Shown here piece by piece: positions 1-64,000 of a DNA stretch of 64,000 bases. The DNA is from a virus. The stretch is taken from positions 1 to 64,000 of IMG/VR virus record IMGVR_UViG_3300035698_011327; one strand, written 5' to 3'. Position 1 is the first letter of the stretch; every line of letters begins with the position of its first letter. The notes beneath the pieces are model-generated. The model had not been told where the DNA came from. It did not search any database and saw only the letters and a program-made list of their open reading frames with translations. Both the position numbers and the translations under genes were made by a program.

Positions 1-118
1 ACACCCTAACGTAGGCATGAAATCTCATGAGGGTGTTTATTATGGCTACCATAAAATAAACACCCTAACGTAGGCATGAAATCTCATGAGGGTGTTTATT
101 ATGGCTACCATAAAATAA
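1..118 (+). repeat. 59-bp promoter-associated repeat, two tandem copies (third copy at 848-906)
   Basis: ACACCCTAACGTAGGCATGAAATCTCATGAGGGTGTTTATTATGGCTACCATAAAATAA at 1-59, 60-118 and 848-906. Confidence 0.95.
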
Positions 119-193
119 ACATATACTCCTATACTGTCCCGTAGTATAGTATCTTATAAGGTAAATTTAGAATCAGGAAGGGGGTGACTAAAT

Positions 194-529
194 ATGATTA
201 AAGACTACGCTGTAACCGAATGGCTCGGAGATTATCCTCTGGAGAACCAGTCCTTATGGAATAAAGAGTTCAGCGACCTAGAGTATGCTACGACTCTGGC
301 CGAAGCCACTTATAAGATCGGTCTCCATAAGTACGGGTACGAGCACGAATCGAACGACTGCGGTAAATCCTTTCGCCAGTCTTATTACGTTCTGGTTCAA
401 GAGGTAACTGATTTTAGCGTGGATGGTGTACTGTCTAAAGAAGTCTGGAAGGAAGCGGCAGGTATCACTAATATCGGAAACTTAGGTGGAGCGGCATTGG
501 CCAGGTTTTTATCTAAATGGGAGGACTAA
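194..529 (+). CDS. hypothetical early protein
   Basis: 111-aa ORF, RBS GGGGGTGA, downstream of repeat-linked promoter. Confidence 0.7.
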   Translation: MIKDYAVTEWLGDYPLENQSLWNKEFSDLEYATTLAEATYKIGLHKYGYEHESNDCGKSFRQSYYVLVQEVTDFSVDGVLSKEVWKEAAGITNIGNLGGAALARFLSKWED

Positions 530-816
530 CGATGGCGGTTAAAGTATCAGATAAGCAAAAATATGATTACCTGCGAATCCAGGTAACGAAGAAACTGGTA
601 GTCATGCGCCGAAGAAAAAAGCAGAAGGAAGATGGCCCTGAAGAGAGGGCAGTCTTAAAAGACTTTTTCCGGCACTTTAAGTAAACGGTGAACTAACTTC
701 TGGAAGGGGGTGATTTCTGTGATATATGATTCCGCTGTAAGAATAGCATCGTGCGTTATCATCGGCTATGGCCTTGTAATGGGCATGGTTCTGGTGATTC
801 TGACCTACTAAGTGAA

Positions 817-842
817 TAGCCTACCCCTAGAGAGGGTGGGCT
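817..842 (+). terminator. probable terminator hairpin
   Basis: AGCCTACCC...GGGTGGGCT stem just before the next promoter cassette; no U-tract. Confidence 0.4.
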
Positions 843-909
843 GGAGTACACCCTAACGTAGGCATGAAATCTCATGAGGGTGTTTATTATGGCTACCATA
901 AAATAAACA

Positions 910-938
910 TTTACTCCTATAATGACCCGTAGTATAAT
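910..938 (+). promoter_or_regulatory. sigma70-type early promoter
   Basis: TTTACT (910-915), 17-nt spacer, TATAAT (933-938), preceded by CATAAAATAA. Confidence 0.85.
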
Positions 939-984
939 TACTTATAAGGGATAAGGAATTCAGTAAACGGAAGGGGGTGATTAC

Positions 985-1347
985 ATGCCAGCTTTAAAAG
1001 AAGGAGAAAGATGGAGCGCAGGTTACGGAGTAGGCGATCTGGAAGGAGTTTTTTCAGGAGTCATAGACCTCTCAGGTAATCGTCATAAAGACGGCTATAT
1101 CGACGGTACGTTCATTTTCACGGACGACGCAGGATTTCGCCCATGCGATATAACGGACGCTATGCTCGATAATGCTCGTAAGGGAAACGGTACTCACGAG
1201 TCCGTAAAGGGTGCTTACGCTGTGATCGATCTCTCTAATAATCCAGAATCATTAGAGGAGAACGGTCTTTCCAGCGCCGACGCAGAGGAGTTAGCGAAAG
1301 CGATGAGCGTAATCTGTAAGCACATTAAGCGTCAGCTTATATTCTAA
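985..1347 (+). CDS. hypothetical early protein
   Basis: 120-aa ORF, RBS GGGGGTGAT, between promoter and terminator hairpin. Confidence 0.75.
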   Translation: MPALKEGERWSAGYGVGDLEGVFSGVIDLSGNRHKDGYIDGTFIFTDDAGFRPCDITDAMLDNARKGNGTHESVKGAYAVIDLSNNPESLEENGLSSADAEELAKAMSVICKHIKRQLIF

Positions 1348-1355
1348 CTTTAACA

Positions 1356-1382
1356 GGGTAAGGGCGAAAGCCCTCACCCTTT
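1356..1382 (+). terminator. GAAA-tetraloop hairpin, probable terminator
   Basis: AGGGTAAGGGC-GAAA-GCCCTCACCCT followed by TT. Confidence 0.6.
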
Positions 1383-1760
1383 CCTCACCCTTTGGCCCCC
1401 ATGCGGTCTCATGCTAACCTGTCTAACAGGGGTGTCAGGACATAACTACAGGTCGGCAGCCTATAATCAGCGTACTTAGTCATATGTCTTGGGTAGGTGA
1501 CACACGTTTCATGCCTACTCATGCTACCAAAAATCACGCAATCACTATGTTAGTTGTGTCTGAATTTGGAATGACTGGGTAATGACCGCTACGATGATAG
1601 TGGTATTGTTGTGACAATAAAAAAGCGTTTACTTTCACGAGTAAACAGGTTACTTTATCTAATGAATACGGTGTGATGTGAGTGAATGAACGGTGGATGA
1701 ACGGTGAAAGGTGCGTACGGGGCCAGACAGGCAAGGGGGCAGTGCTGGTGTTGCACGCCC

Positions 1761-2255
1761 CACGTCACCCATACAAACAAACATAAGCACGTCACCCATA
1801 CAAACAAACATAAGCACGTCATACTCATTAACATTACACGTGACACGCATCCATACAAATAAACATAAGCAAAACCACTAACACGGATACACCTTAGCAT
1901 CCAAGTTACATACACCCTTAGCATCCAAGCCTTACACGCTTTGATATATAAAGCAGACACGTATAGATTAAGATAGGTACACGGATATAACTATATAGGG
2001 AGTCAATAGGGTCAAAAGGTATAGTCTGTATAGGGATAGTAGTTGGTGCTTTAGGGGTGTCTTTTTAGGGAGATAGCTGATATGGGTATTTGGGAGAAGG
2101 TTTTGCTTGGATGCTTTAATGTAATAATGATAGTGATTGGATGCTATGTCGTGATAGTTGGTGGGGCTGTTTATGCTTGGATATTTGGGTGAAGGCACGG
2201 TGGAAAACGTGATAACAAGGTGGAAATTGGAACAAGGTGAATAATAACAAGGTGT
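1761..2255. repeat. non-coding direct and inverted repeat block
   Basis: 27-bp CACGTCACCCATACAAACAAACATAAG x2 (1761-1814); TTAGCATCCAAG x2 (1891-1929) mirrored by TTGGATGCT at 2107 and 2137; AACAAGGTG x3 (2214-2254). Confidence 0.8.
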
Positions 2256-2531
2256 TATGAAGGAATTGGGGGTGAGGGATTGGGTGAAAGGGAATGGTAA
2301 AAGAGCGATGCTCTTTTATGTCGGGTGTTTAGAGGAGTGATAGTGTGGGTGGATTTAGATATACTATAGTTTTGGTAGGTGAAGAAGGAATGACTTGCTT
2401 ATGGTGGAGATAACAACGTGAGAACATTAGAGATTGTAAAAGAAACGCAGGGAATTAAGGCTTTACTTCCAATCGGTAATATAGTAAATATAGGTTGGTA
2501 AAGAGAATATACTATATGAAAACGAGATGTT

Positions 2532-2990
2532 ATGTCTAAATTTATTAAGCTACATGGGAAGCGAGACGTTGGTGGGAAAGGGAATCTTGTACTCGTCAAT
2601 GTCAATGCGATAAAACACGTCCTTGTCTCCTATGATAAAAGCAGAGGAGAGTGCTATACAAAAGTAAGAACATCCGATGAAGTAAGCGTTGGAGTGAAAG
2701 AAACAGTCGAAGAAGTGTGGGCGATGTTAAATGATACACCTAATAATGATAACGATGCTCAAAGAGACAGGCTGAGTAGGAGGATGGATGTAGAACAAGA
2801 GAATAATCAGTACGAAGAAGTATCCTTTGATGGTGCGAGCAAGTATGACCATACTACGATCTATCATTTTGGAGGGAGTGAGCTGTTTTACACGGTAGTA
2901 CAAGATGATTATAAGACCGTAACCAAGGCGATAAAGACTGCTATGGGTGAAGAAACTAATGGTAAGCTAACGAGGAGGATGGATAAATGA
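2532..2990 (+). CDS. FlbD/SwrD-like small beta-domain protein with RRxD tags
   Basis: MSKFIKLH...VLVNVNAIKHV...VKETVEEV resembles the FlbD-family pattern; RLSRRMD internal, LTRRMDK at C-terminus. Confidence 0.55.
   Translation: MSKFIKLHGKRDVGGKGNLVLVNVNAIKHVLVSYDKSRGECYTKVRTSDEVSVGVKETVEEVWAMLNDTPNNDNDAQRDRLSRRMDVEQENNQYEEVSFDGASKYDHTTIYHFGGSELFYTVVQDDYKTVTKAIKTAMGEETNGKLTRRMDK
2751..2841 (+). repeat. 91-bp exact duplication (second copy 3650-3740)
   Basis: identical segment encoding NDAQRDRLSRRMDVEQENNQYEEVSFDGAS in two genes. Confidence 0.95.
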
Positions 2991-3220
2991 GGATATCAGA
3001 GACGGAGATGAATACAAAGACTATCGTGATCGGGAGGACTGAGTTTCTTGGAATGATACTTCGCCACATACAATATAAAGGCGTTAAGATACACGAGAAT
3101 GCTGCCGATGAAGTAACTTTTAATTTTAGCGATAGTTCACAAGCCTCTGCTTCTGAGCTTAAGCACGTAGTAGCTTCTTTCAAAGTAGCATCTATTGTCC
3201 GAGATGAAGAGAGCATTTAA
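2987..3220 (+). CDS. hypothetical protein
   Basis: ATGA overlap with previous gene, AGGAGG RBS. Confidence 0.7.
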   Translation: MRISETEMNTKTIVIGRTEFLGMILRHIQYKGVKIHENAADEVTFNFSDSSQASASELKHVVASFKVASIVRDEESI

Positions 3221-3222
3221 TC

Positions 3223-3462
3223 ATGGATACTACCCTTCCTAATATAATGTTCTTGACGTTAAGGAGCATGAGAAAGAGAGTAGGGATAATTTGTAGCAAC
3301 GTATCGTGCTATATTGATAACGTTGATTCTACTACAATTTGCTTTATTGGTGATCGTCAAGATAGCATAATCGTGCTGGAAAAGTTCGATGACATCACCT
3401 TTAAGCTGAGAAAAAGTGGAATCGATACTGCGGGAAGGAGGATGAGGAAGATTGATTGCTGA
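3223..3462 (+). CDS. FlbD-like small protein
   Basis: similar hydrophobic strand pattern ending IIVLEKFDDI; C-terminal RRMRKIDC. Confidence 0.45.
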   Translation: MDTTLPNIMFLTLRSMRKRVGIICSNVSCYIDNVDSTTICFIGDRQDSIIVLEKFDDITFKLRKSGIDTAGRRMRKIDC

Positions 3463-4192
3463 GCCAAAAACGATAGTACTTACGTGGGAAGGTAACGGCA
3501 GCAAGGCGCACGTTCTAATCAATAGCATTGTCTATTATGAAAAGAGCGTATCGGATAAATATACATGCTTATATGTTGTGAATGGGACTAATCTCAGAGT
3601 AAAAGAATATTGCGCTGCTATAACAAGAATGATAGAAGGCACGCCATTGAACGATGCTCAAAGAGACAGGCTGAGTAGGAGGATGGATGTAGAACAAGAG
3701 AATAATCAGTACGAAGAAGTATCCTTTGATGGTGCGAGCACGATTGATAGGTTTGCTACCGAGAATGAAGATCCAAGAGAGCATCTTGATATAAACGATG
3801 TCGAGAATTTTAATGTCGATCCAAACCTCCTCCCCGACGAAGGGCAAACCAATGGTGAGACATTGATCGCAAGGATGGGTAGACTTGAAGATAGATTAGC
3901 CCAAACGACAGACCGTGGCGAACAAAGGCTATTGGCCGATGCGCTTGATAGCGTTAGGGAGGAGATCTCAAGCCGATTTGAAGCCAATGGCTATGATAAC
4001 CCATACCATGCCTTCTCTGCTACTGAAATTGCCAATAGGACTGAAACTGAACTTAGGGCAAGGATGGATATATTACCTAGCCTTGTTCTTGCTGCTGATA
4101 CTGAAGAAGAAGAAATCAGCCTTACTGAGGAGATAGAATTAATTGAAAACGAGTTATTAAGAATGGCGGTCAACGATGATACACCCTTCTAA
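3452..4192 (+). CDS. FlbD-like N-domain plus acidic coiled-coil protein
   Basis: VLINSIVYY...TCLYVVNGTNLRVKE pattern; contains the duplicated RLSRRMD segment. Confidence 0.55.
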   Translation: MIAEPKTIVLTWEGNGSKAHVLINSIVYYEKSVSDKYTCLYVVNGTNLRVKEYCAAITRMIEGTPLNDAQRDRLSRRMDVEQENNQYEEVSFDGASTIDRFATENEDPREHLDINDVENFNVDPNLLPDEGQTNGETLIARMGRLEDRLAQTTDRGEQRLLADALDSVREEISSRFEANGYDNPYHAFSATEIANRTETELRARMDILPSLVLAADTEEEEISLTEEIELIENELLRMAVNDDTPF

Positions 4193-4201
4193 AGGAAACC
4201 A

Positions 4202-4573
4202 ATGAGCATAATACTTGAAGATAGGATGGGACTACCACAGTTAAAGACAATCTCTGGATTCGTCGGTATCTGGAACCTATCAGAGGTATTAAACTTTGCT
4301 ATGATGTGGGGAAATGCTAATAACGTCACCGTCTCACCTCAATCAAAAGACATAAGGAGTGGTGCGTGGGGGTGCTTCGTAGCGATGACCGTTAGGATTA
4401 ACGACGAAATGGTTCAAAGGCAGTACGGACTTATTAAGTCTGCCACTGTTGAGGACTATATAAGCACCCTTATTGACGATGATTTGGTTATAGACAGCGT
4501 CAAAAGATCAAGAAAGCTTACCGTAGGTGAAGATGGGAGATTAAGCAGGAGAATCGATAAGGAGAATCTATGA
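4202..4573 (+). CDS. hypothetical protein with RRxD tag
   Basis: 123-aa ORF ending GRLSRRIDKENL. Confidence 0.7.
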   Translation: MSIILEDRMGLPQLKTISGFVGIWNLSEVLNFAMMWGNANNVTVSPQSKDIRSGAWGCFVAMTVRINDEMVQRQYGLIKSATVEDYISTLIDDDLVIDSVKRSRKLTVGEDGRLSRRIDKENL

Positions 4574-4770
4574 TTAAATGTCCGATGTGTAACGGTGAGG
4601 TAGATAAGATAATCTATTATGGGCTACCTCATAAATTCTGTAAAGACAGGGACTGTAACTGTATGTTTGGGTTCTTTGCTCTGTTTACTAAGTTCTTGCC
4701 GTTCAACGGGTGGGTAGTGGAGTACAAAAGCAACTACTTCGTAGCATTATTCTATTGGGTGAAAGGGTGA
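4570..4770 (+). CDS. small Cys-rich protein
   Basis: CPMC and CxxxxC motifs, ATGA overlap. Confidence 0.6.
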   Translation: MIKCPMCNGEVDKIIYYGLPHKFCKDRDCNCMFGFFALFTKFLPFNGWVVEYKSNYFVALFYWVKG

Positions 4771-4774
4771 TAAA

Positions 4775-4981
4775 ATGAAAGAAAAGATCAGCAACTCAGG
4801 ATTCAAAATATGTAGAAGGTGCGAGTATATCATGCTTGCTTCTGTCGAAGCAGAAGGCGCTGACGGTAACTGGATAGAAATCAAGTGGGCGCACTGTTCT
4901 CACGAAGGCGGGAGCGTGCCTATAGCTGTACTAAAAAACTGTCCTTTGCTGGGGTCGCACGTACCAGACTTTAAAGCATAA
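4775..4981 (+). CDS. small Cys-containing hypothetical protein
   Basis: CRRC motif, in-operon spacing. Confidence 0.55.
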   Translation: MKEKISNSGFKICRRCEYIMLASVEAEGADGNWIEIKWAHCSHEGGSVPIAVLKNCPLLGSHVPDFKA

Positions 4982-5128
4982 TACTTCGGATCGGAAAGGC
5001 GTGTAAGTGCCTGGATTTCATGAAAAGTTTCTTATGAGTAGCATAAAATAACCCTTTACTTTCAGTACCTTATATATTATCCTTATATAGTAGAAATATT
5101 ATGTACATAAAGGGGGGGGTGATTCTAA

Positions 5129-5320
5129 GTGTACGAGAAAATATGCGTTAGGTGTGAGGAGAGGCCAGTTAATATAGATGTCCGTGAGATAACGGGCAGA
5201 GATATTTGCGTCATATGCTGTATTAAAGGCTATAAGTTTGTGCTCGGCAAGGTATCGAGTGAAAATCGTGATCTACAGAAGATAGTGGATACCATGCGGA
5301 AGGGCGTCATAAAAGTCTGA
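5129..5320 (+). CDS. small zinc-finger-like protein
   Basis: CVRC and CVIC, RBS GGGGTGAT, TTTACT box upstream at 5055. Confidence 0.6.
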   Translation: MYEKICVRCEERPVNIDVREITGRDICVICCIKGYKFVLGKVSSENRDLQKIVDTMRKGVIKV

Positions 5321-5359
5321 GCTTAATGAAAAGTTTCTTCTGCCGTCATAAAATAAGCC

Positions 5360-5388
5360 TTTACTTCACACCCTAAAAAAGGTATAAT
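5360..5388 (+). promoter_or_regulatory. sigma70-type promoter driving the large non-coding unit
   Basis: TTTACT (5360-5365), 17-nt spacer, TATAAT (5383-5388), CATAAAATAA upstream. Confidence 0.85.
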
Positions 5389-5394
5389 TAGGTA

Positions 5395-6572
5395 GTTTGA
5401 AAGACCTAGGACAGGCCTAGGCTCAGGACAGGGAATAAGCGAAGTGCGGAGCACGTAACGCCTCCCTAAGTTTAACATACCGATCTTGAAGCCTTCGTCG
5501 GTGCGGAAATAACCGTATATGTTAGACGGAGAGGACAGCGGAGGGATTAACACCGTTAAGGTAGTAATCCTGTTCTGAAAAGAACTTAGAGCCACCGGGA
5601 GTAAAAGAAAAGCATAAGTCGGAAAGACTGCTTTACAGAACTAACGTCCTACCTACAGTAAACTCTTACTGCGTTGGTGAGGGCTAGAACCCCGTGTATT
5701 GTATCCTTAATCTATCGTCTTCCCGCAGCAATCGGCACTTCTCGAAAACGTCAGAAATAAAGAATATTTGCTGACGATATGGCGTAGGCTATCTAACCTG
5801 AGGCCCTTTATAAACCGTGAGTTAGAAGTCAGATTCAGTCCCAACGCCGGTAAGAAGAAGCCACTTCCATAAAGTCTTTTCAATATTCTATCTCATACTC
5901 TACTACTGCGACTTCATACGGACGAAAAGATGGCTCGGAAAGGGAGAGTGTTTCTACAGCGATAACTTCCGTCCTTGAGGCAATCTGGTTTCAAGGGTAA
6001 GGAAAACCGTAGTGAACGATTAGTCTGAGCGTTAAGCCTTTAAATGGGAAAGCCATTAGTAGGTGCCTAGACAGCACGAAGTGGTTAGTAGCTGCCTAAT
6101 ACGTTGGGCTATGGAAATCGCCTTTTAATGATAAAGCCATCGAAAGTTTTACTGGATGATCCATCTTTGATTCTTTGAGTCCTCGTACCTACCCGTTGTA
6201 ACAGAGGATGATCGGGATGCGTTCTTACGTTGGTAGTAAGAAGTCTGGGTGGAAATAAAGTTAAATAAAATTTCAGATTTAGGTCAAGACCAACCGAGAG
6301 GTGAGTCCCTATCAAGACATAGGGGGAGACTGGTAACAAAAATTAGTAGGGCTTGAAACGATGAAAGCATAACGTCGGTGAGAAAGAAGCCGATAGTGTT
6401 AATAACCGTATCAAGGAACCGCTGTAGGTGACATAAACACTCAAGCTTCTTAATTTTCCCTCCGGTACGCTGAAAAGCGTACCCTACACTGTAAAGTGTA
6501 GTCCTTTCAACGTAGCTGTAAAAGCTACGTGTTGGTGGTTGGGGCATCCTTCATTGGGTGCCCCAATTACTG
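5395..6572 (+). ncRNA. candidate large (~1.2 kb) structured non-coding RNA
   Basis: no + strand ORF of 60 aa or more behind a consensus promoter; many helices and GNRA-type hairpins, closing with a long GC-rich hairpin at 6534-6571. Confidence 0.65.
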
Positions 6573-6579
6573 CTTCTTG

Positions 6580-6710
6580 ACGGGTTAAATAGGCACAGGG
6601 GTCACACAATTTAGTGTGGATGCCCTAGCTCTGCCGTGCTCTCCTTAGCAACACCTTTCCAAAGTCGGCTTGCGGCTAGCTTCATATGCTCCTGTGCCTA
6701 TTTAACCTGT
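6580..6710 (+). other. long-stem RNA element (processing stem or small RNA)
   Basis: 22-nt arms ACGGGTTAAATAGGCACAGGGG / CTCCTGTGCCTATTTAACCTGT. Confidence 0.55.
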
Positions 6711-6729
6711 TAACCCATAGAAAAGGAGA

Positions 6730-7167
6730 GTGATTATGGAAAATGAAGCGAATGGATTCAAGAAAGAAATCGAGAACTATCAGTGTCCCGGTTGTATGTG
6801 CGGTTGTGACATAAGCTGCTTTGAGCCTAGTTTTCTAGGCGTAGGCTGTGGAAAGCACGTGCCTGGAACCCTTATTGTACCAGGGATAGGCAGAATATCT
6901 CTTGGTATGCCAAAAGGGTTCAACCGAATAGGGCCATTAGACACTAAAGATGGCAATATGAACCTGTATATCCTGCCACACCCCGATGAATTCGAATATG
7001 ATGACCTTAACGTTGTCGTGTGGAAACATCTGGATGAGCACGGGAACACATTAGCCCGTGGTATGACTCCACGGCTAAACCTGCCTTTCTTACACGTTCT
7101 TATTGGTGACTACATCGACGCTATTGGCGGCATCGATATAACATCTAAGCTAAAAGACCTTGACTAA
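6730..7167 (+). CDS. Cys-containing hypothetical protein
   Basis: CPGCMCGC motif, AAGGAG RBS. Confidence 0.75.
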   Translation: MIMENEANGFKKEIENYQCPGCMCGCDISCFEPSFLGVGCGKHVPGTLIVPGIGRISLGMPKGFNRIGPLDTKDGNMNLYILPHPDEFEYDDLNVVVWKHLDEHGNTLARGMTPRLNLPFLHVLIGDYIDAIGGIDITSKLKDLD

Positions 7168-7173
7168 AAGGAG

Positions 7174-7557
7174 GTGATTGAATTGAAAGAAGAATATACA
7201 GAGCTACGTCACGCAGCAGGGCTTCTTATGATCCTTGGACGGAGAAATGCTTGCCGGTACTGCCCGAAATTAATGATATCGAGTGGAACTGGAGAATCGT
7301 TTGAAGTCTGTAATCTTGATAGCGTTACAAGAAAGACGTGCGCATCGTTCATTGACCTCGACATTGTCCGTGAAGATAAATCGTTTTGTCCTTGTCACCA
7401 GTTAGGAGCTAAAGAAGTTATGAAGAGGACGTGGATTGCTCTTGAGGAGAAAGGCTATCTCGACAACTTTGAACCAGAAGATGAGCTTAATCCAGGTATC
7501 GATGACCCATTTAATACAGTCGAACTTATGGCTGGTGACGGCAACTACGGGAGATAA
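7174..7557 (+). CDS. Cys-rich protein, paralog of 8171-8437
   Basis: HA..LL..L...N.C..CP...CPC...TW.ALE.KGY shared with 8171-8437. Confidence 0.7.
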   Translation: MIELKEEYTELRHAAGLLMILGRRNACRYCPKLMISSGTGESFEVCNLDSVTRKTCASFIDLDIVREDKSFCPCHQLGAKEVMKRTWIALEEKGYLDNFEPEDELNPGIDDPFNTVELMAGDGNYGR

Positions 7558-7741
7558 TCTACAATGACTGACTCCGAGTTGGATCTATTGTATCTGAAGA
7601 AACGAGACGAAAGACTGAGTAAAAGCAGAGACTCTGTGGTCCTTGATAGGATCATAAAGTTTCTGTTTCCTTTCGCAATCGGCGTCATCCTTGGATACGG
7701 ATGGTGCTGGAACGTATTTAATTGAAAAGGAGGTGATTTAA

Positions 7742-8158
7742 TTGAAGATTGAACTCAGCCAAAAGCAGATAGTAGGCATATTCTGCCGTAAGGTAAGAGA
7801 CTATGCTATGGGCTCCAAGAAAGGAACCTATAACTCTGTAGACCCTACTGCCTACGAAGAATATCAGGCACACTGTTGGATGTACTTTGGCGAAGGAACG
7901 GAAGATGAGCGTGAAGAAGCGTCTACCGTACACGTTAAAGACATAACGTGGGGAGTTGAAATCAAGATCGTGTCTAAAGATCGTGAAGAAAACGCTTACT
8001 TCGAGTGGCAAGACGGTGAGTGGTGCCGTGAGTCAGACGGATTCAAGAAATTCTTTATGGACATTCTGCTTAACGACATTGGCGAGCGAGCAGATTATAT
8101 GGATCACGAGAAGTCTACTGAAGAACGATTGCTTGATATGGAAGCTTACGATAGGTAA
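7742..8158 (+). CDS. hypothetical protein
   Basis: AAGGAGGTGAT RBS with TTG start. Confidence 0.75.
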   Translation: MKIELSQKQIVGIFCRKVRDYAMGSKKGTYNSVDPTAYEEYQAHCWMYFGEGTEDEREEASTVHVKDITWGVEIKIVSKDREENAYFEWQDGEWCRESDGFKKFFMDILLNDIGERADYMDHEKSTEERLLDMEAYDR

Positions 8159-8170
8159 AGGAGGTGATTT

Positions 8171-8437
8171 GTGAAGTATACAGAAAAGGAGCACGCAGTA
8201 AACCTACTTGAGATGCTCAAGCACGAGAATCCTTGTGCTACTTGTCCTGCTGGTAGTCGTTTCTTTGATGATCTTGTCTGTAAGACGTGCCGAGAGTTCG
8301 TCTGGCTAATTGGATCAGGAATACCTGGAACCCGTTGCCCTTGCTCTTGCTTTGGACAGGATTATAGGCTAACCGTTGATAACCCTGAAGCCATAAAGAT
8401 AACATGGCTTGCTCTTGAAGCAAAAGGTTACATTTAA
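8171..8437 (+). CDS. Cys-rich protein, paralog of 7174-7557
   Basis: shared motif as above; strong RBS. Confidence 0.75.
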   Translation: MKYTEKEHAVNLLEMLKHENPCATCPAGSRFFDDLVCKTCREFVWLIGSGIPGTRCPCSCFGQDYRLTVDNPEAIKITWLALEAKGYI

Positions 8438-8452
8438 AGGAGGTGATAATCT

Positions 8453-8713
8453 ATGACCAAAGATACAGGGAAAGCCCTTGTGATACACAGCAAGGACTTT
8501 CCAGTAGTATCCATATCCAAAGAGGATATAATCACCTTCTTTAGGGCTAAGTACAGGCGAATGCCAGAGTTTGATGAGCGCCTTAAGGTCATAGAGAAGA
8601 TGACCGACCGTGATATGGAGGAGTTAGCTAAGAAGATGGAAAGAGAGTATGTGAAATCTGTCTTCTGGTTCGACCTTGAAAATATTTTCGAGGATGAGAT
8701 TATGACTAAGTGA
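8453..8713 (+). CDS. hypothetical protein
   Basis: strong RBS, 86 aa. Confidence 0.75.
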   Translation: MTKDTGKALVIHSKDFPVVSISKEDIITFFRAKYRRMPEFDERLKVIEKMTDRDMEELAKKMEREYVKSVFWFDLENIFEDEIMTK

Positions 8714-9049
8714 ACGGAGGGCATAAGGGGAATGCCATTTAGCTGGGAACAGCTTTGCTGTTACAAGTATCCAGATAAAAACCAGCCCTTGGGCGACATG
8801 CCTTTATGCCCTCACCTAATGCCGCAGCTACGGGTGTGGTATTAGGTGGTAACGCTGATGTTGAAATCTTGCACACAATGAAGGGAGGTGATTAAGTGAG
8901 AGAATCAAAGTCGGACTTAATGTTGGCATTACTACACCTGATCGTTATGCACGCAGTCACGTTGGTATGGGTAAAGCTAACCTTTGGACTCTTATCAGCC
9001 TTTTGGCTGGCAATGGCAATCGATAACGCACGTAAAGGGAGGTGAGTCG

Positions 9050-9352
9050 ATGGGAGCACATTTTGAAACGATTGTAATGTTCGCTACCGATGCTTCTGAT
9101 CTTGAAAAGCAATTCCAAGAGATCATGGAGCAATGTAGAGTTGAATACGGTACGAACCCGTACAGCGGAACTTGGGCAACTCTGGATGGCATCAAGATCG
9201 TCGAGCCTGAGCTTGTACCTGATGAAAGGAGCACGTGGCTTGTTCTTGCTGAAGAGTGGCTAATGGATAATTGCCAAAAGTGGGAGTACGCATTGGCTAT
9301 CTATAGCAAGAATGGCAGCGGATATGTGGTTGGCGGGTGGTTAGCAGAATAA
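9050..9352 (+). CDS. hypothetical protein
   Basis: ORF track 8984-9352; RBS GGAGGTGA favours ATG at 9050 (MGAHF). Confidence 0.7.
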   Translation: MGAHFETIVMFATDASDLEKQFQEIMEQCRVEYGTNPYSGTWATLDGIKIVEPELVPDERSTWLVLAEEWLMDNCQKWEYALAIYSKNGSGYVVGGWLAE

Positions 9353-9365
9353 CCTGAAAGGAGGA

Positions 9366-9713
9366 ATGATGGGTGGACAACAGGGATTTGCTGTCGTTGA
9401 ATATGGTGGTGGCGAAGTACTAGATGACGGTGACTACGATAATGTATTCATACACACGGAAAGAAGTGCCGTCACGATTGCGATGAAGGCATGCATCGAA
9501 AGAATGACGGCCATGTGTAGGAAAGGGTGGGTTGACAACGATGTGATCGACAGCTACTGTGTCGTAGTTATGGATGCCTACTCCGTCGAAAACGATAGCC
9601 TAAATTGTGTTGGTGAATTAGAACAACTTTCACTCATAATACACAACGGGAAATTCTACTTTGAAGATCACATCGTAGAGTTGCTAAGCACGAGAAAAGA
9701 CTTAATGGGATAG
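9366..9713 (+). CDS. hypothetical protein
   Basis: AAGGAGG RBS, acidic 115 aa. Confidence 0.7.
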   Translation: MMGGQQGFAVVEYGGGEVLDDGDYDNVFIHTERSAVTIAMKACIERMTAMCRKGWVDNDVIDSYCVVVMDAYSVENDSLNCVGELEQLSLIIHNGKFYFEDHIVELLSTRKDLMG

Positions 9714-9720
9714 AAAGGAG

Positions 9721-10086
9721 GTGTATATGGCAGATGATAGTAAAATGATACGGTATCTTGAGGTGTCTACTTCTGCTCTTATTGCTATGGGTGATTTAGC
9801 CGGGAAGTGTGGAGAAGAAGGCCACAAGAAAATGTGGCTGAGGCTCTATGCTTCTATAGGAGAGAAAGATGTAGCTGATAGTATAGCCGATGTTATCTCG
9901 ATGTACTTCAAAAGACTTGATGACTTTGATATCGGTGGAGTAATAGCAGGAAGAATAAGTGAAATTGAAAAAGGTCTTGCGGAAGGCAATGTGACTATGC
10001 TCATTGAGACAGGTGGCAAATCAAAGCCAAGCATAGGCAATGCTGTAAGTAGAGCACTACAAGCAACAGGCGATGAAGATGAATAA
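9721..10086 (+). CDS. hypothetical protein
   Basis: AAGGAGG RBS. Confidence 0.7.
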   Translation: MYMADDSKMIRYLEVSTSALIAMGDLAGKCGEEGHKKMWLRLYASIGEKDVADSIADVISMYFKRLDDFDIGGVIAGRISEIEKGLAEGNVTMLIETGGKSKPSIGNAVSRALQATGDEDE

Positions 10087-10164
10087 CTTTGGCTTATTTG
10101 TTGTCTGGGTATTAGCCTACGTTAATATCCAGATCAAATCAACCAAGGAGAGGAGGTGATTTAA

Positions 10165-10509
10165 TTGAAAGAAGAAATAAGTGTTGAGCTGTTAGAGAAC
10201 ATCCTTCCGCACGGATCAGGGATAGACTCTGATTGGGAGTTCATCGAACACAAAAACGGCAACGTAACGTGTATGAATTCATTTCACGCTATGACGGAGC
10301 ACGGATTCTATGACGGATATATGCCGTTCAAGTTCAATGTCTTCAGGCGAACGGATGGTGCACTGAGCTTTGGCAAAGTAATCTGTAACGAGAATGTCAG
10401 GGTATCTTTCTTCGGATTAAGAGACTATCTGGACGAGACAATTTTCTGGCATCTAAGCAAGCTTGTATGGAAGGGAGGTGAGAAGGCATGTTCTATTTCT
10501 GGTTCATAG
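10165..10509 (+). CDS. hypothetical phage protein (LPHGSGID motif)
   Basis: strong RBS with TTG start. Confidence 0.7.
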   Translation: MKEEISVELLENILPHGSGIDSDWEFIEHKNGNVTCMNSFHAMTEHGFYDGYMPFKFNVFRRTDGALSFGKVICNENVRVSFFGLRDYLDETIFWHLSKLVWKGGEKACSISGS

Positions 10510-10653
10510 ACAATACGATAGAAAGTAACATGCGGTATAGCTCATACCACCAAGTTATCTTTGATAAGTGCCGAGACAAAGTAGGTACCAAAGAATACTC
10601 TGTGCTTACAAGATGGGTTGGTAACAATAGAATGTAAAGGAGGTGAAGCTAAG

Positions 10654-10857
10654 ATGGGTGGAGATAAATTCTTTACAAGGAATAACTGTCAGAGATGTCA
10701 CTTAAACCTTGATAAAGGTAGGATTATGAGCTGGTTCACAGCAGAAACTATCTGTATGGACTGCTCAGCCGAAGAAGACAGGATCAAGCGTGACCTTAAA
10801 CGGCTAGGCAAAAACCCTAGCACCTATGAGGGATGCGGGTTTGTGCCGTGTAACTAA
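10654..10857 (+). CDS. small zinc-binding protein
   Basis: CQRC and CMDC; RBS favours ATG at 10654. Confidence 0.7.
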   Translation: MGGDKFFTRNNCQRCHLNLDKGRIMSWFTAETICMDCSAEEDRIKRDLKRLGKNPSTYEGCGFVPCN

Positions 10858-10871
10858 AAGGAGGTGGTAAG

Positions 10872-11123
10872 ATGGAGAGAGAACAGCTGAGATCTATTCT
10901 TGATAGGCACATCAAGAAGGTACAAGAACTTGTCGATTCAATCGTTGAGCACGGCGGTGTGCCGATAGACAGCAATGAGCGAAGGCTAATAAGAGAAGTT
11001 GTTAGCTGTAGCTGGCTGCCGGAAATGATGGATAAAGCGAAGATGTTCCTTGCTATGGGTAGCATTAAAGATGCTGATGAGGCATTTAAAAATATCATCC
11101 GCACGTTCGAAGATTTAACCTAA
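10872..11123 (+). CDS. hypothetical protein
   Basis: AAGGAGGTG RBS. Confidence 0.7.
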   Translation: MEREQLRSILDRHIKKVQELVDSIVEHGGVPIDSNERRLIREVVSCSWLPEMMDKAKMFLAMGSIKDADEAFKNIIRTFEDLT

Positions 11124-11174
11124 CGGGGCATACTGCCCAACATTGACTCATTCAACCGTAAGAGGAGAATACTG

Positions 11175-11510
11175 ATGGCAACACAGAAAGAGAAAGACGC
11201 TTTGGAAAAAGCACAGGCTAAGGCGAAAGACAAAGTTGGCGGCACGACTGCCAAGACCATCGACACGATCAAGTTCAAGAGTGGTTCCGGTTCCGGTATC
11301 GTGTTCAAGACCCTGGAGAAGGCCAAGGAACCCTTGACTATGAAGGAGATTGAGGATCGTGCCGTAAAGGCTGGTCTCAAGAATCCGGCAAGAGCCAAGG
11401 CTGTAACTAACTGGTTCGTAAACAATAATATCGCAATCAAGGATGCGAAGGGTTGCGTAGCCCTGGTAGAGAAGGGCGCTGTAGTTGAAGCACCTGCTGA
11501 AGCTAGCTAG
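11175..11510 (+). CDS. small basic, probable winged-helix DNA-binding protein
   Basis: Lys/Ala-rich; PLTMKEIEDRAVKAG helix pattern; resembles the C-terminus of 22858-23709. Confidence 0.5.
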   Translation: MATQKEKDALEKAQAKAKDKVGGTTAKTIDTIKFKSGSGSGIVFKTLEKAKEPLTMKEIEDRAVKAGLKNPARAKAVTNWFVNNNIAIKDAKGCVALVEKGAVVEAPAEAS

Positions 11511-11593
11511 CGTGCGTTGAGGTTATAGGCACGAGCAAGTATCGTTCGTGCCTATACCTGTACACACACTAACCTAGGAAAGGAGGTGATTGC

Positions 11594-11923
11594 TTGAAAA
11601 TGAAGTTCAAAGACCACGATCTTCTTGAACTCAGAAAGAGTAAGTACGATGACGGGCATATAGCAATTGCTGCTGTATATGACTCAGACAAGTCAGGTTT
11701 TGAAATACTGACAGTCGAGGCTCCTGACTTCAACTTTCCTTTTGATGAGGTTGCTATTAAGACGTGGGGCAGAGCGAAAGAAATGCTTGAAACGCTCTTT
11801 GATACAGGGTTGTTTGAAGACACTGGTAAGAGAGCAAGATCGTCGGAGAAAGGAGTTGTGACAGAGCTTTGGTCCATTACCAAAAGGAATCTGGCTAAAC
11901 TCCCAGACATACCGAACAAGTAA
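11594..11923 (+). CDS. hypothetical protein
   Basis: strong RBS, 109 aa. Confidence 0.7.
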   Translation: MKMKFKDHDLLELRKSKYDDGHIAIAAVYDSDKSGFEILTVEAPDFNFPFDEVAIKTWGRAKEMLETLFDTGLFEDTGKRARSSEKGVVTELWSITKRNLAKLPDIPNK

Positions 11924-11947
11924 CAACTAACCTTGAAAGGAGGAAAG

Positions 11948-13375
11948 GTGAGAAAAGAAATAAAAGCAGAAGCAATCCCAGGCTATCTCGCAGCTGGCTA
12001 CTCTGGCTTTATTATCAAAACAGCAGAGCCGGCAAGAGCAGCGAAGATGCTGAGCGACGCACTTGACGGTGCGAAGCGCAAGGATGGCGAGACCTATTCT
12101 GTAATGGAATGGAACGTCCTTAAAGGCAAGAAGTCATCGCCAATGGATGCGCTTGAAGACTTGACGAGTGAGGCTGGTGACTTTACGTGCGCCATCCTAC
12201 ACAACTTCCACTGGTTCATAGATACTCCTCCTGTTATCCAGAAGATCCAGAACGAAATGGATATCTGGAGGAACCAAGGGAAGGCTTTGATAATCCTGTC
12301 TCCTGAGGCACACCTGCCAATTGAGATCCGTAAGGATTTTATGTCACTTGAGCTTCCGTTGCCTGATGAAGGCGAGATCAGAACTTCTATGAAACATATC
12401 TCTGATTCAGCACGCAAGCCTGATCTTATGAAGGGCGACCTTGAGCCTGTTGTACAAGCAGCAAAGGGCCTTACCCAAACTGAGATTGAAAACGTGCTCG
12501 CCTTGTCGTTTACCTCTAAAGGGTGCTTCGATGTAAAAACAATCAACGAACAGAAGATCCAAACAATTGAAAAGTCTGGGTTGATTGAAGTCCTCAGGAC
12601 TGATAGAAATTACAGCGACATCCTTGGCTACGAGAAAGGCAAGCGCATCGTCTCTAAGATGATCAAGAAACGAACATCTAAAGGCGTGCTATTCGCTGGC
12701 CCTCCCGGTTGTGGCAAGACTCTGTTTATGGAGTGTACCGTTGGTGAGTTTGACAAGATTGGCCTACTTATTAACTTTGGAAGGTTGTATTCAAAGTTCC
12801 AAGGTGAAGGGTCGAACAATGTTGAAGAGATTATCGACGTTATTGAGGCCGTTGGCGATTGCGTTGTCATTATGGATGAGTTTGAAAAGCAGTTCGCAGG
12901 TGCCGGTTCTTCTGGCGATACCGATTCTGGTACAGCCCGAAGGATGACCGGACGGTGGCTCCAGTTTATGCAGGAGAAACCCGAAGGTGTCTATATGATG
13001 GGTACTTGTAACTCATTCAAGGGAATCCCTGATGAATACCTCAGGGTAGGTCGTTGGGATTCAAGCCCCTTCTTCATTGATATGCCTAATGAGTTGGAAA
13101 AACTTGCTATCCTTGACTACTATGTCAACAAACTAAAGCTTGACGTTAGCATTAAAAAAGCTGATCTCCCTAAGATGGAAAAGTGGACTGGTGCTGAAAT
13201 AGAGGGTATGTGCGGTATGTCTATGAACATGGACTGTAGCCTCAAAGAAGCAGCCAATTACATTGTTCCTCAAAACAAAAGGGGATTCGCTGAAGCCGAT
13301 GCTCTCAGAGAGTTCTGTATCGACGCTTCGGATGTCGTTGTCAAAGACGGCAAACGCAGACTCGACGTTGCCTAA
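11948..13375 (+). CDS. Ycf46-like AAA+ ATPase
   Basis: Walker A GPPGCGKT, Walker B VIMDEFEK, SRH-like PDEYLRVGRWD, degenerate N-terminal AAA domain; ends KRRLDVA. Confidence 0.85.
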   Translation: MRKEIKAEAIPGYLAAGYSGFIIKTAEPARAAKMLSDALDGAKRKDGETYSVMEWNVLKGKKSSPMDALEDLTSEAGDFTCAILHNFHWFIDTPPVIQKIQNEMDIWRNQGKALIILSPEAHLPIEIRKDFMSLELPLPDEGEIRTSMKHISDSARKPDLMKGDLEPVVQAAKGLTQTEIENVLALSFTSKGCFDVKTINEQKIQTIEKSGLIEVLRTDRNYSDILGYEKGKRIVSKMIKKRTSKGVLFAGPPGCGKTLFMECTVGEFDKIGLLINFGRLYSKFQGEGSNNVEEIIDVIEAVGDCVVIMDEFEKQFAGAGSSGDTDSGTARRMTGRWLQFMQEKPEGVYMMGTCNSFKGIPDEYLRVGRWDSSPFFIDMPNELEKLAILDYYVNKLKLDVSIKKADLPKMEKWTGAEIEGMCGMSMNMDCSLKEAANYIVPQNKRGFAEADALREFCIDASDVVVKDGKRRLDVA

Positions 13376-13384
13376 GGAGGGCAA

Positions 13385-13780
13385 ATGAACACTATAACAA
13401 AGTTTTACGATATTGGCGACACGGGTGTATCAGTGGCCCGTGTCGAAGGCCAAGGAGGGTCACACCTTGTTGGTATCATCGACGCTAGCTACCAAGACTT
13501 GGTTAAAGCATTTGGTGAGCATATGAGCGAAGGCGATGCTTACAAAGTAAGCGCTGAATGGGATCTTGATCTTATGTACGGCGGTGCGGCAATATCCGTC
13601 ACGATCTATGACTATAAGACAGGTAGAAATTACCTTGGTGCTGAAGGCGTTGACTACGAAATTAACCGTAAATGGCATATCGGTGCGGCCGGCAACGACC
13701 GCAAACATGCTATTGACTTTATTGAGATGGCGTTTGGTTACAAAATCAGCGTCGTCCAAAGACACGACAGAGGGAGGTGA
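13385..13780 (+). CDS. hypothetical phage protein
   Basis: strong RBS; TIYDYK...WHIG motif. Confidence 0.7.
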   Translation: MNTITKFYDIGDTGVSVARVEGQGGSHLVGIIDASYQDLVKAFGEHMSEGDAYKVSAEWDLDLMYGGAAISVTIYDYKTGRNYLGAEGVDYEINRKWHIGAAGNDRKHAIDFIEMAFGYKISVVQRHDRGR

Positions 13781-13784
13781 ATAG

Positions 13785-14039
13785 ATGCTGAGAGTATCGG
13801 TACCAAACCAGAGGTCTGCTACTTTCACCTATAAGTGCCCTTGTGATTCTATCGTTGAAGAAGGGGATGTGTTACATGTCTGCTCTATCTGTGGCGACTG
13901 GCTTTGTAAAGGGTGCTTCGATTACGACTCTAAAGGAGAGCCTGGAATCTATATTTGTGAAGAATGTGTCAGCATTAGCAAAATAGTAAGGCCAGAAAAA
14001 TTACACAACCGTTCAGAGACAATACAAGGAGGTGAATAA
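13785..14039 (+). CDS. zinc-finger protein
   Basis: multiple CxxC motifs. Confidence 0.65.
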   Translation: MLRVSVPNQRSATFTYKCPCDSIVEEGDVLHVCSICGDWLCKGCFDYDSKGEPGIYICEECVSISKIVRPEKLHNRSETIQGGE

Positions 14040-14240
14040 ATGTCAAGAGTTGAAATCATTTTAGGTGACGATGGGTCAATCAAGTCAGAAGCCTTTGACT
14101 TTAAAGGTGCTACTTGTGAGGCTGCTACACAATTCCTTGATGAGCTATTCGGTGACGCCGACGAAGTGGAACATAAAACGGAGTATTATCTCCGCAATAA
14201 GAACACAGACTTTATCTGCGATAGCGATTGGTGCGGATAA
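14040..14240 (+). CDS. DUF2997-like protein
   Basis: I..DG.I..E...FKG..C..AT.....L.G......K.EYY pattern. Confidence 0.7.
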   Translation: MSRVEIILGDDGSIKSEAFDFKGATCEAATQFLDELFGDADEVEHKTEYYLRNKNTDFICDSDWCG

Positions 14241-14312
14241 TATAGCTTTACTTTCTCTCAGATCCATAGTATAGTTTGCTTGTCTGTAAAGCAAGTAAAC
14301 TATACTAAACAG

Positions 14313-14386
14313 AAAGCCCTGAGAGTCTTGTAGCGGTAACGCTATGAGGCGGTACTTGCTACCGCAGACAACTCTCAGGGTTTTTT
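14313..14386 (+). ncRNA. structured three-way-junction leader RNA upstream of HNH gene (copy A)
   Basis: P1/P2/P3 stems covary with copy B at 25117-25190; promoter TTTACT-N17-TATAGT at 14247-14275. Confidence 0.65.
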
Positions 14387-14400
14387 ATTTAGGGAGTGCT

Positions 14401-14880
14401 ATGATGAAGAGGAAACCTAGAAAATATTGTGAATGTGGGTGCGGCGAAATAGTGAACCAAGGTATGAGATACCTATTTGGACACAACAGGATAGGAAAAT
14501 CAAATGCTGGAAATAAACACCCAATGTGGGGGAAGAAACACAAGCCAGAATCGAAAAGACAAATGTCTATATCGAGATCTGGGGCTAACAACCCTAATTG
14601 GAAAGGTGGAAAAACTTGGGAAACATACTGCCCAATATGGTTTACACCTGAATTCAAAGAGATGGTGAAAGAAAGGGATGGGCATAAATGTATGAACCCT
14701 TTGTGTAAAGGTCCTAGCAAAAGACTCGCAATACACCATATAGACTATGATAAGAAAAATTGTAGCCCGTTGAATCTAATATCAATCTGTAATTCTTGTA
14801 ATGCTAGAGCAAATTTCAACAGATCATTTTGGCAAGAACACTATAAAAACATAATAAGGGAGGTGGTAATGAATGAGTAA
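14401..14880 (+). CDS. HNH homing endonuclease with NUMOD3-like repeats
   Basis: CECGCG, HPMWGKKH..ESK..MS, NPNWKGG, HHIDYDKKNC...NLISICNSCN; RBS favours 14401. Confidence 0.85.
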   Translation: MMKRKPRKYCECGCGEIVNQGMRYLFGHNRIGKSNAGNKHPMWGKKHKPESKRQMSISRSGANNPNWKGGKTWETYCPIWFTPEFKEMVKERDGHKCMNPLCKGPSKRLAIHHIDYDKKNCSPLNLISICNSCNARANFNRSFWQEHYKNIIREVVMNE

Positions 14881-15094
14881 AAAGCTGCCAAAACTCTTTA
14901 AAGAGTATGGCGAAATGCACTCTGAGGGGATAATCTCAATCGAGAATGTCCCCGCCAGAGTATCCGTTGGAGACTTAGGCATACAAATTGCTAAGGATGG
15001 TCGAGTATGGATATGTATAGATGGAGTGGCCTTCTTAAGATTTATGCCTAAGTCAAAATACAAAAAGTATAATGAACAGGAGGTGGTAAAATGA
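14873..15094 (+). CDS. hypothetical protein
   Basis: overlapping start with strong RBS. Confidence 0.7.
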   Translation: MSKKLPKLFKEYGEMHSEGIISIENVPARVSVGDLGIQIAKDGRVWICIDGVAFLRFMPKSKYKKYNEQEVVK

Positions 15095-15972
15095 CAGAGC
15101 AGAAGACAGATAACCTTTACAGTGGTGGATGTTTAATCATCATCACCACTCGCTTCTGGGGAGCTACGAAAAAGATTGATCAAGACCAGCTCGGTGATCT
15201 TCCGAAGGAAATCGTCAGAGCTTCAAGAGACTTGCTATTAAGGACAGACAAGATCGAAGCGGTCAGAGGTATCCTTGGCGAGGCAAAGAGATTTGTCAAG
15301 TCGAACACCATGGACTTCCCGATACCGTCTGTTGATTTTATCAGCAAGAATCGGATAAGCTTTGTTGATGAAGGACTCCAAAGCAGGAAGGAATGGGCAG
15401 AAGGTGCGCTTGAAGATGTAATCGATGCGCTTGAACAGTTGAAAGCAGAGTATCAGGCCAAGTACCCCGATATGTACTCTGAAGCCAACTACCCTACTCC
15501 AATCCAGTTGAGGGATAACTTCACGTTCGAATGGAAGTTCCGAACGATCAGTCCTCCAGGTAAGGAGCTGGGTATCTTGACCCCTGAGATTTACGATAGG
15601 GCAAGGGCATCTTTTGATCATGATATGAAAGAATTTCAAGACGGATTAATTTCTGCCGTTGCGAAAGACTTTTATGACCGGATTGATAAGCTCAAGGCTC
15701 AATGCTTTGGGGGCGATATCTCTGCCTCAACAGTAAAGTCTATCAATAAAGTCCTTGAAAAATTCGATACCGTCTATGACGGGTGTATTGCTCACGAAGG
15801 ACTCAAGGAAATGATCGATGACGTCAAGCTCTACATGGGAGGAACGGACGCAAATATGCTTAAAGCAGACGATGGCTTAAGGTCTATGGTTGGCAAGAAG
15901 ATGAAGGAAGTCACTTCCTTGATCGTCAACTCAAAAGACAAAAGGCTTACACGTAGGCTTGATATAGCATAG
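15091..15972 (+). CDS. helical phage protein (DUF3150-like) with RRxD tag
   Basis: 293-aa helical ORF with YP....L...F.F.W pattern; ends KRLTRRLDIA. Confidence 0.5.
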   Translation: MTEQKTDNLYSGGCLIIITTRFWGATKKIDQDQLGDLPKEIVRASRDLLLRTDKIEAVRGILGEAKRFVKSNTMDFPIPSVDFISKNRISFVDEGLQSRKEWAEGALEDVIDALEQLKAEYQAKYPDMYSEANYPTPIQLRDNFTFEWKFRTISPPGKELGILTPEIYDRARASFDHDMKEFQDGLISAVAKDFYDRIDKLKAQCFGGDISASTVKSINKVLEKFDTVYDGCIAHEGLKEMIDDVKLYMGGTDANMLKADDGLRSMVGKKMKEVTSLIVNSKDKRLTRRLDIA

Positions 15973-15989
15973 TTCGTTGTAGCAAGTTA

Positions 15990-16023
15990 AAGGGCCTCAC
16001 CCCTACGGGGTGAGACCTTTTTG
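15990..16023 (+). terminator. intrinsic terminator
   Basis: CTCACCCC-TAC-GGGGTGAG stem followed by CCTTTTT. Confidence 0.7.
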
Positions 16024-16052
16024 AAAGTTACAACTAACCAAGAGGAGGTCAA

Positions 16053-16799
16053 ATGAGGATCTATTCAAAGTTCCACGACTACTATGATATTGCTCTTACG
16101 CATGGCATTGACCCTAATGCCGTGTATAAGCGTAACGTATCAGAGTTTAGTTGCAATGCAACTGAATACGAGAGGATGTTAGAGGTGCCGGAAATTAAGA
16201 CTGCTATAAGCAGAATGCCTTCCCGACCTTGGAATCAGAATGGAGTGTGCATAGACATAGGGTATATCATTATATTTTGCGGTAAATTATACCCTTGTGC
16301 CAGATATACATTCACCCCAGAGCAGGGCTATAGAAAAAATAAATTCAAATTCTGTTTCAAAGAAGAAGATGTCTCTGCTTTTATATCTAAGTATGGAACG
16401 AAAGAAGAAAAAAGGCATTACTTTAAAGCAGCAAGACAGGCAGGATATTACAGCCAATGCTTCAGGCGTGCGGGAATAGAATCCGTCAAAAGGCTTTATG
16501 ATGTTCCTAAAGACAGGACGCCTGCTATAGTAGATTGGCAGTGTGAGATAGGAGTACCTATCTCTGTCGTCTCTTCTGAAAGAGAATACAAGCTCATCTA
16601 CAATCCTGTGCTTAAAGACCTTAGATTCTACAAGGTGCTTGATCCTTACACGGCATTCCAAGAATTATCTATGTTTATTAGTGGAGTAATGGGAGGTAGT
16701 GCTCCTCCTATGATACAAATAAGCGATGAAATTAGACTTGAAAAGCACGGGTTTGATAAAAAGACTAGCTTCAGAAAAGACCCTACAAAAAGGAGGTGA
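16053..16799 (+). CDS. hypothetical phage protein
   Basis: 248 aa, MRIYSKFHDYYD...HGFDKKTSFRK, strong RBS. Confidence 0.75.
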   Translation: MRIYSKFHDYYDIALTHGIDPNAVYKRNVSEFSCNATEYERMLEVPEIKTAISRMPSRPWNQNGVCIDIGYIIIFCGKLYPCARYTFTPEQGYRKNKFKFCFKEEDVSAFISKYGTKEEKRHYFKAARQAGYYSQCFRRAGIESVKRLYDVPKDRTPAIVDWQCEIGVPISVVSSEREYKLIYNPVLKDLRFYKVLDPYTAFQELSMFISGVMGGSAPPMIQISDEIRLEKHGFDKKTSFRKDPTKRR

Positions 16800-17011
16800 T
16801 TTGACTGTATATTCACGAAGCCGTAGAAAAGGCTTGCCTTGAACCGACTTTGCTTGATGCGTTAACCTGGATATGCATATGGGAATCAGAGCGTGTCGTG
16901 AAACAGGCAAGAGAACATCCAGAATGGGAAACTTGTTTCAGAATATGTATAAAACAAGTCCTAGAGAGCTATGATCTTGATCTAACAAGAATATAAAGGA
17001 GGTGGTTGTAG

Positions 17012-17260
17012 ATGGAGGATGATTTATTTACCACGTTAAGGAGAAGATTGGTAGCAAGAATAAACGAATCTTCTATGGAAAGAGAAGCCCTTGAAAGGCG
17101 CTATGGTAAGGTGTACGATACCAAAGAACTCCAAGAGCATTTCACAGTAAGATCATTTGCTGCTCCGTTTTGTATGGTAACAGAAATGGCGACTGGTAAG
17201 GATGGAGCGTTAATGTTCCAACACATGCCACGATTCTACTTTGATTTCACGGAGGTATAA
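17012..17260 (+). CDS. hypothetical protein
   Basis: strong RBS. Confidence 0.7.
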   Translation: MEDDLFTTLRRRLVARINESSMEREALERRYGKVYDTKELQEHFTVRSFAAPFCMVTEMATGKDGALMFQHMPRFYFDFTEV

Positions 17261-17508
17261 TGATACAGCCACTAAGCGAGAAACAACTTGAGGCTTTACC
17301 TCAAGAGATGGACAGGGAAAGGAAGCCATTCAGGGTAATGTCCGATGGTATGGCTACGAACATTTGTACCGGCCACCAATATAGCAAGGGGTCTAACATT
17401 ATGTACCATCCCTTGTACTGGGATAGGCCAAGGGCATTCCTTGACGCTGTTCTTTGCGACCTTAAAAAGAACAACCCGAATGTAATCTTCAAAGTATCTT
17501 ACCATTAA
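17260..17508 (+). CDS. hypothetical protein
   Basis: TAATG coupling. Confidence 0.7.
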   Translation: MIQPLSEKQLEALPQEMDRERKPFRVMSDGMATNICTGHQYSKGSNIMYHPLYWDRPRAFLDAVLCDLKKNNPNVIFKVSYH

Positions 17509-17517
17509 GGAGGAAAA

Positions 17518-17949
17518 ATGATAGAACAAAGCAAGATCGATGAGAAGGCATCCGAAATCCACAATTGGTTACAGGATGCCGTTGGTGATTACGCCGGCAA
17601 TATCTTCGGATTCAATATGAATCAGAATCCCAAGCCTGATTTCTATGGCGACCCAAAAGCCGAAGCATGGTTCAAGGAAATGAAGAGAAACGCTGCTCAT
17701 TGGAGTGGCCCTTGTGATTATTGCGGGGCATACGCCGACTACCTTTACGATGACGTTGGAACGTTGTGTGACCTAGCTGGCGACAGAATCTGTGACGCCT
17801 GTTCCGAACTAGGTGTAAGCTATAGCAAGCTTGATCTCTACAAGGAAACATTCAACCGCATAGCCCAAGCCATTGCCGATAGAGGGCATAATGGTTTGAA
17901 AGAAGCGTGCGAGAAGATGATGTACCCAAGAGGAGGGCAAGATGGCTGA
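17518..17949 (+). CDS. hypothetical protein
   Basis: AAGGAGG RBS, CxxC motifs. Confidence 0.7.
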
Positions 17950-18202
17950 AAAAGAATATGCTATTTGCTCTTGCGGCCTTATGATGAGGCCTTATGGGGC
18001 GTGCCTTACAGAGGAAGTCACCCTTACGGACGGCAAGGAATACAGCCGTATCCGGTTTGGTAGCGAATCAAACCAATGGGTGACGGACGACACCGAATAC
18101 TGTCACGACTGTAACGTTGCGGTTGGTACGTTCCACCACCAAGGGTGTGACGTAGAAGAATGTCCAAAATGCGGAGGGCAATTGCTCTCTTGCGGTTGCT
18201 AA
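17942..18202 (+). CDS. Cys/His-rich zinc-binding protein
   Basis: CHDC...[22 protein letters not shown]. Confidence 0.7.
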
Positions 18203-18247
18203 TATTAACCTCATGCAACGTAGTTGCATGGATTGAAAGGAGGAAAG

Positions 18248-18610
18248 ATGTCTCACGTAAGTCAATACAAGATCAAAGTTGGCGACCTTGACTGTCTTAA
18301 GAAAGTGCTTGAAGAGAAGGGCATTGAGTACAGAGACGAAGAAGGCACCAAGGCAAAGCAGTATGGATCTAACAGAATCCCTTGTGCGTTGGCGTTCAAA
18401 TTGCCTGGATGGGGTTACGAGTGTGCCGTTCAAGAAGATGGTCAAATATCGTATGACCATTTTGGTAGCCAACCTAACACGAAACACCTGTTAGGCGAAA
18501 CTATCAGAGACTCAAACAAAGAAGCGGTAATGGAAAAAGTTTGGATGCTCGGAAAGAATTGGTGGGAAGAGAAAGTCGATAACGGACTCAAGATAGTCAT
18601 CGAGTTCTAA
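18248..18610 (+). CDS. DUF1257/Ycf35-like protein
   Basis: MSH......I.D...L...L...G pattern; RBS favours 18248. Confidence 0.7.
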   Translation: MSHVSQYKIKVGDLDCLKKVLEEKGIEYRDEEGTKAKQYGSNRIPCALAFKLPGWGYECAVQEDGQISYDHFGSQPNTKHLLGETIRDSNKEAVMEKVWMLGKNWWEEKVDNGLKIVIEF

Positions 18611-18785
18611 AAAAGACTGCCAAGCGTTAAATTCGGGAATGAAAAGTCTTAAGGTATAGGTAGGTATAGGGTAAACTGTCTGCGTCGATTGTACACGTGT
18701 ATACGCTCTTTGTAGAGCGTGAATAGGTCTATTCTATATCCTACTTCTACCGGAAACCAGATAATTAGGCTAAAAGGAGGTGGTT

Positions 18786-19214
18786 ATGACGGAGCCAAAA
18801 AGAGTCAGAGGCATTAAACGCCTAGTTGACAGAGGGTTCAAGCTTAATAGCAAAATCAAAATGCTTAACAATGAGCTTGATGGCATTAAAGCTGATATCA
18901 AAAGGCACGCAAAAGCAACTATCCAAAATAATCTTTCTGGTTATGAGGCTAGGGTTGTTGTATCAGATAAACGCATAAATATTATCAAGCCGATGGATGT
19001 TTGGAAACTTCTCAAAAGGAATATGAGTGATTTTCAAAGAGTCGTTAGTATCAAAGTTGGTTTGTTAAGGGATCTTGTTGGGAGTGAGGCTGTTGATAAG
19101 ATAACAAAATCTTCTTTGGAAGAGTTTTTCTCTGTTAGATTCTATGGCCTTGATGAAAAAGAGGATGATACAGACTCTGGTAGACCAAGTAGAAGGATGG
19201 ATACAGAGGCTTAA
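18786..19214 (+). CDS. coiled-coil hypothetical protein with RRxD tag
   Basis: ends GRPSRRMDTEA. Confidence 0.7.
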   Translation: MTEPKRVRGIKRLVDRGFKLNSKIKMLNNELDGIKADIKRHAKATIQNNLSGYEARVVVSDKRINIIKPMDVWKLLKRNMSDFQRVVSIKVGLLRDLVGSEAVDKITKSSLEEFFSVRFYGLDEKEDDTDSGRPSRRMDTEA

Positions 19215-19372
19215 AATAGCACGAATCATAGTGTTATAAAATCATTGTCTGCAATTGAGTATATCTTTGATATACGATAAGTAATCTAGATTAATTAATT
19301 ATATAATATAAATGCGTGCGCGCACACGATGACAACATCCTTTATCGTGATAATGACTTGAAAGGAGGATGA

Positions 19373-19576
19373 ATGTTCGACGACCACTATGTCGTTTGTA
19401 CTTTGATTGGGCTGGTTTGTTTGGTTGTAACATTCAAGATCATACTACTTGTTAGCAATGTTGTGGATAAGGTTGATAATATTCTTGATAGGGTTATATC
19501 CCTTGTTAGGATATCACACGAGGTTGAGACAAGGCCAGACTTAATAGCAAGCTTTGAAAAGGAAAGTGAAGCGTGA
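19373..19576 (+). CDS. small membrane protein
   Basis: one hydrophobic N-terminal helix, strong RBS. Confidence 0.65.
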   Translation: MFDDHYVVCTLIGLVCLVVTFKIILLVSNVVDKVDNILDRVISLVRISHEVETRPDLIASFEKESEA

Positions 19577-19658
19577 TACTAAAGTAATGATCTCTTCCAA
19601 GGCTCGTTGTGGAGGCAATGAGTCTTTGTAGAAACCAATACTAACAAAAGGAGGGTGT

Positions 19659-19883
19659 ATGAAAAAGAAATTTTCTATTAGGAAGTATGACGGCGATGAC
19701 GCTTATAGTTATGCCGTATTCTTTGCTAAAGATGTCAAGAACATAAGAGGCCAGATTTTTTATCACGACGCTAGACCCTTAGTCTGCGGGTGTACAAAGA
19801 GAGAAGCAGTCTACCACTCTAAAGAATTTGAAAAGGAGCGTCAAGATGCTGAGGAGAAAAAGAGGAGACATGAGCAAGGATAG
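19659..19883 (+). CDS. hypothetical protein
   Basis: RBS, 74 aa. Confidence 0.65.
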   Translation: MKKKFSIRKYDGDDAYSYAVFFAKDVKNIRGQIFYHDARPLVCGCTKREAVYHSKEFEKERQDAEEKKRRHEQG

Positions 19884-19982
19884 GCGTTGGAAAAGAGTCA
19901 GGTATCTCTGTAGGCAAGCAAGGTACGATGAAGCGTCACGCCTTGTAAAAAAGATTGAAAGAGATTGGGGGAGAAACTACTA

Positions 19983-20366
19983 ATGAAAACAATTGGGATG
20001 ATAGGAACCAGACGCAGGAATACATTCAATGATCGGAAAGATTGTATCCAAGCCTTTGAAGCGATATATGAGGCGGGTGATATACTTGTTAGTGGTGGAT
20101 GCCCTAAAGGTGGAGATAATTTTGCCGAATTTATTGCTAAAGAAGACGGCATAGGCATATTGATTTTCTATCCTAATTGGAACAAGTATCATAGAGCTGC
20201 TGGGTTTGTAAGAAATTCAGACATAGCAGATAACTCCGATGTTCTTATTGCTTGTGTAGCAGAGGACAGGAAGGGTGGAACAGAGGACACGATCAAAAAA
20301 TTTATCAAGAAGTTTTCCTTCGATGAAAAAGCTGCTGTGAAAGAAGGAAAACTAATTTTAGTGTAA
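19983..20366 (+). CDS. SLOG/DprA-family Rossmann protein
   Basis: IGMIGTR, LVSGGCPKGGD, AGFVRNSDIA, KGGTEDTI. Confidence 0.8.
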   Translation: MKTIGMIGTRRRNTFNDRKDCIQAFEAIYEAGDILVSGGCPKGGDNFAEFIAKEDGIGILIFYPNWNKYHRAAGFVRNSDIADNSDVLIACVAEDRKGGTEDTIKKFIKKFSFDEKAAVKEGKLILV

Positions 20367-20375
20367 GGAGGTAAC

Positions 20376-20594
20376 ATGGACACTGTAAGAGTAATTGAGT
20401 ATGGAAAAAAAGAGGACAGAGAAGATCATCCTGAGAATTGGCACACAGTTGATATTTCAGAATTCAAACCAAAGCTTACTAAACAGGGGACATTCGTCAA
20501 GTACCAAAGAAACATTATAATCAAAGCCATCTTTGATTCAATGGACAATCCAAACAAGAAATTTATCATTGAGAAAGGAAAATTCGGGAGGTGA
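20376..20594 (+). CDS. hypothetical protein
   Basis: strong RBS. Confidence 0.65.
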   Translation: MDTVRVIEYGKKEDREDHPENWHTVDISEFKPKLTKQGTFVKYQRNIIIKAIFDSMDNPNKKFIIEKGKFGR

Positions 20595-20598
20595 TTAG

Positions 20599-20949
20599 AT
20601 GAATAAGATGGCACCAATAATTGCTACTCTTGCTTTTATTATCTCTGGGTGTGCTCCAACAATCCCTGTAATTTGTAGACAGCAAGTATTAAGCCAATAC
20701 GCTGCGGCGTTAGACTCTGATGATGTCTATAAAGCAGAGATATGGTATGTAGCATCGCCTGATGTCACAAGAGCACATAGTGCAGTAAGAGTGCTTGTAT
20801 CTGAAGGAGATGGATACAAATGGTATTGGGTTGCTCAACCGACGATGTCTTTAAAACTTGAAGAAAAATTACATCGTTCATATACCCCAGTCAAAGTCGT
20901 TGACTGGGATGAAGCTGTTAGCTGGTCAAAAAGCTTGAAAAGGAGGTGA
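20599..20949 (+). CDS. putative lipoprotein
   Basis: signal peptide with lipobox ISGC. Confidence 0.65.
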   Translation: MNKMAPIIATLAFIISGCAPTIPVICRQQVLSQYAAALDSDDVYKAEIWYVASPDVTRAHSAVRVLVSEGDGYKWYWVAQPTMSLKLEEKLHRSYTPVKVVDWDEAVSWSKSLKRR

Positions 20950-21282
20950 TTATAGTTGACTTATCCAAAAAGAGTCATTAAGGTTAAATGTAGGAGATGT
21001 AAGCACGACTTTGATGAAGAGGATGTTGAGTTTGTTAACGTTGAAGAAGACTTTTTTGGAGCAGATATCTTAACATTCGTTTGTCCTGAGTGTGGGCAAA
21101 CTACAACTTCAAACAGAAGGGGGTGATATAGTTGGGAAGAAAAGAAGGGAATTACCTGAGTGGTGGAAGCCTTGAACTAGCGCAGATGCTTGGAGAGATA
21201 ATAATGTTCTATGAACCTGCGTTCTCTCCTCCTGAAGCGTTTAACCTTATTATGAAACTCATGAATAGGGGGATTAGAATAA

Positions 21283-22068
21283 GTGAAAAAAAATCCACTG
21301 GACGGAATAACAATAAACGGAAAAGCTTTAGCAGACTCTGATATCTTTGAGAAAGGATGTGAGAAGGAGTCAAATCTTCTAGCTGATAAGATTTCAAAAG
21401 AAGAAAAAACTTCCGCTAAAAGCAGCAGGAAGTTGATCTATCACAAACCAAGAGATCATAGATTAAAAAAAGATCACGGTGAAATCGATTATGGGAGGAA
21501 ACTTAATATGGCTGAAATAAATGGCGAGTACCTTGAGACTAACCTTAAGGCAGCACAATCAATAAGAGAGGGTGTCGTTGCTTGTTTACTTACAGGCAAA
21601 AAGCTTACAGCTGGTGAGATAAGTATGCTCATCTCTGATCGCTTTAAACTCTATTCGAATGCTACCGCAGCTGCTATGTATAGCATAAATAAAACAGAGC
21701 TTGGTAGGCTAATAAATAAAGCTCCACACAGGGGACATTTTATTTATCAGCTTATCGAACCCGCTTGTCACATGTCTTTCAAGACTGCGCTTTGTTTGAT
21801 GCTGAAATCGAACAAGATTATAACATTAAGGACTGTTGGGACATGTACAGATAATCCAAAGTTCCAGGGAGTCATAGACAGGCTGATGGGCTGGGATAAA
21901 GAAGAAGAAATACTTTTAGCAGATGAGGGACCTGTTAAGGAAGTGTGGCCAGCTGAAGGGTTTATTGAAGATGCCAGAAAACGGCTGTCTGATGTACTAG
22001 GGGTCGATGTAAAAATCGACATAAATATTAACATTGAATTTGGCCCGATTGGTGGCTATGAAAAATGA
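21283..22068 (+). CDS. hypothetical protein, possible winged-helix DNA-binding domain
   Basis: 261 aa; KKLTAGEISMLI helix pattern. Confidence 0.55.
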   Translation: MKKNPLDGITINGKALADSDIFEKGCEKESNLLADKISKEEKTSAKSSRKLIYHKPRDHRLKKDHGEIDYGRKLNMAEINGEYLETNLKAAQSIREGVVACLLTGKKLTAGEISMLISDRFKLYSNATAAAMYSINKTELGRLINKAPHRGHFIYQLIEPACHMSFKTALCLMLKSNKIITLRTVGTCTDNPKFQGVIDRLMGWDKEEEILLADEGPVKEVWPAEGFIEDARKRLSDVLGVDVKIDININIEFGPIGGYEK

Positions 22069-22267
22069 AGGAGGTGATTAGGTGAAATATGATAAAAGAA
22101 ACTGTTCAAAAAGAGATGGAATGTATTGTCTGCTTAAATAGGCAAATCATCCATCGCAAAGAGCACAAGAACAAAAAGGTGGGGCACAGAAAAGGATTAT
22201 GGTGCCATGTCTGTAAGCGGAAGACCAAGCACGTTGAGCTACCTGAATTCAGAATGGAATAGCGGAG

Positions 22268-22828
22268 GTGTTTATGCGAGACGAAGAATTTATTTCTTGT
22301 GAGAAAATTATAGCATCTCTTGCTTACCGTTGGGTCAGGTTGCTTCCAAGGTCTGCGATGTACGATGCCAAAGATTTGATATCAGAAGGCTGGATAATTT
22401 ACATTAAATGCTTGAAAGGATATGACGAGGATTATGGCGTCAAGTTTACAACCTATTTGTATGCTTCTGTGTATACGCAGTTTATTAAAATAGCACAGAC
22501 AGAAGCAAGAAAGTGTCTGCCTAATAGGAAAGAAGGTTATGATTGCGTTGAACTTCCGACTAAGGTAGGTGAGACTCCTGATAGGCAAGTAATGCTTATA
22601 CAGGCACTTAATGCTATAGCCGAAGTATCCGCTGATTTTGCTAAGATGATAGTTGAAGGGGTTCCAGAAGAACTCGTGATACAGTCAAGAAGGCTAAGAA
22701 GGCATAAGGCTAGAAGGAATAGGTTTGATAATCCATCTTTTAATGTAACATATCCGAATAGTATGATAGAAGATTATTTTGGCGTGAGCTTAAAAGAATT
22801 GGAGAAGATAGTAAATAACTATATTTGA
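22268..22828 (+). CDS. sigma70-family RNA polymerase sigma-like factor
   Basis: region-2 signature DLISEGWIIYIKCLKGYDEDYGVKFTTYLY. Confidence 0.75.
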   Translation: MFMRDEEFISCEKIIASLAYRWVRLLPRSAMYDAKDLISEGWIIYIKCLKGYDEDYGVKFTTYLYASVYTQFIKIAQTEARKCLPNRKEGYDCVELPTKVGETPDRQVMLIQALNAIAEVSADFAKMIVEGVPEELVIQSRRLRRHKARRNRFDNPSFNVTYPNSMIEDYFGVSLKELEKIVNNYI

Positions 22829-22857
22829 ATAGGTTCGAAATGCTGTTAACATAAACA

Positions 22858-23709
22858 ATGAAAGAGGAGGACGGTATGGTAGATGTTAATTACAAAATGC
22901 TTCAGGATAATGTAAAGGCACTTAACGATGCTTGTGGGACAGAGATCAAGGTTATCTCGGTGAAAAAGGATTCCTTGATTAAGAATTTCAAGGATGCTAT
23001 GGAGAATGGCCTTGAAGGTGTACCGCAGAATATCGCTGAGTATTACGCTGCTACTTTCGGCACAAAAGCGCCACCGGATGCTGAAGAAGCAGAGAAAGAT
23101 GCTGAAGAGACACCGGATGCTGAAGAAAAGGTTAAAGATGTTACCGCCTTTGGTAACTCCGTTGCCGATTTGGCTGGGTTCGCTACGATCCTTAAGATTG
23201 AAGTGACCGAAGCAACGACAGCCCAGAAGCTTGAGACCGCTATCCTTGCGGGTTTGGATAAGCTCAAGGATGTCGAATGGAATGCTCTCCCAAAACCGAT
23301 CCAAGATTGGGACTTGGGTATGACCGACAAGCTTAATGCTTCGAAAGCGACAGCCAAGGATGAAAAGAAAAAGGCTGCTGCGGCTAAAAAGAAAGCGGAT
23401 GCTCCTGAAGGTGAGCCGGCCAAGAAGAAAGAGCACGGAGCACGCCCTGACTTCAAGTTCTCCGAAGGGACGAACGCTGCTGAGATCATGGATGTCTTCG
23501 GCAAACTCTTTGCCGCAAGCAAGGGTGAAGGTGTTAAGCTGAAAGACCTTCAAGATGCGTCCGTTAAGGCGAAGGTCAAGTCTGGTAACATTCCTGGCCG
23601 TGTAACCGCCGTTGTACGGTACGCTATGACGGAAGAAGGTGGCTCTCAGGTCGTCAAAGTTGGCGGGTTGGTATTCCCTGCTGATAAGGCACCGACAGAG
23701 AAGAAATAA
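22858..23709 (+). CDS. Ala/Lys-rich putative DNA-binding protein
   Basis: histone-like KKKAAAAKKK linker; C-terminal domain similar to 11175-11510; start may be 22876. Confidence 0.5.
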   Translation: MKEEDGMVDVNYKMLQDNVKALNDACGTEIKVISVKKDSLIKNFKDAMENGLEGVPQNIAEYYAATFGTKAPPDAEEAEKDAEETPDAEEKVKDVTAFGNSVADLAGFATILKIEVTEATTAQKLETAILAGLDKLKDVEWNALPKPIQDWDLGMTDKLNASKATAKDEKKKAAAAKKKADAPEGEPAKKKEHGARPDFKFSEGTNAAEIMDVFGKLFAASKGEGVKLKDLQDASVKAKVKSGNIPGRVTAVVRYAMTEEGGSQVVKVGGLVFPADKAPTEKK

Positions 23710-24089
23710 GGGTTAGGCAGGGGAGATTGTCTTATTAGGGTACGCATCGTGTGTATTGATAATCTCCTTTGCCTTCTTATTGGAGGCTCTATGTATAGAC
23801 CATTTCCAGAAAGAATGATGAGAGAAGATAGTGGATGGGGTATGGACCCTATCTTCTATTCGATAGGAAATCATTACGATGAACGTTTAAGAACAACCCT
23901 TAGAGACGGTTGGTATTTTTACGATGAAGTCTGGGCTACTCCTATTGGCCCGTATAAAACAGAATGGGACGCAGAAAAGATGTTAAGCCTCTATTGCTTT
24001 GACATCAGAGGTTGTGGAGAATGTGAGTTACTGTATATTGATTTTAGCAGAATGTCAGCTGTATCTTAATTTCATCAAAAGGCGGGGAT

Positions 24090-25034
24090 ATGAAAAGAAT
24101 ATTGATTATCGGGGCAGGAATTTCTGGTATGATAGCAGAAGGGGCTTTCTCTGAAGACCCTGATAACCAAGTGATGGTCATAGACCCGTTTTTTGACGAG
24201 CATAAGATTATGTCATCTCATAAAGCTGTGATGAGGTTGAGAGATGAGCGCATAAAAAAGTACGTTCCTTGCGACTTACAGGAAATAGTTGCACACAAGG
24301 CTATAGTAACTGATGGTAAAATAGTGGACAGCCCTACAATCCGACTTAATAACCTGTACAGTCTCAAGACTTATGGCTCTCTTGGTGTGAGATCGCTAAA
24401 TGATCTTGGAGCGCAAAAAAGATTCTTATTCAATCGGTTCAAAAAGACAGACTGGAATTTATATGATAAAGATAAGCTACTTGGCGTGGCCAAAAAAGCT
24501 TGTTGGACGAGTAAATTTGAGCACTTAGAATACGATATCTGTATAAGCACCATCCCTATGCCACATCTGCTAAAAATCACTATGGAATTTATGTGGCCGT
24601 CTGATATTGTATTCAAGTCCAATCCTATCTACATAACGACAGGGACTCTAATTATAGATTCAAACGTACACCAGACCCTATACTTTGTTGATTCAGAGAC
24701 TCCGATTTACAGAGCTACAATTGAGAGTAAGTCGATTCTTATAGAGGCAATAGAGGAGCCTGATAACGACGATATAGAATACTGTATCAGCTGCTTTGGT
24801 ATAGAGCTGTCCCATGTTACCAATTGGAAAAGAACAGAACAGAAAATGGGAAAGATATTTCCTATTGACGACACGGTGCGGAAAAGAATAATGATGGATT
24901 TAACAGAGCACTATAATGTGTACTCGTTTGGTAGATTTGCTACTTGGAAATCCTTGCGAATAGATCAGACGTTAGATGATATTGAAAGAATTAAGATGAT
25001 GATAAAGGTTAGATCTGGGGACTACTATTCGTGA
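24090..25034 (+). CDS. FAD-dependent oxidoreductase (UDP-galactopyranose mutase-like fold)
   Basis: N-terminal IIGAGISG, YDICISTIP, C-terminal FGRFATWK. Confidence 0.75.
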   Translation: MKRILIIGAGISGMIAEGAFSEDPDNQVMVIDPFFDEHKIMSSHKAVMRLRDERIKKYVPCDLQEIVAHKAIVTDGKIVDSPTIRLNNLYSLKTYGSLGVRSLNDLGAQKRFLFNRFKKTDWNLYDKDKLLGVAKKACWTSKFEHLEYDICISTIPMPHLLKITMEFMWPSDIVFKSNPIYITTGTLIIDSNVHQTLYFVDSETPIYRATIESKSILIEAIEEPDNDDIEYCISCFGIELSHVTNWKRTEQKMGKIFPIDDTVRKRIMMDLTEHYNVYSFGRFATWKSLRIDQTLDDIERIKMMIKVRSGDYYS

Positions 25035-25116
25035 CTCATTGCTAAAAATAACGCTTTACTTATCCTCTAAAATATAATACATAGTAGATGACTATGATAG
25101 CGATACTTAAGACATC

Positions 25117-25190
25117 GAACCTTGAGAGTCCTTTTCCGGTGACGGATTATGGGCAGCCGTCGCTGGCTGTAGTCAACTCTCAAGGTTTTT
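25117..25190 (+). ncRNA. structured three-way-junction leader RNA (copy B)
   Basis: same architecture as 14313-14386 with compensatory changes. Confidence 0.65.
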
Positions 25191-25206
25191 CTATTTAGGA
25201 GATGCT

Positions 25207-25974
25207 ATGAAAAGAAAGAGGAGGACATGTAAATGTGGGTGTGGAGATCCAGTGAAACTAGGTGGTGATCTATTTATACCAACATTGTCGATTAAGAAAA
25301 AGCTTGGTGAGATAGAAGAATATTATTTACATAAATATCAGGACAAGGGGATACCCCCTCTTCCAAAACTTGACCATAAAGAGGTCATTAAAGAGCTTTA
25401 TATTTTCAGAGAAGCAACGAATCTCTTACACCTTAAGACTATCCTTTCAAATGAGTTCTTGTGCTTTGAAGCAGCTCAAGGTCTTATGCTTGATCAGGAC
25501 TATGGAGATTTCCCTTACGTCACTCGTTCAAAAACAGGCATCGACTATGCGGCTAATTTCTGTTCCGGTCTGGGTATCGACATAGATAAGACGATCTATG
25601 TCACAAGAGCTTACAATACAAGACATGGTGCTGGGCCTCTTAGAGGTGAAGGAAAAATGGAGTCATTCTCAACTGGGATAGATGTAACTAATATCTATAA
25701 TAGTTGGCAAGACAGCCTAAGATTTGCTCCGATTAATCTTGATCGGATGAGTCAAGTTATCTTAAAAGATAGGGATATTTATAATCGGTCTGAAAAGATT
25801 CGGATGATGACTCACTTAGATACGATACCAGAAGAAACAAGGTCCATCATATTTGACGATGAGATACGCCTATCGAAAGGGGCTTTCATCGGAATAGCAG
25901 AGTATGCGTACGACATTGTCTCCTATGGTCCACGTAGATGGGATGTTGAATTAACAAAAGAATTATCATTGTAA
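25207..25974 (+). CDS. purA: chimera: HNH-type N-terminal peptide fused to the C-terminal half of an adenylosuccinate synthetase-like protein (possible pseudogene)
   Basis: MKRKRRTCKCGCG then FEAAQGLMLD.DYG.FPYVTRS, TRAYNTRHGAGP; N-terminal P-loop absent. Confidence 0.7.
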   Translation: MKRKRRTCKCGCGDPVKLGGDLFIPTLSIKKKLGEIEEYYLHKYQDKGIPPLPKLDHKEVIKELYIFREATNLLHLKTILSNEFLCFEAAQGLMLDQDYGDFPYVTRSKTGIDYAANFCSGLGIDIDKTIYVTRAYNTRHGAGPLRGEGKMESFSTGIDVTNIYNSWQDSLRFAPINLDRMSQVILKDRDIYNRSEKIRMMTHLDTIPEETRSIIFDDEIRLSKGAFIGIAEYAYDIVSYGPRRWDVELTKELSL

Positions 25975-25985
25975 AATCTTTTTTC

Positions 25986-26044
25986 TTTACTTTTTAGGTT
26001 ATCACGGTATAACTAAGTAACGAAAGAAATTTGTTCTTTGAAAA
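25986..26044 (+). promoter_or_regulatory. promoter plus boxA-like antiterminator site
   Basis: TTTACT (25986) with TATAAC (26008, 16-nt spacer); TGTTCTTTGAAAA at 26032-26044. Confidence 0.6.
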
Positions 26045-26046
26045 TT

Positions 26047-26254
26047 TAGACGGTACTTTGAATGCTTACACGCAAATTATAGGTTCGAATCCTATAGTCC
26101 CCACCATTTTAGCAGATTGTGGCCATGGCCACTGGCCAAACGAGTCGCCAAGCGTCTTGGCGGGCCATTTTATGGGGACTTGGCGCAATTGGTGACGCAC
26201 TATCATATTGAGATAGCTTCAAAAGCAACGACAGCACTCTTGACTCACCGTCTA
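26047..26254 (+). ncRNA. Y-RNA-like module 1 with circularly permuted tRNA mimic (YrlA-like)
   Basis: closing stem TAGACGGT/ACCGTCTA; inside, T-arm and 3' acceptor strand with CCA precede 5' acceptor strand, D-arm and anticodon-like arm. Confidence 0.75.
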
Positions 26255-26264
26255 TTACATCTTC

Positions 26265-26392
26265 TCCAGCAGTACCACTAAGGCATACATGCAAAAATAG
26301 CTCAATTGGTTGAGCATTAGACTCTTAATCTAACTGTTACGGGTTCAAGTCCCGTTTTTTATACCATACGGCCTTTATAACTCACTGCTGGA
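26265..26392 (+). ncRNA. Y-RNA-like module 2 enclosing a tRNA-Lys(CTT)-like cloverleaf
   Basis: closing stem TCCAGCAGT/ACTGCTGGA; cloverleaf 26291-26366 with weak A-U acceptor stem. Confidence 0.75.
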
Positions 26393-26399
26393 AATTTTC

Positions 26400-26463
26400 G
26401 CACAGAACTTCTTGTCCATACATGCCATGGAACCGCAAACAAAGGACATATGACTCTCTGTGC
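26400..26463 (+). ncRNA. Y-RNA-like module 3 (minimal)
   Basis: GCACAGA/TCTGTGC and TGTCC/GGACA stems with AC, ATACATGC and GACTC motifs. Confidence 0.7.
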
Positions 26464-26473
26464 TTCGTCTTCT

Positions 26474-26580
26474 AAGGTAGCACTCTTAGAGCATACATGC
26501 GACCAAAGGACTCATACTCCTGCCAAAAGTGTAGGCACGCAAACCTACAGATTCATCCTGCTCTTAGGACTCGCTGCCTT
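26474..26580 (+). ncRNA. Y-RNA-like module 4
   Basis: AAGGTAGC/GCTGCCTT and AGAGC/GCTCT stems with the same motifs; internal GTAGG/CCTAC hairpin. Confidence 0.7.
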
Positions 26581-26618
26581 TCACATTTTATAAACCACAA
26601 TCTATGAAAGGAGCAACT

Positions 26619-28091
26619 ATGACTGAAAGGGAAACGATCAGCAGAAACCAGATTGTCTCTGGCCTCCTACGCATAGGCCATGGCGACTTGGGTATCTACC
26701 AAAGCGACGGTATTGCTGCGGCTAACGAGGATGCCGAATTATTTGGGCACTTCTTGTGCTGGAACAGCAAGAACGGTGAGGTTAGAGACTCTAAGGTTGC
26801 CTTTCCTGTGTTAGCCTTGAGAGGAATAGCGGACGATGAGCTATTTGAAAATGCGGTAGCCAATCTCTGCTTACTTGACCCAAGGAATTTCCTGAGGGCA
26901 GTAACCTACCACAAATCATTACCTGTAAAGGTAACGGATGGTGGAGGGGCCTTTCTTAAAAAGGCCGTCAAGATGTACCTTAAGCATAGGCAGCATGGAG
27001 GCTTACGGAACAGCGCCCTTCTTCAGCACAGAAAATCTATGAAGGCGTTGTATGCTCTTTATCACGAAACCCCTGATCCAGTTTCACAGGCAGTTCTTTT
27101 TGATAAGAAAAAGCCTAAAGGGTCTGTCTTTGAAGCAGTAGCTAACCTTAAAGATATGACACCTACGAAAGCCGCTGGTGAAATCATGACAAAGAAGATT
27201 CCATTCCTTGTCGCTGTCGGTGCTCTTGGTGGGATCAAAGATAAACCGGACGTCATAATCGCTTTGATGGATAGGATGTCTGGTAGCGAGTTAATCAATA
27301 ACACGAAATCCCTTAAGAGGATGGGCGTTTTTGAAAACCCAGTGCTTTCTGCCGCTTACGAACAAGCTTTGGAAAAAGTAAAAACGGACAAGAAAGTGTC
27401 AAGCCTTAAGGCTAGCGTTGCCGCAAAACAGGTAGGAGGCAAGGCTAAGAAGAAGATGAAGGCAGTCCAAGAGAAAAAGCTTGTTGACCTTGGAGGCATT
27501 AAAGGCGACTGGCTTGTTCTTGGAGATGCAAGTAGCAGTATGCATGCTTCTGTAGAGATTGCTAAGCAAGTTGCTGCTCTTATTTCTCAGCAAGCGTTAG
27601 GTACGGTTGACCTTATCTTCTTTAATCAAAATGTCATCAAGCATATAGATGCTACTAATAAGACTCTTGAGGAAATTGAGCACGAAGCAAGGCTTGTTAG
27701 GGCAGGCGGGATGACTTCTTGTGGCGCTGGAATCGACTATATCAAGCGTCAAGGAAGGGTTGTTAATGGTATAGCGATTATTACCGATGGTGGCGAGAAT
27801 CAATGGCCACATTTTAGCGATGCATATATTGAGTATTCAGACCTGCTTGGTATAAAGCCAGCCGTCTACATGTACCACATTAGTGGTGATCGGGATACTA
27901 TGAGTGTGCATTGTAAGCAGCAGCAAGTACAGACCGAGAGGTTTGAGCTTGGTCACGATGTAGACTATTACAGTCTGCCTAATCTTATTAAGACTATGAG
28001 AGCAAACCGCTATGCTTTGGTAGATGAGATGATGGAGATTCCACTTTTAACCTTAAAGGACGTTTTTAGCGGAAACGGAAAGAGATCATAA
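26619..28091 (+). CDS. divergent TROVE/Ro60-like protein with C-terminal vWA domain
   Basis: ~490 aa, basic helical N-region, MIDAS DASSSM, GGMTSCG, IITDGGEN; RBS favours 26619. Confidence 0.65.
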   Translation: MTERETISRNQIVSGLLRIGHGDLGIYQSDGIAAANEDAELFGHFLCWNSKNGEVRDSKVAFPVLALRGIADDELFENAVANLCLLDPRNFLRAVTYHKSLPVKVTDGGGAFLKKAVKMYLKHRQHGGLRNSALLQHRKSMKALYALYHETPDPVSQAVLFDKKKPKGSVFEAVANLKDMTPTKAAGEIMTKKIPFLVAVGALGGIKDKPDVIIALMDRMSGSELINNTKSLKRMGVFENPVLSAAYEQALEKVKTDKKVSSLKASVAAKQVGGKAKKKMKAVQEKKLVDLGGIKGDWLVLGDASSSMHASVEIAKQVAALISQQALGTVDLIFFNQNVIKHIDATNKTLEEIEHEARLVRAGGMTSCGAGIDYIKRQGRVVNGIAIITDGGENQWPHFSDAYIEYSDLLGIKPAVYMYHISGDRDTMSVHCKQQQVQTERFELGHDVDYYSLPNLIKTMRANRYALVDEMMEIPLLTLKDVFSGNGKRS

Positions 28092-28092
28092 G

Positions 28093-28401
28093 ATGAATGT
28101 AAATGCTATCAGATCCATCATCAGCAATATCGATGGTGGGGGAACCGACGATCTAATTCTGGCGAAACAAAATGCTCAGCTGCTTTTGACTGGGTATGAA
28201 GAGGCAAATGTCTCTGCGCCTGATTGGGTTTACGATGGGATCAACGTCCTTAAGAGGGAGATTGATCACCGTAACAAGGCTGAGCTTGAGCTTCGGCTTA
28301 AGAAATTGAAAGCCCAGAGAGAAGGCCTGTCTACTATCGCTGAGAAGCGGAAATCTGCCGACGACGAGATTGAACGCCTTCAGAAGGCACTTAATGCCTA
28401 A
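28093..28401 (+). CDS. small coiled-coil protein co-transcribed with the vWA gene
   Basis: starts 1 nt after the previous stop; heptad pattern. Confidence 0.75.
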   Translation: MNVNAIRSIISNIDGGGTDDLILAKQNAQLLLTGYEEANVSAPDWVYDGINVLKREIDHRNKAELELRLKKLKAQREGLSTIAEKRKSADDEIERLQKALNA

Positions 28402-28409
28402 CCTTTTAC

Positions 28410-28431
28410 CGGGGTCACCTTCGGGTGACCC
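28410..28431 (+). terminator. UUCG-tetraloop hairpin
   Basis: GGGGTCACC-TTCG-GGTGACCCC perfect stem; no U-tract on the + strand. Confidence 0.55.
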
Positions 28432-28445
28432 CTAAAGGGGCTTAC

Positions 28446-29225
28446 ATGGAAATCACCCTCCTAGATACAAACAATCTAGCTCAAGAATTACTCATCATGA
28501 GCAAAAATACCAGACATCTTGACGACCCTAATGTCTGGGATCAAATCTTAAAAATGTCCGAAGCAGAAAAAGCCAAAGAGCTTGAGTATGTCTTCGGCAC
28601 AATCACTTCTGCTTTTGAGTTTGTAGATTATGTCTTTTTACTTAGGGACGTAACAAGAGCATTCACCCACCAAGTCGTCCGACACCGAGTCGGGACAAGC
28701 TTTGCTCAACAGAGTATGCGTGTCGCCCCGGCAGAAGCCTTTAAATATTTCGTGCCTGATGACCTTGAGAGAGATCAGTATCAGATTGCCGTCTACGATT
28801 CAACTATGATGAGCATACAGGAAGGATACAATCTCCTCCTAAATAAAGGCACAGACGTACAAGACGCACGTGGAGTACTCCCAACGAATATCTGTACGAA
28901 TATACTGATGAAGATTAACCTCCGTGCTTTGGCGTTGCTTATGGAGACTCGACTCTGTATTCGTGCACAAGGTGAATTTCAACAAGTGGCCTTGGCTATG
29001 AAAGAGATCGTATCTGAAATCCATCCTTGGGCTGCTCACCTGTTGTTTCCGATGTGTGTTGCTAAAAACCACTGCCAATTTATAAATTTTAAAGAGTGTC
29101 CTTTAAAAAACAAGTATCCACACCTACAACCTATTAAAGGCGATCTCAAATCGAAAGTTGAGAATGATTGGATGAAACTAATGGAACATAATTACTCTCC
29201 GCAACCAAAACAATCTATCATATAG
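28446..29225 (+). CDS. thyX: flavin-dependent thymidylate synthase
   Basis: TRAFTHQVVRHR....FAQQSMR, DARGVLP, RLCIRAQGE. Confidence 0.9.
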   Translation: MEITLLDTNNLAQELLIMSKNTRHLDDPNVWDQILKMSEAEKAKELEYVFGTITSAFEFVDYVFLLRDVTRAFTHQVVRHRVGTSFAQQSMRVAPAEAFKYFVPDDLERDQYQIAVYDSTMMSIQEGYNLLLNKGTDVQDARGVLPTNICTNILMKINLRALALLMETRLCIRAQGEFQQVALAMKEIVSEIHPWAAHLLFPMCVAKNHCQFINFKECPLKNKYPHLQPIKGDLKSKVENDWMKLMEHNYSPQPKQSII

Positions 29226-29233
29226 GGGGCAAA

Positions 29234-30211
29234 ATGGCAAAGAAAATGTCGATAGATGAGATGACCGATATAATAACAAACCCAAAAAGAAAGGCGATGC
29301 TCGACATAGGCTGCGGAATGAATAAGCGCAGCGAAAACCATATAGGCATAGATATTTCTGCACGTGTAGAGCCAGAGATCGTCTGTGACGTGACGAAACA
29401 AGAACTCCCGTTTGAAGCTAATAGCATAGATGTCATTAACTCAGCCCATACTTTTGAACACTTCTCCAAAGAAGAACTCATGGTAGTTATGAACGAGTGC
29501 TGGAGAGTGCTTAAATGGGGAGGTGAGCTTTTCATTCAAGTTCCGCATAGAGATTGTGAATTAGCAGCACAAGACCCAACCCACAAGAACACTTTCGTTC
29601 AAAGCAGTATGAAGTTTTTCTGCGGAGACTATCTCGTTAAGTATGGCCTTGACTATCCGATCAAGTGTATCTTCCGTGAATTTATGAATACACACGATAA
29701 GGTGCCAGGAAAAGCTCCGACATATATCACGATGATAAAATTCGGCTTAAAAAAAGACTTGAAGCATTGGAGGAAACTTGTCGGGAAATTTCCTTTTGGT
29801 GGGAAACTTAAACAGCGTGCTCTTAAGCTTGACATGGTAACAGACGTTATAAAGGAGCAGAAAAAACTCCGCTTTGATCCAGAGTGGTATAGCGATACCA
29901 CTTGGAACACAAAGCATAACGTTGAATTCTCTGGTGTTATGAAGCGTACCGCTAAGCAAGCAATCAATAAGCACTTTAGAAGGATGATGAAGATAAAGGC
30001 TGATGCGACAAAGCGGTACGGCACGAACCCTGCTCACCTTGGGGTTAAGGGTCTTTTCGCAGACCTTAACAGGAAGAATGAAAGGCTGAAACAGTATATG
30101 TGGGAAGGTGAGAAGGTGACGTCAGAGGATATCAAAGATACGCTCTATGATAATGCTATATATTCAATATTAGCAGTCATGGAGATTGAAGAGGAGGAGA
30201 ATGATGTCTAA
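29234..30211 (+). CDS. class I SAM methyltransferase fused to a DUF1599/MazG-like helical domain
   Basis: LDIGCG, HTFEH, ECWRVLKWGG, QDPTH; C-terminal KRYG...RK.ERL...EDIKDTLYD.AIY. Confidence 0.7.
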   Translation: MAKKMSIDEMTDIITNPKRKAMLDIGCGMNKRSENHIGIDISARVEPEIVCDVTKQELPFEANSIDVINSAHTFEHFSKEELMVVMNECWRVLKWGGELFIQVPHRDCELAAQDPTHKNTFVQSSMKFFCGDYLVKYGLDYPIKCIFREFMNTHDKVPGKAPTYITMIKFGLKKDLKHWRKLVGKFPFGGKLKQRALKLDMVTDVIKEQKKLRFDPEWYSDTTWNTKHNVEFSGVMKRTAKQAINKHFRRMMKIKADATKRYGTNPAHLGVKGLFADLNRKNERLKQYMWEGEKVTSEDIKDTLYDNAIYSILAVMEIEEEENDV

Positions 30212-30614
30212 AGTATTAGAAGGGAAGGTTGTTGCAGTCGATTTCGATGGCACAATCGTAGGGTATACCGGCTGGAAAGGCGTAGGCGTTTTTGGTAAAG
30301 TCCTTGACGGTGCTAAGTGGGCGTTAGATCAGATGAAGAAAGAAGGAGCGACGATAATCATCAATACGTGTAGACGTGAAGTTGATATCGTGAACTCTTA
30401 TCTGATTGACAACGAAATAGAATTTGATTACATAAACTTTAACCCTGAGAATAAAAAACTTAAACTGAGTGATAGCAAAGTCAAGGCTGACTTTTATATC
30501 GACGACAAAGGTATATCATTCAGAGGAGATTGGCGAGAGACATATCTAAGCCTTATTAATTTCAAGACACATTGGGAGCGAGATGGCAGCGCCATATCGA
30601 GTGATACGGTTTGA
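30204..30614 (+). CDS. HAD-superfamily hydrolase
   Basis: VAVDFDGTI, IIINTCR, KVKADFYIDDK. Confidence 0.85.
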   Translation: MSKVLEGKVVAVDFDGTIVGYTGWKGVGVFGKVLDGAKWALDQMKKEGATIIINTCRREVDIVNSYLIDNEIEFDYINFNPENKKLKLSDSKVKADFYIDDKGISFRGDWRETYLSLINFKTHWERDGSAISSDTV

Positions 30615-30799
30615 CAGAAAGGGCCATGAGCGTAACAGAAGTTGCTGAAGAAGTCAAGAATGTTGTTTTCTTTCTTGAAGAAAAGGGGTATACTCCTATG
30701 CAAATCACAGCTATCTGTGCCTCAGCAACTTCTACAGCAAAAGAAACGATGGCCCTTCTGAGTATGATTGATTATGTTAGAAGGAACATAAAAGATTAA
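30611..30799 (+). CDS. hypothetical protein
   Basis: 62-aa in-operon ORF. Confidence 0.5.
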   Translation: MTERAMSVTEVAEEVKNVVFFLEEKGYTPMQITAICASATSTAKETMALLSMIDYVRRNIKD

Positions 30800-30940
30800 A
30801 GGCGGGAGACATGGTAGGAAATGGTGCGATTATCATAGCAGGCCGCTTTGTAGCACTATCTTCCGGTTCGACTCCGGTGAGAATGCCTCGGTGGACGCAC
30901 GATGACCTCGTTGCGAGCAAGTTCGACTCTTGCACCGCCT
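30800..30940 (+). ncRNA. tRNA-like RNA with two T-loop hairpins
   Basis: AGGCGG/CCGCCT terminal stem; CCGG-TTCGACT-CCGG and GCAAG-TTCGACT-CTTGC. Confidence 0.55.
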
Positions 30941-30947
30941 AATTAAC

Positions 30948-31023
30948 GGTCTCATAGCTCAGCTGGAAGAGCCTTCGGCTCATAACCGAAATGTCCTTGG
31001 TTCGAACCCAAGTGAGACCACCA
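30948..31023 (+). tRNA. tRNA with CAT anticodon (elongator Met or Ile2)
   Basis: cloverleaf, TTCGG-CTCATAA-CCGAA, encoded CCA. Confidence 0.9.
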
Positions 31024-31024
31024 T

Positions 31025-31099
31025 AGTCCCATAGCTCAACTGGTAGAGCACATGACTGATAATCGTGGTACTTAAGTTCAATTCTTAATGGGACTACCA
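31025..31099 (+). tRNA. tRNA-Ile(GAT)
   Basis: cloverleaf, CATGA-CTGATAA-TCGTG, encoded CCA. Confidence 0.85.
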
Positions 31100-31118
31100 A
31101 ACGATAGAAAGGAGAAAG

Positions 31119-31868
31119 ATGGCGAAGAAACTGTATGAACTGTTAGCAACAGAAAGCGAATTGGCAGGGGTATTCAAGAATATTATAACCGAGACAGGGA
31201 CTAATTTCTTGAAGAAAGCAGATCGGTACACTGGGTACCATACAGAAGTCAAATATTTTGACGAGAGTGCTCCAAGAGAAGCAGATACTCACGTTAAAGT
31301 AGACGATACTGTTCCAAGTAAGCTTGCTTATACAGCTGGTCACATTACAGCGTATCTTGACGCCGTATTACAGAAAGAGTCTGCTAACCAAAAAGCCATG
31401 GCTGACGTCGTAATTGACGGCGTGGTTATAGCAACTGATGTACCAGCGACATTCCTTCTTGGGCTTGAAACTAAGTTAAAGAAAGTAAGGGACGAAGTGT
31501 ATGCGAAGATCCCTACATTACAACCCAGTATCCACTGGGATGTAGATACGAACGAGATGGAAGGTGTCTTCAAAAAGAGAGACTCTGATGAGAAATTCAG
31601 AACGAAGAAGATGATGAAGAACCATGTCCGTGCTGCCGCTACCGACAAACATCCTGCTCAAGTCGATGTCTATAATGAGGATGAGAAGATAGCAAGAATC
31701 GTTACGGATACCTGGTGTGGGATGATCTCTTCTGCTGAGAAGTCAAGGCTTTTGAATAAGGTCGATGCTTTAATCAGAGCAGTAAAGACCGCAAGGCAGA
31801 GAGCTAATTCTGTAAAGGTCGATGATGTGAAAATTGGCGAGAAACTTTTTGGTTTTATTAATTCATAA
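31119..31868 (+). CDS. coiled-coil protein of unknown function followed by a structured RNA
   Basis: 249 aa; VPATFLLGLE, ATDKHPAQV, AVKTARQRAN; strong RBS. Confidence 0.75.
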   Translation: MAKKLYELLATESELAGVFKNIITETGTNFLKKADRYTGYHTEVKYFDESAPREADTHVKVDDTVPSKLAYTAGHITAYLDAVLQKESANQKAMADVVIDGVVIATDVPATFLLGLETKLKKVRDEVYAKIPTLQPSIHWDVDTNEMEGVFKKRDSDEKFRTKKMMKNHVRAAATDKHPAQVDVYNEDEKIARIVTDTWCGMISSAEKSRLLNKVDALIRAVKTARQRANSVKVDDVKIGEKLFGFINS

Positions 31869-31871
31869 GAT

Positions 31872-32150
31872 TGGGATAGCGTCAGCTTCAATGCCTTTAA
31901 GAGTCAAGGCGCAAAACAAGCTAACCCCTGAAGGTTAGTCTTGAAACAAAGTCCATGGCTCAAGGTATCAAACTCAGATTCAAATTTAGCGTGAAACCCA
32001 ATAGCTTCAAGGCAGGGTTCTATAGAATTGTTGAAAGTCGATACACTACACCCTGGGTCGTGGGTTCGAATCCCTCCCCAGCCCCCAAAAATTATGGCTG
32101 GGTAGCTCAGTGGAAGAGCAAGGGTCTTAATCAAATTGATACGACTTTTC
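31872..32150 (+). ncRNA. ncRNA with hexamer repeats and a circularly permuted tRNA mimic
   Basis: T-arm 32060-32076, CCCAGCC-C-CCA, 8-nt linker, GGCTGGG, D-arm 32105-32119, ACCCT/AGGGT stem leading out. Confidence 0.7.
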
Positions 32151-32224
32151 AATATACTTCATAGACGAGCCGTCATAACTTATTACGCAATGGTTAATAT
32201 CCATTAAATAAAATGACATAGACA

Positions 32225-32259
32225 GGGGCGGTGGCTCAAGGAATGCTACCGCCCCATTT
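32225..32259 (+). terminator. probable intrinsic terminator
   Basis: GGGGCGGTGGC...GCTACCGCCCC followed by ATTT. Confidence 0.6.
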
Positions 32260-32270
32260 CAAACAGTTAA

Positions 32271-32349
32271 TGCGGGGTGGCCTAGTCCGGTCCAAGGCAT
32301 GTGGCTCATAACCACAAAATCGTGGGTTCGAATCCCACCCCCGCTACCA
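32271..32349 (+). tRNA. tRNA-Met(CAT), initiator-like
   Basis: cloverleaf with 1:72 mismatch, GCGGGG acceptor, TGTGG-CTCATAA-CCACA, CCA. Confidence 0.85.
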
Positions 32350-32375
32350 AAAACTAACAGAAGGGAGGTGAATAT

Positions 32376-32825
32376 ATGGAAGGCTTTATTAGCAACGTTA
32401 TTAGCAATATGCTGCCTATCGCTTTAATCTGTGTAGTTGCGTTGATATTTATCTATGCTGCTTCTGGTATCATAATACATTATGTAAGAAAGTCAAATAC
32501 GAAGGACGAAGACAACGAATCCATCAATGTGATTAAGATGGTAAGAGGCATAGCATGTGCTGCAACCTTATTTGTAGGCGTTCTTGCAGGTGTAGTTTTT
32601 GCTGTTTTCTTATCGAATCCTTTTGGTAGCAATAAAGAAGTTATGCCTAGGGCAATCTCTGACGAATCTTTTTCTTCTCCAGCTAAAGCTGAAATTAAAG
32701 TATCAAACAAGATAGCTGTTAGTGAAAAAGCAGTTGAGCTGAAGAAAGATGCTACGGCTAATAACAATGCTGCTATGTCCGAGATCGACAAGTTGGTCAA
32801 TGATTCTGCGGTAAAAGCAGAATAA
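32376..32825 (+). CDS. two-TM membrane protein
   Basis: two hydrophobic helices; adjacent to the SPFH gene. Confidence 0.75.
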   Translation: MEGFISNVISNMLPIALICVVALIFIYAASGIIIHYVRKSNTKDEDNESINVIKMVRGIACAATLFVGVLAGVVFAVFLSNPFGSNKEVMPRAISDESFSSPAKAEIKVSNKIAVSEKAVELKKDATANNNAAMSEIDKLVNDSAVKAE

Positions 32826-32848
32826 ACAAAACGCCTTAATAGGAGGAA

Positions 32849-33778
32849 GTGAAAATGAAAAAGGGGCTATTTATTTTAATCGCTGTTATTATGTCGGCGT
32901 TTTTTCTGGTTAGATGCGGTAATGTTGTCCCGCCTGGGATGACAGTCATCATCGTAAAGCCTGATGGCGAGACTACCATCCACAAGAATGGGGCTTACAA
33001 AGCTTGGAACAGAGACAGAGCCTATTTTGTAGATGGCAAATTGAAGTCTTTTAAAAAGGACTTGAAGATACTTTGTGCTGACGATATCAATATGAGCGTA
33101 AGTGTAAAGTGGGTTGGGTCTTTTCTTGTTACAGACCAGACAATCAGTGTCATAAAGGCAAAGGTTCCTGCTAAGACTGCTAATATAGAAGGCAATGAAG
33201 TCCAGCAGCTATCTCTCGATGCGTTCTTTAGGATTGCGATGGCAGATATCATGTCAAGTATTACACGTGATACCGTATCGCCTTATAACACAGATAACAT
33301 CAGAGAGCAAAGAGACGTTATCCGTCAGGCTATAAAGAAAGAATTTCTTAAGCGGATGAAAGAGTTGAAGTATCCTATATCAACTGCCGACCTGCTTATA
33401 ACGAATCTTGATTATCCTAAAAATGTAACGGCGATGAGACAAAAGATCAAGCATGCTGAGCTAGCGGACTTAGAGAACGCTGCGATAGCAAAGGCGAATG
33501 TTGCTAAAGCTAAACGTGACGCTGAGCTTGAATCTGAGAGAGGCAAGGCGAGTATCGTTAAAGCCAAGATCGATGCTGCCGCTAACAAAATCAGATCGAC
33601 AAGTCTTACTCCAGCCATCCTTGCCGTAAAGCAACTTGAGACTTTAGTGACGCTTGCTCAAGGAACAAACAACACAGTCGTTGTAATCCCCTTTGATGCA
33701 ATCAGGCCTGGTGGTCTACAAGATACGATCCTGATGAAAAGCGCAATTGATAACGGGAAAAGGATAGCGACGAAATAG
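32849..33778 (+). CDS. SPFH/band-7 family membrane protein
   Basis: N-terminal TM/lipobox, VPPG, ITNLDYP, Ala/Glu coiled coil, SLTP.IL. Confidence 0.8.
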   Translation: MKMKKGLFILIAVIMSAFFLVRCGNVVPPGMTVIIVKPDGETTIHKNGAYKAWNRDRAYFVDGKLKSFKKDLKILCADDINMSVSVKWVGSFLVTDQTISVIKAKVPAKTANIEGNEVQQLSLDAFFRIAMADIMSSITRDTVSPYNTDNIREQRDVIRQAIKKEFLKRMKELKYPISTADLLITNLDYPKNVTAMRQKIKHAELADLENAAIAKANVAKAKRDAELESERGKASIVKAKIDAAANKIRSTSLTPAILAVKQLETLVTLAQGTNNTVVVIPFDAIRPGGLQDTILMKSAIDNGKRIATK

Positions 33779-33820
33779 TTTTTAGTCAGAAGGGGTGGCA
33801 TCCGGTGGATGCTCCTCCTT

Positions 33821-33896
33821 GTGGCCGAAGGCAACTTGATGCGCCGATGGGATGTGGCCCCATTGTAAGAGGGTTTGAATCCCTCCGGTCACCCCA
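33821..33896 (+). tRNA. tRNA-His(GTG), atypical
   Basis: GTGGCCG/CGGTCAC, C73, ATGGG-ATGTGGC-CCCAT, CCA; no encoded G-1, TTTG in T-loop. Confidence 0.75.
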
Positions 33897-33899
33897 CTA

Positions 33900-33974
33900 G
33901 CTCCGGTCGTCTAACGGTAAGGATATGGGCCTTTCACGCCCACGATCAGAGTTCGATTCTCTGTCGGAGCACCA
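33900..33974 (+). tRNA. tRNA-Glu(TTC)
   Basis: cloverleaf, TGGGC-CTTTCAC-GCCCA, CCA. Confidence 0.9.
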
Positions 33975-34119
33975 AAGGAGTATATGGACCACGGAGATGT
34001 ACCTCTCACTCCACCTGAGATAGTCAAACGGAGAGCAAGGTTAGAAAATTTTCGAGTGAGAAGAAAAAAATTCAAGGAGAATTGGCGTATAACTAAATAT
34101 AGGATAGGAGATAATAAAA

Positions 34120-35022
34120 GTGAGGGATATAAGACTGTTGAAAGGCAAAGTAGGGATAATTCTACCAACATGTAACCCTGATGTCGTTTTCAAAGACCTG
34201 CTTCCATCCGTCAAATATATTTCTGAGTTATCAGATATAGCGACATTCCTTATAAACTTCAACGGCCCTGAATGGGATAGCATAAAGATTGAAGAATGTG
34301 TTCGGCAGCTAAACGACTTTGGATTTGTAGTCAAGTGGGATCATACAGGCATATGGGATAGACCTATAAAGCTAATTATGATGAGAGAGCTTACGGCTGC
34401 TCTTGAACCTAACTGCGACCTATATCTTTTTGTAGACGATGACTTTAGATTTGTTGAGAAGACAGCCAAGTATCCTTTCTCATCCGGTGAGAGATACCTT
34501 CACTCTATAGACTACATAATGAGATTCCCTAAGTGCGGCGTGCTTAATACAAAATCCTTCCTTGGCGGTGCTCACCAGAAACTCAAGATAATAAATACTA
34601 AAGATGATATGGTCGCAACGAATCGTGGCCTATTCCTCCGAAACATGATAGACCACGGATTCTTCTTAGCGCCAGAAGACACATGGGATATACCTGGCGG
34701 GTTAGAAGAAACTCTGATGTCGATGTGTCGAGTCGAGAGAGGGTATTGGTGCGGAAAACAGATGACAAACCCGACTGTTCACATAACAGGAAAATTATCT
34801 GATTACGATAATAAGCCTGAGAATTTCCATAACATAAGCTTAATCGATAATAACATAGGTGATTATCTTAGAAGGCGGTATGACGATTGGGAATGGATGT
34901 ACGAAGAAAAACGTTGGCCTAAAAAACTGTGGGAGATGTATGCTAAGAACGGTGGCCTTGATATGAAACCGGCTGATCCAAAATATACAGTGGATTATGC
35001 TGAGCTTTATCCAAATTGGTAA
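34120..35022 (+). CDS. GT-A fold glycosyltransferase-like protein
   Basis: VGIILPT, LYLFVDDDF (DxD), GGLEE. Confidence 0.65.
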   Translation: MRDIRLLKGKVGIILPTCNPDVVFKDLLPSVKYISELSDIATFLINFNGPEWDSIKIEECVRQLNDFGFVVKWDHTGIWDRPIKLIMMRELTAALEPNCDLYLFVDDDFRFVEKTAKYPFSSGERYLHSIDYIMRFPKCGVLNTKSFLGGAHQKLKIINTKDDMVATNRGLFLRNMIDHGFFLAPEDTWDIPGGLEETLMSMCRVERGYWCGKQMTNPTVHITGKLSDYDNKPENFHNISLIDNNIGDYLRRRYDDWEWMYEEKRWPKKLWEMYAKNGGLDMKPADPKYTVDYAELYPNW

Positions 35023-35227
35023 CTTTAATATGAATAAGAAACCAAAAAGACAAGATAGCTGATCTTTGCGTACACCTTGAGAACAAGTACAAGTATCCAG
35101 AGACGGACAACGTAGTTGCTCTTAAGCTGGCTATAGAGAATGACGAAGAAGCTGTAGTCAAGCTTGCTAACAACTGGGGAGAAAAAGAAAGAGGCGAGTT
35201 GCCTTTGGCGGCTTGTATGTAGAATTT

Positions 35228-35329
35228 GTGGCAGTGGCTGAATAGAGCAGAGACTGAAGAGTGAACCTCATCTCAAAGCACTCCGTCACGGAGATCCATA
35301 AAGGTACAGGTTAAAGTCCTGTCTGCCAC
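35228..35329 (+). pseudogene. degenerate tRNA-like element
   Basis: GTGGCAG/CTGCCAC acceptor and ACAGG/CCTGT T-arm, expanded D region, no canonical anticodon loop, no CCA. Confidence 0.5.
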
Positions 35330-35337
35330 TTAACAGC

Positions 35338-35414
35338 GTATCGGTAGCTCAACTAGGTAGAGCGCTGGACTCCAAACCCAGTGGTTGAAGGTTCGATTCC
35401 TTCCCGGTGCGCCA
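35338..35414 (+). tRNA. tRNA-Trp(CCA)
   Basis: cloverleaf, loop CTCCAAA, G73, CCA. Confidence 0.85.
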
Positions 35415-35432
35415 ACCTTAAAAGGAGGCAAT

Positions 35433-35702
35433 GTGAAAATTGAAGGTGAGTTCAGAACAGACTTTATTGAGTTATTTAGGTTATATACATTTATCATTAA
35501 GATAACACATGCGCAGTCTTCCCCATTCATCGTCGTGACTCCAAAAAAGATGGAGATGTTTACTCACGTCACGACTCTTATAAACTCGAAATATAACAAG
35601 AATACTGTTGTGTTACAATCCTGGCCTGGTAGCTACAAGACTGATTGTTTTGTATTTACCCTTGGTGATCTAAGAGATTATGCTTCAATACATTCGTGGT
35701 AA
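35433..35702 (+). CDS. hypothetical protein
   Basis: ORF track start 35385 lies inside the tRNA; AGGAGG RBS favours GTG at 35433. Confidence 0.55.
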   Translation: MKIEGEFRTDFIELFRLYTFIIKITHAQSSPFIVVTPKKMEMFTHVTTLINSKYNKNTVVLQSWPGSYKTDCFVFTLGDLRDYASIHSW

Positions 35703-35722
35703 ATAATAAGAGGAGGTGAATT

Positions 35723-36271
35723 ATGAGTCAATGGACTCATGTAAACGGTAACATCCGATACGATTCTATGGCCCACGCTGGATCAACTATTGGAGGGAAT
35801 AAGACAGAAGAAGAACATGCTGTAGAAAAAGCAGCTAGGTGCGAGCAAATCGATCTTATTTTCTTCCAAGAAATCAAAGAGATATTAGGGGAGATGATAG
35901 GCTACGAGCACGTTGGCTTATTTGGAGAGGATGGCGGGAACTGTCCTCAATCTCACATCCCGTGCGGTAGTGAAGGCAGTATAGAATACGAGGCAATTAA
36001 ATGTGATCGTGGATATAATGTTATTATTTGGGGCGACCTTCGCAACTACGGGGATTCAGACACGAAGAAGGAAATCTTCCCGTGGTTCGAAAAGGTGATA
36101 GCCGGTGAGCTTACCGACCTTATCTTTGTTAGATCTGCTATCCTTCACGTCCAAGTGGAATATGGAAATGATTATATCATTCTTAGGGACGATGATTCAA
36201 TAGGGGATAAAGATAGGCCCCGTACCATAGTTCACGATCTTGGTAAGAAAAACCGGAAATTACAGATATAA
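35723..36271 (+). CDS. hypothetical phage protein
   Basis: MSQWTHV...PCGSEGS...IWGDLR, strong RBS. Confidence 0.75.
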   Translation: MSQWTHVNGNIRYDSMAHAGSTIGGNKTEEEHAVEKAARCEQIDLIFFQEIKEILGEMIGYEHVGLFGEDGGNCPQSHIPCGSEGSIEYEAIKCDRGYNVIIWGDLRNYGDSDTKKEIFPWFEKVIAGELTDLIFVRSAILHVQVEYGNDYIILRDDDSIGDKDRPRTIVHDLGKKNRKLQI

Positions 36272-36281
36272 CTAATAAAGT

Positions 36282-36358
36282 CTTGGTGTAGCCGAGTCTG
36301 GTACGGCACCTGCCCTGGGAGCAGGGGATCGGGGGTTCAAATCCCTCCACCGAGACCA
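36282..36358 (+). tRNA. tRNA-Pro(TGG), C at position 33
   Basis: C1-G72, A73, CCTGC-CCTGGGA-GCAGG, CCA. Confidence 0.85.
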
Positions 36359-36374
36359 ATTAAAAGGAGAAGAA

Positions 36375-36677
36375 ATGATAGTTAACGGGAAAGAATATCC
36401 TCTATGGAGTCAATTTATAGAGAAAAAAGCAGACTTCATAGGGAAGAAACTTGTTTCTATTGATGAGGGTCAAGAAGCACAGACAATAGTGACAGATCTA
36501 ACATTAGAACCAAATGGTAAAGACTCTGCCATGTTCCGAGTACACGGCAAAGATTTCAATTGCGGTTTCGATGTTCATCATGGTGGTATATCTGGAGATG
36601 CTGAAGGAGTAGAACAAGGCTATATATCATTTTCATCTACATACTGTGGGACGTTTAGGATATACCATGCTAAATAA
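36375..36677 (+). CDS. hypothetical protein
   Basis: AAGGAG RBS, 100 aa. Confidence 0.7.
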   Translation: MIVNGKEYPLWSQFIEKKADFIGKKLVSIDEGQEAQTIVTDLTLEPNGKDSAMFRVHGKDFNCGFDVHHGGISGDAEGVEQGYISFSSTYCGTFRIYHAK

Positions 36678-39600
36678 AGATTTTTGTCACTTACATCTCC
36701 ATACACAATATTCACTTCTAGACGGTTTTGGCACAGCGGCTATGTATGCCAAAAGAGCATCTGAGTTAGGGTTTACTCATATGGCTATCACTGATCATGG
36801 AGGGGTTGATGGTGTTATAGAATTTCAAAAAGCCTGTAAAGAAGAAGGGATCAAAAGCATTATAGGCTGCGAGGGGTACATCGTACCTGATATTTCTGTT
36901 AAAGAGAAAGAAAAGAAGTACCACATTACACTACTTGTTAAGAATGAAGTAGGCTGGAAAAATCTCCTTCAGCTTCTTACCATAGCAAACATCCAAGGGT
37001 TCTACTATAAGCCACGGTTCGATCCACAAACCCTTCTAGACTATTGCGAAGGGCTTGTTGTGATGAGTGCGTGCGCTTCTACTTTCCTTAATATGGGGAA
37101 CGTAATTGAAAAACCCTCTAGACCTGCAAGGGGCAGAAGATTAGACATGGCCCCAACTTTAGATACGATGGGCATAGACTTGATGCTACAGCTTAAAGAG
37201 AGAACCGATGTAGCGATAGAGATCATGCCTCTTGATCTTAAAGAGCAGATAGAAGTGAACAAGATGTCGATAGAGATAGCTAAAGAGAATGATATAATGC
37301 TCGTTGCTACTAACGACTGTCATTATCCTTTGGCTGAGCACTCTAAGCTTCAAGAAGTTCTGCTATGTATGCAAACCAAATCAAAATGGTCTAACCCTGA
37401 TAGGTGGAAATTTGATATAGACGATCTATATCTAAAGACGGCTGATGAGATGATAGATTCGTTCGCTGAACAAGGCGTAGTTAGTCGTGAGGATGTCGGA
37501 GTAGCATTATTGAATACAATGACTATAGCGGAGCTATGTGACTTCGAAATAGAAGCAAGAGAACCAAACTTGCCCAGAGTCCACGTATCTAAGTATCCAG
37601 ATTTCAGCGAAGATGACCAGATTATAAGACTTGTCCTTGATGGCTTGGATAGCAGGGCTGAAGATCACGAGTGGATAAAGAACGATATAGCAGCATATCA
37701 AGAAAGAATAGAAGAAGAACTTGAGCAGATTATGCCAAAGTTCACAAGATACTTTCTTGTCGTGTGGGAGCTTGTACATTGGTGTGAAAAAGAGAAAATA
37801 ATGGTGGGGCCGGGGCGTGGATCTAGTGGAGGTTGCTTAGTTGCTTACTGCTTAGGGATAACGGACGTTGACCCTTTAAAGTACGACCTTGTATTCTCAA
37901 GGTTCATATCTCCAGGCAGAATCGATTTACCTGATATTGATATGGACTTCGAAGATAGAAGGCGAGAGGATGTCAAGAAGCATCTTGCCGATATCTACGG
38001 GAAGTGGAACGTCATAGAAGTCTCTACCTTCCTGAAAATGCACGGTAGAGGAGCAATAAGAGACGTCAGCAGAGTTTTCGATATACCATTATACGAAGTG
38101 AAGAAAGCAGCAGAATGTATCGTTACAAGATCGGGTGGTGATGTTCGGGCTGACTTTTCTATCGAAGATGCCTTCAACACATTTGAAGATGGGATAGCCT
38201 TTAAAGCAAAATACCCAGAAGTGACTAAGATGGCTATGTCTTTTGAAGGACAGATAAAATCTGCTGGTAGACATGCCGCAGCTACGTGCGTATCAGAGAC
38301 AGACTTAAGGTTAGGAGAAAATGCTAATTTTGTAGTCAGGAATAAAAAGAATGTCTGTAACTGGGCCAAAGAAGATGCTGAATATATGGGCCTAATGAAG
38401 CTTGATATATTAGGGCTGAACTCTTTGACGATCTTGAGTGAAACAAAAGACCTTGTTAAGGATAGGCACGGGATAAATATAAACTACAATCTCATAGACT
38501 TGGACGATGAGAGATTGTATGTAGAGTTCATAGCTGGGAATACGATAGGCATATTCCAGTTTAGCTCTAATAGCATGATGAAGTTATGTCGAGATATCAA
38601 AGGAGATTGTTTCGATGAAGTTGTAGCCCTCAATGCCCTTCATAGGCCTGGTGCTCTACGAAGTGGTTTTACGCAAATATATAGAGATCGTAAATTTGGC
38701 GCTCAAGACGTTGAGTATGCCCACCCGTGGATAGAAGGGATAACCAAGGATACCCAAGGTCTGATCATCTATCAAGAGCAAGCGATGCGCTTGATGTATG
38801 AGCTCGGTGGACTTACTTGGAAGACCGCAGACACTATCCGTAAGGTAATCAGTAAATCGAAGGGCGTTGAGGAATTCATGAAGTTCGAACAGCAATTTAT
38901 AGATGGCTGTAAAGAACGGGATACCCTTAATAAAGCAGAAGCTATGATAGTTTTCGGTGAGCTTAAGAATATGGGCAGCTATAGTTTTAATAAGTGTTTA
39001 CGGGGGGTTACGTCCCTTATAAGATCTGCTGCCGGGAAGCATAGCAAAAAACAAGAGATAACTGTTGAAGAATTATACAAGAGATGGAACTCTAAAGCTC
39101 AAGTAGGGACAAAATACAGAGACCCAAAAAGGGGTCTAAAGATTATGCAAGTTGATCCTGATGGCAGAGTAAGGCCAGCAAAAATAAAGGCTATCCACAG
39201 GAACGGAACAAGAAGGACAATAGCAAGGATAACGACTGAGTCTGGCAAGCAGATAGACGCTACGATGAATCATAGGTTCCTCACAGATAAAGGATACGTT
39301 TTGGTTGGAGAGCTTAAAGTTGGCGATCTTATGGCTATAATGGGAGAAAAAGAAGAACATATTAAAAAGGGAGAGCCGCACAACCAAAAAACTACATATG
39401 ATGGATGTGGATTTCAAAAGGGAAAAGATAACATATCTTATATAGATGGCAGAGCTAAATATTTCAAAGAAGGGAAGAAAGCAGTAATAAAAAGAGCAGA
39501 TGGGAAATGTGAAAATTGTAAAATAGAGATAGAGGGTGTGTGTGAATGCTGCCACCAGAAAATAAAATATGGTAGGCCTGAGATAGCCCACATTGAAAAT

Positions 39601-41289
39601 ATAGAGCAATGCGATTTTGATTATTCTATTTATCACTCACATAAAAATTTAAAATATTTGTGTAACCCGTGTCATAAAAAACTTGATTATAAAAAAGGTG
39701 AAAGAAAAGTAAGGCACTCTATTGGTAAACCAGTAGCACTTGATCCTATAACGTCGATAGAGATAGTTAAATGTGGAGAATATGTTTACGATGTAGAGAT
39801 GGATACAGAGCAACACAACTTTATAGCAAACGGATTTGTATCTCACAATAGCCACGCTGTCGAGTACGGAATGATAGCAGTCTGGATGATGTACTTAAAG
39901 ATAAACTATCCAGTCGAATTTATGGCAACTCTTTTATCTTATGGGCCGGCTGGAAAGAAACACGAGCTTATAAATGAAGCCAAAAGATTGGGTGTCAATA
40001 TACTCTTACCTGATATTAATCTTTCTACAGCTAAAAAGTGGAAGATTGACGACGATGGCAATCTACTGTCACCGTTCTTAGAGATTAAGGGTATAGGGGA
40101 GGTAGCCGCAACCGAGATCATTCGTTGCAGAGACGATGCAGGCCCTTACAAAAGCCCTTCCGACCTAGAGTCTAGAGTCCCTAAGAGAAAAGTCAATGTA
40201 AAAGTCCGTAGGCTACTAGAAGAAACAAAAGCATATGAGTCTCCTGAGAGTAAAACTTTCTTACCTGAAGAGGAACTTGAAGCCTTATCTCAATATTTCG
40301 ATTTCGAATTATCAAATGATCCTTTATATAGGTTTAGAGGGATATTCAAAATCCTCGACCAGAGCCTTGGGTTCATCAACCTTTGCGATTCTATTCCGAT
40401 GGGGAATGAGCTTGGATATTATTATGGTAGGATGGAAAGTCTAAAGGTTGGGTATAGGCAAGCCGTTAAGCAGACGAGCAACAGTAGCGACTTTGGCTCT
40501 CTTGGTGGAGTATACGGCCACCTTAAAGACGATACAGATTTCAAGATGCTTATCTTTGGTAACCAGATTTACGATGAGAAGAAAAGTATAGTAGAGCATT
40601 GTGAAGGGCAAGCCATAATAACTCTTGCTAATAACACGGATGATAAAGAAGCCTTGAAGACTCAGGCTGCTTGGTTTAGCGACGAACTCACGTCAGGTAA
40701 TCTTGAGGGTTTAGATGCTAAACTCGGCAAAGAAAGCGAACCTCCGGCAGATTTAAGCATCATCAACGATTGCGATGCTTGTGAGTTACGTGAAGAATGT
40801 GAGCGGCCAACCTTCCCTAAGCAAGGCGAATGTAACATAATGATAGTTGGAGAGATGCCAACTAAAGCAGACAATGATAGCGGGTATGTTTTCTGCGGTA
40901 GGCCAGCAGAAGTCCTATTCAGAAAGCTGGATAGCTATGGCCTAGACAGGGAGATGTTCTATCTTACGAACGTCATAAAATGCTGGCCAAGTAGAACCAA
41001 AAAGCCTAAAAAGAAACACGTCAATGCTTGTAAAAGAATTTTATCTGAAGAGATAGCAGTAGCAAAACCATTCTTGGTCCTGTCTCTTGGTAATCTCGGT
41101 AGGCAGTTCTTTGATGGAGAAGAAGCCGGCATCATTGCTGTAAACGGAACAACTAAATGGAATATGGATCATAACTGCTGGGTAACATATTCTATAAGCC
41201 CGTCAATGGTAGCATATAGTGAAGAGAATATGCCGCTACTTGACGCCTCAATAGCAGAATTTGCTAACAAGGTATCTATTTTATTCTGA
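36667..41289 (+). CDS. dnaE: DNA polymerase III alpha subunit with intein and C-terminal family-4 UDG-like domain
   Basis: HLHLHTQYSLLDG (PHP), GPGRGSSGG, PDIDMDF, KLDILGL, FNK-intein-SH; C-terminal GEMP, LTNVIKCWP, LSLG. Confidence 0.95.
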   Translation: MLNKDFCHLHLHTQYSLLDGFGTAAMYAKRASELGFTHMAITDHGGVDGVIEFQKACKEEGIKSIIGCEGYIVPDISVKEKEKKYHITLLVKNEVGWKNLLQLLTIANIQGFYYKPRFDPQTLLDYCEGLVVMSACASTFLNMGNVIEKPSRPARGRRLDMAPTLDTMGIDLMLQLKERTDVAIEIMPLDLKEQIEVNKMSIEIAKENDIMLVATNDCHYPLAEHSKLQEVLLCMQTKSKWSNPDRWKFDIDDLYLKTADEMIDSFAEQGVVSREDVGVALLNTMTIAELCDFEIEAREPNLPRVHVSKYPDFSEDDQIIRLVLDGLDSRAEDHEWIKNDIAAYQERIEEELEQIMPKFTRYFLVVWELVHWCEKEKIMVGPGRGSSGGCLVAYCLGITDVDPLKYDLVFSRFISPGRIDLPDIDMDFEDRRREDVKKHLADIYGKWNVIEVSTFLKMHGRGAIRDVSRVFDIPLYEVKKAAECIVTRSGGDVRADFSIEDAFNTFEDGIAFKAKYPEVTKMAMSFEGQIKSAGRHAAATCVSETDLRLGENANFVVRNKKNVCNWAKEDAEYMGLMKLDILGLNSLTILSETKDLVKDRHGININYNLIDLDDERLYVEFIAGNTIGIFQFSSNSMMKLCRDIKGDCFDEVVALNALHRPGALRSGFTQIYRDRKFGAQDVEYAHPWIEGITKDTQGLIIYQEQAMRLMYELGGLTWKTADTIRKVISKSKGVEEFMKFEQQFIDGCKERDTLNKAEAMIVFGELKNMGSYSFNKCLRGVTSLIRSAAGKHSKKQEITVEELYKRWNSKAQVGTKYRDPKRGLKIMQVDPDGRVRPAKIKAIHRNGTRRTIARITTESGKQIDATMNHRFLTDKGYVLVGELKVGDLMAIMGEKEEHIKKGEPHNQKTTYDGCGFQKGKDNISYIDGRAKYFKEGKKAVIKRADGKCENCKIEIEGVCECCHQKIKYGRPEIAHIENIEQCDFDYSIYHSHKNLKYLCNPCHKKLDYKKGERKVRHSIGKPVALDPITSIEIVKCGEYVYDVEMDTEQHNFIANGFVSHNSHAVEYGMIAVWMMYLKINYPVEFMATLLSYGPAGKKHELINEAKRLGVNILLPDINLSTAKKWKIDDDGNLLSPFLEIKGIGEVAATEIIRCRDDAGPYKSPSDLESRVPKRKVNVKVRRLLEETKAYESPESKTFLPEEELEALSQYFDFELSNDPLYRFRGIFKILDQSLGFINLCDSIPMGNELGYYYGRMESLKVGYRQAVKQTSNSSDFGSLGGVYGHLKDDTDFKMLIFGNQIYDEKKSIVEHCEGQAIITLANNTDDKEALKTQAAWFSDELTSGNLEGLDAKLGKESEPPADLSIINDCDACELREECERPTFPKQGECNIMIVGEMPTKADNDSGYVFCGRPAEVLFRKLDSYGLDREMFYLTNVIKCWPSRTKKPKKKHVNACKRILSEEIAVAKPFLVLSLGNLGRQFFDGEEAGIIAVNGTTKWNMDHNCWVTYSISPSMVAYSEENMPLLDASIAEFANKVSILF
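38995..39849 (+). mobile_element. 285-aa intein with HNH-type endonuclease in DnaE
   Basis: begins CLRG after FNK, block-B TMNHRF, ends VYDVEM...HNFIANGFVSHN before Ser; internal CENC...EIAHI...NLKYLCNPCH. Confidence 0.9.
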
Positions 41290-41339
41290 TCGACTTAAAA
41301 GTCTTGTTTCGCTATATAACTATACAGGGGGAATAAAGA

Positions 41340-41816
41340 ATGCCAATAATTGATGAGTCAATAATAATAGACCGCAACAACCTGGATGAAGAGTGCGCTT
41401 CTGCTCCTGCCTTTTTTGATTATTGGCAGACCCAAGAGACGGACGCAAAAACAAGAAAAGAGAACCTTGAATCTCAAATGAGTATGGAGCTCAGAGGGAT
41501 GGCTGAAGAAGTCCTTATGAGTAGGTTTGGGGTAAAGAAACTTACAGAGGGGGCGATCAATTCAATCATCGGCAGCGACGAAAACTTCCAGCAGTTAAAA
41601 TCTCAACAGCTTGGAGCAGAAGCAGAAAGGAAATCATTCGAACAAAAGATTAGAATGCTCGACGTGTTGGCCAGGTTACATGGCCAAGGCTACTTCTCAA
41701 AAATAGAGTCGAAGCCTAACATGAGAACAATTATAGCGAACAAAGTAAAGAAGGAGATTGAAAAGCAGATTAAGAGCAGAAAAACATCTGGAAAGCCACG
41801 GAGACCAAGGACTTAA
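41340..41816 (+). CDS. UvsY-like helical recombination mediator (tentative)
   Basis: helical 158 aa, TEGAINSII motif, positioned before the SSB and recA genes. Confidence 0.4.
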   Translation: MPIIDESIIIDRNNLDEECASAPAFFDYWQTQETDAKTRKENLESQMSMELRGMAEEVLMSRFGVKKLTEGAINSIIGSDENFQQLKSQQLGAEAERKSFEQKIRMLDVLARLHGQGYFSKIESKPNMRTIIANKVKKEIEKQIKSRKTSGKPRRPRT

Positions 41817-41950
41817 GATTTTGGAATCATTTCTGATTAAAACATTTATAGTGACAGCAATAATCTGCTTCTTAGCTTATTTTATTCCAGGCATATCGTT
41901 GAGAGCCATAAGGGATTTTAAGAAGCGTTACATAGATAAGGAGAACTGAC

Positions 41951-43066
41951 ATGGCAAAGAGGGAGTTTCAACCAGGGCTAGGAAGCAAAGCCCTCAAGAA
42001 AAAAGATGAGAAGAAAGGGCAGTACTACAAAAGCCCAGGTTCCCGCATCTCCTATATTAAGCAAGGTGTGATGAGAGTATTCATCCCTAAAGAAGGGAAG
42101 AATAGGCTGAGGATTATTCAGCCATTTGAACTCGCTGCTCTTGGCTTCTATGGGTTGGAGATGAGCTTCCACCGAAACGTAGGCGATGAGGGAGAAGAAC
42201 TACACGGTGATTACTTGTGCAATGAGAGGATGAAGATTCCTCTTAGAGATTGCTACGAGGACATAAAGGTTCCTAATAAGTGTTTCGTCTGCGAACAGCA
42301 GACACCTGAGCTTTGGGATGCGAATCCTGATCTCGCTAAAACATTCTACCCTGACCGGAGAATGTGGTTCTTTGTCCACGATCTTCTTTCAGACGATAAA
42401 GAAGAAGTTTTGCTTTGGAGCTGCCCTTGGACTCTTCACGAAGAAATTCTTTCAAGATCATCAGACGAAGAAACTGGCGCATACATAGATGTATCCGATC
42501 CTGTTAAAGGCGTTCCGATTTCTTTTGAAAGAGACGGCAAAGGCAAGATGACGAGATACAAAAATGTCCAAGTGTTTAAGGCTGCTCATCCTCTTGATCC
42601 AAAAGTTCTTGATGATATGGTAGAGTTTCGTGAGCTTCTTATAGTCCCAGAATACGATGCTGTAAAGGCTGCGTTTGAATGCTCTGAGGACTACGAGCCA
42701 GCTGAAGGTGGAGAAGAGCCAGCTGAACAAGAACCAGAAGAGAAAGAACCAGAATCGGAACCAGAAGGGCCGCCAGAATGCTTCCAGAAGGAGTTTGACG
42801 AATGGCAGGATTGCGTAGATTGCGAATACGCTGGCGACTGCGAAAATCCTCCAGAGCCTGAACCGGAACCAGAGCCTGAACCAGAAAAACCTGTAAGGCC
42901 GAAACGACCCAAGCGACCAGTCAAACCAGAAAAGCCATCAAAGCCAGAACGTCCGACAAGAAAGTCAAGGACGCAACCGGAAGAAAAAGCCAACGGCAAA
43001 TCTGAAGCTGCTAGGTCAGCGATTAGAGAACGCATAGCAAAAGCAACGGAAGATAGGGATAAATAA
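41951..43066 (+). CDS. single-stranded DNA-binding protein (T4 gp32-like)
   Basis: KEGKNRLRII, H...C...C..C zinc ligands, GKGKMTRY, acidic then Pro/Lys-rich tail. Confidence 0.7.
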   Translation: MAKREFQPGLGSKALKKKDEKKGQYYKSPGSRISYIKQGVMRVFIPKEGKNRLRIIQPFELAALGFYGLEMSFHRNVGDEGEELHGDYLCNERMKIPLRDCYEDIKVPNKCFVCEQQTPELWDANPDLAKTFYPDRRMWFFVHDLLSDDKEEVLLWSCPWTLHEEILSRSSDEETGAYIDVSDPVKGVPISFERDGKGKMTRYKNVQVFKAAHPLDPKVLDDMVEFRELLIVPEYDAVKAAFECSEDYEPAEGGEEPAEQEPEEKEPESEPEGPPECFQKEFDEWQDCVDCEYAGDCENPPEPEPEPEPEPEKPVRPKRPKRPVKPEKPSKPERPTRKSRTQPEEKANGKSEAARSAIRERIAKATEDRDK

Positions 43067-44145
43067 TGGCAGATAGAGTGAGGAGAAGTGTTCAGGTAGA
43101 TGACGAACACCCTGTTGACTTTATCACATCAGGTTCTACTGTTCTTAACCTTGCCCTTTCGCAAAGGGGCTTAGATGGTGGATGGGCAAGGGGTAGGATA
43201 GACAACCTAGTTGGGGACGGCAGCAGTGGAAAGACGCTTTGTGCTCTTGAAGCTGCTGCCCATGCGTTCTATTTTATGGAAGGAAACGATAGCCATAATT
43301 TCCCTAAAGTCAAGAAGGTCACTATTGTCTACAATAATGTTGAAGGCGTTATGGACTTCCCAATCGACACGATGTATGGCAAGAAATTTAACGCTGGCGT
43401 TGAGTGGATGAGAACAGGTACCATACAAGCCTTTGGGAGAGATTTTCTTAATAGGCTAAAAGCACTTAAGTCTGGTGAGTTTCTACTTTATATAATCGAT
43501 AGTTGGGATGCGCTTGATTCTGATGAAGAGCTTGAGGAATTTATAAAATCAGTTGAAGAAGACAAGGCGATGGAAGGGTCATTTGATCTTGGAAAGCAAA
43601 GATATGGATCAAAAAGATTTTTCAAGACTTTATGCTCTAAGATGGAAGGCGGGAATGGTAGAGTCCATAAAGATTGTACCTTGCTTATCGTATCTCAGAC
43701 TAGAGCGAATATAGGTGTAAAATTTGGAGCTGCTAAAGTGCGAGTTGGAGGAGATGCTCTAAACTTTTATACTCATCAAGTAGCTTGGTTGAGAGAGCAC
43801 GAGAAGATAAGAAAGACCAGAGAAAAGATAAGCATGGTCACTGGAATTGGGTGTGAGGCAAAGGTAAAGCGAAATAAAGCAGCAAAGCCTTTTAGAGAAG
43901 CCAGATTCCCTATCATGTTTGACTATGGGATAGACGATATCTCATCTATGATCCATTATCTTTATGGCCCGAAATCTAAAGCCATAAAAGATTTATTTGA
44001 TCTCAAGTTCAAGAAATATGAATCTGCTATAAAGTATGCTTATGATAACGACAAGCAGGCAGAGCTTGTTAAGCTTACGGAAGAAAAATGGAAAAGAGTT
44101 GAAGACGCTGCTAAATTTTCCCAGAAAAGCAGGTTCCCGATATGA
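43066..44145 (+). CDS. recA: RecA/UvsX-like recombinase
   Basis: SGSTVLNLAL, GDGSSGKT, YIIDSWDAL, SQTRANIG, GGDALNFY. Confidence 0.9.
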   Translation: MADRVRRSVQVDDEHPVDFITSGSTVLNLALSQRGLDGGWARGRIDNLVGDGSSGKTLCALEAAAHAFYFMEGNDSHNFPKVKKVTIVYNNVEGVMDFPIDTMYGKKFNAGVEWMRTGTIQAFGRDFLNRLKALKSGEFLLYIIDSWDALDSDEELEEFIKSVEEDKAMEGSFDLGKQRYGSKRFFKTLCSKMEGGNGRVHKDCTLLIVSQTRANIGVKFGAAKVRVGGDALNFYTHQVAWLREHEKIRKTREKISMVTGIGCEAKVKRNKAAKPFREARFPIMFDYGIDDISSMIHYLYGPKSKAIKDLFDLKFKKYESAIKYAYDNDKQAELVKLTEEKWKRVEDAAKFSQKSRFPI

Positions 44146-44996
44146 AGGCGTTAGTCATAGACTGTAACTATATCTGCCATGCTACATTTCATTCTATGCC
44201 AATTTTATCGTTCAAGAATAGCACTACATCTATAGTCTACGGTTTTGTGAAAAGAGTCATATCCTTTGCTGAAAGGTTTGAGCCAGATAGCATAGTCTTT
44301 GTATGGGATTCAAAAAGCTCAATAAGAAAAGAAGTCTATCCAGATTACAAAAAGCCACGTATAAAGGCGGGGAAGGAAGCAAGTACAAAAGAGAAAGAAG
44401 CGAAGTCTGTCGCTTACAACCAGTTCGATGAGATTCGCCTTAATACTCTCCCAAGCCTAGGCTTTAACAATGTATTCGTACAAGATGGATACGAAGGCGA
44501 TGACTTAATGGCGGCTGCTGTAAATTGTAACCCAGGATATGAATTCGTAGTCATAACTACAGATAAGGACATGTACCAGATAATAGACGATAACTGTATG
44601 CTCTTTAATCCTATGACGAAGATCATCAGGGACAAGAAATGGTTCGTCGATGAGTTTGGATGCCACCCTCTAGCTTGGGGATATGCTAAGGCGATATCAG
44701 GATGCTCTACAGATAATGTGACTGGTCTTAAAGGGGTAGCTGAGCCAACGGCTTTGAAATTCTTAACAGGAAAGCTTAGCAAGTCGTCAAAGAAATACGA
44801 AAAGATCGAAAATTATTTCCCGACTGCCTTAGAAAACAGGGAGCTTGTTGTACTTCCTATGTACGGTACGATGGACATAGACATAGTAGAAGATGCTCCA
44901 AGCGTCAGATCGTTTAAAAGCGTATGTGAGTCTTATGGATTCAAATCACTTCTTAGTGCAAATATGGTGAACAAATGGTTAAACCACATATGCTAA
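44142..44996 (+). CDS. 5'-3' exonuclease / flap endonuclease
   Basis: VIDCN, RKEVYPDYK, YEGDD, TDKDMYQ, DNVTGLKGV. Confidence 0.9.
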   Translation: MKALVIDCNYICHATFHSMPILSFKNSTTSIVYGFVKRVISFAERFEPDSIVFVWDSKSSIRKEVYPDYKKPRIKAGKEASTKEKEAKSVAYNQFDEIRLNTLPSLGFNNVFVQDGYEGDDLMAAAVNCNPGYEFVVITTDKDMYQIIDDNCMLFNPMTKIIRDKKWFVDEFGCHPLAWGYAKAISGCSTDNVTGLKGVAEPTALKFLTGKLSKSSKKYEKIENYFPTALENRELVVLPMYGTMDIDIVEDAPSVRSFKSVCESYGFKSLLSANMVNKWLNHIC

Positions 44997-45334
44997 ATGC
45001 TGGCAGGACGACTCACGAGATGTGTCCTGGCGATATAAAAGCAAGAAAAGGCAAATGGAAGATATCGATAGACTATGCCTTAAAGCCTGACTATGAGCTA
45101 CTCATGTTCTTCGCCCACTTTGTCATAATAAGAGCAGAAGCGATTCTGTCTAGCGATTGCGTCGAATACGAAGGGTACTCGCACCTTTTTGATCCAGTTA
45201 AAGACTATTCTGAAGTGCCGGAATATCATTTTACTCTAACAAAGAAAGTGGACGGCAACCTTGATATCATAGCTATAAAAGATAATGAACCTCTTCCAAA
45301 AAAGCCAAGGCTCACAAGAAGGATCGACGGATAA
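44975..45334 (+). CDS. hypothetical protein with RRxD tag
   Basis: ends PRLTRRIDG. Confidence 0.7.
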   Translation: MVKPHMLNAGRTTHEMCPGDIKARKGKWKISIDYALKPDYELLMFFAHFVIIRAEAILSSDCVEYEGYSHLFDPVKDYSEVPEYHFTLTKKVDGNLDIIAIKDNEPLPKKPRLTRRIDG

Positions 45335-45579
45335 TGCTCAGCTACGGCGGCAAAGCTAAGATTTCAATCGATGGTGTAGAAATTGACGGATTTGTTTCTA
45401 ATTGGACTATGAGTCAAGGGATGATAGAGGTTTCAGAATTTAGTGGGACAATGGAGATGATTCCAGATGGGCTTGCTAATTTACATATAGAGTTTGAAGC
45501 AAAAATAAGTGAACCTGAAGCTAAAATCCAGCTTGGTATTGAACCTAAAGAAAGACTGCTGAGAAAGATTGATGGGTGA
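45334..45579 (+). CDS. hypothetical protein with RKxD tag
   Basis: ends ERLLRKIDG; TAATG coupling. Confidence 0.7.
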   Translation: MLSYGGKAKISIDGVEIDGFVSNWTMSQGMIEVSEFSGTMEMIPDGLANLHIEFEAKISEPEAKIQLGIEPKERLLRKIDG

Positions 45580-46045
45580 CATTTTAACAGGAGTAGTAAT
45601 CGTGTCTATATTTAGTGCGATTGGAATACTTACAAAGATGATTGGTGGACTCGCTTCTAAAAAAGATATGGATAAAATACCGCCTAATGAGATAATCCTT
45701 TATGAAGAAGAGATAGAATCCCTTAGAATGGAAATAGCTGAGGAGGCTGATAGAGCAATGGAAGCGCCAAGTGGTCCACCTTTTTCACAAGTGACTCTAC
45801 CTGACGGAATGATACTACCTGTTGCGAATACCGTTGAGATAACATATGGCTATGAATCTCCTCCAAATCATACACAGGTGATGCAGATGGGCACTTCTTA
45901 TGCTGGATCAGACGGAATAAATATATTCCCAACTGTAAATGGGATGAGAAGTAGATTGATGCCACAGAAAGTCAAAGAAGTGAAAGTTGAAAGTCCATTT
46001 AGCAAAGTAAACACGGAAAGAAAATCAAGGAGAATTGATTCATGA
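45569..46045 (+). CDS. membrane-anchored protein with RRxD tag
   Basis: N-terminal TM helix; ends ERKSRRIDS. Confidence 0.7.
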   Translation: MMGDILTGVVIVSIFSAIGILTKMIGGLASKKDMDKIPPNEIILYEEEIESLRMEIAEEADRAMEAPSGPPFSQVTLPDGMILPVANTVEITYGYESPPNHTQVMQMGTSYAGSDGINIFPTVNGMRSRLMPQKVKEVKVESPFSKVNTERKSRRIDS

Positions 46046-46512
46046 TTTTATTTATGGGAGTAGATCCAGGACAATCAGGGGCCGTAGCAGTAATAAGCAG
46101 CGAAAGAGAAATAGTCAGGATAGAAGATTGGCCTGGTGATGAGATCCAAGCAGCAGGAGTAATAAGAAGTATAATTGTCAATTCAGGTGGATGGGAAATT
46201 CACGCTGCTATTGAAAAGGTATCTGCTATGCCTAAACAGGGAGTTGTGTCGATGTTTAAATTCGGCATGAACTACGGCATATGGCAAGGTCTATTAGCCG
46301 CAGCACAGATACCTTTTGTGCTGGTGGCCCCACGGGTATGGCAAAAGGGCGTTATATCAAAAGCACAAGATAAAAAGCCATCTGTCGCTGCCGCTGGCCG
46401 AATGTTTCCGAATGCAGAGTTGTTTGGTCCAAGAGGCGGCAAAAAGGACGGTAGAGCAGATGCACTTCTTATTGCTGATTATTGCAGAAGACAGCATATA
46501 GGATTAGCATGA
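46042..46512 (+). CDS. ruvC: RuvC-like Holliday junction resolvase
   Basis: GVDPGQSGA, AAIEKV, FKFG.NYG, DGRADALLIA. Confidence 0.85.
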   Translation: MILFMGVDPGQSGAVAVISSEREIVRIEDWPGDEIQAAGVIRSIIVNSGGWEIHAAIEKVSAMPKQGVVSMFKFGMNYGIWQGLLAAAQIPFVLVAPRVWQKGVISKAQDKKPSVAAAGRMFPNAELFGPRGGKKDGRADALLIADYCRRQHIGLA

Positions 46513-47213
46513 CAGAAAGGAAACGCCGATGTTGTAAATGTGGGTGTGGAGAGGAAGTAATGCCTGGTAACACTTGGATAAAAGGTCATAATATAAAAAA
46601 GAATGGAAACCCGTTCTTTGGTAAAGTGCGAAGTGGCAGACTAGCGCCTATGTATGGTAAAAAGTTTTCCGCTAGACATTGCAATAGAATAAGAAAGTCT
46701 AAAATAGGCACTAGCCTATCTGAAGAAACAAAGGTGAAAATAGGATTGGCATCTAAATCTAGTGAGAAATCAAAAGAATTTATTGCAATGATCGGGAGCT
46801 TTAGCGATGTCAATTCAAGAAAAGGTATTGCTTTATCAGAAGAGCACAGGTTAAAAATATCAACTTCTATGACCGGTGTTATATTTAGTGAAAGGCATAA
46901 GGATAACATATCTTTGTCTATTTCAGGAAATAAACACCCAAATTGGCAAGGCGGGAAGTCTTTTGAAGAATATTGTCGCACTTGGACTGATAGTGAATTT
47001 AAAGCATATGTCCTTGAAAGAGATGAGTATAAGTGCCAAAATCCATTATGCAACAAGACTTGTAAAAAGCTGTGCCGACACCATATAGATTATGATAAGA
47101 AGAACTGTGGACCAAGCAATATAATAACAGTATGCGTCTCATGTAACTCAAGAGCCAATTATAACAGAGAGTCTTGGCAAGAACATTATGAAGAGATAAT
47201 GGCTAATAGATGA
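46509..47213 (+). CDS. HNH homing endonuclease with NUMOD3 repeats
   Basis: CKCGCG, SEETK.KI, HPNWQGG, HHIDYDKKNC...CVSCN. Confidence 0.85.
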   Translation: MTERKRRCCKCGCGEEVMPGNTWIKGHNIKKNGNPFFGKVRSGRLAPMYGKKFSARHCNRIRKSKIGTSLSEETKVKIGLASKSSEKSKEFIAMIGSFSDVNSRKGIALSEEHRLKISTSMTGVIFSERHKDNISLSISGNKHPNWQGGKSFEEYCRTWTDSEFKAYVLERDEYKCQNPLCNKTCKKLCRHHIDYDKKNCGPSNIITVCVSCNSRANYNRESWQEHYEEIMANR

Positions 47214-48307
47214 TTAAAGAAGTAGAGATATCAAACTTCCAATCCCACAAGTACACCTTACTCCCGTTTGGGAAAGGTGTCAATGTGATAACCGGAAGAA
47301 CTCATTCCGGCAAGTCATCTATCGTAAGAGCTATAAGATGGGCCTTACAAAATAGGCCACAAGGAGATGGATTTAGACTTGATGGGTGTAAGCCAAAAGA
47401 CCCAACCTCCGTAGCGATCCAGTTCGATGATAATCAGCACATCGTAAGGGAAAAAAGCAAAAAGAAAGGAATCAACTTATATAGGTCATCTGAAAGTGAA
47501 GATCCATACGCAGCCCTAAAGACAAATGTCCCAGAAGAGATTCGCTCCATTACTCGCATGAGAGATGAGAATGTACAGTCTCAAGGCGATCCTTACTTTC
47601 TTATAGACAAGACACCAGGCAAGGTAGCGGAGGAAATAAACAGAGTCGTAGGCCTGAAGATAATCGCAGAGAAGCTGAAGAAAGCAAAGAAGATCGTGCT
47701 TGATGCTAACTCGCATGTAACCGTCCTTAACTCTCAAATAGAAACTGCTGCTGAAAGCCTTAAGTCTCCTGAGATGGAAGGGATAGATGACCTATACGCC
47801 CAAGCTATAGAGATTGAAGATGCGGACAAAGCACTAGACTTTATAGACAAGAACATCGAAGCTATCGAAGCTATCTTATCGCAGCTAGACGATGAAAGAA
47901 ACAATGTGAGTGAAAGTCGCTCTATCCTTAATATAAAAAAGAAGATGGATGCTTTTAAAATAGAATATCAGGCACACGTTAGGAGAATAGAAGAACAGAA
48001 GAAGATATCCGACACTATATATCTTCTTCACGGGTATGTCGATGACTCTATTATAGAAATTTCAGAGAATGCTGAAGAGACGATAGAAGAATTATCAGCA
48101 TTTACTGACAGGAGAAATACCTTGTTCGAGATTAAAGGGGTATACTCCGCTATTCTAAAAGAAAAACAATCCCTGCAAACGTGTGTCAGGGGCCTACAAA
48201 AGCTTGAATCGGATAGGATAGAGGCCGAAGATAAGGCGGGATATTGTACAAAATGTGGATCTTCACGTGAATACTGGGATCAAGAAAGGATAGATGATGA
48301 AGCCTAA
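47210..48307 (+). CDS. sbcC: SbcC/Rad50-like ATPase, N-terminal half
   Basis: SNFQSH, GVNVITGRTHSGKSS, Q-loop, coiled coil ending in CTKC; no Walker B. Confidence 0.8.
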   Translation: MIKEVEISNFQSHKYTLLPFGKGVNVITGRTHSGKSSIVRAIRWALQNRPQGDGFRLDGCKPKDPTSVAIQFDDNQHIVREKSKKKGINLYRSSESEDPYAALKTNVPEEIRSITRMRDENVQSQGDPYFLIDKTPGKVAEEINRVVGLKIIAEKLKKAKKIVLDANSHVTVLNSQIETAAESLKSPEMEGIDDLYAQAIEIEDADKALDFIDKNIEAIEAILSQLDDERNNVSESRSILNIKKKMDAFKIEYQAHVRRIEEQKKISDTIYLLHGYVDDSIIEISENAEETIEELSAFTDRRNTLFEIKGVYSAILKEKQSLQTCVRGLQKLESDRIEAEDKAGYCTKCGSSREYWDQERIDDEA

Positions 48308-48500
48308 AGAATTAGAAGCGATTGAAAAGGCACTTGATTTTGAATTAGGATACGGTAAATTTAAAGACAAGACGCTTGATGAAGTTCCGTCTTGGTACCT
48401 TAAATGGTTAGCTGGAAATATAAAGAACGATAGAGTTGCCATAATGGCAGACCTTGTATATGAATACAGGGAATCAACAAGCACCCATATTTGGGATTGA
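48294..48500 (+). CDS. DUF3820-like small protein
   Basis: GYGKFKDKTLDEVPSWYLKWL. Confidence 0.7.
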   Translation: MMKPKELEAIEKALDFELGYGKFKDKTLDEVPSWYLKWLAGNIKNDRVAIMADLVYEYRESTSTHIWD

Positions 48501-48513
48501 AAAGGAGAACGAA

Positions 48514-48924
48514 ATGTTGGAACGGTATTTTTATCTCAGGAAAGAAAAGACTGTAATCGATGAGGAAACTGGAAAGACCATACCGAATGGGATACATAGG
48601 TGTGGCGTAGTTTATCTCGTTATGAATGAAGGTGGCCTAACTGCCAGAGGCGTATCCCTATGTAACGGTGGAGAAGATCCATTCGTCAGGGATGATGGCT
48701 TTCTGAAAGAGAAAGGTGGTGAGTGGAAACCTTTCGTTGGCGGCTTGAAGCTGGCAAAGAAGCGAGCTATGAGAGCGCTGAATTCAAAAGCGAACTCAGA
48801 GCCAATCACGGGTTTTTCTGCTATAGAGAAAGTTTCAGTGTTCAATATCCTTGATAAGTCAGAGTATCTGCCTGTACTTAGCAAGTTTGAGCTGAAGATT
48901 CTTGAAGAGAAGAAAGAAGCCTAA
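48514..48924 (+). CDS. hypothetical protein
   Basis: ORF track 48454-48924; AAGGAG RBS favours ATG at 48514. Confidence 0.65.
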   Translation: MLERYFYLRKEKTVIDEETGKTIPNGIHRCGVVYLVMNEGGLTARGVSLCNGGEDPFVRDDGFLKEKGGEWKPFVGGLKLAKKRAMRALNSKANSEPITGFSAIEKVSVFNILDKSEYLPVLSKFELKILEEKKEA

Positions 48925-49490
48925 TGAAGATGCCAGCTGGCTTTAATAAAGGGGAAAACAACCCTATGTATGGTAGAAAAGTTTCTAAGGGAACAAGAGC
49001 TAAAATATCAAAGGCTCTCAAAGGGGCTGTTTTCTCCGACCAGCACAGAGCAAATATATCAAAAGCAAAAAAGGGTGTAAAATGGCCTGAAGGGATTCCA
49101 TACCCACAGACTGGTAAAAAATTATCAGAAGAGCATAAGTTAAAAATATCAAGGTCTTTAAAAGGTAAATTTGCTAAAGATAAAAATCCTAATTGGGGTA
49201 AATTTGGAAAGCTAAACCCTAACTGGAAAGGCGGCAAGTCTTACGAACATAGGCCGGCCATTTGGTTTAAGAAAAAATTCAGGGATAGCATTAAAGAGCG
49301 TGACATGTATAAGTGTAGGAATCCTAGCTGTGACGGGAAATCAATAACCTTGTGTATTCACCATATCGATTACGATAAGATGAATTGTAATAAAGGGAAT
49401 CTCATAACATTGTGCATGCCGTGTAACGCTAAAGCAAATTTTAACCGGGACTACTGGGAAGAATTTTACAGTAGAATCGTGATGGTGTAA
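48924..49490 (+). CDS. HNH homing endonuclease with NUMOD3 repeats
   Basis: NNPMYGRK, SEEHK.KIS, NPNWKGG, HHIDYDKMNC...CMPCN. Confidence 0.85.
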   Translation: MKMPAGFNKGENNPMYGRKVSKGTRAKISKALKGAVFSDQHRANISKAKKGVKWPEGIPYPQTGKKLSEEHKLKISRSLKGKFAKDKNPNWGKFGKLNPNWKGGKSYEHRPAIWFKKKFRDSIKERDMYKCRNPSCDGKSITLCIHHIDYDKMNCNKGNLITLCMPCNAKANFNRDYWEEFYSRIVMV

Positions 49491-49491
49491 A

Positions 49492-50409
49492 ATGGCACAA
49501 CTTATAGCCACGGGTGATTGGCACCTAACAGAGTATCGGCCTAGGTCAAGGAAAGACGATTACATATCGGCTATGATAGCAAAGATTAAATTCATAGCCG
49601 ATATGAAGGCTGACCGCATCCTTAATCCTGGAGATGTTACAGATAGTCACGAGTTTCCAGATAAGTTTAAAACCAAATGGATAAGCAGACTTAGTAAAAG
49701 GATCATCTGTGTTCCTGGACAGCACGACTTAAGATACCACACCTCTGGAATAGTGAATACACCTCTCGGTGTTCTTAGTGAGGCGGTAGGTTTTAAGATA
49801 ATCCATAATACCGATGGCCCTTTTACAATGCAGAAACATGTAAGAACGGCTCTTGGTAGCAAAGAGGTATCTGTCTATGGTGCGGGATGGAATAAAAAAA
49901 TCCCAGAGATAATAGACATGGAAGCTTACAACATCCTGCTTACCCATAGGATGGTGATAGAAAGCAAGCTTTGGGATAAGCAGGAAAGCTATGATGTAGC
50001 AGGTAGTCTTTTAAGAAGGAATAAATTCGATCTCATTGTAAGCGGAGATAACCACCAAAGCTTCCATTATGAGCGAGATGGCAAGATGCTTATAAATTGC
50101 GGAAGCCTGATGAGAAGCAAGATAGATCAAGTTGATCATAAACCTTGCGTTTGGGTAATTGACACTGATAAGAAATCATATGAGCAGATATTTATTCCAA
50201 TCGCTCCAGCCGAAGAAGTATTCAATGTCGAAGAAGTAGAGATCATAAAAGCAAGAAACAATAGGCTTGATACTTTAAAAGACTCATTTAAGAACAGAAA
50301 AAAGCTAACTGGGTTGGACTATAAAAAAAGAGTAATAAAGAGAACTGCAGAGTTAAAGCCGAAGGCTCTTACTAAGAAAATAATAAATGGCATAATGTCA
50401 GAGGCGTAA
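49492..50409 (+). CDS. sbcD: SbcD/Mre11-like metallophosphoesterase nuclease
   Basis: GDWH, GDVTD, GQHD, LLTH, GDNH, NCGSLMR. Confidence 0.85.
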   Translation: MAQLIATGDWHLTEYRPRSRKDDYISAMIAKIKFIADMKADRILNPGDVTDSHEFPDKFKTKWISRLSKRIICVPGQHDLRYHTSGIVNTPLGVLSEAVGFKIIHNTDGPFTMQKHVRTALGSKEVSVYGAGWNKKIPEIIDMEAYNILLTHRMVIESKLWDKQESYDVAGSLLRRNKFDLIVSGDNHQSFHYERDGKMLINCGSLMRSKIDQVDHKPCVWVIDTDKKSYEQIFIPIAPAEEVFNVEEVEIIKARNNRLDTLKDSFKNRKKLTGLDYKKRVIKRTAELKPKALTKKIINGIMSEA

Positions 50410-50416
50410 GGAAGCT

Positions 50417-50653
50417 ATGATAGAGATACATGATATAAAAACGATAGAAAGAAATATAAAAAAAGCCAGAAACAAAAAAGCATCAGCTGAGGGTGCTATA
50501 AAAGTGCTTTTAAAGCAGCTTAAGGATAATCATAATCTCGATAGCGTAGAAGATGCGGAAGTCTTTGTAGAGAAAGAAGAACGCAGACTTGCTGCTGAAG
50601 AGAAGAAGCTGAACAAGAAGCTTGATGTTTTAAAGGATGAATGTGGACTCTAA
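50417..50653 (+). CDS. small coiled-coil protein
   Basis: heptad pattern, between sbcD and the SbcC C-half. Confidence 0.7.
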   Translation: MIEIHDIKTIERNIKKARNKKASAEGAIKVLLKQLKDNHNLDSVEDAEVFVEKEERRLAAEEKKLNKKLDVLKDECGL

Positions 50654-51290
50654 TCTTCTTCAGGAAATAAAAGCAGGAATTGTAGAAGTGGTTGAAGAAA
50701 GGGATGCTCTTTTGCTAAGGGAGGAAAATCTTCTGAAGGAAAAGAAAGCCGCTGATGAATTTCTCACATGTGCTAAAGAAGCTCAGGCTATCCTATCATC
50801 AGTAGCCAAAGAAACTCAAGCTGATATAGAAGATCACCTAACAAATATCGTAACTATAGCCTTGGCTGCTGTGGAGTCCGACGATAGTAGCATACCAAAA
50901 CCTCCAGAGTTTGTAGCGAGGGTAGTTGAAAGAAGGAACACGATAGAGTGCGATCTGATGTTTAAAGAGGGTAAGCGAGAACAGCACCCTAAAGAATGCT
51001 CTGGTTTTGGATATGTCGATATAGCTGACTATGCTTTAAGAGTAGACTTCATTCTTCTTGAGCTTGAATACTCTGATGAGAATATAAGAAAGACACTTGT
51101 ATTGGATGAGCCATTCAGATTTGTCGATCCTTCCCTTCAATACAAAGTCTCTGAGATGCTTAACATGGTATCTGATGATCTTGGATTCCAGCAGATAGTT
51201 GTATCGCACGCTAAAGGCGTAAATAAAAATGCCGACACAACGCATAAGATAACGAAGGTCGGCAAACATAGTAAAGTGGTTACGGCCTAG
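50637..51290 (+). CDS. sbcC: SbcC/Rad50-like ATPase, C-terminal half
   Basis: coiled coil, signature-like CSGFG, Walker B LVLDEPF, H-loop IVVSH. Confidence 0.8.
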   Translation: MNVDSNLLQEIKAGIVEVVEERDALLLREENLLKEKKAADEFLTCAKEAQAILSSVAKETQADIEDHLTNIVTIALAAVESDDSSIPKPPEFVARVVERRNTIECDLMFKEGKREQHPKECSGFGYVDIADYALRVDFILLELEYSDENIRKTLVLDEPFRFVDPSLQYKVSEMLNMVSDDLGFQQIVVSHAKGVNKNADTTHKITKVGKHSKVVTA

Positions 51291-51363
51291 AGGGTTGGCG
51301 AAACGGCTAACGCATCGGGCTTTGGTCCCGACACCACAGGTTCAAGTCCTGTACCCTCTTCCA
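51289..51363 (+). tRNA. tRNA-Gln(TTG)
   Basis: cloverleaf, TCGGG-CTTTGGT-CCCGA, CCA. Confidence 0.85.
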
Positions 51364-51630
51364 TCATTTACTGACGATAGTGACAGTTATAGTCCTATCC
51401 TCTGTCCTAGTAGGCGTAACAATCCTATTGACTATCGTGTGAACATCCCCTATGGTTCCACCTGATAACCAGATAGTAGCAGTCTTAGTGCTGTTCGTAT
51501 CAGAGTCTTTTGTTATTCCTGTAGGGACTATCCATGTACTAGTGCTAATTACATCTCCATTTAACCAAAGCGTCCAATCAATTTGATAATCCATCACTGC
51601 ATCTGAGTCTTTTTCAAAATCACAAGGCAT
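51364..51630 (-). CDS. small virion adaptor-like protein
   Basis: KD.D...DY..DW..WL....I..STW....IWLSGG....R...RT pattern of phage structural proteins. Confidence 0.65.
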   Translation of the reverse strand: MPCDFEKDSDAVMDYQIDWTLWLNGDVISTSTWIVPTGITKDSDTNSTKTATIWLSGGTIGDVHTIVNRIVTPTRTEDRTITVTIVSK

Positions 51631-51638
51631 GGCCCCTC

Positions 51639-52955
51639 CTATACTTCTTTCTCTGTAATTGTCCTGCTTTCAAGGTTTATAACAAAAGTCCTATTTTCAT
51701 ATCTCACTTTACAGGCTCTGTCTTCAAATATCACAGCACATATATTTTTGAACGATGGCTCTCTTGATAAAACTACTACTATTCCTTCAACGATTGTTAC
51801 ATTGTCTGAGACTGATGGGACTGGGTCTGAACCTTCAACCTGAGCAGATGCTATTTCGCTTATCCCTATGTTGTCACGAGCATCTGCTAATATCTTTATA
51901 ATAGCTTCTGATATTTCACTTATTTCTATACTATCTTGAGCGCTAGCAAGAAGTCTATCAAAAAGAACCGTTAGGCTTGAATCGTCTATGACTATAGATT
52001 CAGAACTTAAAAAGCTAAAAGACGCATCCTCACCTATATCTTCAGCCAGGTTAACATCGTCTGATATTTCTATGACAATGTCTAACGCAGAGTTGTCGAT
52101 GACTTCTGATATTGTTATGCCATCGTTAGCTTCTATTTCAAGATCAACAGCTACAGTTGGTGTATCTGAAACTTCTATATCTTGACTAACATCGATTACG
52201 ATGTCAAGATTAGAAACATCTGGAGTTTCGCTTACTTCTATATTATCTGAAGCTGTGACGGATAAATTCACACCCTCAAGCTGAATAGTTGGTGTATCTG
52301 AAACTTCTATATCTTGACTAACATCGATTACGATGTCAAGATTAGAAACATCTGGAGTCTCGCTGACTTCTATGTTGTCGTCAGCTTCTATTTCAAGGCT
52401 GATATTTGCTTCTGGAGTCTCGCTGACTTCTATGTTGTCGTCAGCTTCTATAGATATGTCTACGCTAGCTTCAGGTGTGTCTGAAACTTCTATGTTGTCG
52501 TCAGCTTCTATAGATATGTCTACGCTAGCTTCTGGTGTGTCTGAAACTTCTATGTCTTGACTAACATCGATTACGATGTCAAGATTAGAAACATCTGGAG
52601 TCTCGCTGACTTCTATGTTGTCGTCAGCTTCTATAGATATGTCTACGCTGGCTTCAGGAGTTTCGCTGACTTCTATGTTATCTGAAGCTGTGACGGAGAG
52701 GTCTACAGCAGCAAGACCGGTGACTGTTGGGATTTCTGATACTTCTATGTCTTGACTAACATCGATTACGATGTCAAGATTGGATATGTCTGGAGTTTCG
52801 CTTACTTCTATGTTGTCGCTAACATTGACAGAAAGATCACCGCTGACACCGGCTTGTTCTAAATAGTTACCGCCACCTGGAATAAACACGACAGCGTCTT
52901 TCTCAGTATCTAGAACATTGCCGCCACCAGGAATAAAATATAAAGTATCAGCCAT
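51639..52955 (-). CDS. acidic 20-aa-repeat structural (fibre-like) protein
   Basis: about 11 well-conserved repeats of (D/S)DNIEVSETP..., visible as 60-bp DNA repeats at about 52140-52820. Confidence 0.7.
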   Translation of the reverse strand: MADTLYFIPGGGNVLDTEKDAVVFIPGGGNYLEQAGVSGDLSVNVSDNIEVSETPDISNLDIVIDVSQDIEVSEIPTVTGLAAVDLSVTASDNIEVSETPEASVDISIEADDNIEVSETPDVSNLDIVIDVSQDIEVSDTPEASVDISIEADDNIEVSDTPEASVDISIEADDNIEVSETPEANISLEIEADDNIEVSETPDVSNLDIVIDVSQDIEVSDTPTIQLEGVNLSVTASDNIEVSETPDVSNLDIVIDVSQDIEVSDTPTVAVDLEIEANDGITISEVIDNSALDIVIEISDDVNLAEDIGEDASFSFLSSESIVIDDSSLTVLFDRLLASAQDSIEISEISEAIIKILADARDNIGISEIASAQVEGSDPVPSVSDNVTIVEGIVVVLSREPSFKNICAVIFEDRACKVRYENRTFVINLESRTITEKEV

Positions 52956-54286
52956 TAGCTAATCACCACCACTGGATCAACGTACGCAACTTTTGATGCT
53001 ATCGCCAAATTTGCCCAAACAGTATGAACTCCAGCACCTCCACCAGTTACGGAAATACTTGCTTGTTCTTTTATAGGTGTGCCTAACCCTCCATCTGTCC
53101 ATGCTTCAGTGTTGTCTGTTAGTTGAGTAACGGCTGTGTCGAAATATGCTGGCTTTGTAGTCCATAATTTACCAAGCATCAAGTCAGTGCTTGCAACCGG
53201 AGCTTCAACTTCAATCCAAAATTCATCATTAACAAAGCCGCTTGACGTACCTGTGCCTTGTGAATCATGGATGATGTTTACTGTTATTGTCGGGTTAGCA
53301 GTGCAATATACTTCACAGAGTTTGAATCGTAATGGAGCAATATACTCGATAGCATGGGTGTTCGTAGTCATTTTTGCGGAATAGTCCGCACCAAGATTAC
53401 AGTAAGTATCGTGCTCTATATCACCATCATAATACTGCTCAAATAATTGGTATAATATGTCGGAGTCGGTACATGAGTGAACTTTTAAACTCCCTGCCAT
53501 ATTGGTTGGAGCCGCCGCTATCATCCCGGTAGTTGCTGGCAACTTACACCGTCTAAATTGGACATCGTTGAGCGTGTCATATGTCATAGACACAAGATTC
53601 TCACCCGTTGGAAGACTCGACATGTCAATGTCTGCAATAGTGGCTTTGGTTGATCTGCCGCTATCCCCAATTAAAAAGTGCGCAGCGCCTATGCTTGTAC
53701 CATTGAATAGAAAGGTTCCACCCTCCCACTCAAATCTACATACTTTGATTTTAACGTCTACATTGACCCCGCCAGCCAAAACTTCAAGAGTACAGTTGTC
53801 TATAAGGCGAATAAAGCAATCGGCCCCGAGGTTTCCGTCTGTCTTAAATTCTCTATCGAACGCAAACCAGCTATTCGACCATATCTGGGCATTACCGTCA
53901 CCAGCATAAAGAAAAACATCTTCACCACTACCTGCCCCATCGCCAGCTACAAATTTTGCACCGAAACCCAATATGCTACCATTTATTCTAATCCAGTTTG
54001 CCCCAGTGGTTTCAATTTTACCACCACCTGTCGCCATCGACTCATAGCTATCATCTGTCTTGTCAACTGACTTTATAATGTTAGGAGTGGCAATCGCCCC
54101 AGGAAAAGCATAGGTTTTATCTCCCGCACTTTGGGTTTCATAATGAATGCTGGCTATGTATAAAGTCTCACTTGCCGCCAAATCTACTAAAACAGCCGTC
54201 AATGTAGTATAAGAAATGGTTGAGCTATTCCATGTTGCATCGGAATCGTCTTGCAAAGTATCCATCCATAAATATCTATCAGCCAT
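52955..54286 (-). CDS. structural protein, possible beta-helix fibre
   Basis: 443 aa, Thr/Gly/Asp-rich, located in the tail module. Confidence 0.55.
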   Translation of the reverse strand: MADRYLWMDTLQDDSDATWNSSTISYTTLTAVLVDLAASETLYIASIHYETQSAGDKTYAFPGAIATPNIIKSVDKTDDSYESMATGGGKIETTGANWIRINGSILGFGAKFVAGDGAGSGEDVFLYAGDGNAQIWSNSWFAFDREFKTDGNLGADCFIRLIDNCTLEVLAGGVNVDVKIKVCRFEWEGGTFLFNGTSIGAAHFLIGDSGRSTKATIADIDMSSLPTGENLVSMTYDTLNDVQFRRCKLPATTGMIAAAPTNMAGSLKVHSCTDSDILYQLFEQYYDGDIEHDTYCNLGADYSAKMTTNTHAIEYIAPLRFKLCEVYCTANPTITVNIIHDSQGTGTSSGFVNDEFWIEVEAPVASTDLMLGKLWTTKPAYFDTAVTQLTDNTEAWTDGGLGTPIKEQASISVTGGGAGVHTVWANLAIASKVAYVDPVVVIS

Positions 54287-54664
54287 TTATTTCACCGCCG
54301 TTATTTTTACTGTTTCTAAATCAAGATTGTCTTTAAGTGTTACAGCATTGTTATAATCAGATTCTCCAATTAAAACCGCTTCATTTAAAGCTATCATCAA
54401 CTCTGACTTAGTAGCAAATTGTAGTGGATACCAAGATGCGCCTTGTTCCATCTTTTTTATCACTCCAGAGATTTCAAGGACTTTTAGCTGCATCTCAAGC
54501 TTTTGCTGTCGATCTTTTAAGAATTGGATCGTATCCGCTTTTAGATCAATATCGCAGCTGTTAATGTGCCTGCGTTTCAAGTGATCTGTGAAACAATACC
54601 GAATTTTTCGCTTACCATAAGCCTGTGGATGATCTTCTATTATTTCAGATTTTATGATCGTCAC
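54287..54664 (-). CDS. hypothetical protein (possible fibre chaperone)
   Basis: abuts the next gene; RBS GAGGGG. Confidence 0.55.
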   Translation of the reverse strand: MTIIKSEIIEDHPQAYGKRKIRYCFTDHLKRRHINSCDIDLKADTIQFLKDRQQKLEMQLKVLEISGVIKKMEQGASWYPLQFATKSELMIALNEAVLIGESDYNNAVTLKDNLDLETVKITAVK

Positions 54665-54676
54665 TGTGCCCCCTCA

Positions 54677-55432
54677 TCAAGGGAATTGCTGCCCTGTTGA
54701 TCTATCAATATGCTGACAAAATATAGACGTATCGCATAAAAGTGGATATTTCTTTCTAGCCAATTTATCCCATCCTGTTGCCTTAAGTGCTTTTTGCTCC
54801 ATCATCCTATTAAAAAAATAAAGGTCTTGAGTTCCTTGTTCGCTATGCGTCTTACCAGTCTCAGGATCGAACCAAGCTCTCTTAGGGGTCTCAAACACAC
54901 GCCTAGACTCTGTGCCATTAAGCATTGTATAAGGTTCACTATTCTCCCACATGTAAGCAAGAACAGGTACATGTATAAGGAGGCAGCCCATAGGAAGGCC
55001 ATCAGCCCTAACTTTATCACCAAGCTTCCATTTAAGATACGGCCCAGTCCCTCTCCCTCTAAAAATCAAAGGCTGAGAAGGGCTAGACTTTGTGTAGTAA
55101 AGTCCAGACACAACTGCTTCTTCCCCTTCTTCCATATACTTTGTAAATTTTAGAAAAGTGTCTACAGGTATCAAGACGTCATCTTCTACAAGAATCAGCC
55201 ACTCGACTCCCATATCAAGAGCCTTTTTTGTAATCATGTTATATGCGTCGTCTATCCAGTACCCGCACATTGTAAGATTTAAATCAAAAGATGTAGACTC
55301 CCAGTTGACTGGTATCATTTGACCATAACGCTTATGTGCCCATTCAAATCTTATCAGACCCTCTGTTGCTGTTGATATGAGAATCTTCCTTTTCCACTTT
55401 GTATCGCAATACTCTACCACTTCTTCATTCAT
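54677..55432 (-). CDS. GT-A glycosyltransferase
   Basis: WLILVEDDV, VVSGLYY, GLPMGCLLIH, GTQDLYF, DTSIFCQHI. Confidence 0.75.
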   Translation of the reverse strand: MNEEVVEYCDTKWKRKILISTATEGLIRFEWAHKRYGQMIPVNWESTSFDLNLTMCGYWIDDAYNMITKKALDMGVEWLILVEDDVLIPVDTFLKFTKYMEEGEEAVVSGLYYTKSSPSQPLIFRGRGTGPYLKWKLGDKVRADGLPMGCLLIHVPVLAYMWENSEPYTMLNGTESRRVFETPKRAWFDPETGKTHSEQGTQDLYFFNRMMEQKALKATGWDKLARKKYPLLCDTSIFCQHIDRSTGQQFP

Positions 55433-55892
55433 TGTTAGCCCCTTTTGCCTTTTGAAATGCTACTTCTATATCCCCCCACTTGTTCCAGAAAAGCCTCTCT
55501 ATTGTCCAAGGCTGCGGCTTATATACATCATAAAGCGGCAAGCCTTCAACGAAATATTGTGGAGTTGCTTCTATCCAAGATGTACAATGCGTCGGATCTT
55601 GATGCCATCTTGGTGATCCACCATACGGCGTAGATATAAGAAGATGGCCTTCATCTTCAAGTGCTCTCCAACACTCATCCATAAACTTGAACTGTAACCA
55701 AGGCTTAATGTGCTCAATGAGATGAGAGCATACTATGACTGCACACGAATCATCTTCAAGCGGCCAAGGGAACGACTCTATGTCGTGTACGATCTGGACA
55801 CCAGGCAAATCCCTAATGTCCATACCAACATAGCCCTTATTACAGTTTGCACCGCAGCCTAGGTCTAGCATAATCTTTTGTTTTAATTTCAT
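55425..55892 (-). CDS. class I SAM methyltransferase
   Basis: LDLGCG, GMDI, SHLIEHI, ECWRAL, QDPTH. Confidence 0.85.
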   Translation of the reverse strand: MKLKQKIMLDLGCGANCNKGYVGMDIRDLPGVQIVHDIESFPWPLEDDSCAVIVCSHLIEHIKPWLQFKFMDECWRALEDEGHLLISTPYGGSPRWHQDPTHCTSWIEATPQYFVEGLPLYDVYKPQPWTIERLFWNKWGDIEVAFQKAKGANNE

Positions 55893-55910
55893 GTTTGCCC
55901 CTTAATTAGT

Positions 55911-56372
55911 TTACGCTGTTGCGAATACCAACTGATACGTAGCGGATACACCTTGATTCGCATTCCAAGTTGAGCTAGCAAACGTATTCCCACAGCAGAT
56001 TGTAGCAGCTGTATTCCCTAAAGCAATATTGCTGATATTACATACGCCTGGATTATCAGTAGAAGCCCATGCTCTTGTCGCCTGTACAGTCTTAGATGTC
56101 TCAACGGACATAGTACAGGTACCACTAATCGTTGAGCCATCGAGAGCAGTGTGGGCAGCACCGGGAGCACTACCAGTGCCAAGAAGCATAGCCGTAAGCT
56201 GCTTTGATCCTCCTGCTCCTGCTACGCAACCACAAATAAAATCCTGAAAACCAAGGTTGACAACTTCGTTCTCACACCAACCAGAATCACCAACGATTTT
56301 CCTACCGTCTTTTCCTTCACCAATTTTGATTCTAAAGAATCCTCTCACTGGTGAAAATTCTTTTGTAGCCAT
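55911..56372 (-). CDS. tail-fibre/baseplate-associated small structural protein
   Basis: N.VVN.G......LGTG..P......L pattern. Confidence 0.5.
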   Translation of the reverse strand: MATKEFSPVRGFFRIKIGEGKDGRKIVGDSGWCENEVVNLGFQDFICGCVAGAGGSKQLTAMLLGTGSAPGAAHTALDGSTISGTCTMSVETSKTVQATRAWASTDNPGVCNISNIALGNTAATICCGNTFASSTWNANQGVSATYQLVFATA

Positions 56373-56620
56373 ACCCTTCCTCCTTTTTCAGCCCCTTCCC
56401 TATATCCTACTATAGGCTTAAAGGCGTTTGTAGATTGCAGACGCTCTGCATAGCCTGACAATCCGTCTTAAGTTAAACTCTTTCCCTCTATTTTATCTTT
56501 ATCAACTCTTTCCATATTCCATTTATTGCTTCGATGTTTCCGCATATTAAAATCGTAAGAAAGAATATCAGCAGCAATGTCACTGCTAAGCACCATCTTG
56601 CTGTTTTATCTACCGGCACA

Positions 56621-56917
56621 TCAACTCCTCAGTACCATCATCTTTTTATTAAGAAGCTCAATCTCTTTCTTCATTCTTCTAAGCATATCTTTAATATCTA
56701 AAGGCATTGGCTTATTATCATACCGATCTTCTATCTTCCAAATTCTATCTTGAAGCTGGTTAATGCGATCTTCAACGATCTTATTATCAAGACGCATAGA
56801 TAAGAGCTTAACTTCTTCCGTCTTGGCAAAATGACAATAGCCCTTGTATGTGCTACCTCCAAGAGCTATCATCCCAATTAAAACACCGATTATAAGGCTT
56901 GCTTTTTTAAGAGTCAT
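56621..56917 (-). CDS. membrane-anchored coiled-coil protein (lysis accessory)
   Basis: N-terminal TM helix, next to the holin. Confidence 0.5.
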   Translation of the reverse strand: MTLKKASLIIGVLIGMIALGGSTYKGYCHFAKTEEVKLLSMRLDNKIVEDRINQLQDRIWKIEDRYDNKPMPLDIKDMLRRMKKEIELLNKKMMVLRS

Positions 56918-56934
56918 AAGCCCTCCAATATAAT

Positions 56935-57573
56935 TTACATACCAAGTTTGTTTTTAGCCATAGCTAAAATAGAACCTATCCCTCCAGCTTGTTTGACTTT
57001 TTCAACTCCCCTTGAAGCGGCGCTAACACCAAGGACAGCAGACCAGAATATATAGATACTATCTGGAATATGCGCCCAAGTAAAGGTAAATTCTGTAACG
57101 ATGGCGGCGGCATTGGCTGCTAAGATTTCTGCATTCTTTGCTAAGACCCATCCTTTAATCACCGCTATGACGATTTGAGAAACAAAATAATCAAAGAAAA
57201 TGGTGGTGCCAAACAGATAACCATTATAAGGTCTCCATCCAGCTTTCCATCCTTTCCCGTGCATAACTTCTGCTTGAATAGTCTTATTCACTTCAGACAT
57301 GTGCTCATATTCAGCTTGGATTCGTTTCGTCTCCTCTTGTTCAATAGCTACACGATATTCAAGCAATGATTCTTTATACTGAATAGCAAGCTCTGGCTTA
57401 GCATCAATTTCTTCTAATATCTTATCAGGATCTTTTTGTCCTGTAATAGTCATACCCATATCTATTACTTTTTCAGCTACATCTTCAGCCTTATCGCCCA
57501 TAAGCTTCCCAATAAGAGCTGGAGCGAACTTGGTTGCTAATTGAATTGCTATCGGTATAAGCATCGGTAACAT
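56935..57573 (-). CDS. holin of the 3TM/GTA type
   Basis: WKAGWRPYNG, TM segments, LGVSAASRGVEK. Confidence 0.7.
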   Translation of the reverse strand: MLPMLIPIAIQLATKFAPALIGKLMGDKAEDVAEKVIDMGMTITGQKDPDKILEEIDAKPELAIQYKESLLEYRVAIEQEETKRIQAEYEHMSEVNKTIQAEVMHGKGWKAGWRPYNGYLFGTTIFFDYFVSQIVIAVIKGWVLAKNAEILAANAAAIVTEFTFTWAHIPDSIYIFWSAVLGVSAASRGVEKVKQAGGIGSILAMAKNKLGM

Positions 57574-57582
57574 TGTTCCCCC

Positions 57583-58008
57583 CTAACTGATTAACTCAAA
57601 ATGTACAAGGTCTTGAAAGTCTTGGTCTGTCATCGCCTCTCCGTCCATGTCCCAATCACCACCCCACCGGATTCTTACTCCCATGTGAGCCCCAACTCCG
57701 CAGACAACTCCTGCTAAATATATACAATGTCTAGCGTCCCAAGAGATTGCGCCTCTTATGAATGGGGCAGCATCAACTGCCAAAGACAGGTCATTAGGTT
57801 CGACTACATTGTGCTTCCCTAATGGCCATTTTAGTCTCGACTTGCCGTTTTTATAGAATTTGTTCTGACGCTCTTTTGACCTTACGCCTTCTACAATAGA
57901 AACATCCATAATCCCTGCTTCTATGACAGAATAGAAAACTCTCTGAATACTTAGGTTACAGGTCTGAAGTCGCTCCATAGACCTTCTGCCGTAAGAATAT
58001 CTACTCAT
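57583..58008 (-). CDS. endolysin, M15 L-Ala-D-Glu peptidase
   Basis: EGVRSKERQ, KH.......AVD, IRWGGDW, DLVHFEL; start at 58008 (MSRYSYG). Confidence 0.85.
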   Translation of the reverse strand: MSRYSYGRRSMERLQTCNLSIQRVFYSVIEAGIMDVSIVEGVRSKERQNKFYKNGKSRLKWPLGKHNVVEPNDLSLAVDAAPFIRGAISWDARHCIYLAGVVCGVGAHMGVRIRWGGDWDMDGEAMTDQDFQDLVHFELIS

Positions 58009-58366
58009 CTTGTTTTTCCTCTTTCGACACAAGTATGTCCTTACAAGTATCGCAGTAATTGAATCCATAAAGAAGTTGTAAAGGATATGCTAAAATCTCC
58101 CACCAGCTATCGCCAGCTTCAAACATCAGACATCGCATCTTATCGCAGCCTTTAATTCCATGGACGTGTCCAAGCTCGTGGTTAATGATTGCGCTAGTGA
58201 AAAAATCACGCAATCCGAACCAAGTCGGTATCCATTTAGGTGGATAAACATCAACCCAATACATATTGCCTTTGAATCGATATTGACCTGGCATAAAGAA
58301 TGATAGCCATCGTGGCTCTATATTAATATCGCATTTATCTGGTATAGGCGATCTGTATTTTATCAT
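58001..58366 (-). CDS. metzincin/archaemetzincin-like small metalloprotease
   Basis: HELGHVHGIKGC....CLM and C-terminal CDTC. Confidence 0.6.
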   Translation of the reverse strand: MIKYRSPIPDKCDINIEPRWLSFFMPGQYRFKGNMYWVDVYPPKWIPTWFGLRDFFTSAIINHELGHVHGIKGCDKMRCLMFEAGDSWWEILAYPLQLLYGFNYCDTCKDILVSKEEKQDE

Positions 58367-60579
58367 GTCGCTACCCTCCACCATCTTTGAAAAATCGTCT
58401 CCCCTTGAATCTTCCGATCAATTAAGATACACTTTTCACCAGACCAACCAGCTCCATCTGAACTCGCCCCTTCTTCTACGGTCAGCGCCCCAGCATCCCC
58501 TTCATACACATCGTACCCTTCCCAAATAGGAGTAGTTCTTTCAACTATATCATGACGGAAAGCATGAAGGTCAATATAGCGATTCGCAAGAATCCTAGCA
58601 GACGCTTCACCTTGAACATCAGGGTATTTCAAAACCACTTGGGCACGTGATCCATATTGATAATAAGACTTTTCAAGTGAAGATGAATTTGTCCTATCTA
58701 GAGTCAACTCTAATTCATATTTACCTGTTGCTGGATTTAAGCCGTACTGAATCAATAAATCATTGCACACTTTATCGTCTGGCGTCCTGGAAATTTTCAC
58801 AGTAGATCCAACTTGATCAAATCTTTTAGGCTGAACCAAGGTTGGACCATTAGCGTTAACGCCAACGACAGATATTTTGCCACGTTTTTGAATTCGTGTA
58901 TAACTACATTGATTCAAAATTCTATCGATGACGTTTAAAACCTCTGTTGTGCTATTTATGATTGTAGCAAAATTTAAGCCAGGTAGCAGTGCCTTCATCG
59001 TCTTTAAAGATTCTACCCCAATATCGTCGGTTGAAAGATCTGTGTAGTGCTCTAAAAGATAGTAAACAATGTCTGCTGGGTGTTCAATTAAACTTCCAGC
59101 AGTACCAGTTATTGTTCCAATTCCATCTTCCAAGCCTTGAATTGAGCACGATAAAGGTTCGCTTGCCACTTGGTCTGAAGTGAAATCAAAATAGGCGACT
59201 ACATTACCTTCGCTATCAGTTCCAGATGGGTAGAAAGTAAAACCTGCCGCAGAAATAACAGCACCGTCCTTATCGTAAGAATTTTCAGTTGTGGCTGTAT
59301 ATTCAGCATCGGTTGAAATTGACACACCAGCCATAGCAAGATACTTAAATCCAGACGTATCTATGCATCTCAACGGGATACCTCTCGACCAATCTCCAAA
59401 AACGATAGCTTGTGGCAAGCCAGCTACAGACCCACCACCGCCAGCAGTCCTATGGATAGGCCATGTGTCTTCATTAATCGTTGTGCTTGGTACTACGCCA
59501 AATTGAACTAGTGGCTGTTCAGCAAGAGAAAATGAATATGTAAACTTATCGTGATATTTTTTACGGAATATGCCACGGAAGATCACTCCTTCAATGTCTA
59601 TATCAGCCCACTCTAATCCATCAGCCCAGATGTAAACAGATCCAGAAGAACCATCTAGCCGCCGACGCACTTCTTGGTCTTGGAATCTATCGTCGTTAGC
59701 GACATTAAAAGTGATTTCTCGGAGAGAAGTGGATTGTGATTCAAAATTATAGGATGAGGCGATAGATACTTCATTTAACATCTTCCCTTCAAACAACCTA
59801 TTATGTCCAGTAGCACCGGAAGGGGAATTATAAAGGGCTTTTATTTCATTTGTGGTCAATGCCTTATCGTAGATTCTAATTTCATCTAATCTTTCACCTG
59901 GCAAATCAGCAGAGGCAAAAAACTCTAAGTTGGTTATAACTGTAAAATCTTCAAGGGGTGTATTCGGTGGAGCAATTGGAGTTATGTATTCCGCATCAGT
60001 ATACACTCGCATCTCATCATTTGTTCGATCATAGATAGCAACATTGTGAACCCACTCGTCGTAAGGAATATAACCGCCTTTCCATATAGAGTGTCCGACC
60101 CCTGTGTTTTCACCGAACCAGAAACCAGTGCCGGAACCTGTATCGGTACCATGCTCAAATCTAAATTGATTACCATCAAAAAGAAACGAGATAAGGTCAG
60201 CGAAGCTAAGTTCTATAGAGGGTCGCCACCAAAATGAAAAGCTAAAATCCCCTGTCTCAAATGCCGCTTTCATATTATTTGATGGTGTAGCAATCGTTAT
60301 AATTCCAGCCGCACCCTCTTGTAGACAAGATCCGACAACACCAGATGGATACGTCACAGCCCCGGCAACGCTCCCATCATTCCCACTGCCACTATAATCT
60401 TTAACGTCACCATTTAACGGCCAATAGCCAACCAAGTTGTCGTCGCTCGGCATTCTTGCGCCGGGATGCTCTACCATGATATTCTCAGTAGACCACCGTT
60501 TTACAAGTCCTTCAAAATCAATCTCTACAAGCATGCGAGTGGATCGTGCAGCTTTCAATTTATCTGAGATAGTAGACAT
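58363..60579 (-). CDS. tail protein with LamG/concanavalin-like domain
   Basis: LVGYWPLNG...DYSG, FSFSFWW, LDEIRIYDKALT.NEI..LY inserted in a hub-like protein. Confidence 0.75.
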   Translation of the reverse strand: MSTISDKLKAARSTRMLVEIDFEGLVKRWSTENIMVEHPGARMPSDDNLVGYWPLNGDVKDYSGSGNDGSVAGAVTYPSGVVGSCLQEGAAGIITIATPSNNMKAAFETGDFSFSFWWRPSIELSFADLISFLFDGNQFRFEHGTDTGSGTGFWFGENTGVGHSIWKGGYIPYDEWVHNVAIYDRTNDEMRVYTDAEYITPIAPPNTPLEDFTVITNLEFFASADLPGERLDEIRIYDKALTTNEIKALYNSPSGATGHNRLFEGKMLNEVSIASSYNFESQSTSLREITFNVANDDRFQDQEVRRRLDGSSGSVYIWADGLEWADIDIEGVIFRGIFRKKYHDKFTYSFSLAEQPLVQFGVVPSTTINEDTWPIHRTAGGGGSVAGLPQAIVFGDWSRGIPLRCIDTSGFKYLAMAGVSISTDAEYTATTENSYDKDGAVISAAGFTFYPSGTDSEGNVVAYFDFTSDQVASEPLSCSIQGLEDGIGTITGTAGSLIEHPADIVYYLLEHYTDLSTDDIGVESLKTMKALLPGLNFATIINSTTEVLNVIDRILNQCSYTRIQKRGKISVVGVNANGPTLVQPKRFDQVGSTVKISRTPDDKVCNDLLIQYGLNPATGKYELELTLDRTNSSSLEKSYYQYGSRAQVVLKYPDVQGEASARILANRYIDLHAFRHDIVERTTPIWEGYDVYEGDAGALTVEEGASSDGAGWSGEKCILIDRKIQGETIFQRWWRVAT

Positions 60580-63017
60580 TAAAGGGTTTCCTTAAGCTTT
60601 ATACTAAAATCAAACATATCGCCATATCTGTGTTTTTGTTCTATGTCGCCTATCAGCTTCACTAGATAACAGTCAGTTAGAGTGTCAGAGTCAGGAACCA
60701 TAGCAATAGACTTCCCATCTATATAATCAGCTAATGCGATCACTTCCTCTCTAGTGTCGTCACTACCTGTCCAATCAAGTTGAAAAGCCCTTCGTCTTTC
60801 CGCACCCTTAATAGGTATCATTCCACCATATGGAGTCTCAAGGTAAGTAATGTCACGGATGTTTGTTTTTCCATATCTTGGTGCCCATGGTCTTGTAAGC
60901 GTGATTGCTTCTCCTATTACCATCGCACCTATCTGATAATAGTCATCGGCGGTCTGTTGGGCCGGGATCGAAATCCGGACAAATTGATAAAGCCCCCCGG
61001 TAAAAGTCTTCACAATGGACCCCTGAAAGATTGCAAACGCATCCCCATTTTCAATCCCTGAAGCCGCCGTTGTGTCAAGGACAATATAATCCCCCACATT
61101 GTCCTTGATCTTCCAGGTCGCGCCTGATCTGGCCACCCCCGCTTCAATATCCTGAAGGTATAGACCCTTCAATTCGTGGTCCTTATAATTAGCTAAAAGG
61201 GAAGTGTCTTTCACCGTATTTCCATTGGCCGCTTCATCCGCTTCCCCGGTGGCCAGATCAAAAGATACGGATTCATCAATGGTTGGGGCCCCCCATGAAT
61301 CGGTAGCATTCATCTGAAATGAAAGGGCCCGGATATTACATCCAAAAAAACCCACTCCGGAAGCCTTGAACCTTTCATTAATCCCCAGATCAATAACGAT
61401 ATTACATTCCGCCCCATCCGTTTCAGACCGCCAGGGCTTAGAGGGTGAGTCAGATATGATATTGGACATAGCATATTGATACTTAGGTTCAAATGTCCAC
61501 TTATCGCCGACTATGCCTGCACCACCATGCCATACGACTTTCACTCCACAGGCTAACAGCGTTTCTTGTGCTGAGGATGGGACTGTAATTGCATTAGCTG
61601 AATATGGTTCGAATCCACCTCTGCTTACGGCTTGAATAGTCGTATTATTATCAGACCAAATACAAAATATCTTACCGGCTTCATTAGACACTAAATCTGG
61701 AAAGGATACAGAATTTCCAGCATTGTGTAACTCAGTCGGGGTACTGGCATTGAATGTATATCCTTTATCTATCGATTTACACAATTCAATTGTTTCATTT
61801 GTAGCATCATTAGCCACAGCATAAATGACACCAGCAAGATCTGTGAATATATGGGGGTCTCTCATATTGCCAACAAAATCAATAATATCGATCCTGCTAC
61901 TCCAAGTAGCCCCGCTATCAGTGCTGATCTTGCCCTTTATATCGTAATCGCCAGCTGAGGCAATATCAGTCTCATATGCTACTAAAATATCACCATCTTG
62001 ATTTACACAAATAGCACCTCTACTGTCGGCATCTGAATCGACATCGATTGGAGTTGCTGACCAAGAGTTCCCACCATCGTCTGAAAATCGCACCATAACA
62101 TTTGAAGTATATGCAACAACCATCACAATCCGACCCCCAGGAAGGACCGCAATATCACCAAAATATATATCTGGAAGGGAAACCAAATTAGACCATGTAT
62201 CGCCATCATCATCTGAATAAAAGATTGCACTTGTGGAACTTGGTGCGCTAGCACTTATAATCAGCCTTCCACTCCCTAAAGTACAAATCCCATAAACTAC
62301 ATAACCACTTGCTATTGCTTGCTCTATATAAATAGGGCTATTCCAAGATAACCCGCCATCAGTAGACTTAATTGCGATAACATCGTAGCTTCCAACGTCA
62401 TCTACCCACGTAGCAACTACAAGGTCACCATTTTGAGCAAGAGTGGACCGTCTTGTTACGTTTGACCAACAAGCATCAGCAATATCAGAAACTTCTGTCT
62501 CATCTGGCCATGTAGCTGTGTCTGGGTCGTCACCGCCAAAATAATTACTACCGCCATCGTGAGAAAATTTAAAAGTAGCAGTTCCAGCATCGCCTCCAGC
62601 GATTAATTCTGCTATGAAGTCTCTGGTAGCATAGTGAAGCGTCAACGTGAAAGTATCACTGGTAGTGGTGGAAGTTACAGCGCCAACCCATGTTAGCGTC
62701 CCAGTAGATTTAGTGAAATCAGTTATTGTTGCAGTCCCAGATGTATTTGCTCCAGTCAAGAATGTAATTACAGCGCCAATAAACCAATCATCTCCAAACG
62801 CTGCTAAAGAAGAATCAACCATTGTGGTGGTAGACCCATTACTAGTAGCTGTTCCTGAATTAACATAATCCGCAATATCGCCTTTTGAGATTAACCGGAA
62901 GCTTCCTGTGTTTGCAGAATTAGAGGCTGGTTGACCGATAAACACTCCATCCTGTTCTGTAGCAGAAAGAAAGTCGCTATCTTCCAAAATATTTTCAGCT
63001 ATGAGTTTAGTTGTCAT
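60579..63017 (-). CDS. tail protein with BNR/Asp-box (sialidase-like propeller) repeats
   Basis: repeated S.D.G.[ST]W motifs. Confidence 0.75.
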   Translation of the reverse strand: MTTKLIAENILEDSDFLSATEQDGVFIGQPASNSANTGSFRLISKGDIADYVNSGTATSNGSTTTMVDSSLAAFGDDWFIGAVITFLTGANTSGTATITDFTKSTGTLTWVGAVTSTTTSDTFTLTLHYATRDFIAELIAGGDAGTATFKFSHDGGSNYFGGDDPDTATWPDETEVSDIADACWSNVTRRSTLAQNGDLVVATWVDDVGSYDVIAIKSTDGGLSWNSPIYIEQAIASGYVVYGICTLGSGRLIISASAPSSTSAIFYSDDDGDTWSNLVSLPDIYFGDIAVLPGGRIVMVVAYTSNVMVRFSDDGGNSWSATPIDVDSDADSRGAICVNQDGDILVAYETDIASAGDYDIKGKISTDSGATWSSRIDIIDFVGNMRDPHIFTDLAGVIYAVANDATNETIELCKSIDKGYTFNASTPTELHNAGNSVSFPDLVSNEAGKIFCIWSDNNTTIQAVSRGGFEPYSANAITVPSSAQETLLACGVKVVWHGGAGIVGDKWTFEPKYQYAMSNIISDSPSKPWRSETDGAECNIVIDLGINERFKASGVGFFGCNIRALSFQMNATDSWGAPTIDESVSFDLATGEADEAANGNTVKDTSLLANYKDHELKGLYLQDIEAGVARSGATWKIKDNVGDYIVLDTTAASGIENGDAFAIFQGSIVKTFTGGLYQFVRISIPAQQTADDYYQIGAMVIGEAITLTRPWAPRYGKTNIRDITYLETPYGGMIPIKGAERRRAFQLDWTGSDDTREEVIALADYIDGKSIAMVPDSDTLTDCYLVKLIGDIEQKHRYGDMFDFSIKLKETL

Positions 63018-64000
63018 ATGTCAATTCCTGCTTCTACCTGATTTACAGTTTCATACTGATTTCCTACCCTATTTGTCTGCGTCTTATTCATCCGATTTGC
63101 GAACCAAGTGTCTATATCGTCAGTTGTTATTATGCCTTTATTTATAAACGTAGCACCTTGAGATCCACCTACTATCTCTACAGGGATTGTCCCTCCACCT
63201 TGTAAAGGAACGACTGCTTCATCACCATGAAGAGTTGCATTATATCCTGATTCTGGCCCTCTTGAAATGCCGCCGTACCTATACTCGTTCGATGACACTC
63301 CACTTGCTGATATACTCTTACTCATCCTTAAGTCTCCAGCAAGTGCTCCAAGTGTAGAAAAAAGCCCATTGTCGTCCATACCAAGAAAGGAGATACTAGC
63401 CCCGGCATCCTGATCAGTGCTACTCCTTATAGCTGATCCAAAAGTCCTTGACATGCCCATCCTTGCCGCTTTACTACCAAGACGACTAGCCAGCCTTGAA
63501 CTGGCTGAACCTACCCAAGCTCCGCTAGCACCTGGGCCGCCAGCAGCAAATGCCCCTGTCCCTGATGTTGCGGCATTCCCTCCAGCTCCAACGGCTGTTT
63601 GTGGCACCGAGCCAGCATTACCAATACCCTGTGCTACATTTCCTGCAACATATGTGGCAAACCCAGCCACATAAGCACGTTCTATGGTCTCTTTGAGATC
63701 CCTTTCATTCATTTGGCTTGCAAATGCTGACCCAAGAGCAGCCCCTACTGGCCCACCAAAAAAGGCTCCTGCGATTGGAAGGACAACATCTGCCATCAGC
63801 TTTGGGTTCAGCAGACCACTAGTTTTCATGAAATCGCTGACGCCACCCATAACATCGCTAACGCCACCCATAACATCGCTAAACACTGAAAACTGAGGAA
63901 GGCCAGTTGCGGGATTAATTGTACCAGACCCACCTATAGCCATAAGCAATGCTGCCTCTTCAGGATTAATATGAGCCAAAAGAGTATCACCGTGCTGGCC
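63014..64000 (-). CDS. tape-measure-like protein, C-terminal part (runs off the window)
   Basis: Gly/Ala-rich; AHINPEEA, GSGTINPATGLPQF, GGISRGP...LHGDEAVVPL; frame open to the window end. Confidence 0.6.
   Translation of the reverse strand, partial: GQHGDTLLAHINPEEAALLMAIGGSGTINPATGLPQFSVFSDVMGGVSDVMGGVSDFMKTSGLLNPKLMADVVLPIAGAFFGGPVGAALGSAFASQMNERDLKETIERAYVAGFATYVAGNVAQGIGNAGSVPQTAVGAGGNAATSGTGAFAAGGPGASGAWVGSASSRLASRLGSKAARMGMSRTFGSAIRSSTDQDAGASISFLGMDDNGLFSTLGALAGDLRMSKSISASGVSSNEYRYGGISRGPESGYNATLHGDEAVVPLQGGGTIPVEIVGGSQGATFINKGIITTDDIDTWFANRMNKTQTNRVGNQYETVNQVEAGIDI

Follow-up and report, generated by a model that had tools for sequence, protein, structure and literature searches.

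Tagged proteins in the window

The window is the whole stretch of DNA analysed here, 64,000 nucleotides of an uncultured 76-kb phage. It harbors the following features, all on the + strand, with C-termini written up to the stop codon.

2532..2990, + strand: early ORF, 152 aa, C-terminal KLTRRMDK (2973-2984)
3223..3462, + strand: early ORF, 79 aa, ends RRMRKIDC (3445-3456)
3452..4192, + strand: paralog of 2532-2990, 246 aa, internal RLSRRMDV (3677-3688) in a 98-nt repeat
4202..4573, + strand: early ORF, 123 aa, ends RLSRRIDKENL (4547-4558)
11933..13375, + strand: Cdc48-like AAA+ ATPase, 480 aa, ends GKRRLDVA, tag codons 13355-13366 (CGC AGA CTC GAC)
14040..14240, + strand: DUF2997 small protein, 66 aa, untagged (PF11211, E=2e-7)
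15091..15972, + strand: DUF3150 protein, 293 aa, ends RLTRRLDIA, tag codons 15952-15963 (CGT AGG CTT GAT)
18248..18610, + strand: divergent DUF1257-like (Ycf35-like) protein, 120 aa, untagged, conserved in 21 loci
18780..19214, + strand: ORF, 144 aa, ends RPSRRMDTEA (19191-19202)
37135..37146, + strand: internal RRLD in the DnaE-like polymerase (ORF 36646-41289), uncertain member
41758..41949, + strand: small membrane ORF with a candidate tenth tag, KKRYIDKEN, from a relaxed scan, uncertain
44975..45334, + strand: ORF, 119 aa, ends RLTRRIDG (45317-45328)
45334..45579, + strand: ORF, 81 aa, weak paralog of 44975..45334, ends RLLRKIDG (45562-45573)
45569..46045, + strand: ORF, 158 aa, N-terminal hydrophobic helix, ends RKSRRIDS (46028-46039)

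We defined the tag as R-[RK]-[ILM]-D located 1-4 residues ahead of the stop codon. A six-frame scan of the window detected 16 R[RK][ILMV]D sites and nine + strand ORFs with a C-terminal R-[RK]-[ILM]-D, ending at 2990, 3462, 4573, 13375, 15972, 19214, 45334, 45579 and 46045. These are the nine tagged C-termini listed in a preliminary description of this DNA, recovered at exactly the same coordinates. The description counted about ten mostly unrelated carriers. The nine C-terminal tags stand, but ten independent ones do not: since ORFs 2532 and 3452 are paralogs and ORFs 44975 and 45334 weak paralogs, the carriers represent approximately eight independent families. No Pfam or PHROGs family matched ORF 2532..2990, and the orthologs of ORF 41758..41949 are devoid of the KKRYIDKEN tail.

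The tag is strongly overrepresented compared to composition and shuffled controls. Of 112 genes, nine carry the tag at the C-terminus, whereas 0.04 would be expected by overall composition, 0.10 by the composition of the tails and 0.13 by the frequency of internal sites (Poisson P ~2e-14). None of 20,000 within-tail shuffles reached nine tags, the maximum being three. As had been noted, the virion genes on the - strand lack a C-terminal tag, the sole match on that strand being internal (59653).

Internal sites had been reported as well. RLSRRMDV is present in ORF 2532..2990 (2778-2789) and in ORF 3452..4192, whose C-terminus is untagged, but the two sites are not separate occurrences: both fall within a 98-nt direct repeat, 97% identical, and represent a single event. 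The RGRRLDM site of DnaE was recovered at 37135, where the RRLD lies in an insertion of ~20 residues missing from both close relatives. The internal sites, one repeat event and one lineage-specific insertion, are weak instances of the tag.

Peptide-level selection and ribosome-binding sites

The tag could in principle be a by-product of a DNA-level constraint, a Shine-Dalgarno sequence read as Arg-Arg, combined with paralogy and devoid of any peptide function. The overlap with ribosome-binding sites (RBS) is in fact more frequent than the two cases first described. Approximately five tags supply the Shine-Dalgarno sequence of the next gene, their AGG AGG, AGG AGA or AGA AGG codons lying 2-11 nt upstream of its start, as in ORF 2532..2990, whose AGG AGG codons serve ORF 2987-3220. 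In addition, coupling to the following gene applies to 6 or 7 of the 9 tagged genes, and two pairs of carriers are paralogs. However, 32 translationally coupled genes carry no tag, and the tags at 13375, 15972 and 19214 overlap no RBS, two of them using CGC or CGT codons; no coupled gene lies downstream of the DUF3150 gene or of ORF 18780..19214. Furthermore, a Shine-Dalgarno sequence accounts for neither the [ILM]-D half of the tag nor the upstream R-L-[ST].

Gain and loss of the tag were followed in eight orthologous or positional pairs with 22-66% overall identity. The core was retained in 8/8 pairs, with its four codons differing by 1-6 nucleotides. The ortholog of ORF 18780..19214 in L001 ends in RLLRKLDV, and those of ORF 44975..45334 in L003 and L002 both end in RLLRKLDG. 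For ORF 45334..45579, the L002 ortholog ends in KLTRKMDRNDN, while the positional equivalents of ORF 45569..46045 end in RPSRKLDE (L003) and RMQRKMDTDD (L002). Distant homologs likewise retain the peptide despite other codons and other neighbors, and across hundreds of them the anchor Arg shows little or no variation. This is in agreement with the earlier proposal that selection acts on the protein. Taken with the untagged coupled genes and the tags free of any RBS, the recoded orthologs indicate that RBS overlap is not the explanation. A by-product of DNA-level constraint is thus contradicted by the present data, and we regard it as highly improbable. The tags doubling as RBS nevertheless bear an added DNA-level constraint, which counts against the docking function proposed below for those copies.

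The AAA+ ATPase/DUF3150 module

The tagged ATPase matches PF00004 (E=5e-16, 59.7 bits versus a cutoff of 21.2), and its GPPGCGKT and DEFEK motifs are invariant in homologs. It consists of a degenerate D1-like domain, which on a consensus reading has no Walker A, in tandem with an active AAA domain; no N-terminal N domain is present in its 480 residues. Its AlphaFold model (pLDDT 88) aligns over ~520 columns to the D1-D2 domains of p97, Cdc48, AFG2 and Rix7 (E ~1e-17 to 1e-18, TMq 0.6-0.66), and the protein also matches the PAN/CDC48/CdvC/FtsH subfamily profiles. The ATPase is thus of the classic-clade, Cdc48/p97-like two-domain type. Assignment to Cdc48/p97 proper was rejected, as TIGR01243 scored 50 bits versus a cutoff of 803 and in the second domain only; the ATPase works like Cdc48 but is not a Cdc48 member. 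Homologs carry the source names SpoVK/Ycf46/Vps4 family. About 73 of 93 end in a [RK]-x-[ILMVF]-[DE] tail, down to ~40% identity, and the three remotest, one of them named Ycf46, have no tag at their end. The tail Arg, R475, is invariant in 66 homologs even though the preceding linker is not alignable.

The 293-aa protein can be assigned to DUF3150 by transitive sequence homology. Its own match to PF11348 (E=0.0011, 18.8 bits) is under the cutoff of 24.9 bits, but 41 of 46 aligned homologs match this family (best E=7.5e-16), and the nearest Atlas clusters bear PF11348. Most of its 716 relatives end in R-x-[LI]-D-[ILF], and R288 is nearly invariant in the family. The AlphaFold model has a pLDDT of 93 and a disordered tail. 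Indeed, the last 10-12 residues are unstructured in the models of both the ATPase (tail pLDDT <50) and the DUF3150 protein, as expected for a linear motif. Regarding the fold of the latter, Foldseek gave no match at E<=0.001, VIA-align gave only generic four-helix-bundle matches (Z<=9.6), and the PDB sequence search returned only designed bundles.

Two untagged proteins accompany this pair. The DUF2997 protein belongs to PF11211 (31.2 bits, cutoff 24.1), has an invariant Cys26 and a C-terminal Cys-Gly, and is encoded next to the ATPase in 21/22 loci. The DUF1257-like protein displays an invariant N-terminal Met-Ser-His and a YDHFGS motif. The PF06868 profile matched none of 16 members of its family and nothing in the whole genome. 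PF06868 does occur in the 30 feature-nearest Atlas clusters (score 0.93; in the best three, 34-49% of members) and in the best match by structure (TM 0.81); the next structural match bears the name DUF1257. PDB sequence searches were empty for both families.

Among 21 IMG/VR loci, the ATPase and DUF3150 genes lie 1-2 kb apart in 20, and in 15 both proteins end in the tail, KR[KR][LI]D[IVL]. The DUF2997 and DUF1257-like genes sit beside the pair in related loci, giving a four-gene module that occurs in hundreds of uncultured phages and, among cultured ones, in Aeromonas HJ05, Rhizobium L338C and cluster O mycobacteriophages. Searches of GenBank phages with the DUF3150 protein (tblastn) and DnaE (megablast) gave no match. 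In the distant phages HJ05 and L338C the gene order is the same as in the window, and the tails have a different spelling, which is alike within each phage. The tag did not arise in this genome; it is the tail ancestral to the AAA+/DUF2997/DUF1257-like/DUF3150 module, which is conserved in many phages. The extra tags occur only in close relatives having the module expansion; more distant UvsX-bearing contigs have none.

A proposed common docking site for the tag

We propose that the tag is probably a docking motif addressing its carriers to one common site of, or working with, the module's ATP-driven machine. The sequence [RK]-[LPM]-x-R-[RK]-[ILM]-D, placed on a flexible tail at the C-terminus, would be a short linear motif for docking, and would represent this clade's spelling of K-R-[KR]-[LI]-D-[IVLF]-COOH, the tail common to the ATPase and DUF3150. 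All tagged proteins would converge on a single binding site, either part of the protein-remodelling ATPase module or cooperating with it. In this lineage the tail would have been copied onto approximately six more families, namely early proteins, one small protein of the membrane and small products of the recombination cluster, which might thus be clients, adaptors or regulators of the machine. A docking or sorting code had already been suggested; its premise, protein-level selection of a flexible peptide at the C-termini of unrelated proteins, is borne out, and, given the disorder of the tails, one shared partner is the most economical reading. We infer a single, phage-encoded receptor. The extra tags of the window's clade, however, lack the hydrophobic residue that closes the ancestral tail and might use a different site.

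A destruction or processing signal would overlap with this proposal, because it too needs one shared receptor: the AAA+ unfoldase or an associated protease would remove or cut the carriers at a set time. Enzymes of the PAN/Cdc48/FtsH type, to which the ATPase belongs, unfold proteins, several of the carriers are both small and early, and the invariant N-terminal Ser-His and Asp-His pair of the DUF1257-like protein could conceivably form an active site. However, the ATPase and its constant partner DUF3150 are themselves tagged in nearly all lineages, which would be odd for a pure destruction signal, and no protease domain was detected in the module. We therefore consider a degron improbable.

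Alternatively, the tag could dock its carriers on a conserved host hub (sliding clamp, Clp/Lon-type protease, RNA polymerase or ribosome) rather than on a phage protein. Tagged early proteins would suit host takeover, and beyond the four module genes none is detectably common to all tag-bearing phages. On the other hand, a spelling that is lineage specific and shared within each phage favors a coevolving, phage-encoded receptor. The clamp, which had been put forward as a partner, is itself an unlikely one: DNA_pol3_beta was not found in the phage genome, while controls were. In addition, the peptide departs from the bacterial beta-clamp-binding consensus (QL[SD]LF or QxxLxxF), no tag having a Gln or a terminal Phe. 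Overall, we regard a host hub as unlikely.

Coming back to a receptor within the module, the ATPase residues K50 and R49 ranked first and second among 187 variable columns for concordance with the tail Asp, scored over 11 phylogenetically independent pairs (concordant to discordant 5.4:0 and 4.6:0.3, respectively; raw 2x2 tables 102/5/5/29 and 94/13/2/32). This covariation is not significant (sign test, p ~0.06-0.125 before correction for the 187 columns), also after enlarging the set to 141 sequences, and concerns the ATPase's own tail only. In L034, L035 and L040, the ATPase has lost the basic loop as well as the tail Asp, while DUF3150 there retains KRK[IL]DI. Our leading candidate for the receptor, a weak and tentative one, is the D1-like first domain of the ATPase in the region of its basic loop R49-K50-D51-G52. 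Cofolding ATPase residues 1-465, the DUF1257-like protein and DUF2997 with DUF3150 residues 255-293 gave a score of 0.00, "no answer", which is evidence neither way. Docking of the tails in cis was seen in neither AlphaFold monomer. A 495-aa ORF (26604-28091) was also considered as receptor and set aside; it matches no Pfam or NCBIfam family, and the tag-bearing relative G001 (66% complete) does not have it.

A more specific version, which we hold to be possible but doubtful, is that phages of this group possess their own address-tag system, in which the Cdc48-like unfoldase module recognizes the C-terminal peptide, possibly via the R49-K50 loop, and lineages respell the tag and copy it onto a changing set of proteins. 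If true, this would give the virus a private and evolvable means for recruiting its own proteins, remodelling them or timing their removal.

Several known systems offer a comparison. Proteasome activators dock through C-terminal tails, HbYX in PAN, Rpt and Cdc48 and GQYL common to mycobacterial Mpa and Bpa. As in the phage, a flexible C-terminal peptide of a PAN/Cdc48-type ATPase is also found on an unrelated protein, for one site. Unlike these tails, the phage tail is built from an anchoring Arg, a hydrophobic residue and Asp. It has no penultimate Tyr, nor any Tyr in any tail, lies at a variable 1-4 residues from the C-terminus and has spread to many more proteins; HbYX was rejected as its identity, and no proteasome-like core was detectable alongside it. 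The C-terminal tail of HslU (ending LSRFIL) inserts into HslV and activates it, and may offer a parallel as another AAA+ tail with Arg and alternating hydrophobics docking on a partner ring; however, HslU belongs to a different AAA+ clade, and no HslV-like Ntn hydrolase was found in the phage. The MIT domain of Vps4 binds MIM helices at the C-termini of ESCRT-III proteins. Vps4, which belongs to the same broad clade of AAA+ ATPases, thus recognizes Leu/Arg-rich C-terminal peptides on many clients, but the phage ATPase lacks an MIT domain, having a D1-like AAA fold as its N-terminal half, and bears the peptide itself. The tails of phage T7 gp2.5 and gp4 and the clamp-binding C-termini of T4 show how one peptide on several proteins can compete for a single hub site; these, whether acidic with an aromatic terminus or PIP/LDFL-type, address DNA polymerase or the clamp, whereas the tag described here combines a basic character with a hydrophobic residue and Asp. 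Likenesses to the nuclear localization signal of c-Myc, the C-terminal peptide of FtsZ and the twin-arginine signal were considered as well and set aside.

The module itself resembles its cellular cousins, the cyanobacterial and plastid set of Ycf46 (AAA+), Ycf35 (DUF1257) and DUF2997, in that three such families are linked, DUF1257 by its Atlas likeness, and differs in adding DUF3150 and the shared tail. A duf2997-ycf35 cluster is on record (PMC4284462). We found no publication on the module or the tag, and DUF3150, DUF2997 and DUF1257 are mentioned in the literature only in passing. Replisomes, proteasomes and ESCRT are organized by shared docking peptides, a code not described for this module. 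A ten-residue peptide with an invariant Arg would offer an experimental handle, as bait for the receptor and as a marker of clients in any phage genome, and might be usable as a portable tag.

Enrichment and coding context of the C-terminal tag

A six-frame scan of the window recovered 16 R[RK][ILMV]D sites, including the internal ones named in the preliminary description. Nine of the 16 are found 1 to 4 codons ahead of the stop of a + strand ORF, precisely at the ORF ends listed there. As also stated there, none of the virion genes ends in the motif. For the 112-gene set, the expected number of C-terminal tags was 0.04, 0.10 or 0.13, based on amino-acid composition, tail composition or the internal rate, respectively, compared to the nine observed (Poisson P ~2e-14). 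Within-tail shuffling, in line with the shuffled controls proposed earlier, gave a maximum of 3 tags in 20,000 shuffles.

Of the nine tagged genes, six or seven show coupling to the following gene, and in about five the AGG/AGA arginine codons of the tag form the Shine-Dalgarno sequence; the overlap had been noticed before, but for two tags only. The tag is not a ribosome-binding-site artefact, since 32 coupled genes lack it, no coupled gene follows those at 15972 and 19214, and the tag at 13375 (CGC AGA CTC GAC) stands ahead of a distinct AGGAGG.

We compared the tagged proteins with those of two close relatives, both IMG/VR contigs (loci L001 and L003 on one, L002 on the other; 22 to 66% protein identity). 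The tag core was kept in all eight orthologous or positional pairs, with the four core codons differing at 1 to 6 positions, in good agreement with the selection at the protein level suggested previously. Outside the tag, identity of the small tagged proteins fell to 22 to 37%. In more distant contigs having only the UvsX-like recombinase in common, no tags were seen, and no full-length homolog of the tagged ATPase was found in the records searched, one of them 90% complete.

Genome setting and independence of the carriers

The source record is an uncultured virus of 76,292 bp, 78% complete according to CheckV, and the window covers its first 64 kb; G+C of the window is ~42%. The + strand carries early, replication and recombination genes up to ~51.5 kb, and the - strand carries the virion genes beyond.

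Further features of the window
41340-46512, recombination cluster: UvsY-like mediator, unknown 371-aa protein, UvsX-like recombinase, Mre11/SbcD-type exonuclease, three tagged small ORFs, RuvC-like resolvase
22268-22828, sigma-70 region-2 protein
19965-20366, YspA/SLOG-family protein (score below cut-off)
31119-31868, DUF7873 protein (229 bits)
28425-29225, ThyX

Three homing-endonuclease-type ORFs (NUMOD3, HNH; 14344-14880, 46482-47213 and 48924-49490) are spread over the module described below and the recombination cluster, and one of them cuts off an SbcC-like gene (47210-48307) from the genes downstream. In ORF 25207-25974 (255 aa), only the mid-part of adenylosuccinate synthetase was matched (PF00709 positions 188-277, E=5e-16); this ORF is possibly a fragment, or else a PurZ-like remnant.

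The early ORFs 2532-2990 and 3452-4192 are paralogous, and their internal tags share one 98-nt direct repeat (2751-2848 and 3650-3747, 97% identical). Outside it the proteins are only ~52% identical, a pattern suggestive of recent gene conversion around the internal tag. Weak paralogy (E=2e-4) also connects ORFs 44975 and 45334, and the likeness among the remaining carriers is confined to the tail. We thus estimate about eight independent tag-carrying families, so that the ~10 carriers originally reported are indeed mostly unrelated but represent somewhat fewer families. Apart from the ATPase and the DUF3150 protein, no Pfam or PHROGs family was found for the carriers; ORF 45569-46045 has a hydrophobic helix at its N-terminal end. 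The DnaE site lies within a ~20-residue insertion absent in both close relatives and was therefore counted as uncertain.

A conserved AAA+ module and its tails

ORF 11933-13375 encodes a classic-clade AAA+ ATPase (PF00004; PAN/CDC48/CdvC/FtsH-type). An [RK]-x-[ILMVF]-[DE] tail, mostly KR[KR][ILM]D[VIAT], was present in ~73 of 93 homologs, down to ~40% identity, and the tail arginine R475 was invariant in 66 sequences, although the preceding 10-20 residues could not be aligned. In some relatives (homologs P0158, P0169 and P0230), the ATPase gene is interrupted by an intein (PF14890), which in one case comes with an HNH domain. The representative library contains 716 relatives of the second tagged gene, ORF 15091-15972; PF11348 was matched by 41 of 46 aligned relatives, and through these the window protein is placed in DUF3150. 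The tails of most relatives read R-x-[LI]-D-[ILF], with the tail arginine R288 as one of just four nearly invariant positions in the family.

The DUF3150 gene lay 1-2 kb from the ATPase in 20 of the 21 IMG/VR loci retrieved with the ATPase, and both proteins ended in the tail in 15 loci of this set. Clustering of all ORFs in the module loci revealed two further constant, untagged genes. One encodes DUF2997 (14040-14240; PF11211), in which Cys26 and the C-terminal Cys-Gly are invariant; the other encodes a 120-aa protein (18248-18610) with an invariant N-terminal Met-Ser-His. We treated the latter as a divergent Ycf35-like protein despite the lack of a match to the DUF1257 profile, because PF06868 occurs in the 30 Atlas clusters nearest to it by features (best three: 34-49% of members, score 0.93) and likewise in its top structural match (TM 0.81). 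The module genes follow the same order in Aeromonas phage HJ05 and Rhizobium phage L338C, where the tails are spelled differently, yet alike inside each phage (in HJ05, e.g., RRAIR, RRITI and RKLKL). Sequence comparison identifies the tag as a tail belonging to a widespread module; the literature search turned up no more than passing mentions of this module.

In loci L023-L039, the gene after DUF3150 (e.g., L027:4451-5005) encodes a Cys-rich protein of ~170 aa with a purely basic tail variant (KKRKIRRR, KLKRRNKK). Genes for an SNF2/DEAD helicase and a Toprim primase come next; no counterpart in the window was found with BLAST.

Structure models and the search for a receptor

The DUF3150 model was confident (pLDDT 93), with no convincing solved structural relative. 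The alignment of the ATPase model (pLDDT 88) to the tandem D1 and D2 domains of p97/Cdc48, AFG2 and Rix7 spans ~520 columns, which makes the first half of the protein a degenerate AAA-fold domain and not a separate N domain. The last 10-12 residues were unstructured in both models and did not dock onto their own protein body in either, consistent with a flexible tail that presents a linear motif.

The best-supported reading is that the tagged proteins have in common a docking peptide linked to the AAA+ module, and the outcome of docking could be recruitment, regulation or unfolding. In the lineage of the window, this peptide would have been added to a membrane protein as well as to early proteins and small recombination-cluster proteins. 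This agrees in part with the docking idea of the preliminary description; the clamp is an unlikely partner, with no clamp gene detected in the phage.

Co-folding the ATPase body with both small module proteins and the DUF3150 tail, in a single run, did not yield an answer. We rejected as receptor the 495-aa ORF 26604-28091 (Ro60/TROVE-vWA-like reading), which had no Pfam/NCBIfam match at E<=0.01 and no homolog in the tag-bearing related record G001 (66% complete). ATPases with the tail Asp almost always have R-K-D-G at residues 49-52, whereas those with Lys, Asn, Arg, Gln or Val in its place almost never do. On a tree computed without these columns, concordance among independent changes placed K50 first and R49 second of 187 variable ATPase columns (5.4:0 and 4.6:0.3 of 11 pairs), and the top 15 also included positions 44, 51 and 55, which belong to this loop; the sign test gave only p ~0.06-0.125 before correction for 187 columns. 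Since the DUF3150 Asp stays in loci L034, L035 and L040, where the ATPase lacks both the basic loop and the tail Asp, the loop may contact the ATPase's own tail and not act as a general receptor. We regard R49-K50, the sole positive indication of a receptor site, as a lead only. By their defining features, the phage tail does not qualify as an HbYX motif, nor the phage ATPase as Cdc48 proper; the nearest known principle is that of the C-terminal docking tails shared by unrelated proteasome activators.

Follow-up and report, generated by a model that had tools for sequence, protein, structure and literature searches.

A stretch of about 1.18 kb in the early region of an uncultivated phage from salt-lake metagenomes is non-coding, and what we observed agrees with an early transcription unit whose product works as RNA and not as protein. 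The reading we favour, held tentatively and at a little under an even chance, is that the stretch specifies an orphan, stand-alone, non-coding early phage RNA with structured ends. The first-pass annotation of this DNA had inferred a large, heavily structured RNA at this place; a promoter-led, non-coding unit acting at the RNA level stood up to analysis, whereas an ornate fold along the whole length did not. The features on which these statements rest, from the promoter to the hairpins ahead of the next gene, are collected in Table 1.

Setting, promoter and coding capacity

The window, that is, the whole stretch of DNA analysed, comprises the first 64 kb of a linear IMG/VR virus record of 76,292 bp that is estimated to be 78% complete. 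Its proteins include a family-A-type phage DNA polymerase, a UvsX-like recombinase, an SbcC-like nuclease and tail-fibre-like proteins, and it carries eight tRNA genes (cmscan, gathering score). All public sequencing runs containing the stretch are labelled salt lake metagenome, and none of those listed is an RNA run. An 812-aa tail protein had 0 matches among 50,697 phage records and a DNA polymerase query of IMG/VR revealed no closely related phage; by these comparisons the phage is an isolated lineage, without close relatives in the collections searched.

The stretch lies between two genes. Upstream lies a complete 63-aa ORF with its stop at 5320, and downstream a 143-aa gene (6736–7167) whose homologues are full length at about 138 aa. 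The downstream protein has 142 relatives at 37–56% identity, with 22 invariant columns, among them Cys17, Cys20 and Cys38, and its family is present in 24 IMG/VR records of 15–363 kb. The AlphaFold model of this protein (pLDDT 82) matched none of the PDB folds at E ≤ 0.001 and so offers no hint about the RNA; a family assignment was found for none of the neighbouring proteins.

The sequence at 5360–5388 is probably an early promoter, judging from its match to the consensus and from its sister sites. Within the first 20 kb its match ranks joint first, and the form TTTACT-N17-TATART to which it belongs occurs at four sites in 64 kb (122, 910, 5360 and 14247), all on the + strand and each ahead of genes or of the ORF-free stretch. 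Chance would supply 1.4 such sites, and at least four arose in 7 of 100 shuffles. The CATAAAATAA block upstream of the −35 hexamer is common to the promoters at 5360 and 910 (910–938), and the other promoters of the family stand within about 100 nt of their genes. The consensus promoter claimed in the first-pass annotation is thus borne out as a 10/12 match, joint best in 20 kb, with a family of four members. Its spacing would place the start of transcription at about 5394–5395.

No ORF of 60 aa is present on the + strand across 5321–6735, in agreement with what had been read from the sequence at the outset. Stop codons number 33, 32 and 37 in the three + frames of these 1415 nt, a mean spacing of 43 nt in every frame, with TAA, TAG and TGA mixed. 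Since each of the stop codons is common in each + frame, stop-codon recoding opens no frame, and we ruled out a recoded gene. The longest + ORFs that carry a start codon reach 34–35 aa, begin with TTG or GTG and lack a good ribosome-binding site. On the − strand, stop-free runs extend to 105, 88 and 77 codons; a protein search returned 0 candidate relatives for the 88-aa frame, the 105-aa frame, compared with 5.8 billion proteins, matched nothing but the product called from it, and by these searches the − strand frames are not genes. Nor did tblastx against 43 fetched loci find gene remnants, the sole match being the flanking gene.

Other functions that a long untranslated sequence might serve were also considered. 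A CsrA-type sponge was ruled out, GGA occurring 23 times against 22 expected and so showing no enrichment. An antisense regulator of phage genes was likewise ruled out: in either orientation, sense or antisense, the stretch shares only chance matches of 11–13 nt with the other parts of the 76-kb genome, none of them extended. The words over-represented in the stretch are AACCGU (four times), UUAGUAG (three times) and AGGACAG (three times).

Folding and conservation along the stretch

Table 1. Positions in the 64-kb window of the promoter, the predicted transcript body and the elements discussed in the text.
Feature	Position	Strand	Details
Predicted sigma-70-type early promoter	5360–5388	+	TTTACT-17-TATAAT, upstream CATAAAATAA block; 10/12 match
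Untranslatable body of predicted transcript	5395–6572	+	About 1.18 kb; no ORF, no Rfam match at E ≤ 10, no tRNA or tmRNA
5′-proximal hairpin	5405–5421	+	CCUAGG-ACAGG-CCUAGG; in minimum free energy (MFE) and centroid structures; about 10 nt from predicted start
Three-way branched domain	5459–5540	+	GUUUAACAU/AUGUUAGAC around ACCGAU/GUCGGU and GCGG/CCGU; in MFE and centroid structures
C-rich, G-poor tract	5840–5919	+	C 24, G 9; poorly structured; rut-like composition
Best conserved block	5954–6004	+	2 differences in 51 (96%); hairpin CCUUGA/UCAAGG inside; run X9 contig
Conserved block	6092–6161	+	11 differences in 70 (84%); runs X2 and X9
Conserved block	6345–6424	+	15 differences and two 1-nt indels in 80 (81%); diverged relative
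Cassette of three perfect hairpins	6464–6530	+	H1, H2 and H3
H1	6464–6483	+	GGUACGCU-GAAA-AGCGUACC
H2	6484–6501	+	CUACACU-GUAA-AGUGUAG
H3	6510–6530	+	ACGUAGCU-GUAAA-AGCUACGU
H4	6534–6571	+	GC-rich hairpin of 15–16 bp, core 6539–6549/6556–6566, then UUACUGCUUCUUG
H5	6577–6713	+	Long hairpin (137 nt); 23-nt arms, 91% complementary; 91-nt branched insert

Folding was quantified as the z score of the MFE against dinucleotide shuffles, and excess structure was found to be robust only from about 6460 to 6713, that is, over 250–300 nt at the 3′ end. The + strand scored −13.0 at 6460–6579, where the − strand scored −7.3, and −13.2 at 6440–6745. Over 5395–6300 the score was +0.26 on the + strand and −0.78 on the − strand. 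The 306 nt of the 5′ part (5395–5700) reached −2.2, which is unremarkable because coding windows nearby go down to −4. Further in, 5700–6280 scored +1.0, with 82 of 100 shuffles folding at least equally well, 5800–5919 scored +2.1 and 6280–6460 scored −1.1; over the middle of about 750 nt (5700–6460), shuffled sequence folds just as well. An ornate RNA would be expected to fold with clearly lower energy than its shuffles along its whole length, and here the 3′ cassette alone does so.

All helices named in the first-pass annotation are present in the sequence, but most amount to what chance would supply. Its description of the stretch as heavily structured suits the 3′ end (z −13.2 at 6440–6745) and fails for the remainder, with a 5′ part at −2.2 and a middle at chance level, and the extent it gave, 5395–6572, is too short at its 3′ end, the structured block continuing past 6572 to 6713. 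In the 5′ part, the three-way domain includes G-U pairs, whose counterparts on the − strand would be mismatched C and A.

The three adjacent perfect hairpins reported at 6464–6530 were confirmed and are distinctive in the window. Perfect hairpins of at least 7 bp number 37 in 64 kb; apart from H1–H3, none of them lie side by side and none have GNRA-type (G..A) loops. Their tops, CU-G(A/U)AA(A)-AG, are common to all three and comprise the form of the loop and the first two pairs, U-A and C-G. The next five or six outer pairs differ on both sides and stay Watson–Crick, such that the three, taken as paralogous hairpins, covary among themselves. A top that is kept on stems that vary yet remain paired fits selection on an RNA (or single-stranded) hairpin, and is the opposite of a protein-binding DNA palindrome, in which the half-sites are kept.

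Two further hairpins follow the cassette. H4 is terminator-like and has G-U pairs that only the + strand can form, but a proper U run is missing: its tail, UUACUGCU, does not pass a terminator scan, so that the GC-rich hairpin is present and the U run that directly follows it in an intrinsic terminator was not found. H5, which lies outside the coordinates first annotated, has about 26 paired positions in the MFE structure and stops 7 nt short of the AAGGAGAG ribosome-binding site (6723–6730) of gene 6736–7167. The spacer between H2 and H3 contains CUUUCAA (6504–6510), the perfect complement of UUGAAAG at 5397–5403, which would lie 2–8 nt from the predicted transcription start; the full-length MFE structure pairs both, and this putative closing helix (5397–5403/6504–6510), noticed after the fact, may join the two ends of the RNA.

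We then turned to conservation, aligning Logan contigs of four salt-lake runs on 4200–7600. The four runs contained window-type contigs without differences, together with a diverged relative, which is represented by one low-depth contig per run; holes in the contig cover prove nothing. In run X2, a 356-nt contig of depth 3 matches 6092–6161 and 6345–6424. Relative-type pieces in the flanking genes measure only 35–44 nt, which leaves the non-coding stretch with the longest conserved pieces anywhere in the 3.4 kb. The loose ends of the relative's contigs look homologous and carry indels; because the relative's indels are not multiples of three, coding is excluded.

One conserved block contains a 5-bp hairpin (6374–6378/6390–6394) that appears in both the MFE and the centroid structures. 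In the relative, U-A becomes C-G, G-C becomes A-U and G-U becomes A-U, giving two compensatory double changes and 0 broken pairs, while 5 of the 11 loop positions are changed. The substitution pattern in hairpin 6374–6394 fits an RNA helix, with a probability of arising by chance that we put, as a rough estimate, at roughly 0.05–0.1. This covariation comes from a single hairpin in the one contig of depth 3.

Known RNA families and homologues

To place the stretch among known RNAs, we ran cmscan against 4227 Rfam families, over the whole window at the gathering score and over 5200–6800 at E ≤ 10 with permissive filters. The window yielded only tRNAs at the gathering score, and the sole row returned for 5200–6800 was a chance lncRNA match (E 3.6) over the promoter. 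The GOLLD and ROOL covariance models gave no match even at E ≤ 10, and Rfam returned no match to OLE, HEARO, raiA, RNase P, tmRNA, or group I and group II introns. Nor is a host gene split as by an intron, both flanking genes being complete, and ARAGORN found no tRNA or tmRNA in 5300–6800. By these searches the stretch belongs to none of the described RNA families; the likeness to GOLLD and ROOL drawn in the first-pass annotation does not extend to membership of these or other Rfam families, cmscan being empty in 5395–6572 at E ≤ 10.

GOLLD and ROOL are large ornate RNAs that often occur in phages and near tRNA genes. The stretch shares with them a length of the order of several hundred to about 1000 nt, an occurrence in phage, a non-coding nature and GNRA-type loops. 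Unlike them, it leaves their models unmatched, does not lie beside tRNA genes (the nearest is at 26291) and is without excess folding energy over most of its length.

Searches for the stretch itself covered phage, IMG/VR, metagenome and genome collections, and a full-length homologue was found in none of them. A blastn search against 50,697 phage records was empty. The phage that shares the neighbour gene has no similar DNA at the locus or in its whole record, and the whole records of 23 further neighbour-gene phages gave only 15–35-nt matches (E 0.02–1). Neither the relative's degenerate pattern nor its exact 20-mer found a homologue in IMG/VR, and among JGI metagenome contigs the 20-mer matched one contig, which is unrelated. 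Pseudo-protein scans with stop-free frames of the stretch found no homologue in IMG/VR and, in GTDB genomes, a single GC-rich match that arose by chance. For a gapped pattern of the three loops, 8 of 8 matches in IMG/VR were coding AEK-type repeats. The new class raised in the first-pass annotation is accordingly not supported, no second full-length member having been obtained from which covariation could be computed.

Competing readings and what the stretch may mean

In Vibrio phage ICP1, an ORF-less space of about 1 kb (gp139–gp140) yields the most abundant transcript, of about 800 nt (PMC7567579), and long non-coding RNAs have been described in phage K (PMC9241854). The stretch resembles these in running for about 1 kb without ORFs in an otherwise densely packed phage genome and in having its own predicted promoter. 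Their RNAs were seen by RNA-seq, whereas the stretch here is known from DNA alone; it further differs from them in its place among the early genes, immediately downstream of an early promoter, and in having no similarity to records of the phage collection.

Read as a free RNA, the stretch would be transcribed from the host-type early promoter at 5360–5388 into an untranslatable RNA of about 1.15 kb. This RNA would begin with a small 5′ hairpin and the three-way domain, pass through a poorly structured, fast-evolving middle with few conserved blocks, and end in three loop-conserved GNRA-type hairpins followed by a GC-rich terminator-like hairpin. The 3′ hairpin cassette would block 3′ exonucleases and pause or stop the polymerase, H1–H3 would possibly be three copies of one protein- or RNA-docking loop, and double-strand-specific cleavage at H5 (6577–6713) would separate the RNA from the next mRNA. 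We infer from these elements that the RNA would be transcribed, with the 5′ and 3′ ends given above, and that it would be stable and processed and may have a cellular target.

Several points lead us to prefer a free RNA. As is common in stable RNAs, the unit opens with a hairpin and finishes with stable hairpins stacked at its 3′ end, and a closing helix may join the two ends. Its internal blocks are conserved at the nucleotide level, and the ORF-less spaces of ICP1 and phage K proved to be abundant discrete RNAs. The score of the cassette on the + strand, −13.0 as against −7.3 on the − strand, together with the G-U pairs, also counts for an RNA. On the other side, the weak folding of 5700–6460 and of the 5′ part counts against an ornate RNA, and since H4 has no U run and was missed by the terminator scan, the RNA may run on into gene 6736.

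A bolder form of the same reading, in which this RNA of about 1.15 kb would found a new class of giant phage RNAs, strikes us as unlikely. Such an RNA would be closed by pairing of its extreme 5′ end with the only single-stranded spacer in the 3′ cassette (5397–5403/6504–6510), the identical tops of H1–H3 would dock a phage protein or allow the RNA to assemble within itself or with other molecules, and the blocks at 5954–6004, 6092–6161 and 6345–6424 would form its functional core.

The rival that survives best, which we consider somewhat unlikely, is a long regulatory leader, in which the promoter at 5360 would serve gene 6736 onward through a 1.3-kb untranslated timing device. The C-rich unstructured tract would invite Rho-dependent termination, boxB-like H1–H3 would bind a phage factor and so produce a termination-resistant polymerase, and RNase III would cut H5 (6577–6713), freeing or activating the downstream mRNA. 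A leader would account for the finding that no promoter match lies between 6572 and 6736 and that H4 (6534–6571) is not a canonical intrinsic terminator, and the unstructured tract at 5840–5919 is among the six windows with the highest C-minus-G excess in 51 kb of the + strand. It would also suit the hairpin tops: CU-GAAA-AG and CU-GUAAA-AG appear to resemble lambda boxB, CU-GAAAA-AG.

The apparent likeness to lambda nut, in which boxA and boxB lie before early terminators, extends to U-A-closed hairpins with a G-A-A-A-type loop, placed downstream of an early promoter and before a terminator-like hairpin. Unlike lambda nut, which has one hairpin of 5 bp, the stretch has three of 7–8 bp, and these lie 1.07 kb from the promoter; inspection by eye identified no boxA-like element near H1–H3, and no N-like arginine-rich protein was identified among the neighbouring genes, the products of which are without known family. 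RNase III cleavage of long stems is established from the early RNAs of T7 and lambda, and H5, like the hairpins there, offers a near-perfect helix of 23–26 bp, long enough for RNase III, just before the ribosome-binding site of the next gene. In H5 the cleavage site is only putative, and the element could equally be a miniature inverted-repeat insertion.

Several points speak against a leader. At 1.3 kb it would be very costly in a gene-dense phage whose sister promoters stand within about 100 nt of their genes. A conserved leader of the downstream gene family was ruled out: among 23 other phages with homologues of the downstream gene, leaders show no consistent structure, the upstream 220 nt scoring between −3.8 and +2.7 without trend, and at none of the homologue loci is the upstream DNA similar to the stretch. 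A timing role would also leave the conserved internal blocks unexplained.

A spacer without RNA function, made of decayed genes or serving as a DNA-level element (an origin, a recombination hotspot or a landing pad for a small inverted-repeat element), is less likely still; in this view the hairpin cluster alone would have a role, such as terminating or processing transcripts of the upstream genes. Most of the length is indeed without excess structure, no homologue was found in any collection searched, and the relative has 176 other letters in place of the 183 nt between the blocks at 6092–6161 and 6345–6424, an exchange that fits weak constraint. H5 has the shape of a miniature inverted-repeat element, and 5938–5953, which repeats the ribosome-binding region of gene 6736 but not its start codon, may be what is left of a gene. 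A spacer would leave unaccounted for, however, why a consensus promoter of the phage's own family points into the stretch, and it finds no backing in iterons or longer direct repeats, which are absent from the stretch, or in protein similarity of a remnant, which tblastx did not find. It is further opposed by blocks of 81–96% identity with compensatory changes that persist where the flanking genes align only in pieces of 35–44 nt.

Several very small proteins or leader peptides below the ORF cut-off are highly improbable: tiny genes abound in phage early regions and a 13-codon ORF at ATG 6217–6219 has GAGGA 8 nt upstream of its start, but + frame stops come every 43 nt on average, the longest + ORFs (34–35 aa) have TTG or GTG starts and poor ribosome-binding sites, and the relative's indels are not multiples of three.

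A free, non-coding early RNA thus remains the reading we prefer. Its kind, the phage long non-coding transcript, is already known, and the stretch would be a further candidate example, to be regarded as a well-delimited orphan lead and not as a discovery. If a timing leader were the true explanation, its 1.3 kb would make an unusually long phage attenuator. To our knowledge, long ORF-less transcripts are emerging among the most abundant RNAs of lytic phages and none has a known function. With its clean promoter and distinctive 3′ cassette, the present stretch would be simple to express as a construct for probing and imaging, and the three hairpins with identical loops provide a concrete handle for pull-downs.

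Repeated elements within the predicted RNA

The predicted ORF-free RNA (5395-6572) contains two pairs of short direct repeats, whose first copies adjoin at 6056, and these may represent sub-domains that were duplicated, or binding sites present more than once. Also within this body, GAAAGGGAGAGUGUUU (5938-5953) is 88% identical to GAAAAGGAGAGUGAUU (6720-6735), the ribosome-binding region of the gene directly downstream of the RNA (6736-7167), and is followed by no start codon; this copy could be what remains of a gene start since lost, or it could mimic a ribosome-binding site. Comparison of window positions 4200-7600 with contigs from salt-lake metagenome runs X2, X8 and X9 revealed a diverged relative that co-occurs with the phage in the same samples, aligning with it in short blocks of 80-96% identity beside which the sequence is too divergent for alignment.

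Positions of repeats, shared blocks and promoter-like sites
Feature	Position	Strand	Description
Direct repeat pair 1	6036-6056/6120-6140		GCCUUUAAAUGGGAAAGCCAU versus GCCUUUUAAUGAUAAAGCCAU; inside RNA body
Direct repeat pair 2	6056-6069/6085-6098		UUAGUAGGUGCCUA versus UUAGUAGCUGCCUA; inside RNA body
Inverted-arm element	6577-6713		137 nt; 23-nt arms, 91% complementary, enclosing a 91-nt branched insert
Blocks shared with diverged relative	4675-4711, 5047-5090, 5954-6004, 6092-6161, 6345-6424, 6886-6920		80-96% identity
TTTACT-N17-TATART sites (4)	122-150, 910-938, 5360-5388, 14247-14275	+	

The downstream inverted-arm element and 143-aa protein

The inverted-arm element lies beyond 5395-6572 yet belongs to the same strongly structured block (6440-6745; z of -13.2 for minimum free energy against dinucleotide shuffles), and it ends 7 nt upstream of the downstream gene's ribosome-binding site (6723-6730). 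It could represent either a hairpin for RNase III-type processing or the insertion of a miniature inverted-repeat element.

The 143-aa product of that gene matches no Pfam or PHROG family, and comparing its AlphaFold model (pLDDT 82) with PDB folds gave no match at E ≤ 0.001. It has 142 relatives with 37-56% identity, among which Cys17, Cys20 and Cys38 are invariant and Cys28 and His41 nearly so, and it is encoded in 24 IMG/VR records, which range in length over 15-363 kb. The protein represents a widespread phage family.

Possible polymerase insertion, C-rich windows and promoter-like sites

Elsewhere in the genome, the DNA polymerase ORF (36646-41289) encodes 1,547 aa, of which residues ~850-1080 match HNH endonuclease and unrelated phage families rather than polymerases, suggesting an internal intein or homing-endonuclease insertion. 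On the + strand, C richness combined with G poverty is most extreme in two 80-nt windows at 1754-1927 (C 29/G 6 and C 25/G 6), which fall within a 1-kb non-coding block.

All four TTTACT-N17-TATART sites lie upstream of a gene or RNA and carry R-G preceding the -10 hexamer; they look like the early promoter family of the phage.

What the first reader, a model, noticed from the sequence alone, without database searches (positions are those of the whole stretch)
26047..28401. Array of four modular Y-like RNAs with a shared covarying clasp upstream of a divergent Ro60/TROVE-vWA gene
Seen: four consecutive units (26047-26254, 26265-26392, 26400-26463, 26474-26580) share one layout: stem1, AC, 4 nt, 5-bp stem2, WTACAYGC, variable cargo, stem2', 3 nt, RACTC, stem1'. 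Stem sequences differ completely yet pair (TAGACGGT/ACCGTCTA, CCAGCAGT/ACTGCTGG, GCACAGA/TCTGTGC, AAGGTAGC/GCTGCCTT), while the unpaired motifs are nearly invariant. The cargo differs in each: permuted tRNA, whole tRNA-Lys-like cloverleaf, short loop, small hairpin. The array has its own promoter and precedes a helical-plus-vWA (DxSxS) protein and a coiled-coil gene closed by a UUCG hairpin. Established: bacterial Ro60 (Rsr) has HEAT-plus-vWA architecture, binds the terminal stem of Y RNAs encoded beside it, and YrlA RNAs mimic tRNA. Inference: a phage RNP platform in which one ring protein loads interchangeable RNA adaptors or decoys, using a clasp that does not resemble the canonical Y RNA bulged helix as I recall it.
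Basis: partly seen in the sequence, partly recalled or inferred. Interest (0 to 1): 0.92.

Follow-up and report, generated by a model that had tools for sequence, protein, structure and literature searches.

The report
Phage Ro60 with four Y RNAs
An uncultured salt-lake phage encodes a very diverged copy of the ring-shaped RNA-binding protein Ro60 and, just upstream, four small RNAs that share one conserved "handle" but carry different inserts (two of them tRNA look-alikes), a many-RNA variant of the known Ro60/Y-RNA particle rather than a new kind of system.

Summary
Four tandem units (26047-26580, + strand) share stem1 / AC loop / stem2 / WUACAYGC / variable cargo / stem2' / RACUC / stem1'. 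The stems differ in sequence but still pair.

The gene at 26619-28091 has no Pfam TROVE match. Its AlphaFold model aligns over about 430 residues with solved Ro60 structures (Z 17-21) and keeps the vWA DxSxS site.

A covariance model built only from other phage contigs found 98 such units, all on the gene's strand. They lie in 38 of 52 loci that encode a homologue. It recovers the window's four units at their exact borders. Both stems covary (95% paired, against 50% when shuffled).

Rfam's YrlA model hits sister units below threshold (up to 57 bits) and has the same layout. So these are Y RNAs of the YrlA/YrlB kind with an altered handle: the CGAA motif is absent, and YAC/ACUY, a U.G pair and UACAYG are conserved instead.

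Cargo is a permuted tRNA, an unpermuted tRNA-Lys-like cloverleaf with a weak acceptor stem, or short hairpins. A conserved ~100-aa helical protein follows the Ro60 gene in at least 45 of 62 loci.

Expression and binding are untested. This scan has reported similar Ro60-like RNA arrays on other DNA. Verdict: a new variant of a known kind.

The parts
25986..26013 (+). Promoter-like site TTTACT-N16-TATAAC, about 34 nt upstream of unit 1
   Evidence: The pattern TTTACT-N16-18-TATAAY matches 3 times on the + strand (910, 5360, 25986) against 0.11 expected. The generic sigma-70 scan did not report it. Function is inferred.
26047..26254 (+). Unit 1: handle plus 160-nt cargo. The cargo is a circularly permuted tRNA-like domain in the order T arm, 3' acceptor strand, CCA, 66-nt structured insert, 5' acceptor strand, D arm, anticodon arm.
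   Evidence: Sequence. ARAGORN calls the in-silico re-permuted cargo a tRNA in 110/120 variants. R2 model: 9.0 bits at 26049-26252.
26265..26392 (+). Unit 2: handle plus an unpermuted tRNA-Lys(CUU)-like cloverleaf with encoded CCA. Its acceptor stem starts inside the conserved ...AUGC motif and ends in a G.U pair and a C.A mismatch.
   Evidence: ARAGORN 26291-26366. Rfam tRNA 65 bits. Acceptor comparison with the 7 other tRNAs of the window. R2: 6.7 bits at 26267-26390.
26400..26463 (+). Unit 3: minimal unit (YrlB-like), handle plus 18-nt cargo
   Evidence: Top hit of model R2 in the whole window, both strands: 22.4 bits, E 1e-4. Fold.
26474..26580 (+). Unit 4: handle plus 59-nt cargo with two small hairpins
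   Evidence: Second hit of model R2 in the window: 18.8 bits, E 1.6e-3. Fold.
26619..28091 (+). Diverged Ro60 (TROVE-type helical ring plus vWA with DxSxS MIDAS), 490 aa. The likely start is the ATG at 26619, behind AAGGAG.
   Evidence: AF2 model with pLDDT 86. Foldseek full-length hits to Ro60 at E 1e-8 to 2e-10. VIA-align Z 16.6-21.1 over 415-438 residues. phrog_850 'RNA-binding protein' at 1.9e-5. No Pfam TROVE match.
28093..28401 (+). Conserved ~100-aa helical, Lys/Arg-rich protein with an invariant proline (P-E/D-W motif). It travels with the Ro60 gene.
   Evidence: tblastn finds a homologue directly downstream of the Ro60 homologue in at least 45 of 62 loci. Alignment A11. No Pfam or PHROG family.
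28411..28432 (+). 9-bp G+C-rich hairpin with a UUCG tetraloop after the small gene, with no U-tract
   Evidence: Sequence. Not reported as a terminator by the scan.

Best explanation
The region is a Ro60/Y-RNA locus of an uncultured phage.

Layout. A short operon-like block encodes four tandem non-coding RNAs, then a highly diverged Ro60 ring protein, then a conserved small helical protein.

The handle. In each RNA the 5' and 3' ends pair to form stem1. Above it sits a conserved asymmetric internal loop, 5'-(Y)AC against 3'-ACUY. An upper stem follows, opened in most relatives by an invariant U.G pair. A UACAYG junction closes the module.

Relation to YrlA. This handle is the clade-specific counterpart of the Ro60-binding stem of bacterial YrlA/YrlB. 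The layout and the YUAY element are kept, and the CGAA motif is replaced.

Inferred mechanism. The Ro60 ring binds the shared handle. The variable distal module works as in known Y RNAs, as a tether or gate that brings Ro60 together with host enzymes that recognise tRNA-shaped or structured RNA. The published example is PNPase in the RYPER complex. The distal module here is a permuted tRNA, an unpermuted tRNA look-alike, or a small hairpin. Several RNAs with one handle would give several specificities to one protein during infection.

Shown: the RNA family, its covariation, its linkage and orientation to the gene, the Ro60 fold of the model, and the tRNA likeness of the cargo.
Inferred: transcription, processing into separate RNAs, binding, and the effector.
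For: Protein:
- The AF2 model (pLDDT 86) matches Xenopus, human, Deinococcus and Thermus-phage Ro60 over the whole chain. Foldseek gives E 2e-10 to 7e-8 and TM 0.58-0.66. VIA-align gives Z 16.6-21.1 with 415-438 aligned residues, well above vWA-only hits at Z 14.3 or less.
- DxSxS is invariant in 40 homologues.

RNA:
- Descriptor scan: 32 units on +, 0 on -.
- Model R2, trained without the window: 98 hits, all on +. They lie in 38/52 non-redundant loci, 93 upstream within 2 kb and 5 downstream.
- 95.3% of cells are paired, against 50.1% in shuffles and 30-44% with slid partners. All 11 pairs show changes on both sides.
- Further pairs 15-267 (GC 73, UA 12, CG 3) and 16-266 covary.
- The window's units are recovered at their exact borders.

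Link to Y RNAs:
- Rfam YrlA hits sister units full-length: L043 57.3 bits at E 2e-10; L005, L019 and L054 at 33-37 bits.
- Its consensus shows the same order: stem1 / 5-nt loop / stem2 / CUAc / T-AS-D / stem2' / 8-nt loop with AcU / stem1'.
- Chen et al. 2014 (PMC4201824) describe the YUAY after the stem and Y RNAs beside phage Ro60 genes.
- phiLo Ro60 binds two upstream Yrl RNAs and host PNPase (PMC12135203).

tRNA mimicry rather than decoding:
- 17/112 units hold an ARAGORN tRNA with mixed anticodons. Five have A34, two have abnormal loops and two read stop codons. The acceptor stems start inside the conserved motif.
- Unit 2's acceptor end is mismatched, while the seven other tRNAs in the window are perfect.
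Against: - No expression data exist, and only DNA runs hold the sequence.
- The window's four units are not hit by Rfam YrlA or Y_RNA even at E 10.
- The GNCGAA motif thought to be the Rsr site is absent (0/4 here, 1/98 in relatives). Binding by Ro60 therefore cannot be carried over from known complexes.
- The protein is linked to Ro60 only by predicted structure. Pfam TROVE and a family profile against PDB sequences find nothing.
- The small downstream protein co-occurs just as tightly and could be the handle binder.
- A more canonical YrlA-like RNA lies 4 kb downstream at 32034-32151 (45 bits). It could be the true Ro60 partner.
- Units 1 and 2 score weakly with the external model (9.0 and 6.7 bits).
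Confidence: 0.78

Rival explanations
1. Decoy or caged-tRNA reading. The tRNA-shaped cargos are baits for host tRNA-targeting defence nucleases or toxins, or are sensors of them. The handle and Ro60 only stabilise or present them. This overlaps with the best explanation and differs in the proposed effector.
For: - Cargo anticodon loops vary freely between phages and include Lys CUU twice.
- The loci sit inside phage tRNA islands.
- Unit 2 keeps all the tertiary-interaction nucleotides of a tRNA.
Against: - No defence-related or anti-defence gene was tied to the locus.
- One third of the units (33/98) carry only a short hairpin and cannot be tRNA baits.
- Many cargos have abnormal anticodon loops or none (permuted, sealed forms), so anticodon-nuclease bait is not a general property.
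Confidence: 0.1
2. Processing-cassette reading. The units are precursors. Stem1 and stem2 are cleavage stems for RNase III- or RNase E-type enzymes, and the cargos are released as working tRNAs. Unit 1 would give a two-piece tRNA after RNase P and 3' trimming.
For: - Units 1 and 2 encode CCA after the 3' acceptor strand.
- In unit 1 the order 3' acceptor-CCA, insert, 5' acceptor is that of permuted two-piece tmRNA genes. This comparison rests on my own knowledge.
- The units are separated by only 7-10 nt, so a common precursor must be cut.
Against: - The unpaired handle nucleotides are near-invariant in 98 units (A 96/97, C 92/98, UACA 96-98/98, GA 95/97). That points to a retained recognition module, not a discarded flank.
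- Only 7/17 ARAGORN-called cargos end in CCA. Five have A34, and several have 2- or 4-nt 'anticodons'.
- The acceptor stems are short or mismatched.
- Genuine tRNAs of the same phages lack the handle.
Confidence: 0.06
3. The handle is bound by the conserved small basic helical protein (28093-28401) rather than by Ro60, or only by the two together.
For: A homologue lies directly after the Ro60 gene in at least 45 of 62 loci. It is rich in Lys and Arg in its C-terminal helix.
Against: It has no known RNA-binding fold or family. Known Ro60 proteins bind the equivalent stem of Y RNAs without a partner (PMC4201824, PMC12135203).
Confidence: 0.05
4. Chance similarity, or DNA-level repeats such as recombination or packaging sites, with no RNA function.
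For: There is no expression evidence.
Against: - Strand specificity of 98:0 and 32:0.
- Compensatory changes in every stem pair.
- Conserved position next to one gene family at 28-57% protein identity.
Confidence: 0.01

Closest known systems
Bacterial and phage YrlA / YrlB Y RNAs with Rsr (Ro60): Rfam RF02553; Chen et al. 2014, PMC4201824
   Same: - Encoded beside a Ro60 gene, often several per locus.
- The 5' and 3' ends pair. An internal loop, a second stem and a YUAY element follow.
- The tRNA-like domain runs in the permuted order T arm, closed acceptor, D arm.
- Short partners without a tRNA domain exist (YrlB).
- The 3' internal loop holds ACU.
- Sister units score up to 57 bits with RF02553.
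   Different: - No GNCGAA(N)G motif. The conserved nucleotides are YAC / ACUY, a U.G pair and UACAYG instead.
- All scores are below the gathering score of 69, and the window's own units are not detected at all.
- Arrays reach six units.
- Some cargos are unpermuted cloverleaves with an open acceptor end and CCA.
- Unit 1 keeps an anticodon arm and carries a 66-nt insert in the acceptor loop.
- The protein partner is not recognised by Pfam TROVE.
Thermus phage phiLo Ro60 with Yrl1/Yrl2 (PDB 9KOP, 9L5Y; PMC12135203)
   Same: - A phage-encoded Ro60 ring plus vWA, with Y-like RNAs directly upstream of the gene.
- It is among the best structural matches: Foldseek rank 1, and VIA Z 18.9 and 16.6.
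- It is a published precedent for a phage Ro60 RNP that engages host PNPase.
   Different: - The phiLo Yrls carry the CGAA motif and number two.
- Sequence identity to the window protein is about 15%.
- No tRNA-like cargo or small downstream partner protein was noted in the passages of that paper that I read.
Metazoan Y RNAs with Ro60 (PDB 1YVP; Stein et al. 2005, as cited in PMC4201824)
   Same: The terminal stem formed by both RNA ends is the protein-binding module, and the loop region is variable. The protein model aligns with Xenopus and human Ro60 at Z 19-21.
   Different: There is no GGUCCGA/UUGACY bulged helix and no match to Rfam Y_RNA. Here the cargos are tRNA-like.
Class I RNAs of dictyostelid amoebae (PMC7919456). 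A lead only, raised by earlier notes of this scan.
   Same: - Small RNAs of about 60 nt.
- A short stem joins both ends, a conserved roughly 11-nt unpaired motif follows the 5' stem strand, and the rest is variable (PMC7919456).
- As I recall it, that motif contains UUACAGC, close to the UUACAYGC seen here.
   Different: - The resemblance rests on one short motif. The motif's letters are not in the text I could read.
- Class I RNAs have one stem and not two, and no ACUY loop.
- They are bound by an RRM protein (Rnp1A/Cibp), with no reported Ro60 link.
- No Rfam model other than tRNA reached its gathering score in this stretch.

Membership tests
Ro60 / TROVE protein family | Closed ring of HEAT-like helical repeats capped by a vWA domain | tested here: met
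   On the predicted model only: AF2 pLDDT 86. Full-length matches to Ro60 structures at Z 16.6-21.1 over 415-438 residues and Foldseek E down to 2e-10.
Ro60 / TROVE protein family | MIDAS motif DxSxS in the vWA domain | tested here: met
   D303, S305 and S307 are invariant in 40 homologues.
Ro60 / TROVE protein family | Match to the Pfam TROVE profile (PF05731), or sequence similarity to solved Ro60 proteins | tested here: not met
   No TROVE hit at E 0.01 or at E 1 in six frames. phmmer and the family profile against PDB sequences find no Ro60. Only phrog_850 'RNA-binding protein' matches, over the vWA half.
Ro60 / TROVE protein family | Binds Y RNA stems and the ends of misfolded RNAs | not testable with these tools
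   Needs EMSA, co-purification or a structure.
YrlA-type Y RNA (Rfam RF02553) | Encoded next to a Ro60 gene | tested here: met
   The units end 39 nt before the Ro60 start. There are 93 units within 2 kb upstream in 38/52 related loci.
YrlA-type Y RNA (Rfam RF02553) | Terminal stem, internal loop, second stem, then YUAY | tested here: met
   Both stems covary. UAC follows stem2 in 96-98 of 98 units. This is the same order as the RF02553 consensus.
YrlA-type Y RNA (Rfam RF02553) | GNCGAA(N)G motif at the 5' stem/loop border (the proposed Rsr site) | tested here: not met
   CGAA occurs in the first 14 nt of 1/98 units and CGA[AU] in 5/98. Neither occurs in the window's four units.
YrlA-type Y RNA (Rfam RF02553) | tRNA-like domain with T arm, closed acceptor-like stem-loop and D arm in permuted order | tested here: met
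   Met for unit 1 only, in modified form, and for at least 13 sister units. Units 2-4 do not have it: one unpermuted cloverleaf and two hairpin cargos.
YrlA-type Y RNA (Rfam RF02553) | Score at or above Rfam's gathering score (69 bits) | tested here: not met
   The window units get no hit at E 10. The best sister unit scores 57.3 bits.

The most novel reading that the evidence does not exclude
One phage Ro60 ring is loaded, through a shared non-CGAA handle, with a set of differently shaped tRNA baits. These include an unpermuted tRNA-Lys-like RNA with a CCA end. They also include a permuted tRNA whose acceptor end could be opened by RNase P to give a two-piece, CCA-ended RNA. The particle would then act as a multiplexed decoy or sensor against host tRNA-targeting defences, or as a tether for several host tRNA enzymes. 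Its UUACAYGC handle might be related to the unexplained Class I RNAs of social amoebae.
Probability: 0.1. Interest if true: 0.85.

Novelty: new variant of a known kind. Interest (0 to 1): 0.55.

Why it matters
Ro60 and Y RNAs are studied mainly in animals and a few bacteria, and what the variable part of a Y RNA does is still open.

This clade is large: 630 clusters at 50% identity. It is confined to uncultured phages, and Pfam does not see it. Each phage carries two to six RNAs that share one handle and differ in the distal module.

That gives a natural series of sealed, permuted and open tRNA shapes on one scaffold. The series could be used to test which host enzymes the distal module recruits.

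The replaced CGAA motif gives a second, independent solution for the protein-RNA contact.

It also shows that current tRNA finders call some of these mimics as tRNAs with odd anticodons, which inflates phage tRNA counts.

Tried and rejected
- Rfam at E 10 over 25950-26650 gave only tRNA and chance hits, with no Y_RNA, YrlA or ribozyme family.
- megablast of 25000-29000 against GenBank phages found no match. tblastn found one unannotated uncultured huge phage, LR756511, at 32% identity.
- MAFFT could not align the units correctly because cargo lengths differ. I therefore seeded a covariance model from one unit of another phage (L040) and iterated.
- Complex prediction of the Ro60-like protein with the small downstream protein returned no verdict. 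It is not used either way.
- The look-up of sequencing runs listed no RNA holder. Nine salt-lake metagenome DNA runs hold the stretch.
- The ESM Atlas gave only generic helical look-alikes for the small protein.
- RtcB, Rnl2-type RNA ligase and Pfam TROVE were not found in the 76-kb record, which is about 78% complete.
- Readings of the handle as a kink-turn, as hammerhead-like, or as a vertebrate-type bulged helix were considered by eye. I dropped them because the required nucleotides (tandem G.A, GAAA, GGUC) are not conserved.
- Pairing of the invariant U with the invariant G of GACU cannot be shown by covariation, because neither base varies.
Full report
**1. The observation.**
Reading 25800-26700 confirms four consecutive units on the + strand at 26047-26254, 26265-26392, 26400-26463 and 26474-26580. 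Spacers of 7-10 nt separate them.

Each unit has:
- an outer stem of 7-9 bp formed by its two ends;
- AC plus 4 nt;
- a 5-bp inner stem;
- WTACAYGC;
- a cargo of 160, 78, 18 or 59 nt;
- the return strand of the inner stem;
- 3 nt plus RACTC;
- the return strand of the outer stem.

The outer and inner stems share no sequence between units, yet they pair. The exceptions are one A.C mismatch in unit 1's inner stem and one G.U pair in unit 4's outer stem.

ARAGORN and Rfam call a tRNA-Lys(CTT) inside unit 2, at 26291-26366 with 65 bits. I joined the two halves of unit 1's cargo in the opposite order in a script. ARAGORN then called a tRNA in 110 of 120 junction variants. The 'permuted tRNA' is therefore real. 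Its order is T arm, 3' acceptor strand, CCA, a 66-nt structured insert, 5' acceptor strand, D arm, anticodon arm.

**2. The protein.**
The ORF is best started at 26619, behind AAGGAG, and matches the N-termini of its homologues. It gives a 490-aa protein. Pfam finds only a sub-threshold VWA_2 match. PHROGs gives phrog_850 'RNA-binding protein' over the vWA half. phmmer and a 40-sequence family profile find no Ro60 among PDB sequences.

An AlphaFold2 model built on that alignment has pLDDT 86 and pTM 0.73. It matches Ro60 structures over the whole chain:
- Foldseek E 2e-10 to 7e-8 and TM 0.58-0.66 to Thermus phage phiLo Ro60 (9KOP, 9L5Y), Xenopus and human Ro60 (1YVP, 9NFA and others) and Deinococcus Rsr (2NVO).
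- VIA-align Z 16.6-21.1 with 415-438 aligned residues. vWA-only proteins stop at Z 14.3 with about 160 residues.

D303, S305 and S307 (DxSxS) are invariant in the family. The protein is therefore a Ro60-type ring plus vWA by predicted structure, but not by sequence profile.

The family is large: 353 hits among the 8,000 candidates scored and 630 clusters at 50% identity. Almost all come from metagenomes. Only one GenBank phage record, an uncultured 595-kb phage, holds a homologue.

**3. The RNA family.**
I fetched 62 viral contigs that encode a homologue at 28-57% identity. The 8-mer WTACAYGC is strongly enriched on the gene's strand there.

A strict descriptor required both stems, the core and RACTY. 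It found 32 units on the + strand and none on the - strand.

MAFFT could not align units whose cargos differ in length. I therefore seeded a covariance model from a single unit of another phage (L040) and rebuilt it from the 18 hits, none from the window (model R2).

R2 found 98 units in 421 kb, all on the + strand. They lie in 38 of 52 non-redundant loci, with one to six per locus. Ninety-three lie within 2 kb upstream of the gene and five lie downstream.

On the model-fitted alignment:
- 95.3% of cells form standard pairs, against 50.1% in shuffles and 30-44% when partners are slid.
- All 11 pairs have changes on both sides.
- The alignment was fitted to the structure, which favours it. The slid controls and the free descriptor result argue that the effect is real.
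- Two further pairs extend the inner stem: G-C 73 / U-A 12 / C-G 3, and A-U 31 / G-C 27 / U-A 19.

The nearly invariant unpaired nucleotides are:
- Y-A-C after the outer stem (A 96/97, C 92/98);
- a U (86/98) opposite an invariant G (95/97);
- U-A-C-A-Y-G after the inner stem (96-98 of 98);
- A-C-U-Y before the outer return strand.

R2 was run on the whole window with filters off. Units 3 and 4 were the two best hits on either strand (22.4 and 18.8 bits; E 1e-4 and 1.6e-3). Unit 1 scored 9.0 bits. In a local search unit 2 also appears at its exact borders, at 6.7 bits. The window's units are thus diverged members. They lack the G-C pair that follows the U.G pair in most relatives.

**4. What the family is.**
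Rfam's YrlA model (RF02553, gathering score 69) does not see the window's units. It does hit sister units in other loci over its full length: L043 at 57.3 bits and E 2e-10; L005, L019 and L054 at 33-37 bits.

The printed consensus of YrlA has the same order of elements. It runs outer stem, 5-nt loop, second stem, CUAc, T arm, closed acceptor-like hairpin, D arm, return strand, an 8-nt loop that contains AcU, and outer return strand.

Chen et al. 2014 (PMC4201824) describe the elements that define this kind:
- the YUAY that follows the stem;
- the tRNA-like domain in permuted order;
- the short partner YrlB;
- the presence of such RNAs beside Ro60 genes of phages.

The 2025 phiLo study (PMC12135203) shows a phage Ro60 binding two upstream Yrl RNAs and host PNPase.

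What is not shared is the GNCGAA(N)G motif proposed as the Rsr contact. CGAA occurs in 1 of 98 units and in none of the window's four. The 'clasp' is therefore best read as the YrlA/YrlB stem module with a replaced recognition motif, in step with a Ro60 clade that has itself diverged beyond profile detection.

**5. Cargo.**
Among the 98 units, 33 are short (under 85 nt). Thirteen have T arm before D arm (YrlA order) and 16 have D arm before T arm (normal tRNA order). Twenty-six have a T arm only, and 10 are long without either. Several arrays repeat the window's order, a permuted unit followed by an unpermuted one (L042, L044, L052).

ARAGORN calls a tRNA in 17 of 112 units:
- The anticodons are CAU, AUC, UGU and CUU twice each, and ACU, UUA, AAU, UCA, UGC, AAA and UUG once each.
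- Two have loops with 2 or 4 'anticodon' bases.
- Five have A34.
- Only seven end in CCA.
- The 5' acceptor strands begin inside the conserved UACAYGC.

In the window, unit 2's acceptor stem ends in G.U and C.A. The seven other tRNAs have perfect stems and CCA. These cargos are therefore mimics under structural constraint, not decoding constraint.

In short and permuted units the YGC of the motif starts a small hairpin, often with a 7-nt loop. The constant single-stranded element is thus WUACA.

**6. Surroundings.**
- A promoter-like TTTACT-N16-TATAAC lies at 25986-26013. The pattern occurs three times on the + strand of the window, where 0.11 are expected. The generic sigma-70 scan does not report it.
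- The 102-aa ORF at 28093-28401 has homologues directly after the Ro60 homologue in at least 45 of 62 loci. It is helical and basic, has an invariant proline, and belongs to no known family.
- A 9-bp UUCG hairpin without a U-tract follows at 28411-28432.
- Next come ThyX, a methyltransferase, an isomerase-like gene and more tRNA genes.
- RtcB and Rnl2-type ligase, the partners of rsr in enterobacteria, were not found in the 76-kb record.
- A fifth, more canonical YrlA-like RNA (45 bits, E 8e-9, outer stem ending in GUCGAU) lies at 32034-32151, after a DUF7873 gene. The same pair of gene and RNA occurs in L041.

**7. Mechanism and rivals.**
The best-supported reading (0.78) is a Ro60/Y-RNA particle with several RNAs. 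Ro60 binds the shared handle, and the distal module acts as tether or gate towards host enzymes that recognise tRNA-shaped or structured RNA, as in the Ro60-Y RNA-PNPase complex. Binding, expression, processing and the effector are inferred.

The rivals are:
- a decoy or sensor role for the tRNA-shaped cargos (0.10, partly overlapping with the best reading);
- precursor cassettes that release working tRNAs (0.06), which the invariant handle nucleotides and the defective anticodons argue against;
- binding of the handle by the small protein instead of Ro60 (0.05);
- chance or DNA-level repeats (0.01), excluded by strand bias and covariation.

**8. Novelty.**
A phage Ro60 with adjacent tRNA-mimicking Y RNAs is published. 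The following are new as far as the searched literature shows:
- a large Ro60 clade that profiles do not see;
- a handle without CGAA;
- arrays of up to six units;
- unpermuted cloverleaf cargos with open CCA ends;
- a conserved small partner gene.

Earlier notes of this scan report similar arrays beside Ro60-like genes in other phages. I did not test them. They also raised a likeness to dictyostelid Class I RNAs. The paper (PMC7919456) confirms the general design: a stem joining the ends, an 11-nt unpaired motif and a variable rest. The likeness rests on one short motif and remains a lead.

I rate this a new variant of a known kind, interest 0.55.

Noticed in passing
window 32034-32151 (+), after the DUF7873 gene at 31119-31868: A fifth Y-RNA-like element. 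It matches Rfam YrlA over the full model at 45 bits, E 8e-9 (below the gathering score of 69). Its outer stem ends in GUCGAU, closer to the canonical CGAA motif than the four units beside the Ro60 gene. The same DUF7873 gene plus YrlA-like RNA pair occurs in L041 (gene 5819-6553, RNA 6921-7051).
   Followed up: partly
window 910-938, 5360-5388, 25986-26013 (+): Three matches to TTTACT-N16-18-TATAAY on the + strand, against 0.11 expected by chance. Possibly a promoter type of this phage or its host. One sits before the ORF-free transcript noted elsewhere in this genome.
   Followed up: partly
window 28093-28401 and the loci: A ~100-aa helical, Lys/Arg-rich protein family with an invariant proline (P-E/D-W) and no Pfam or PHROG family. 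It lies directly downstream of the Ro60-like gene in at least 45 of 62 phage loci.
   Followed up: partly
L008 4786-5549: In this contig the five-unit RNA array lies downstream of the Ro60-like and small-protein genes instead of upstream, still on the same strand.
   Followed up: no
related loci, e.g. L007 2044-2116, L008 4807-4878 and 5448-5523, L020 1924-1999, L057 2828-2901: ARAGORN reports tRNAs with unusual anticodons (Asp-AUC, Ile-AAU, Phe-AAA, 'Stop'-UUA) that are in fact cargos of handle-bearing units. Automatic tRNA counts of such phages are inflated by these mimics.
   Followed up: partly
window 28425-29225: The listed GTG start of the ThyX (Thy1, PF02511) ORF lies inside the UUCG hairpin at 28411-28432, and the Pfam match begins at residue 41. 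The true start is probably further downstream.
   Followed up: no
window 25207-25974: A 255-aa ORF matches only positions 188-277 of the 416-position adenylosuccinate synthetase profile (PF00709). It is a truncated or diverged PurA-like gene directly upstream of the RNA array.
   Followed up: no
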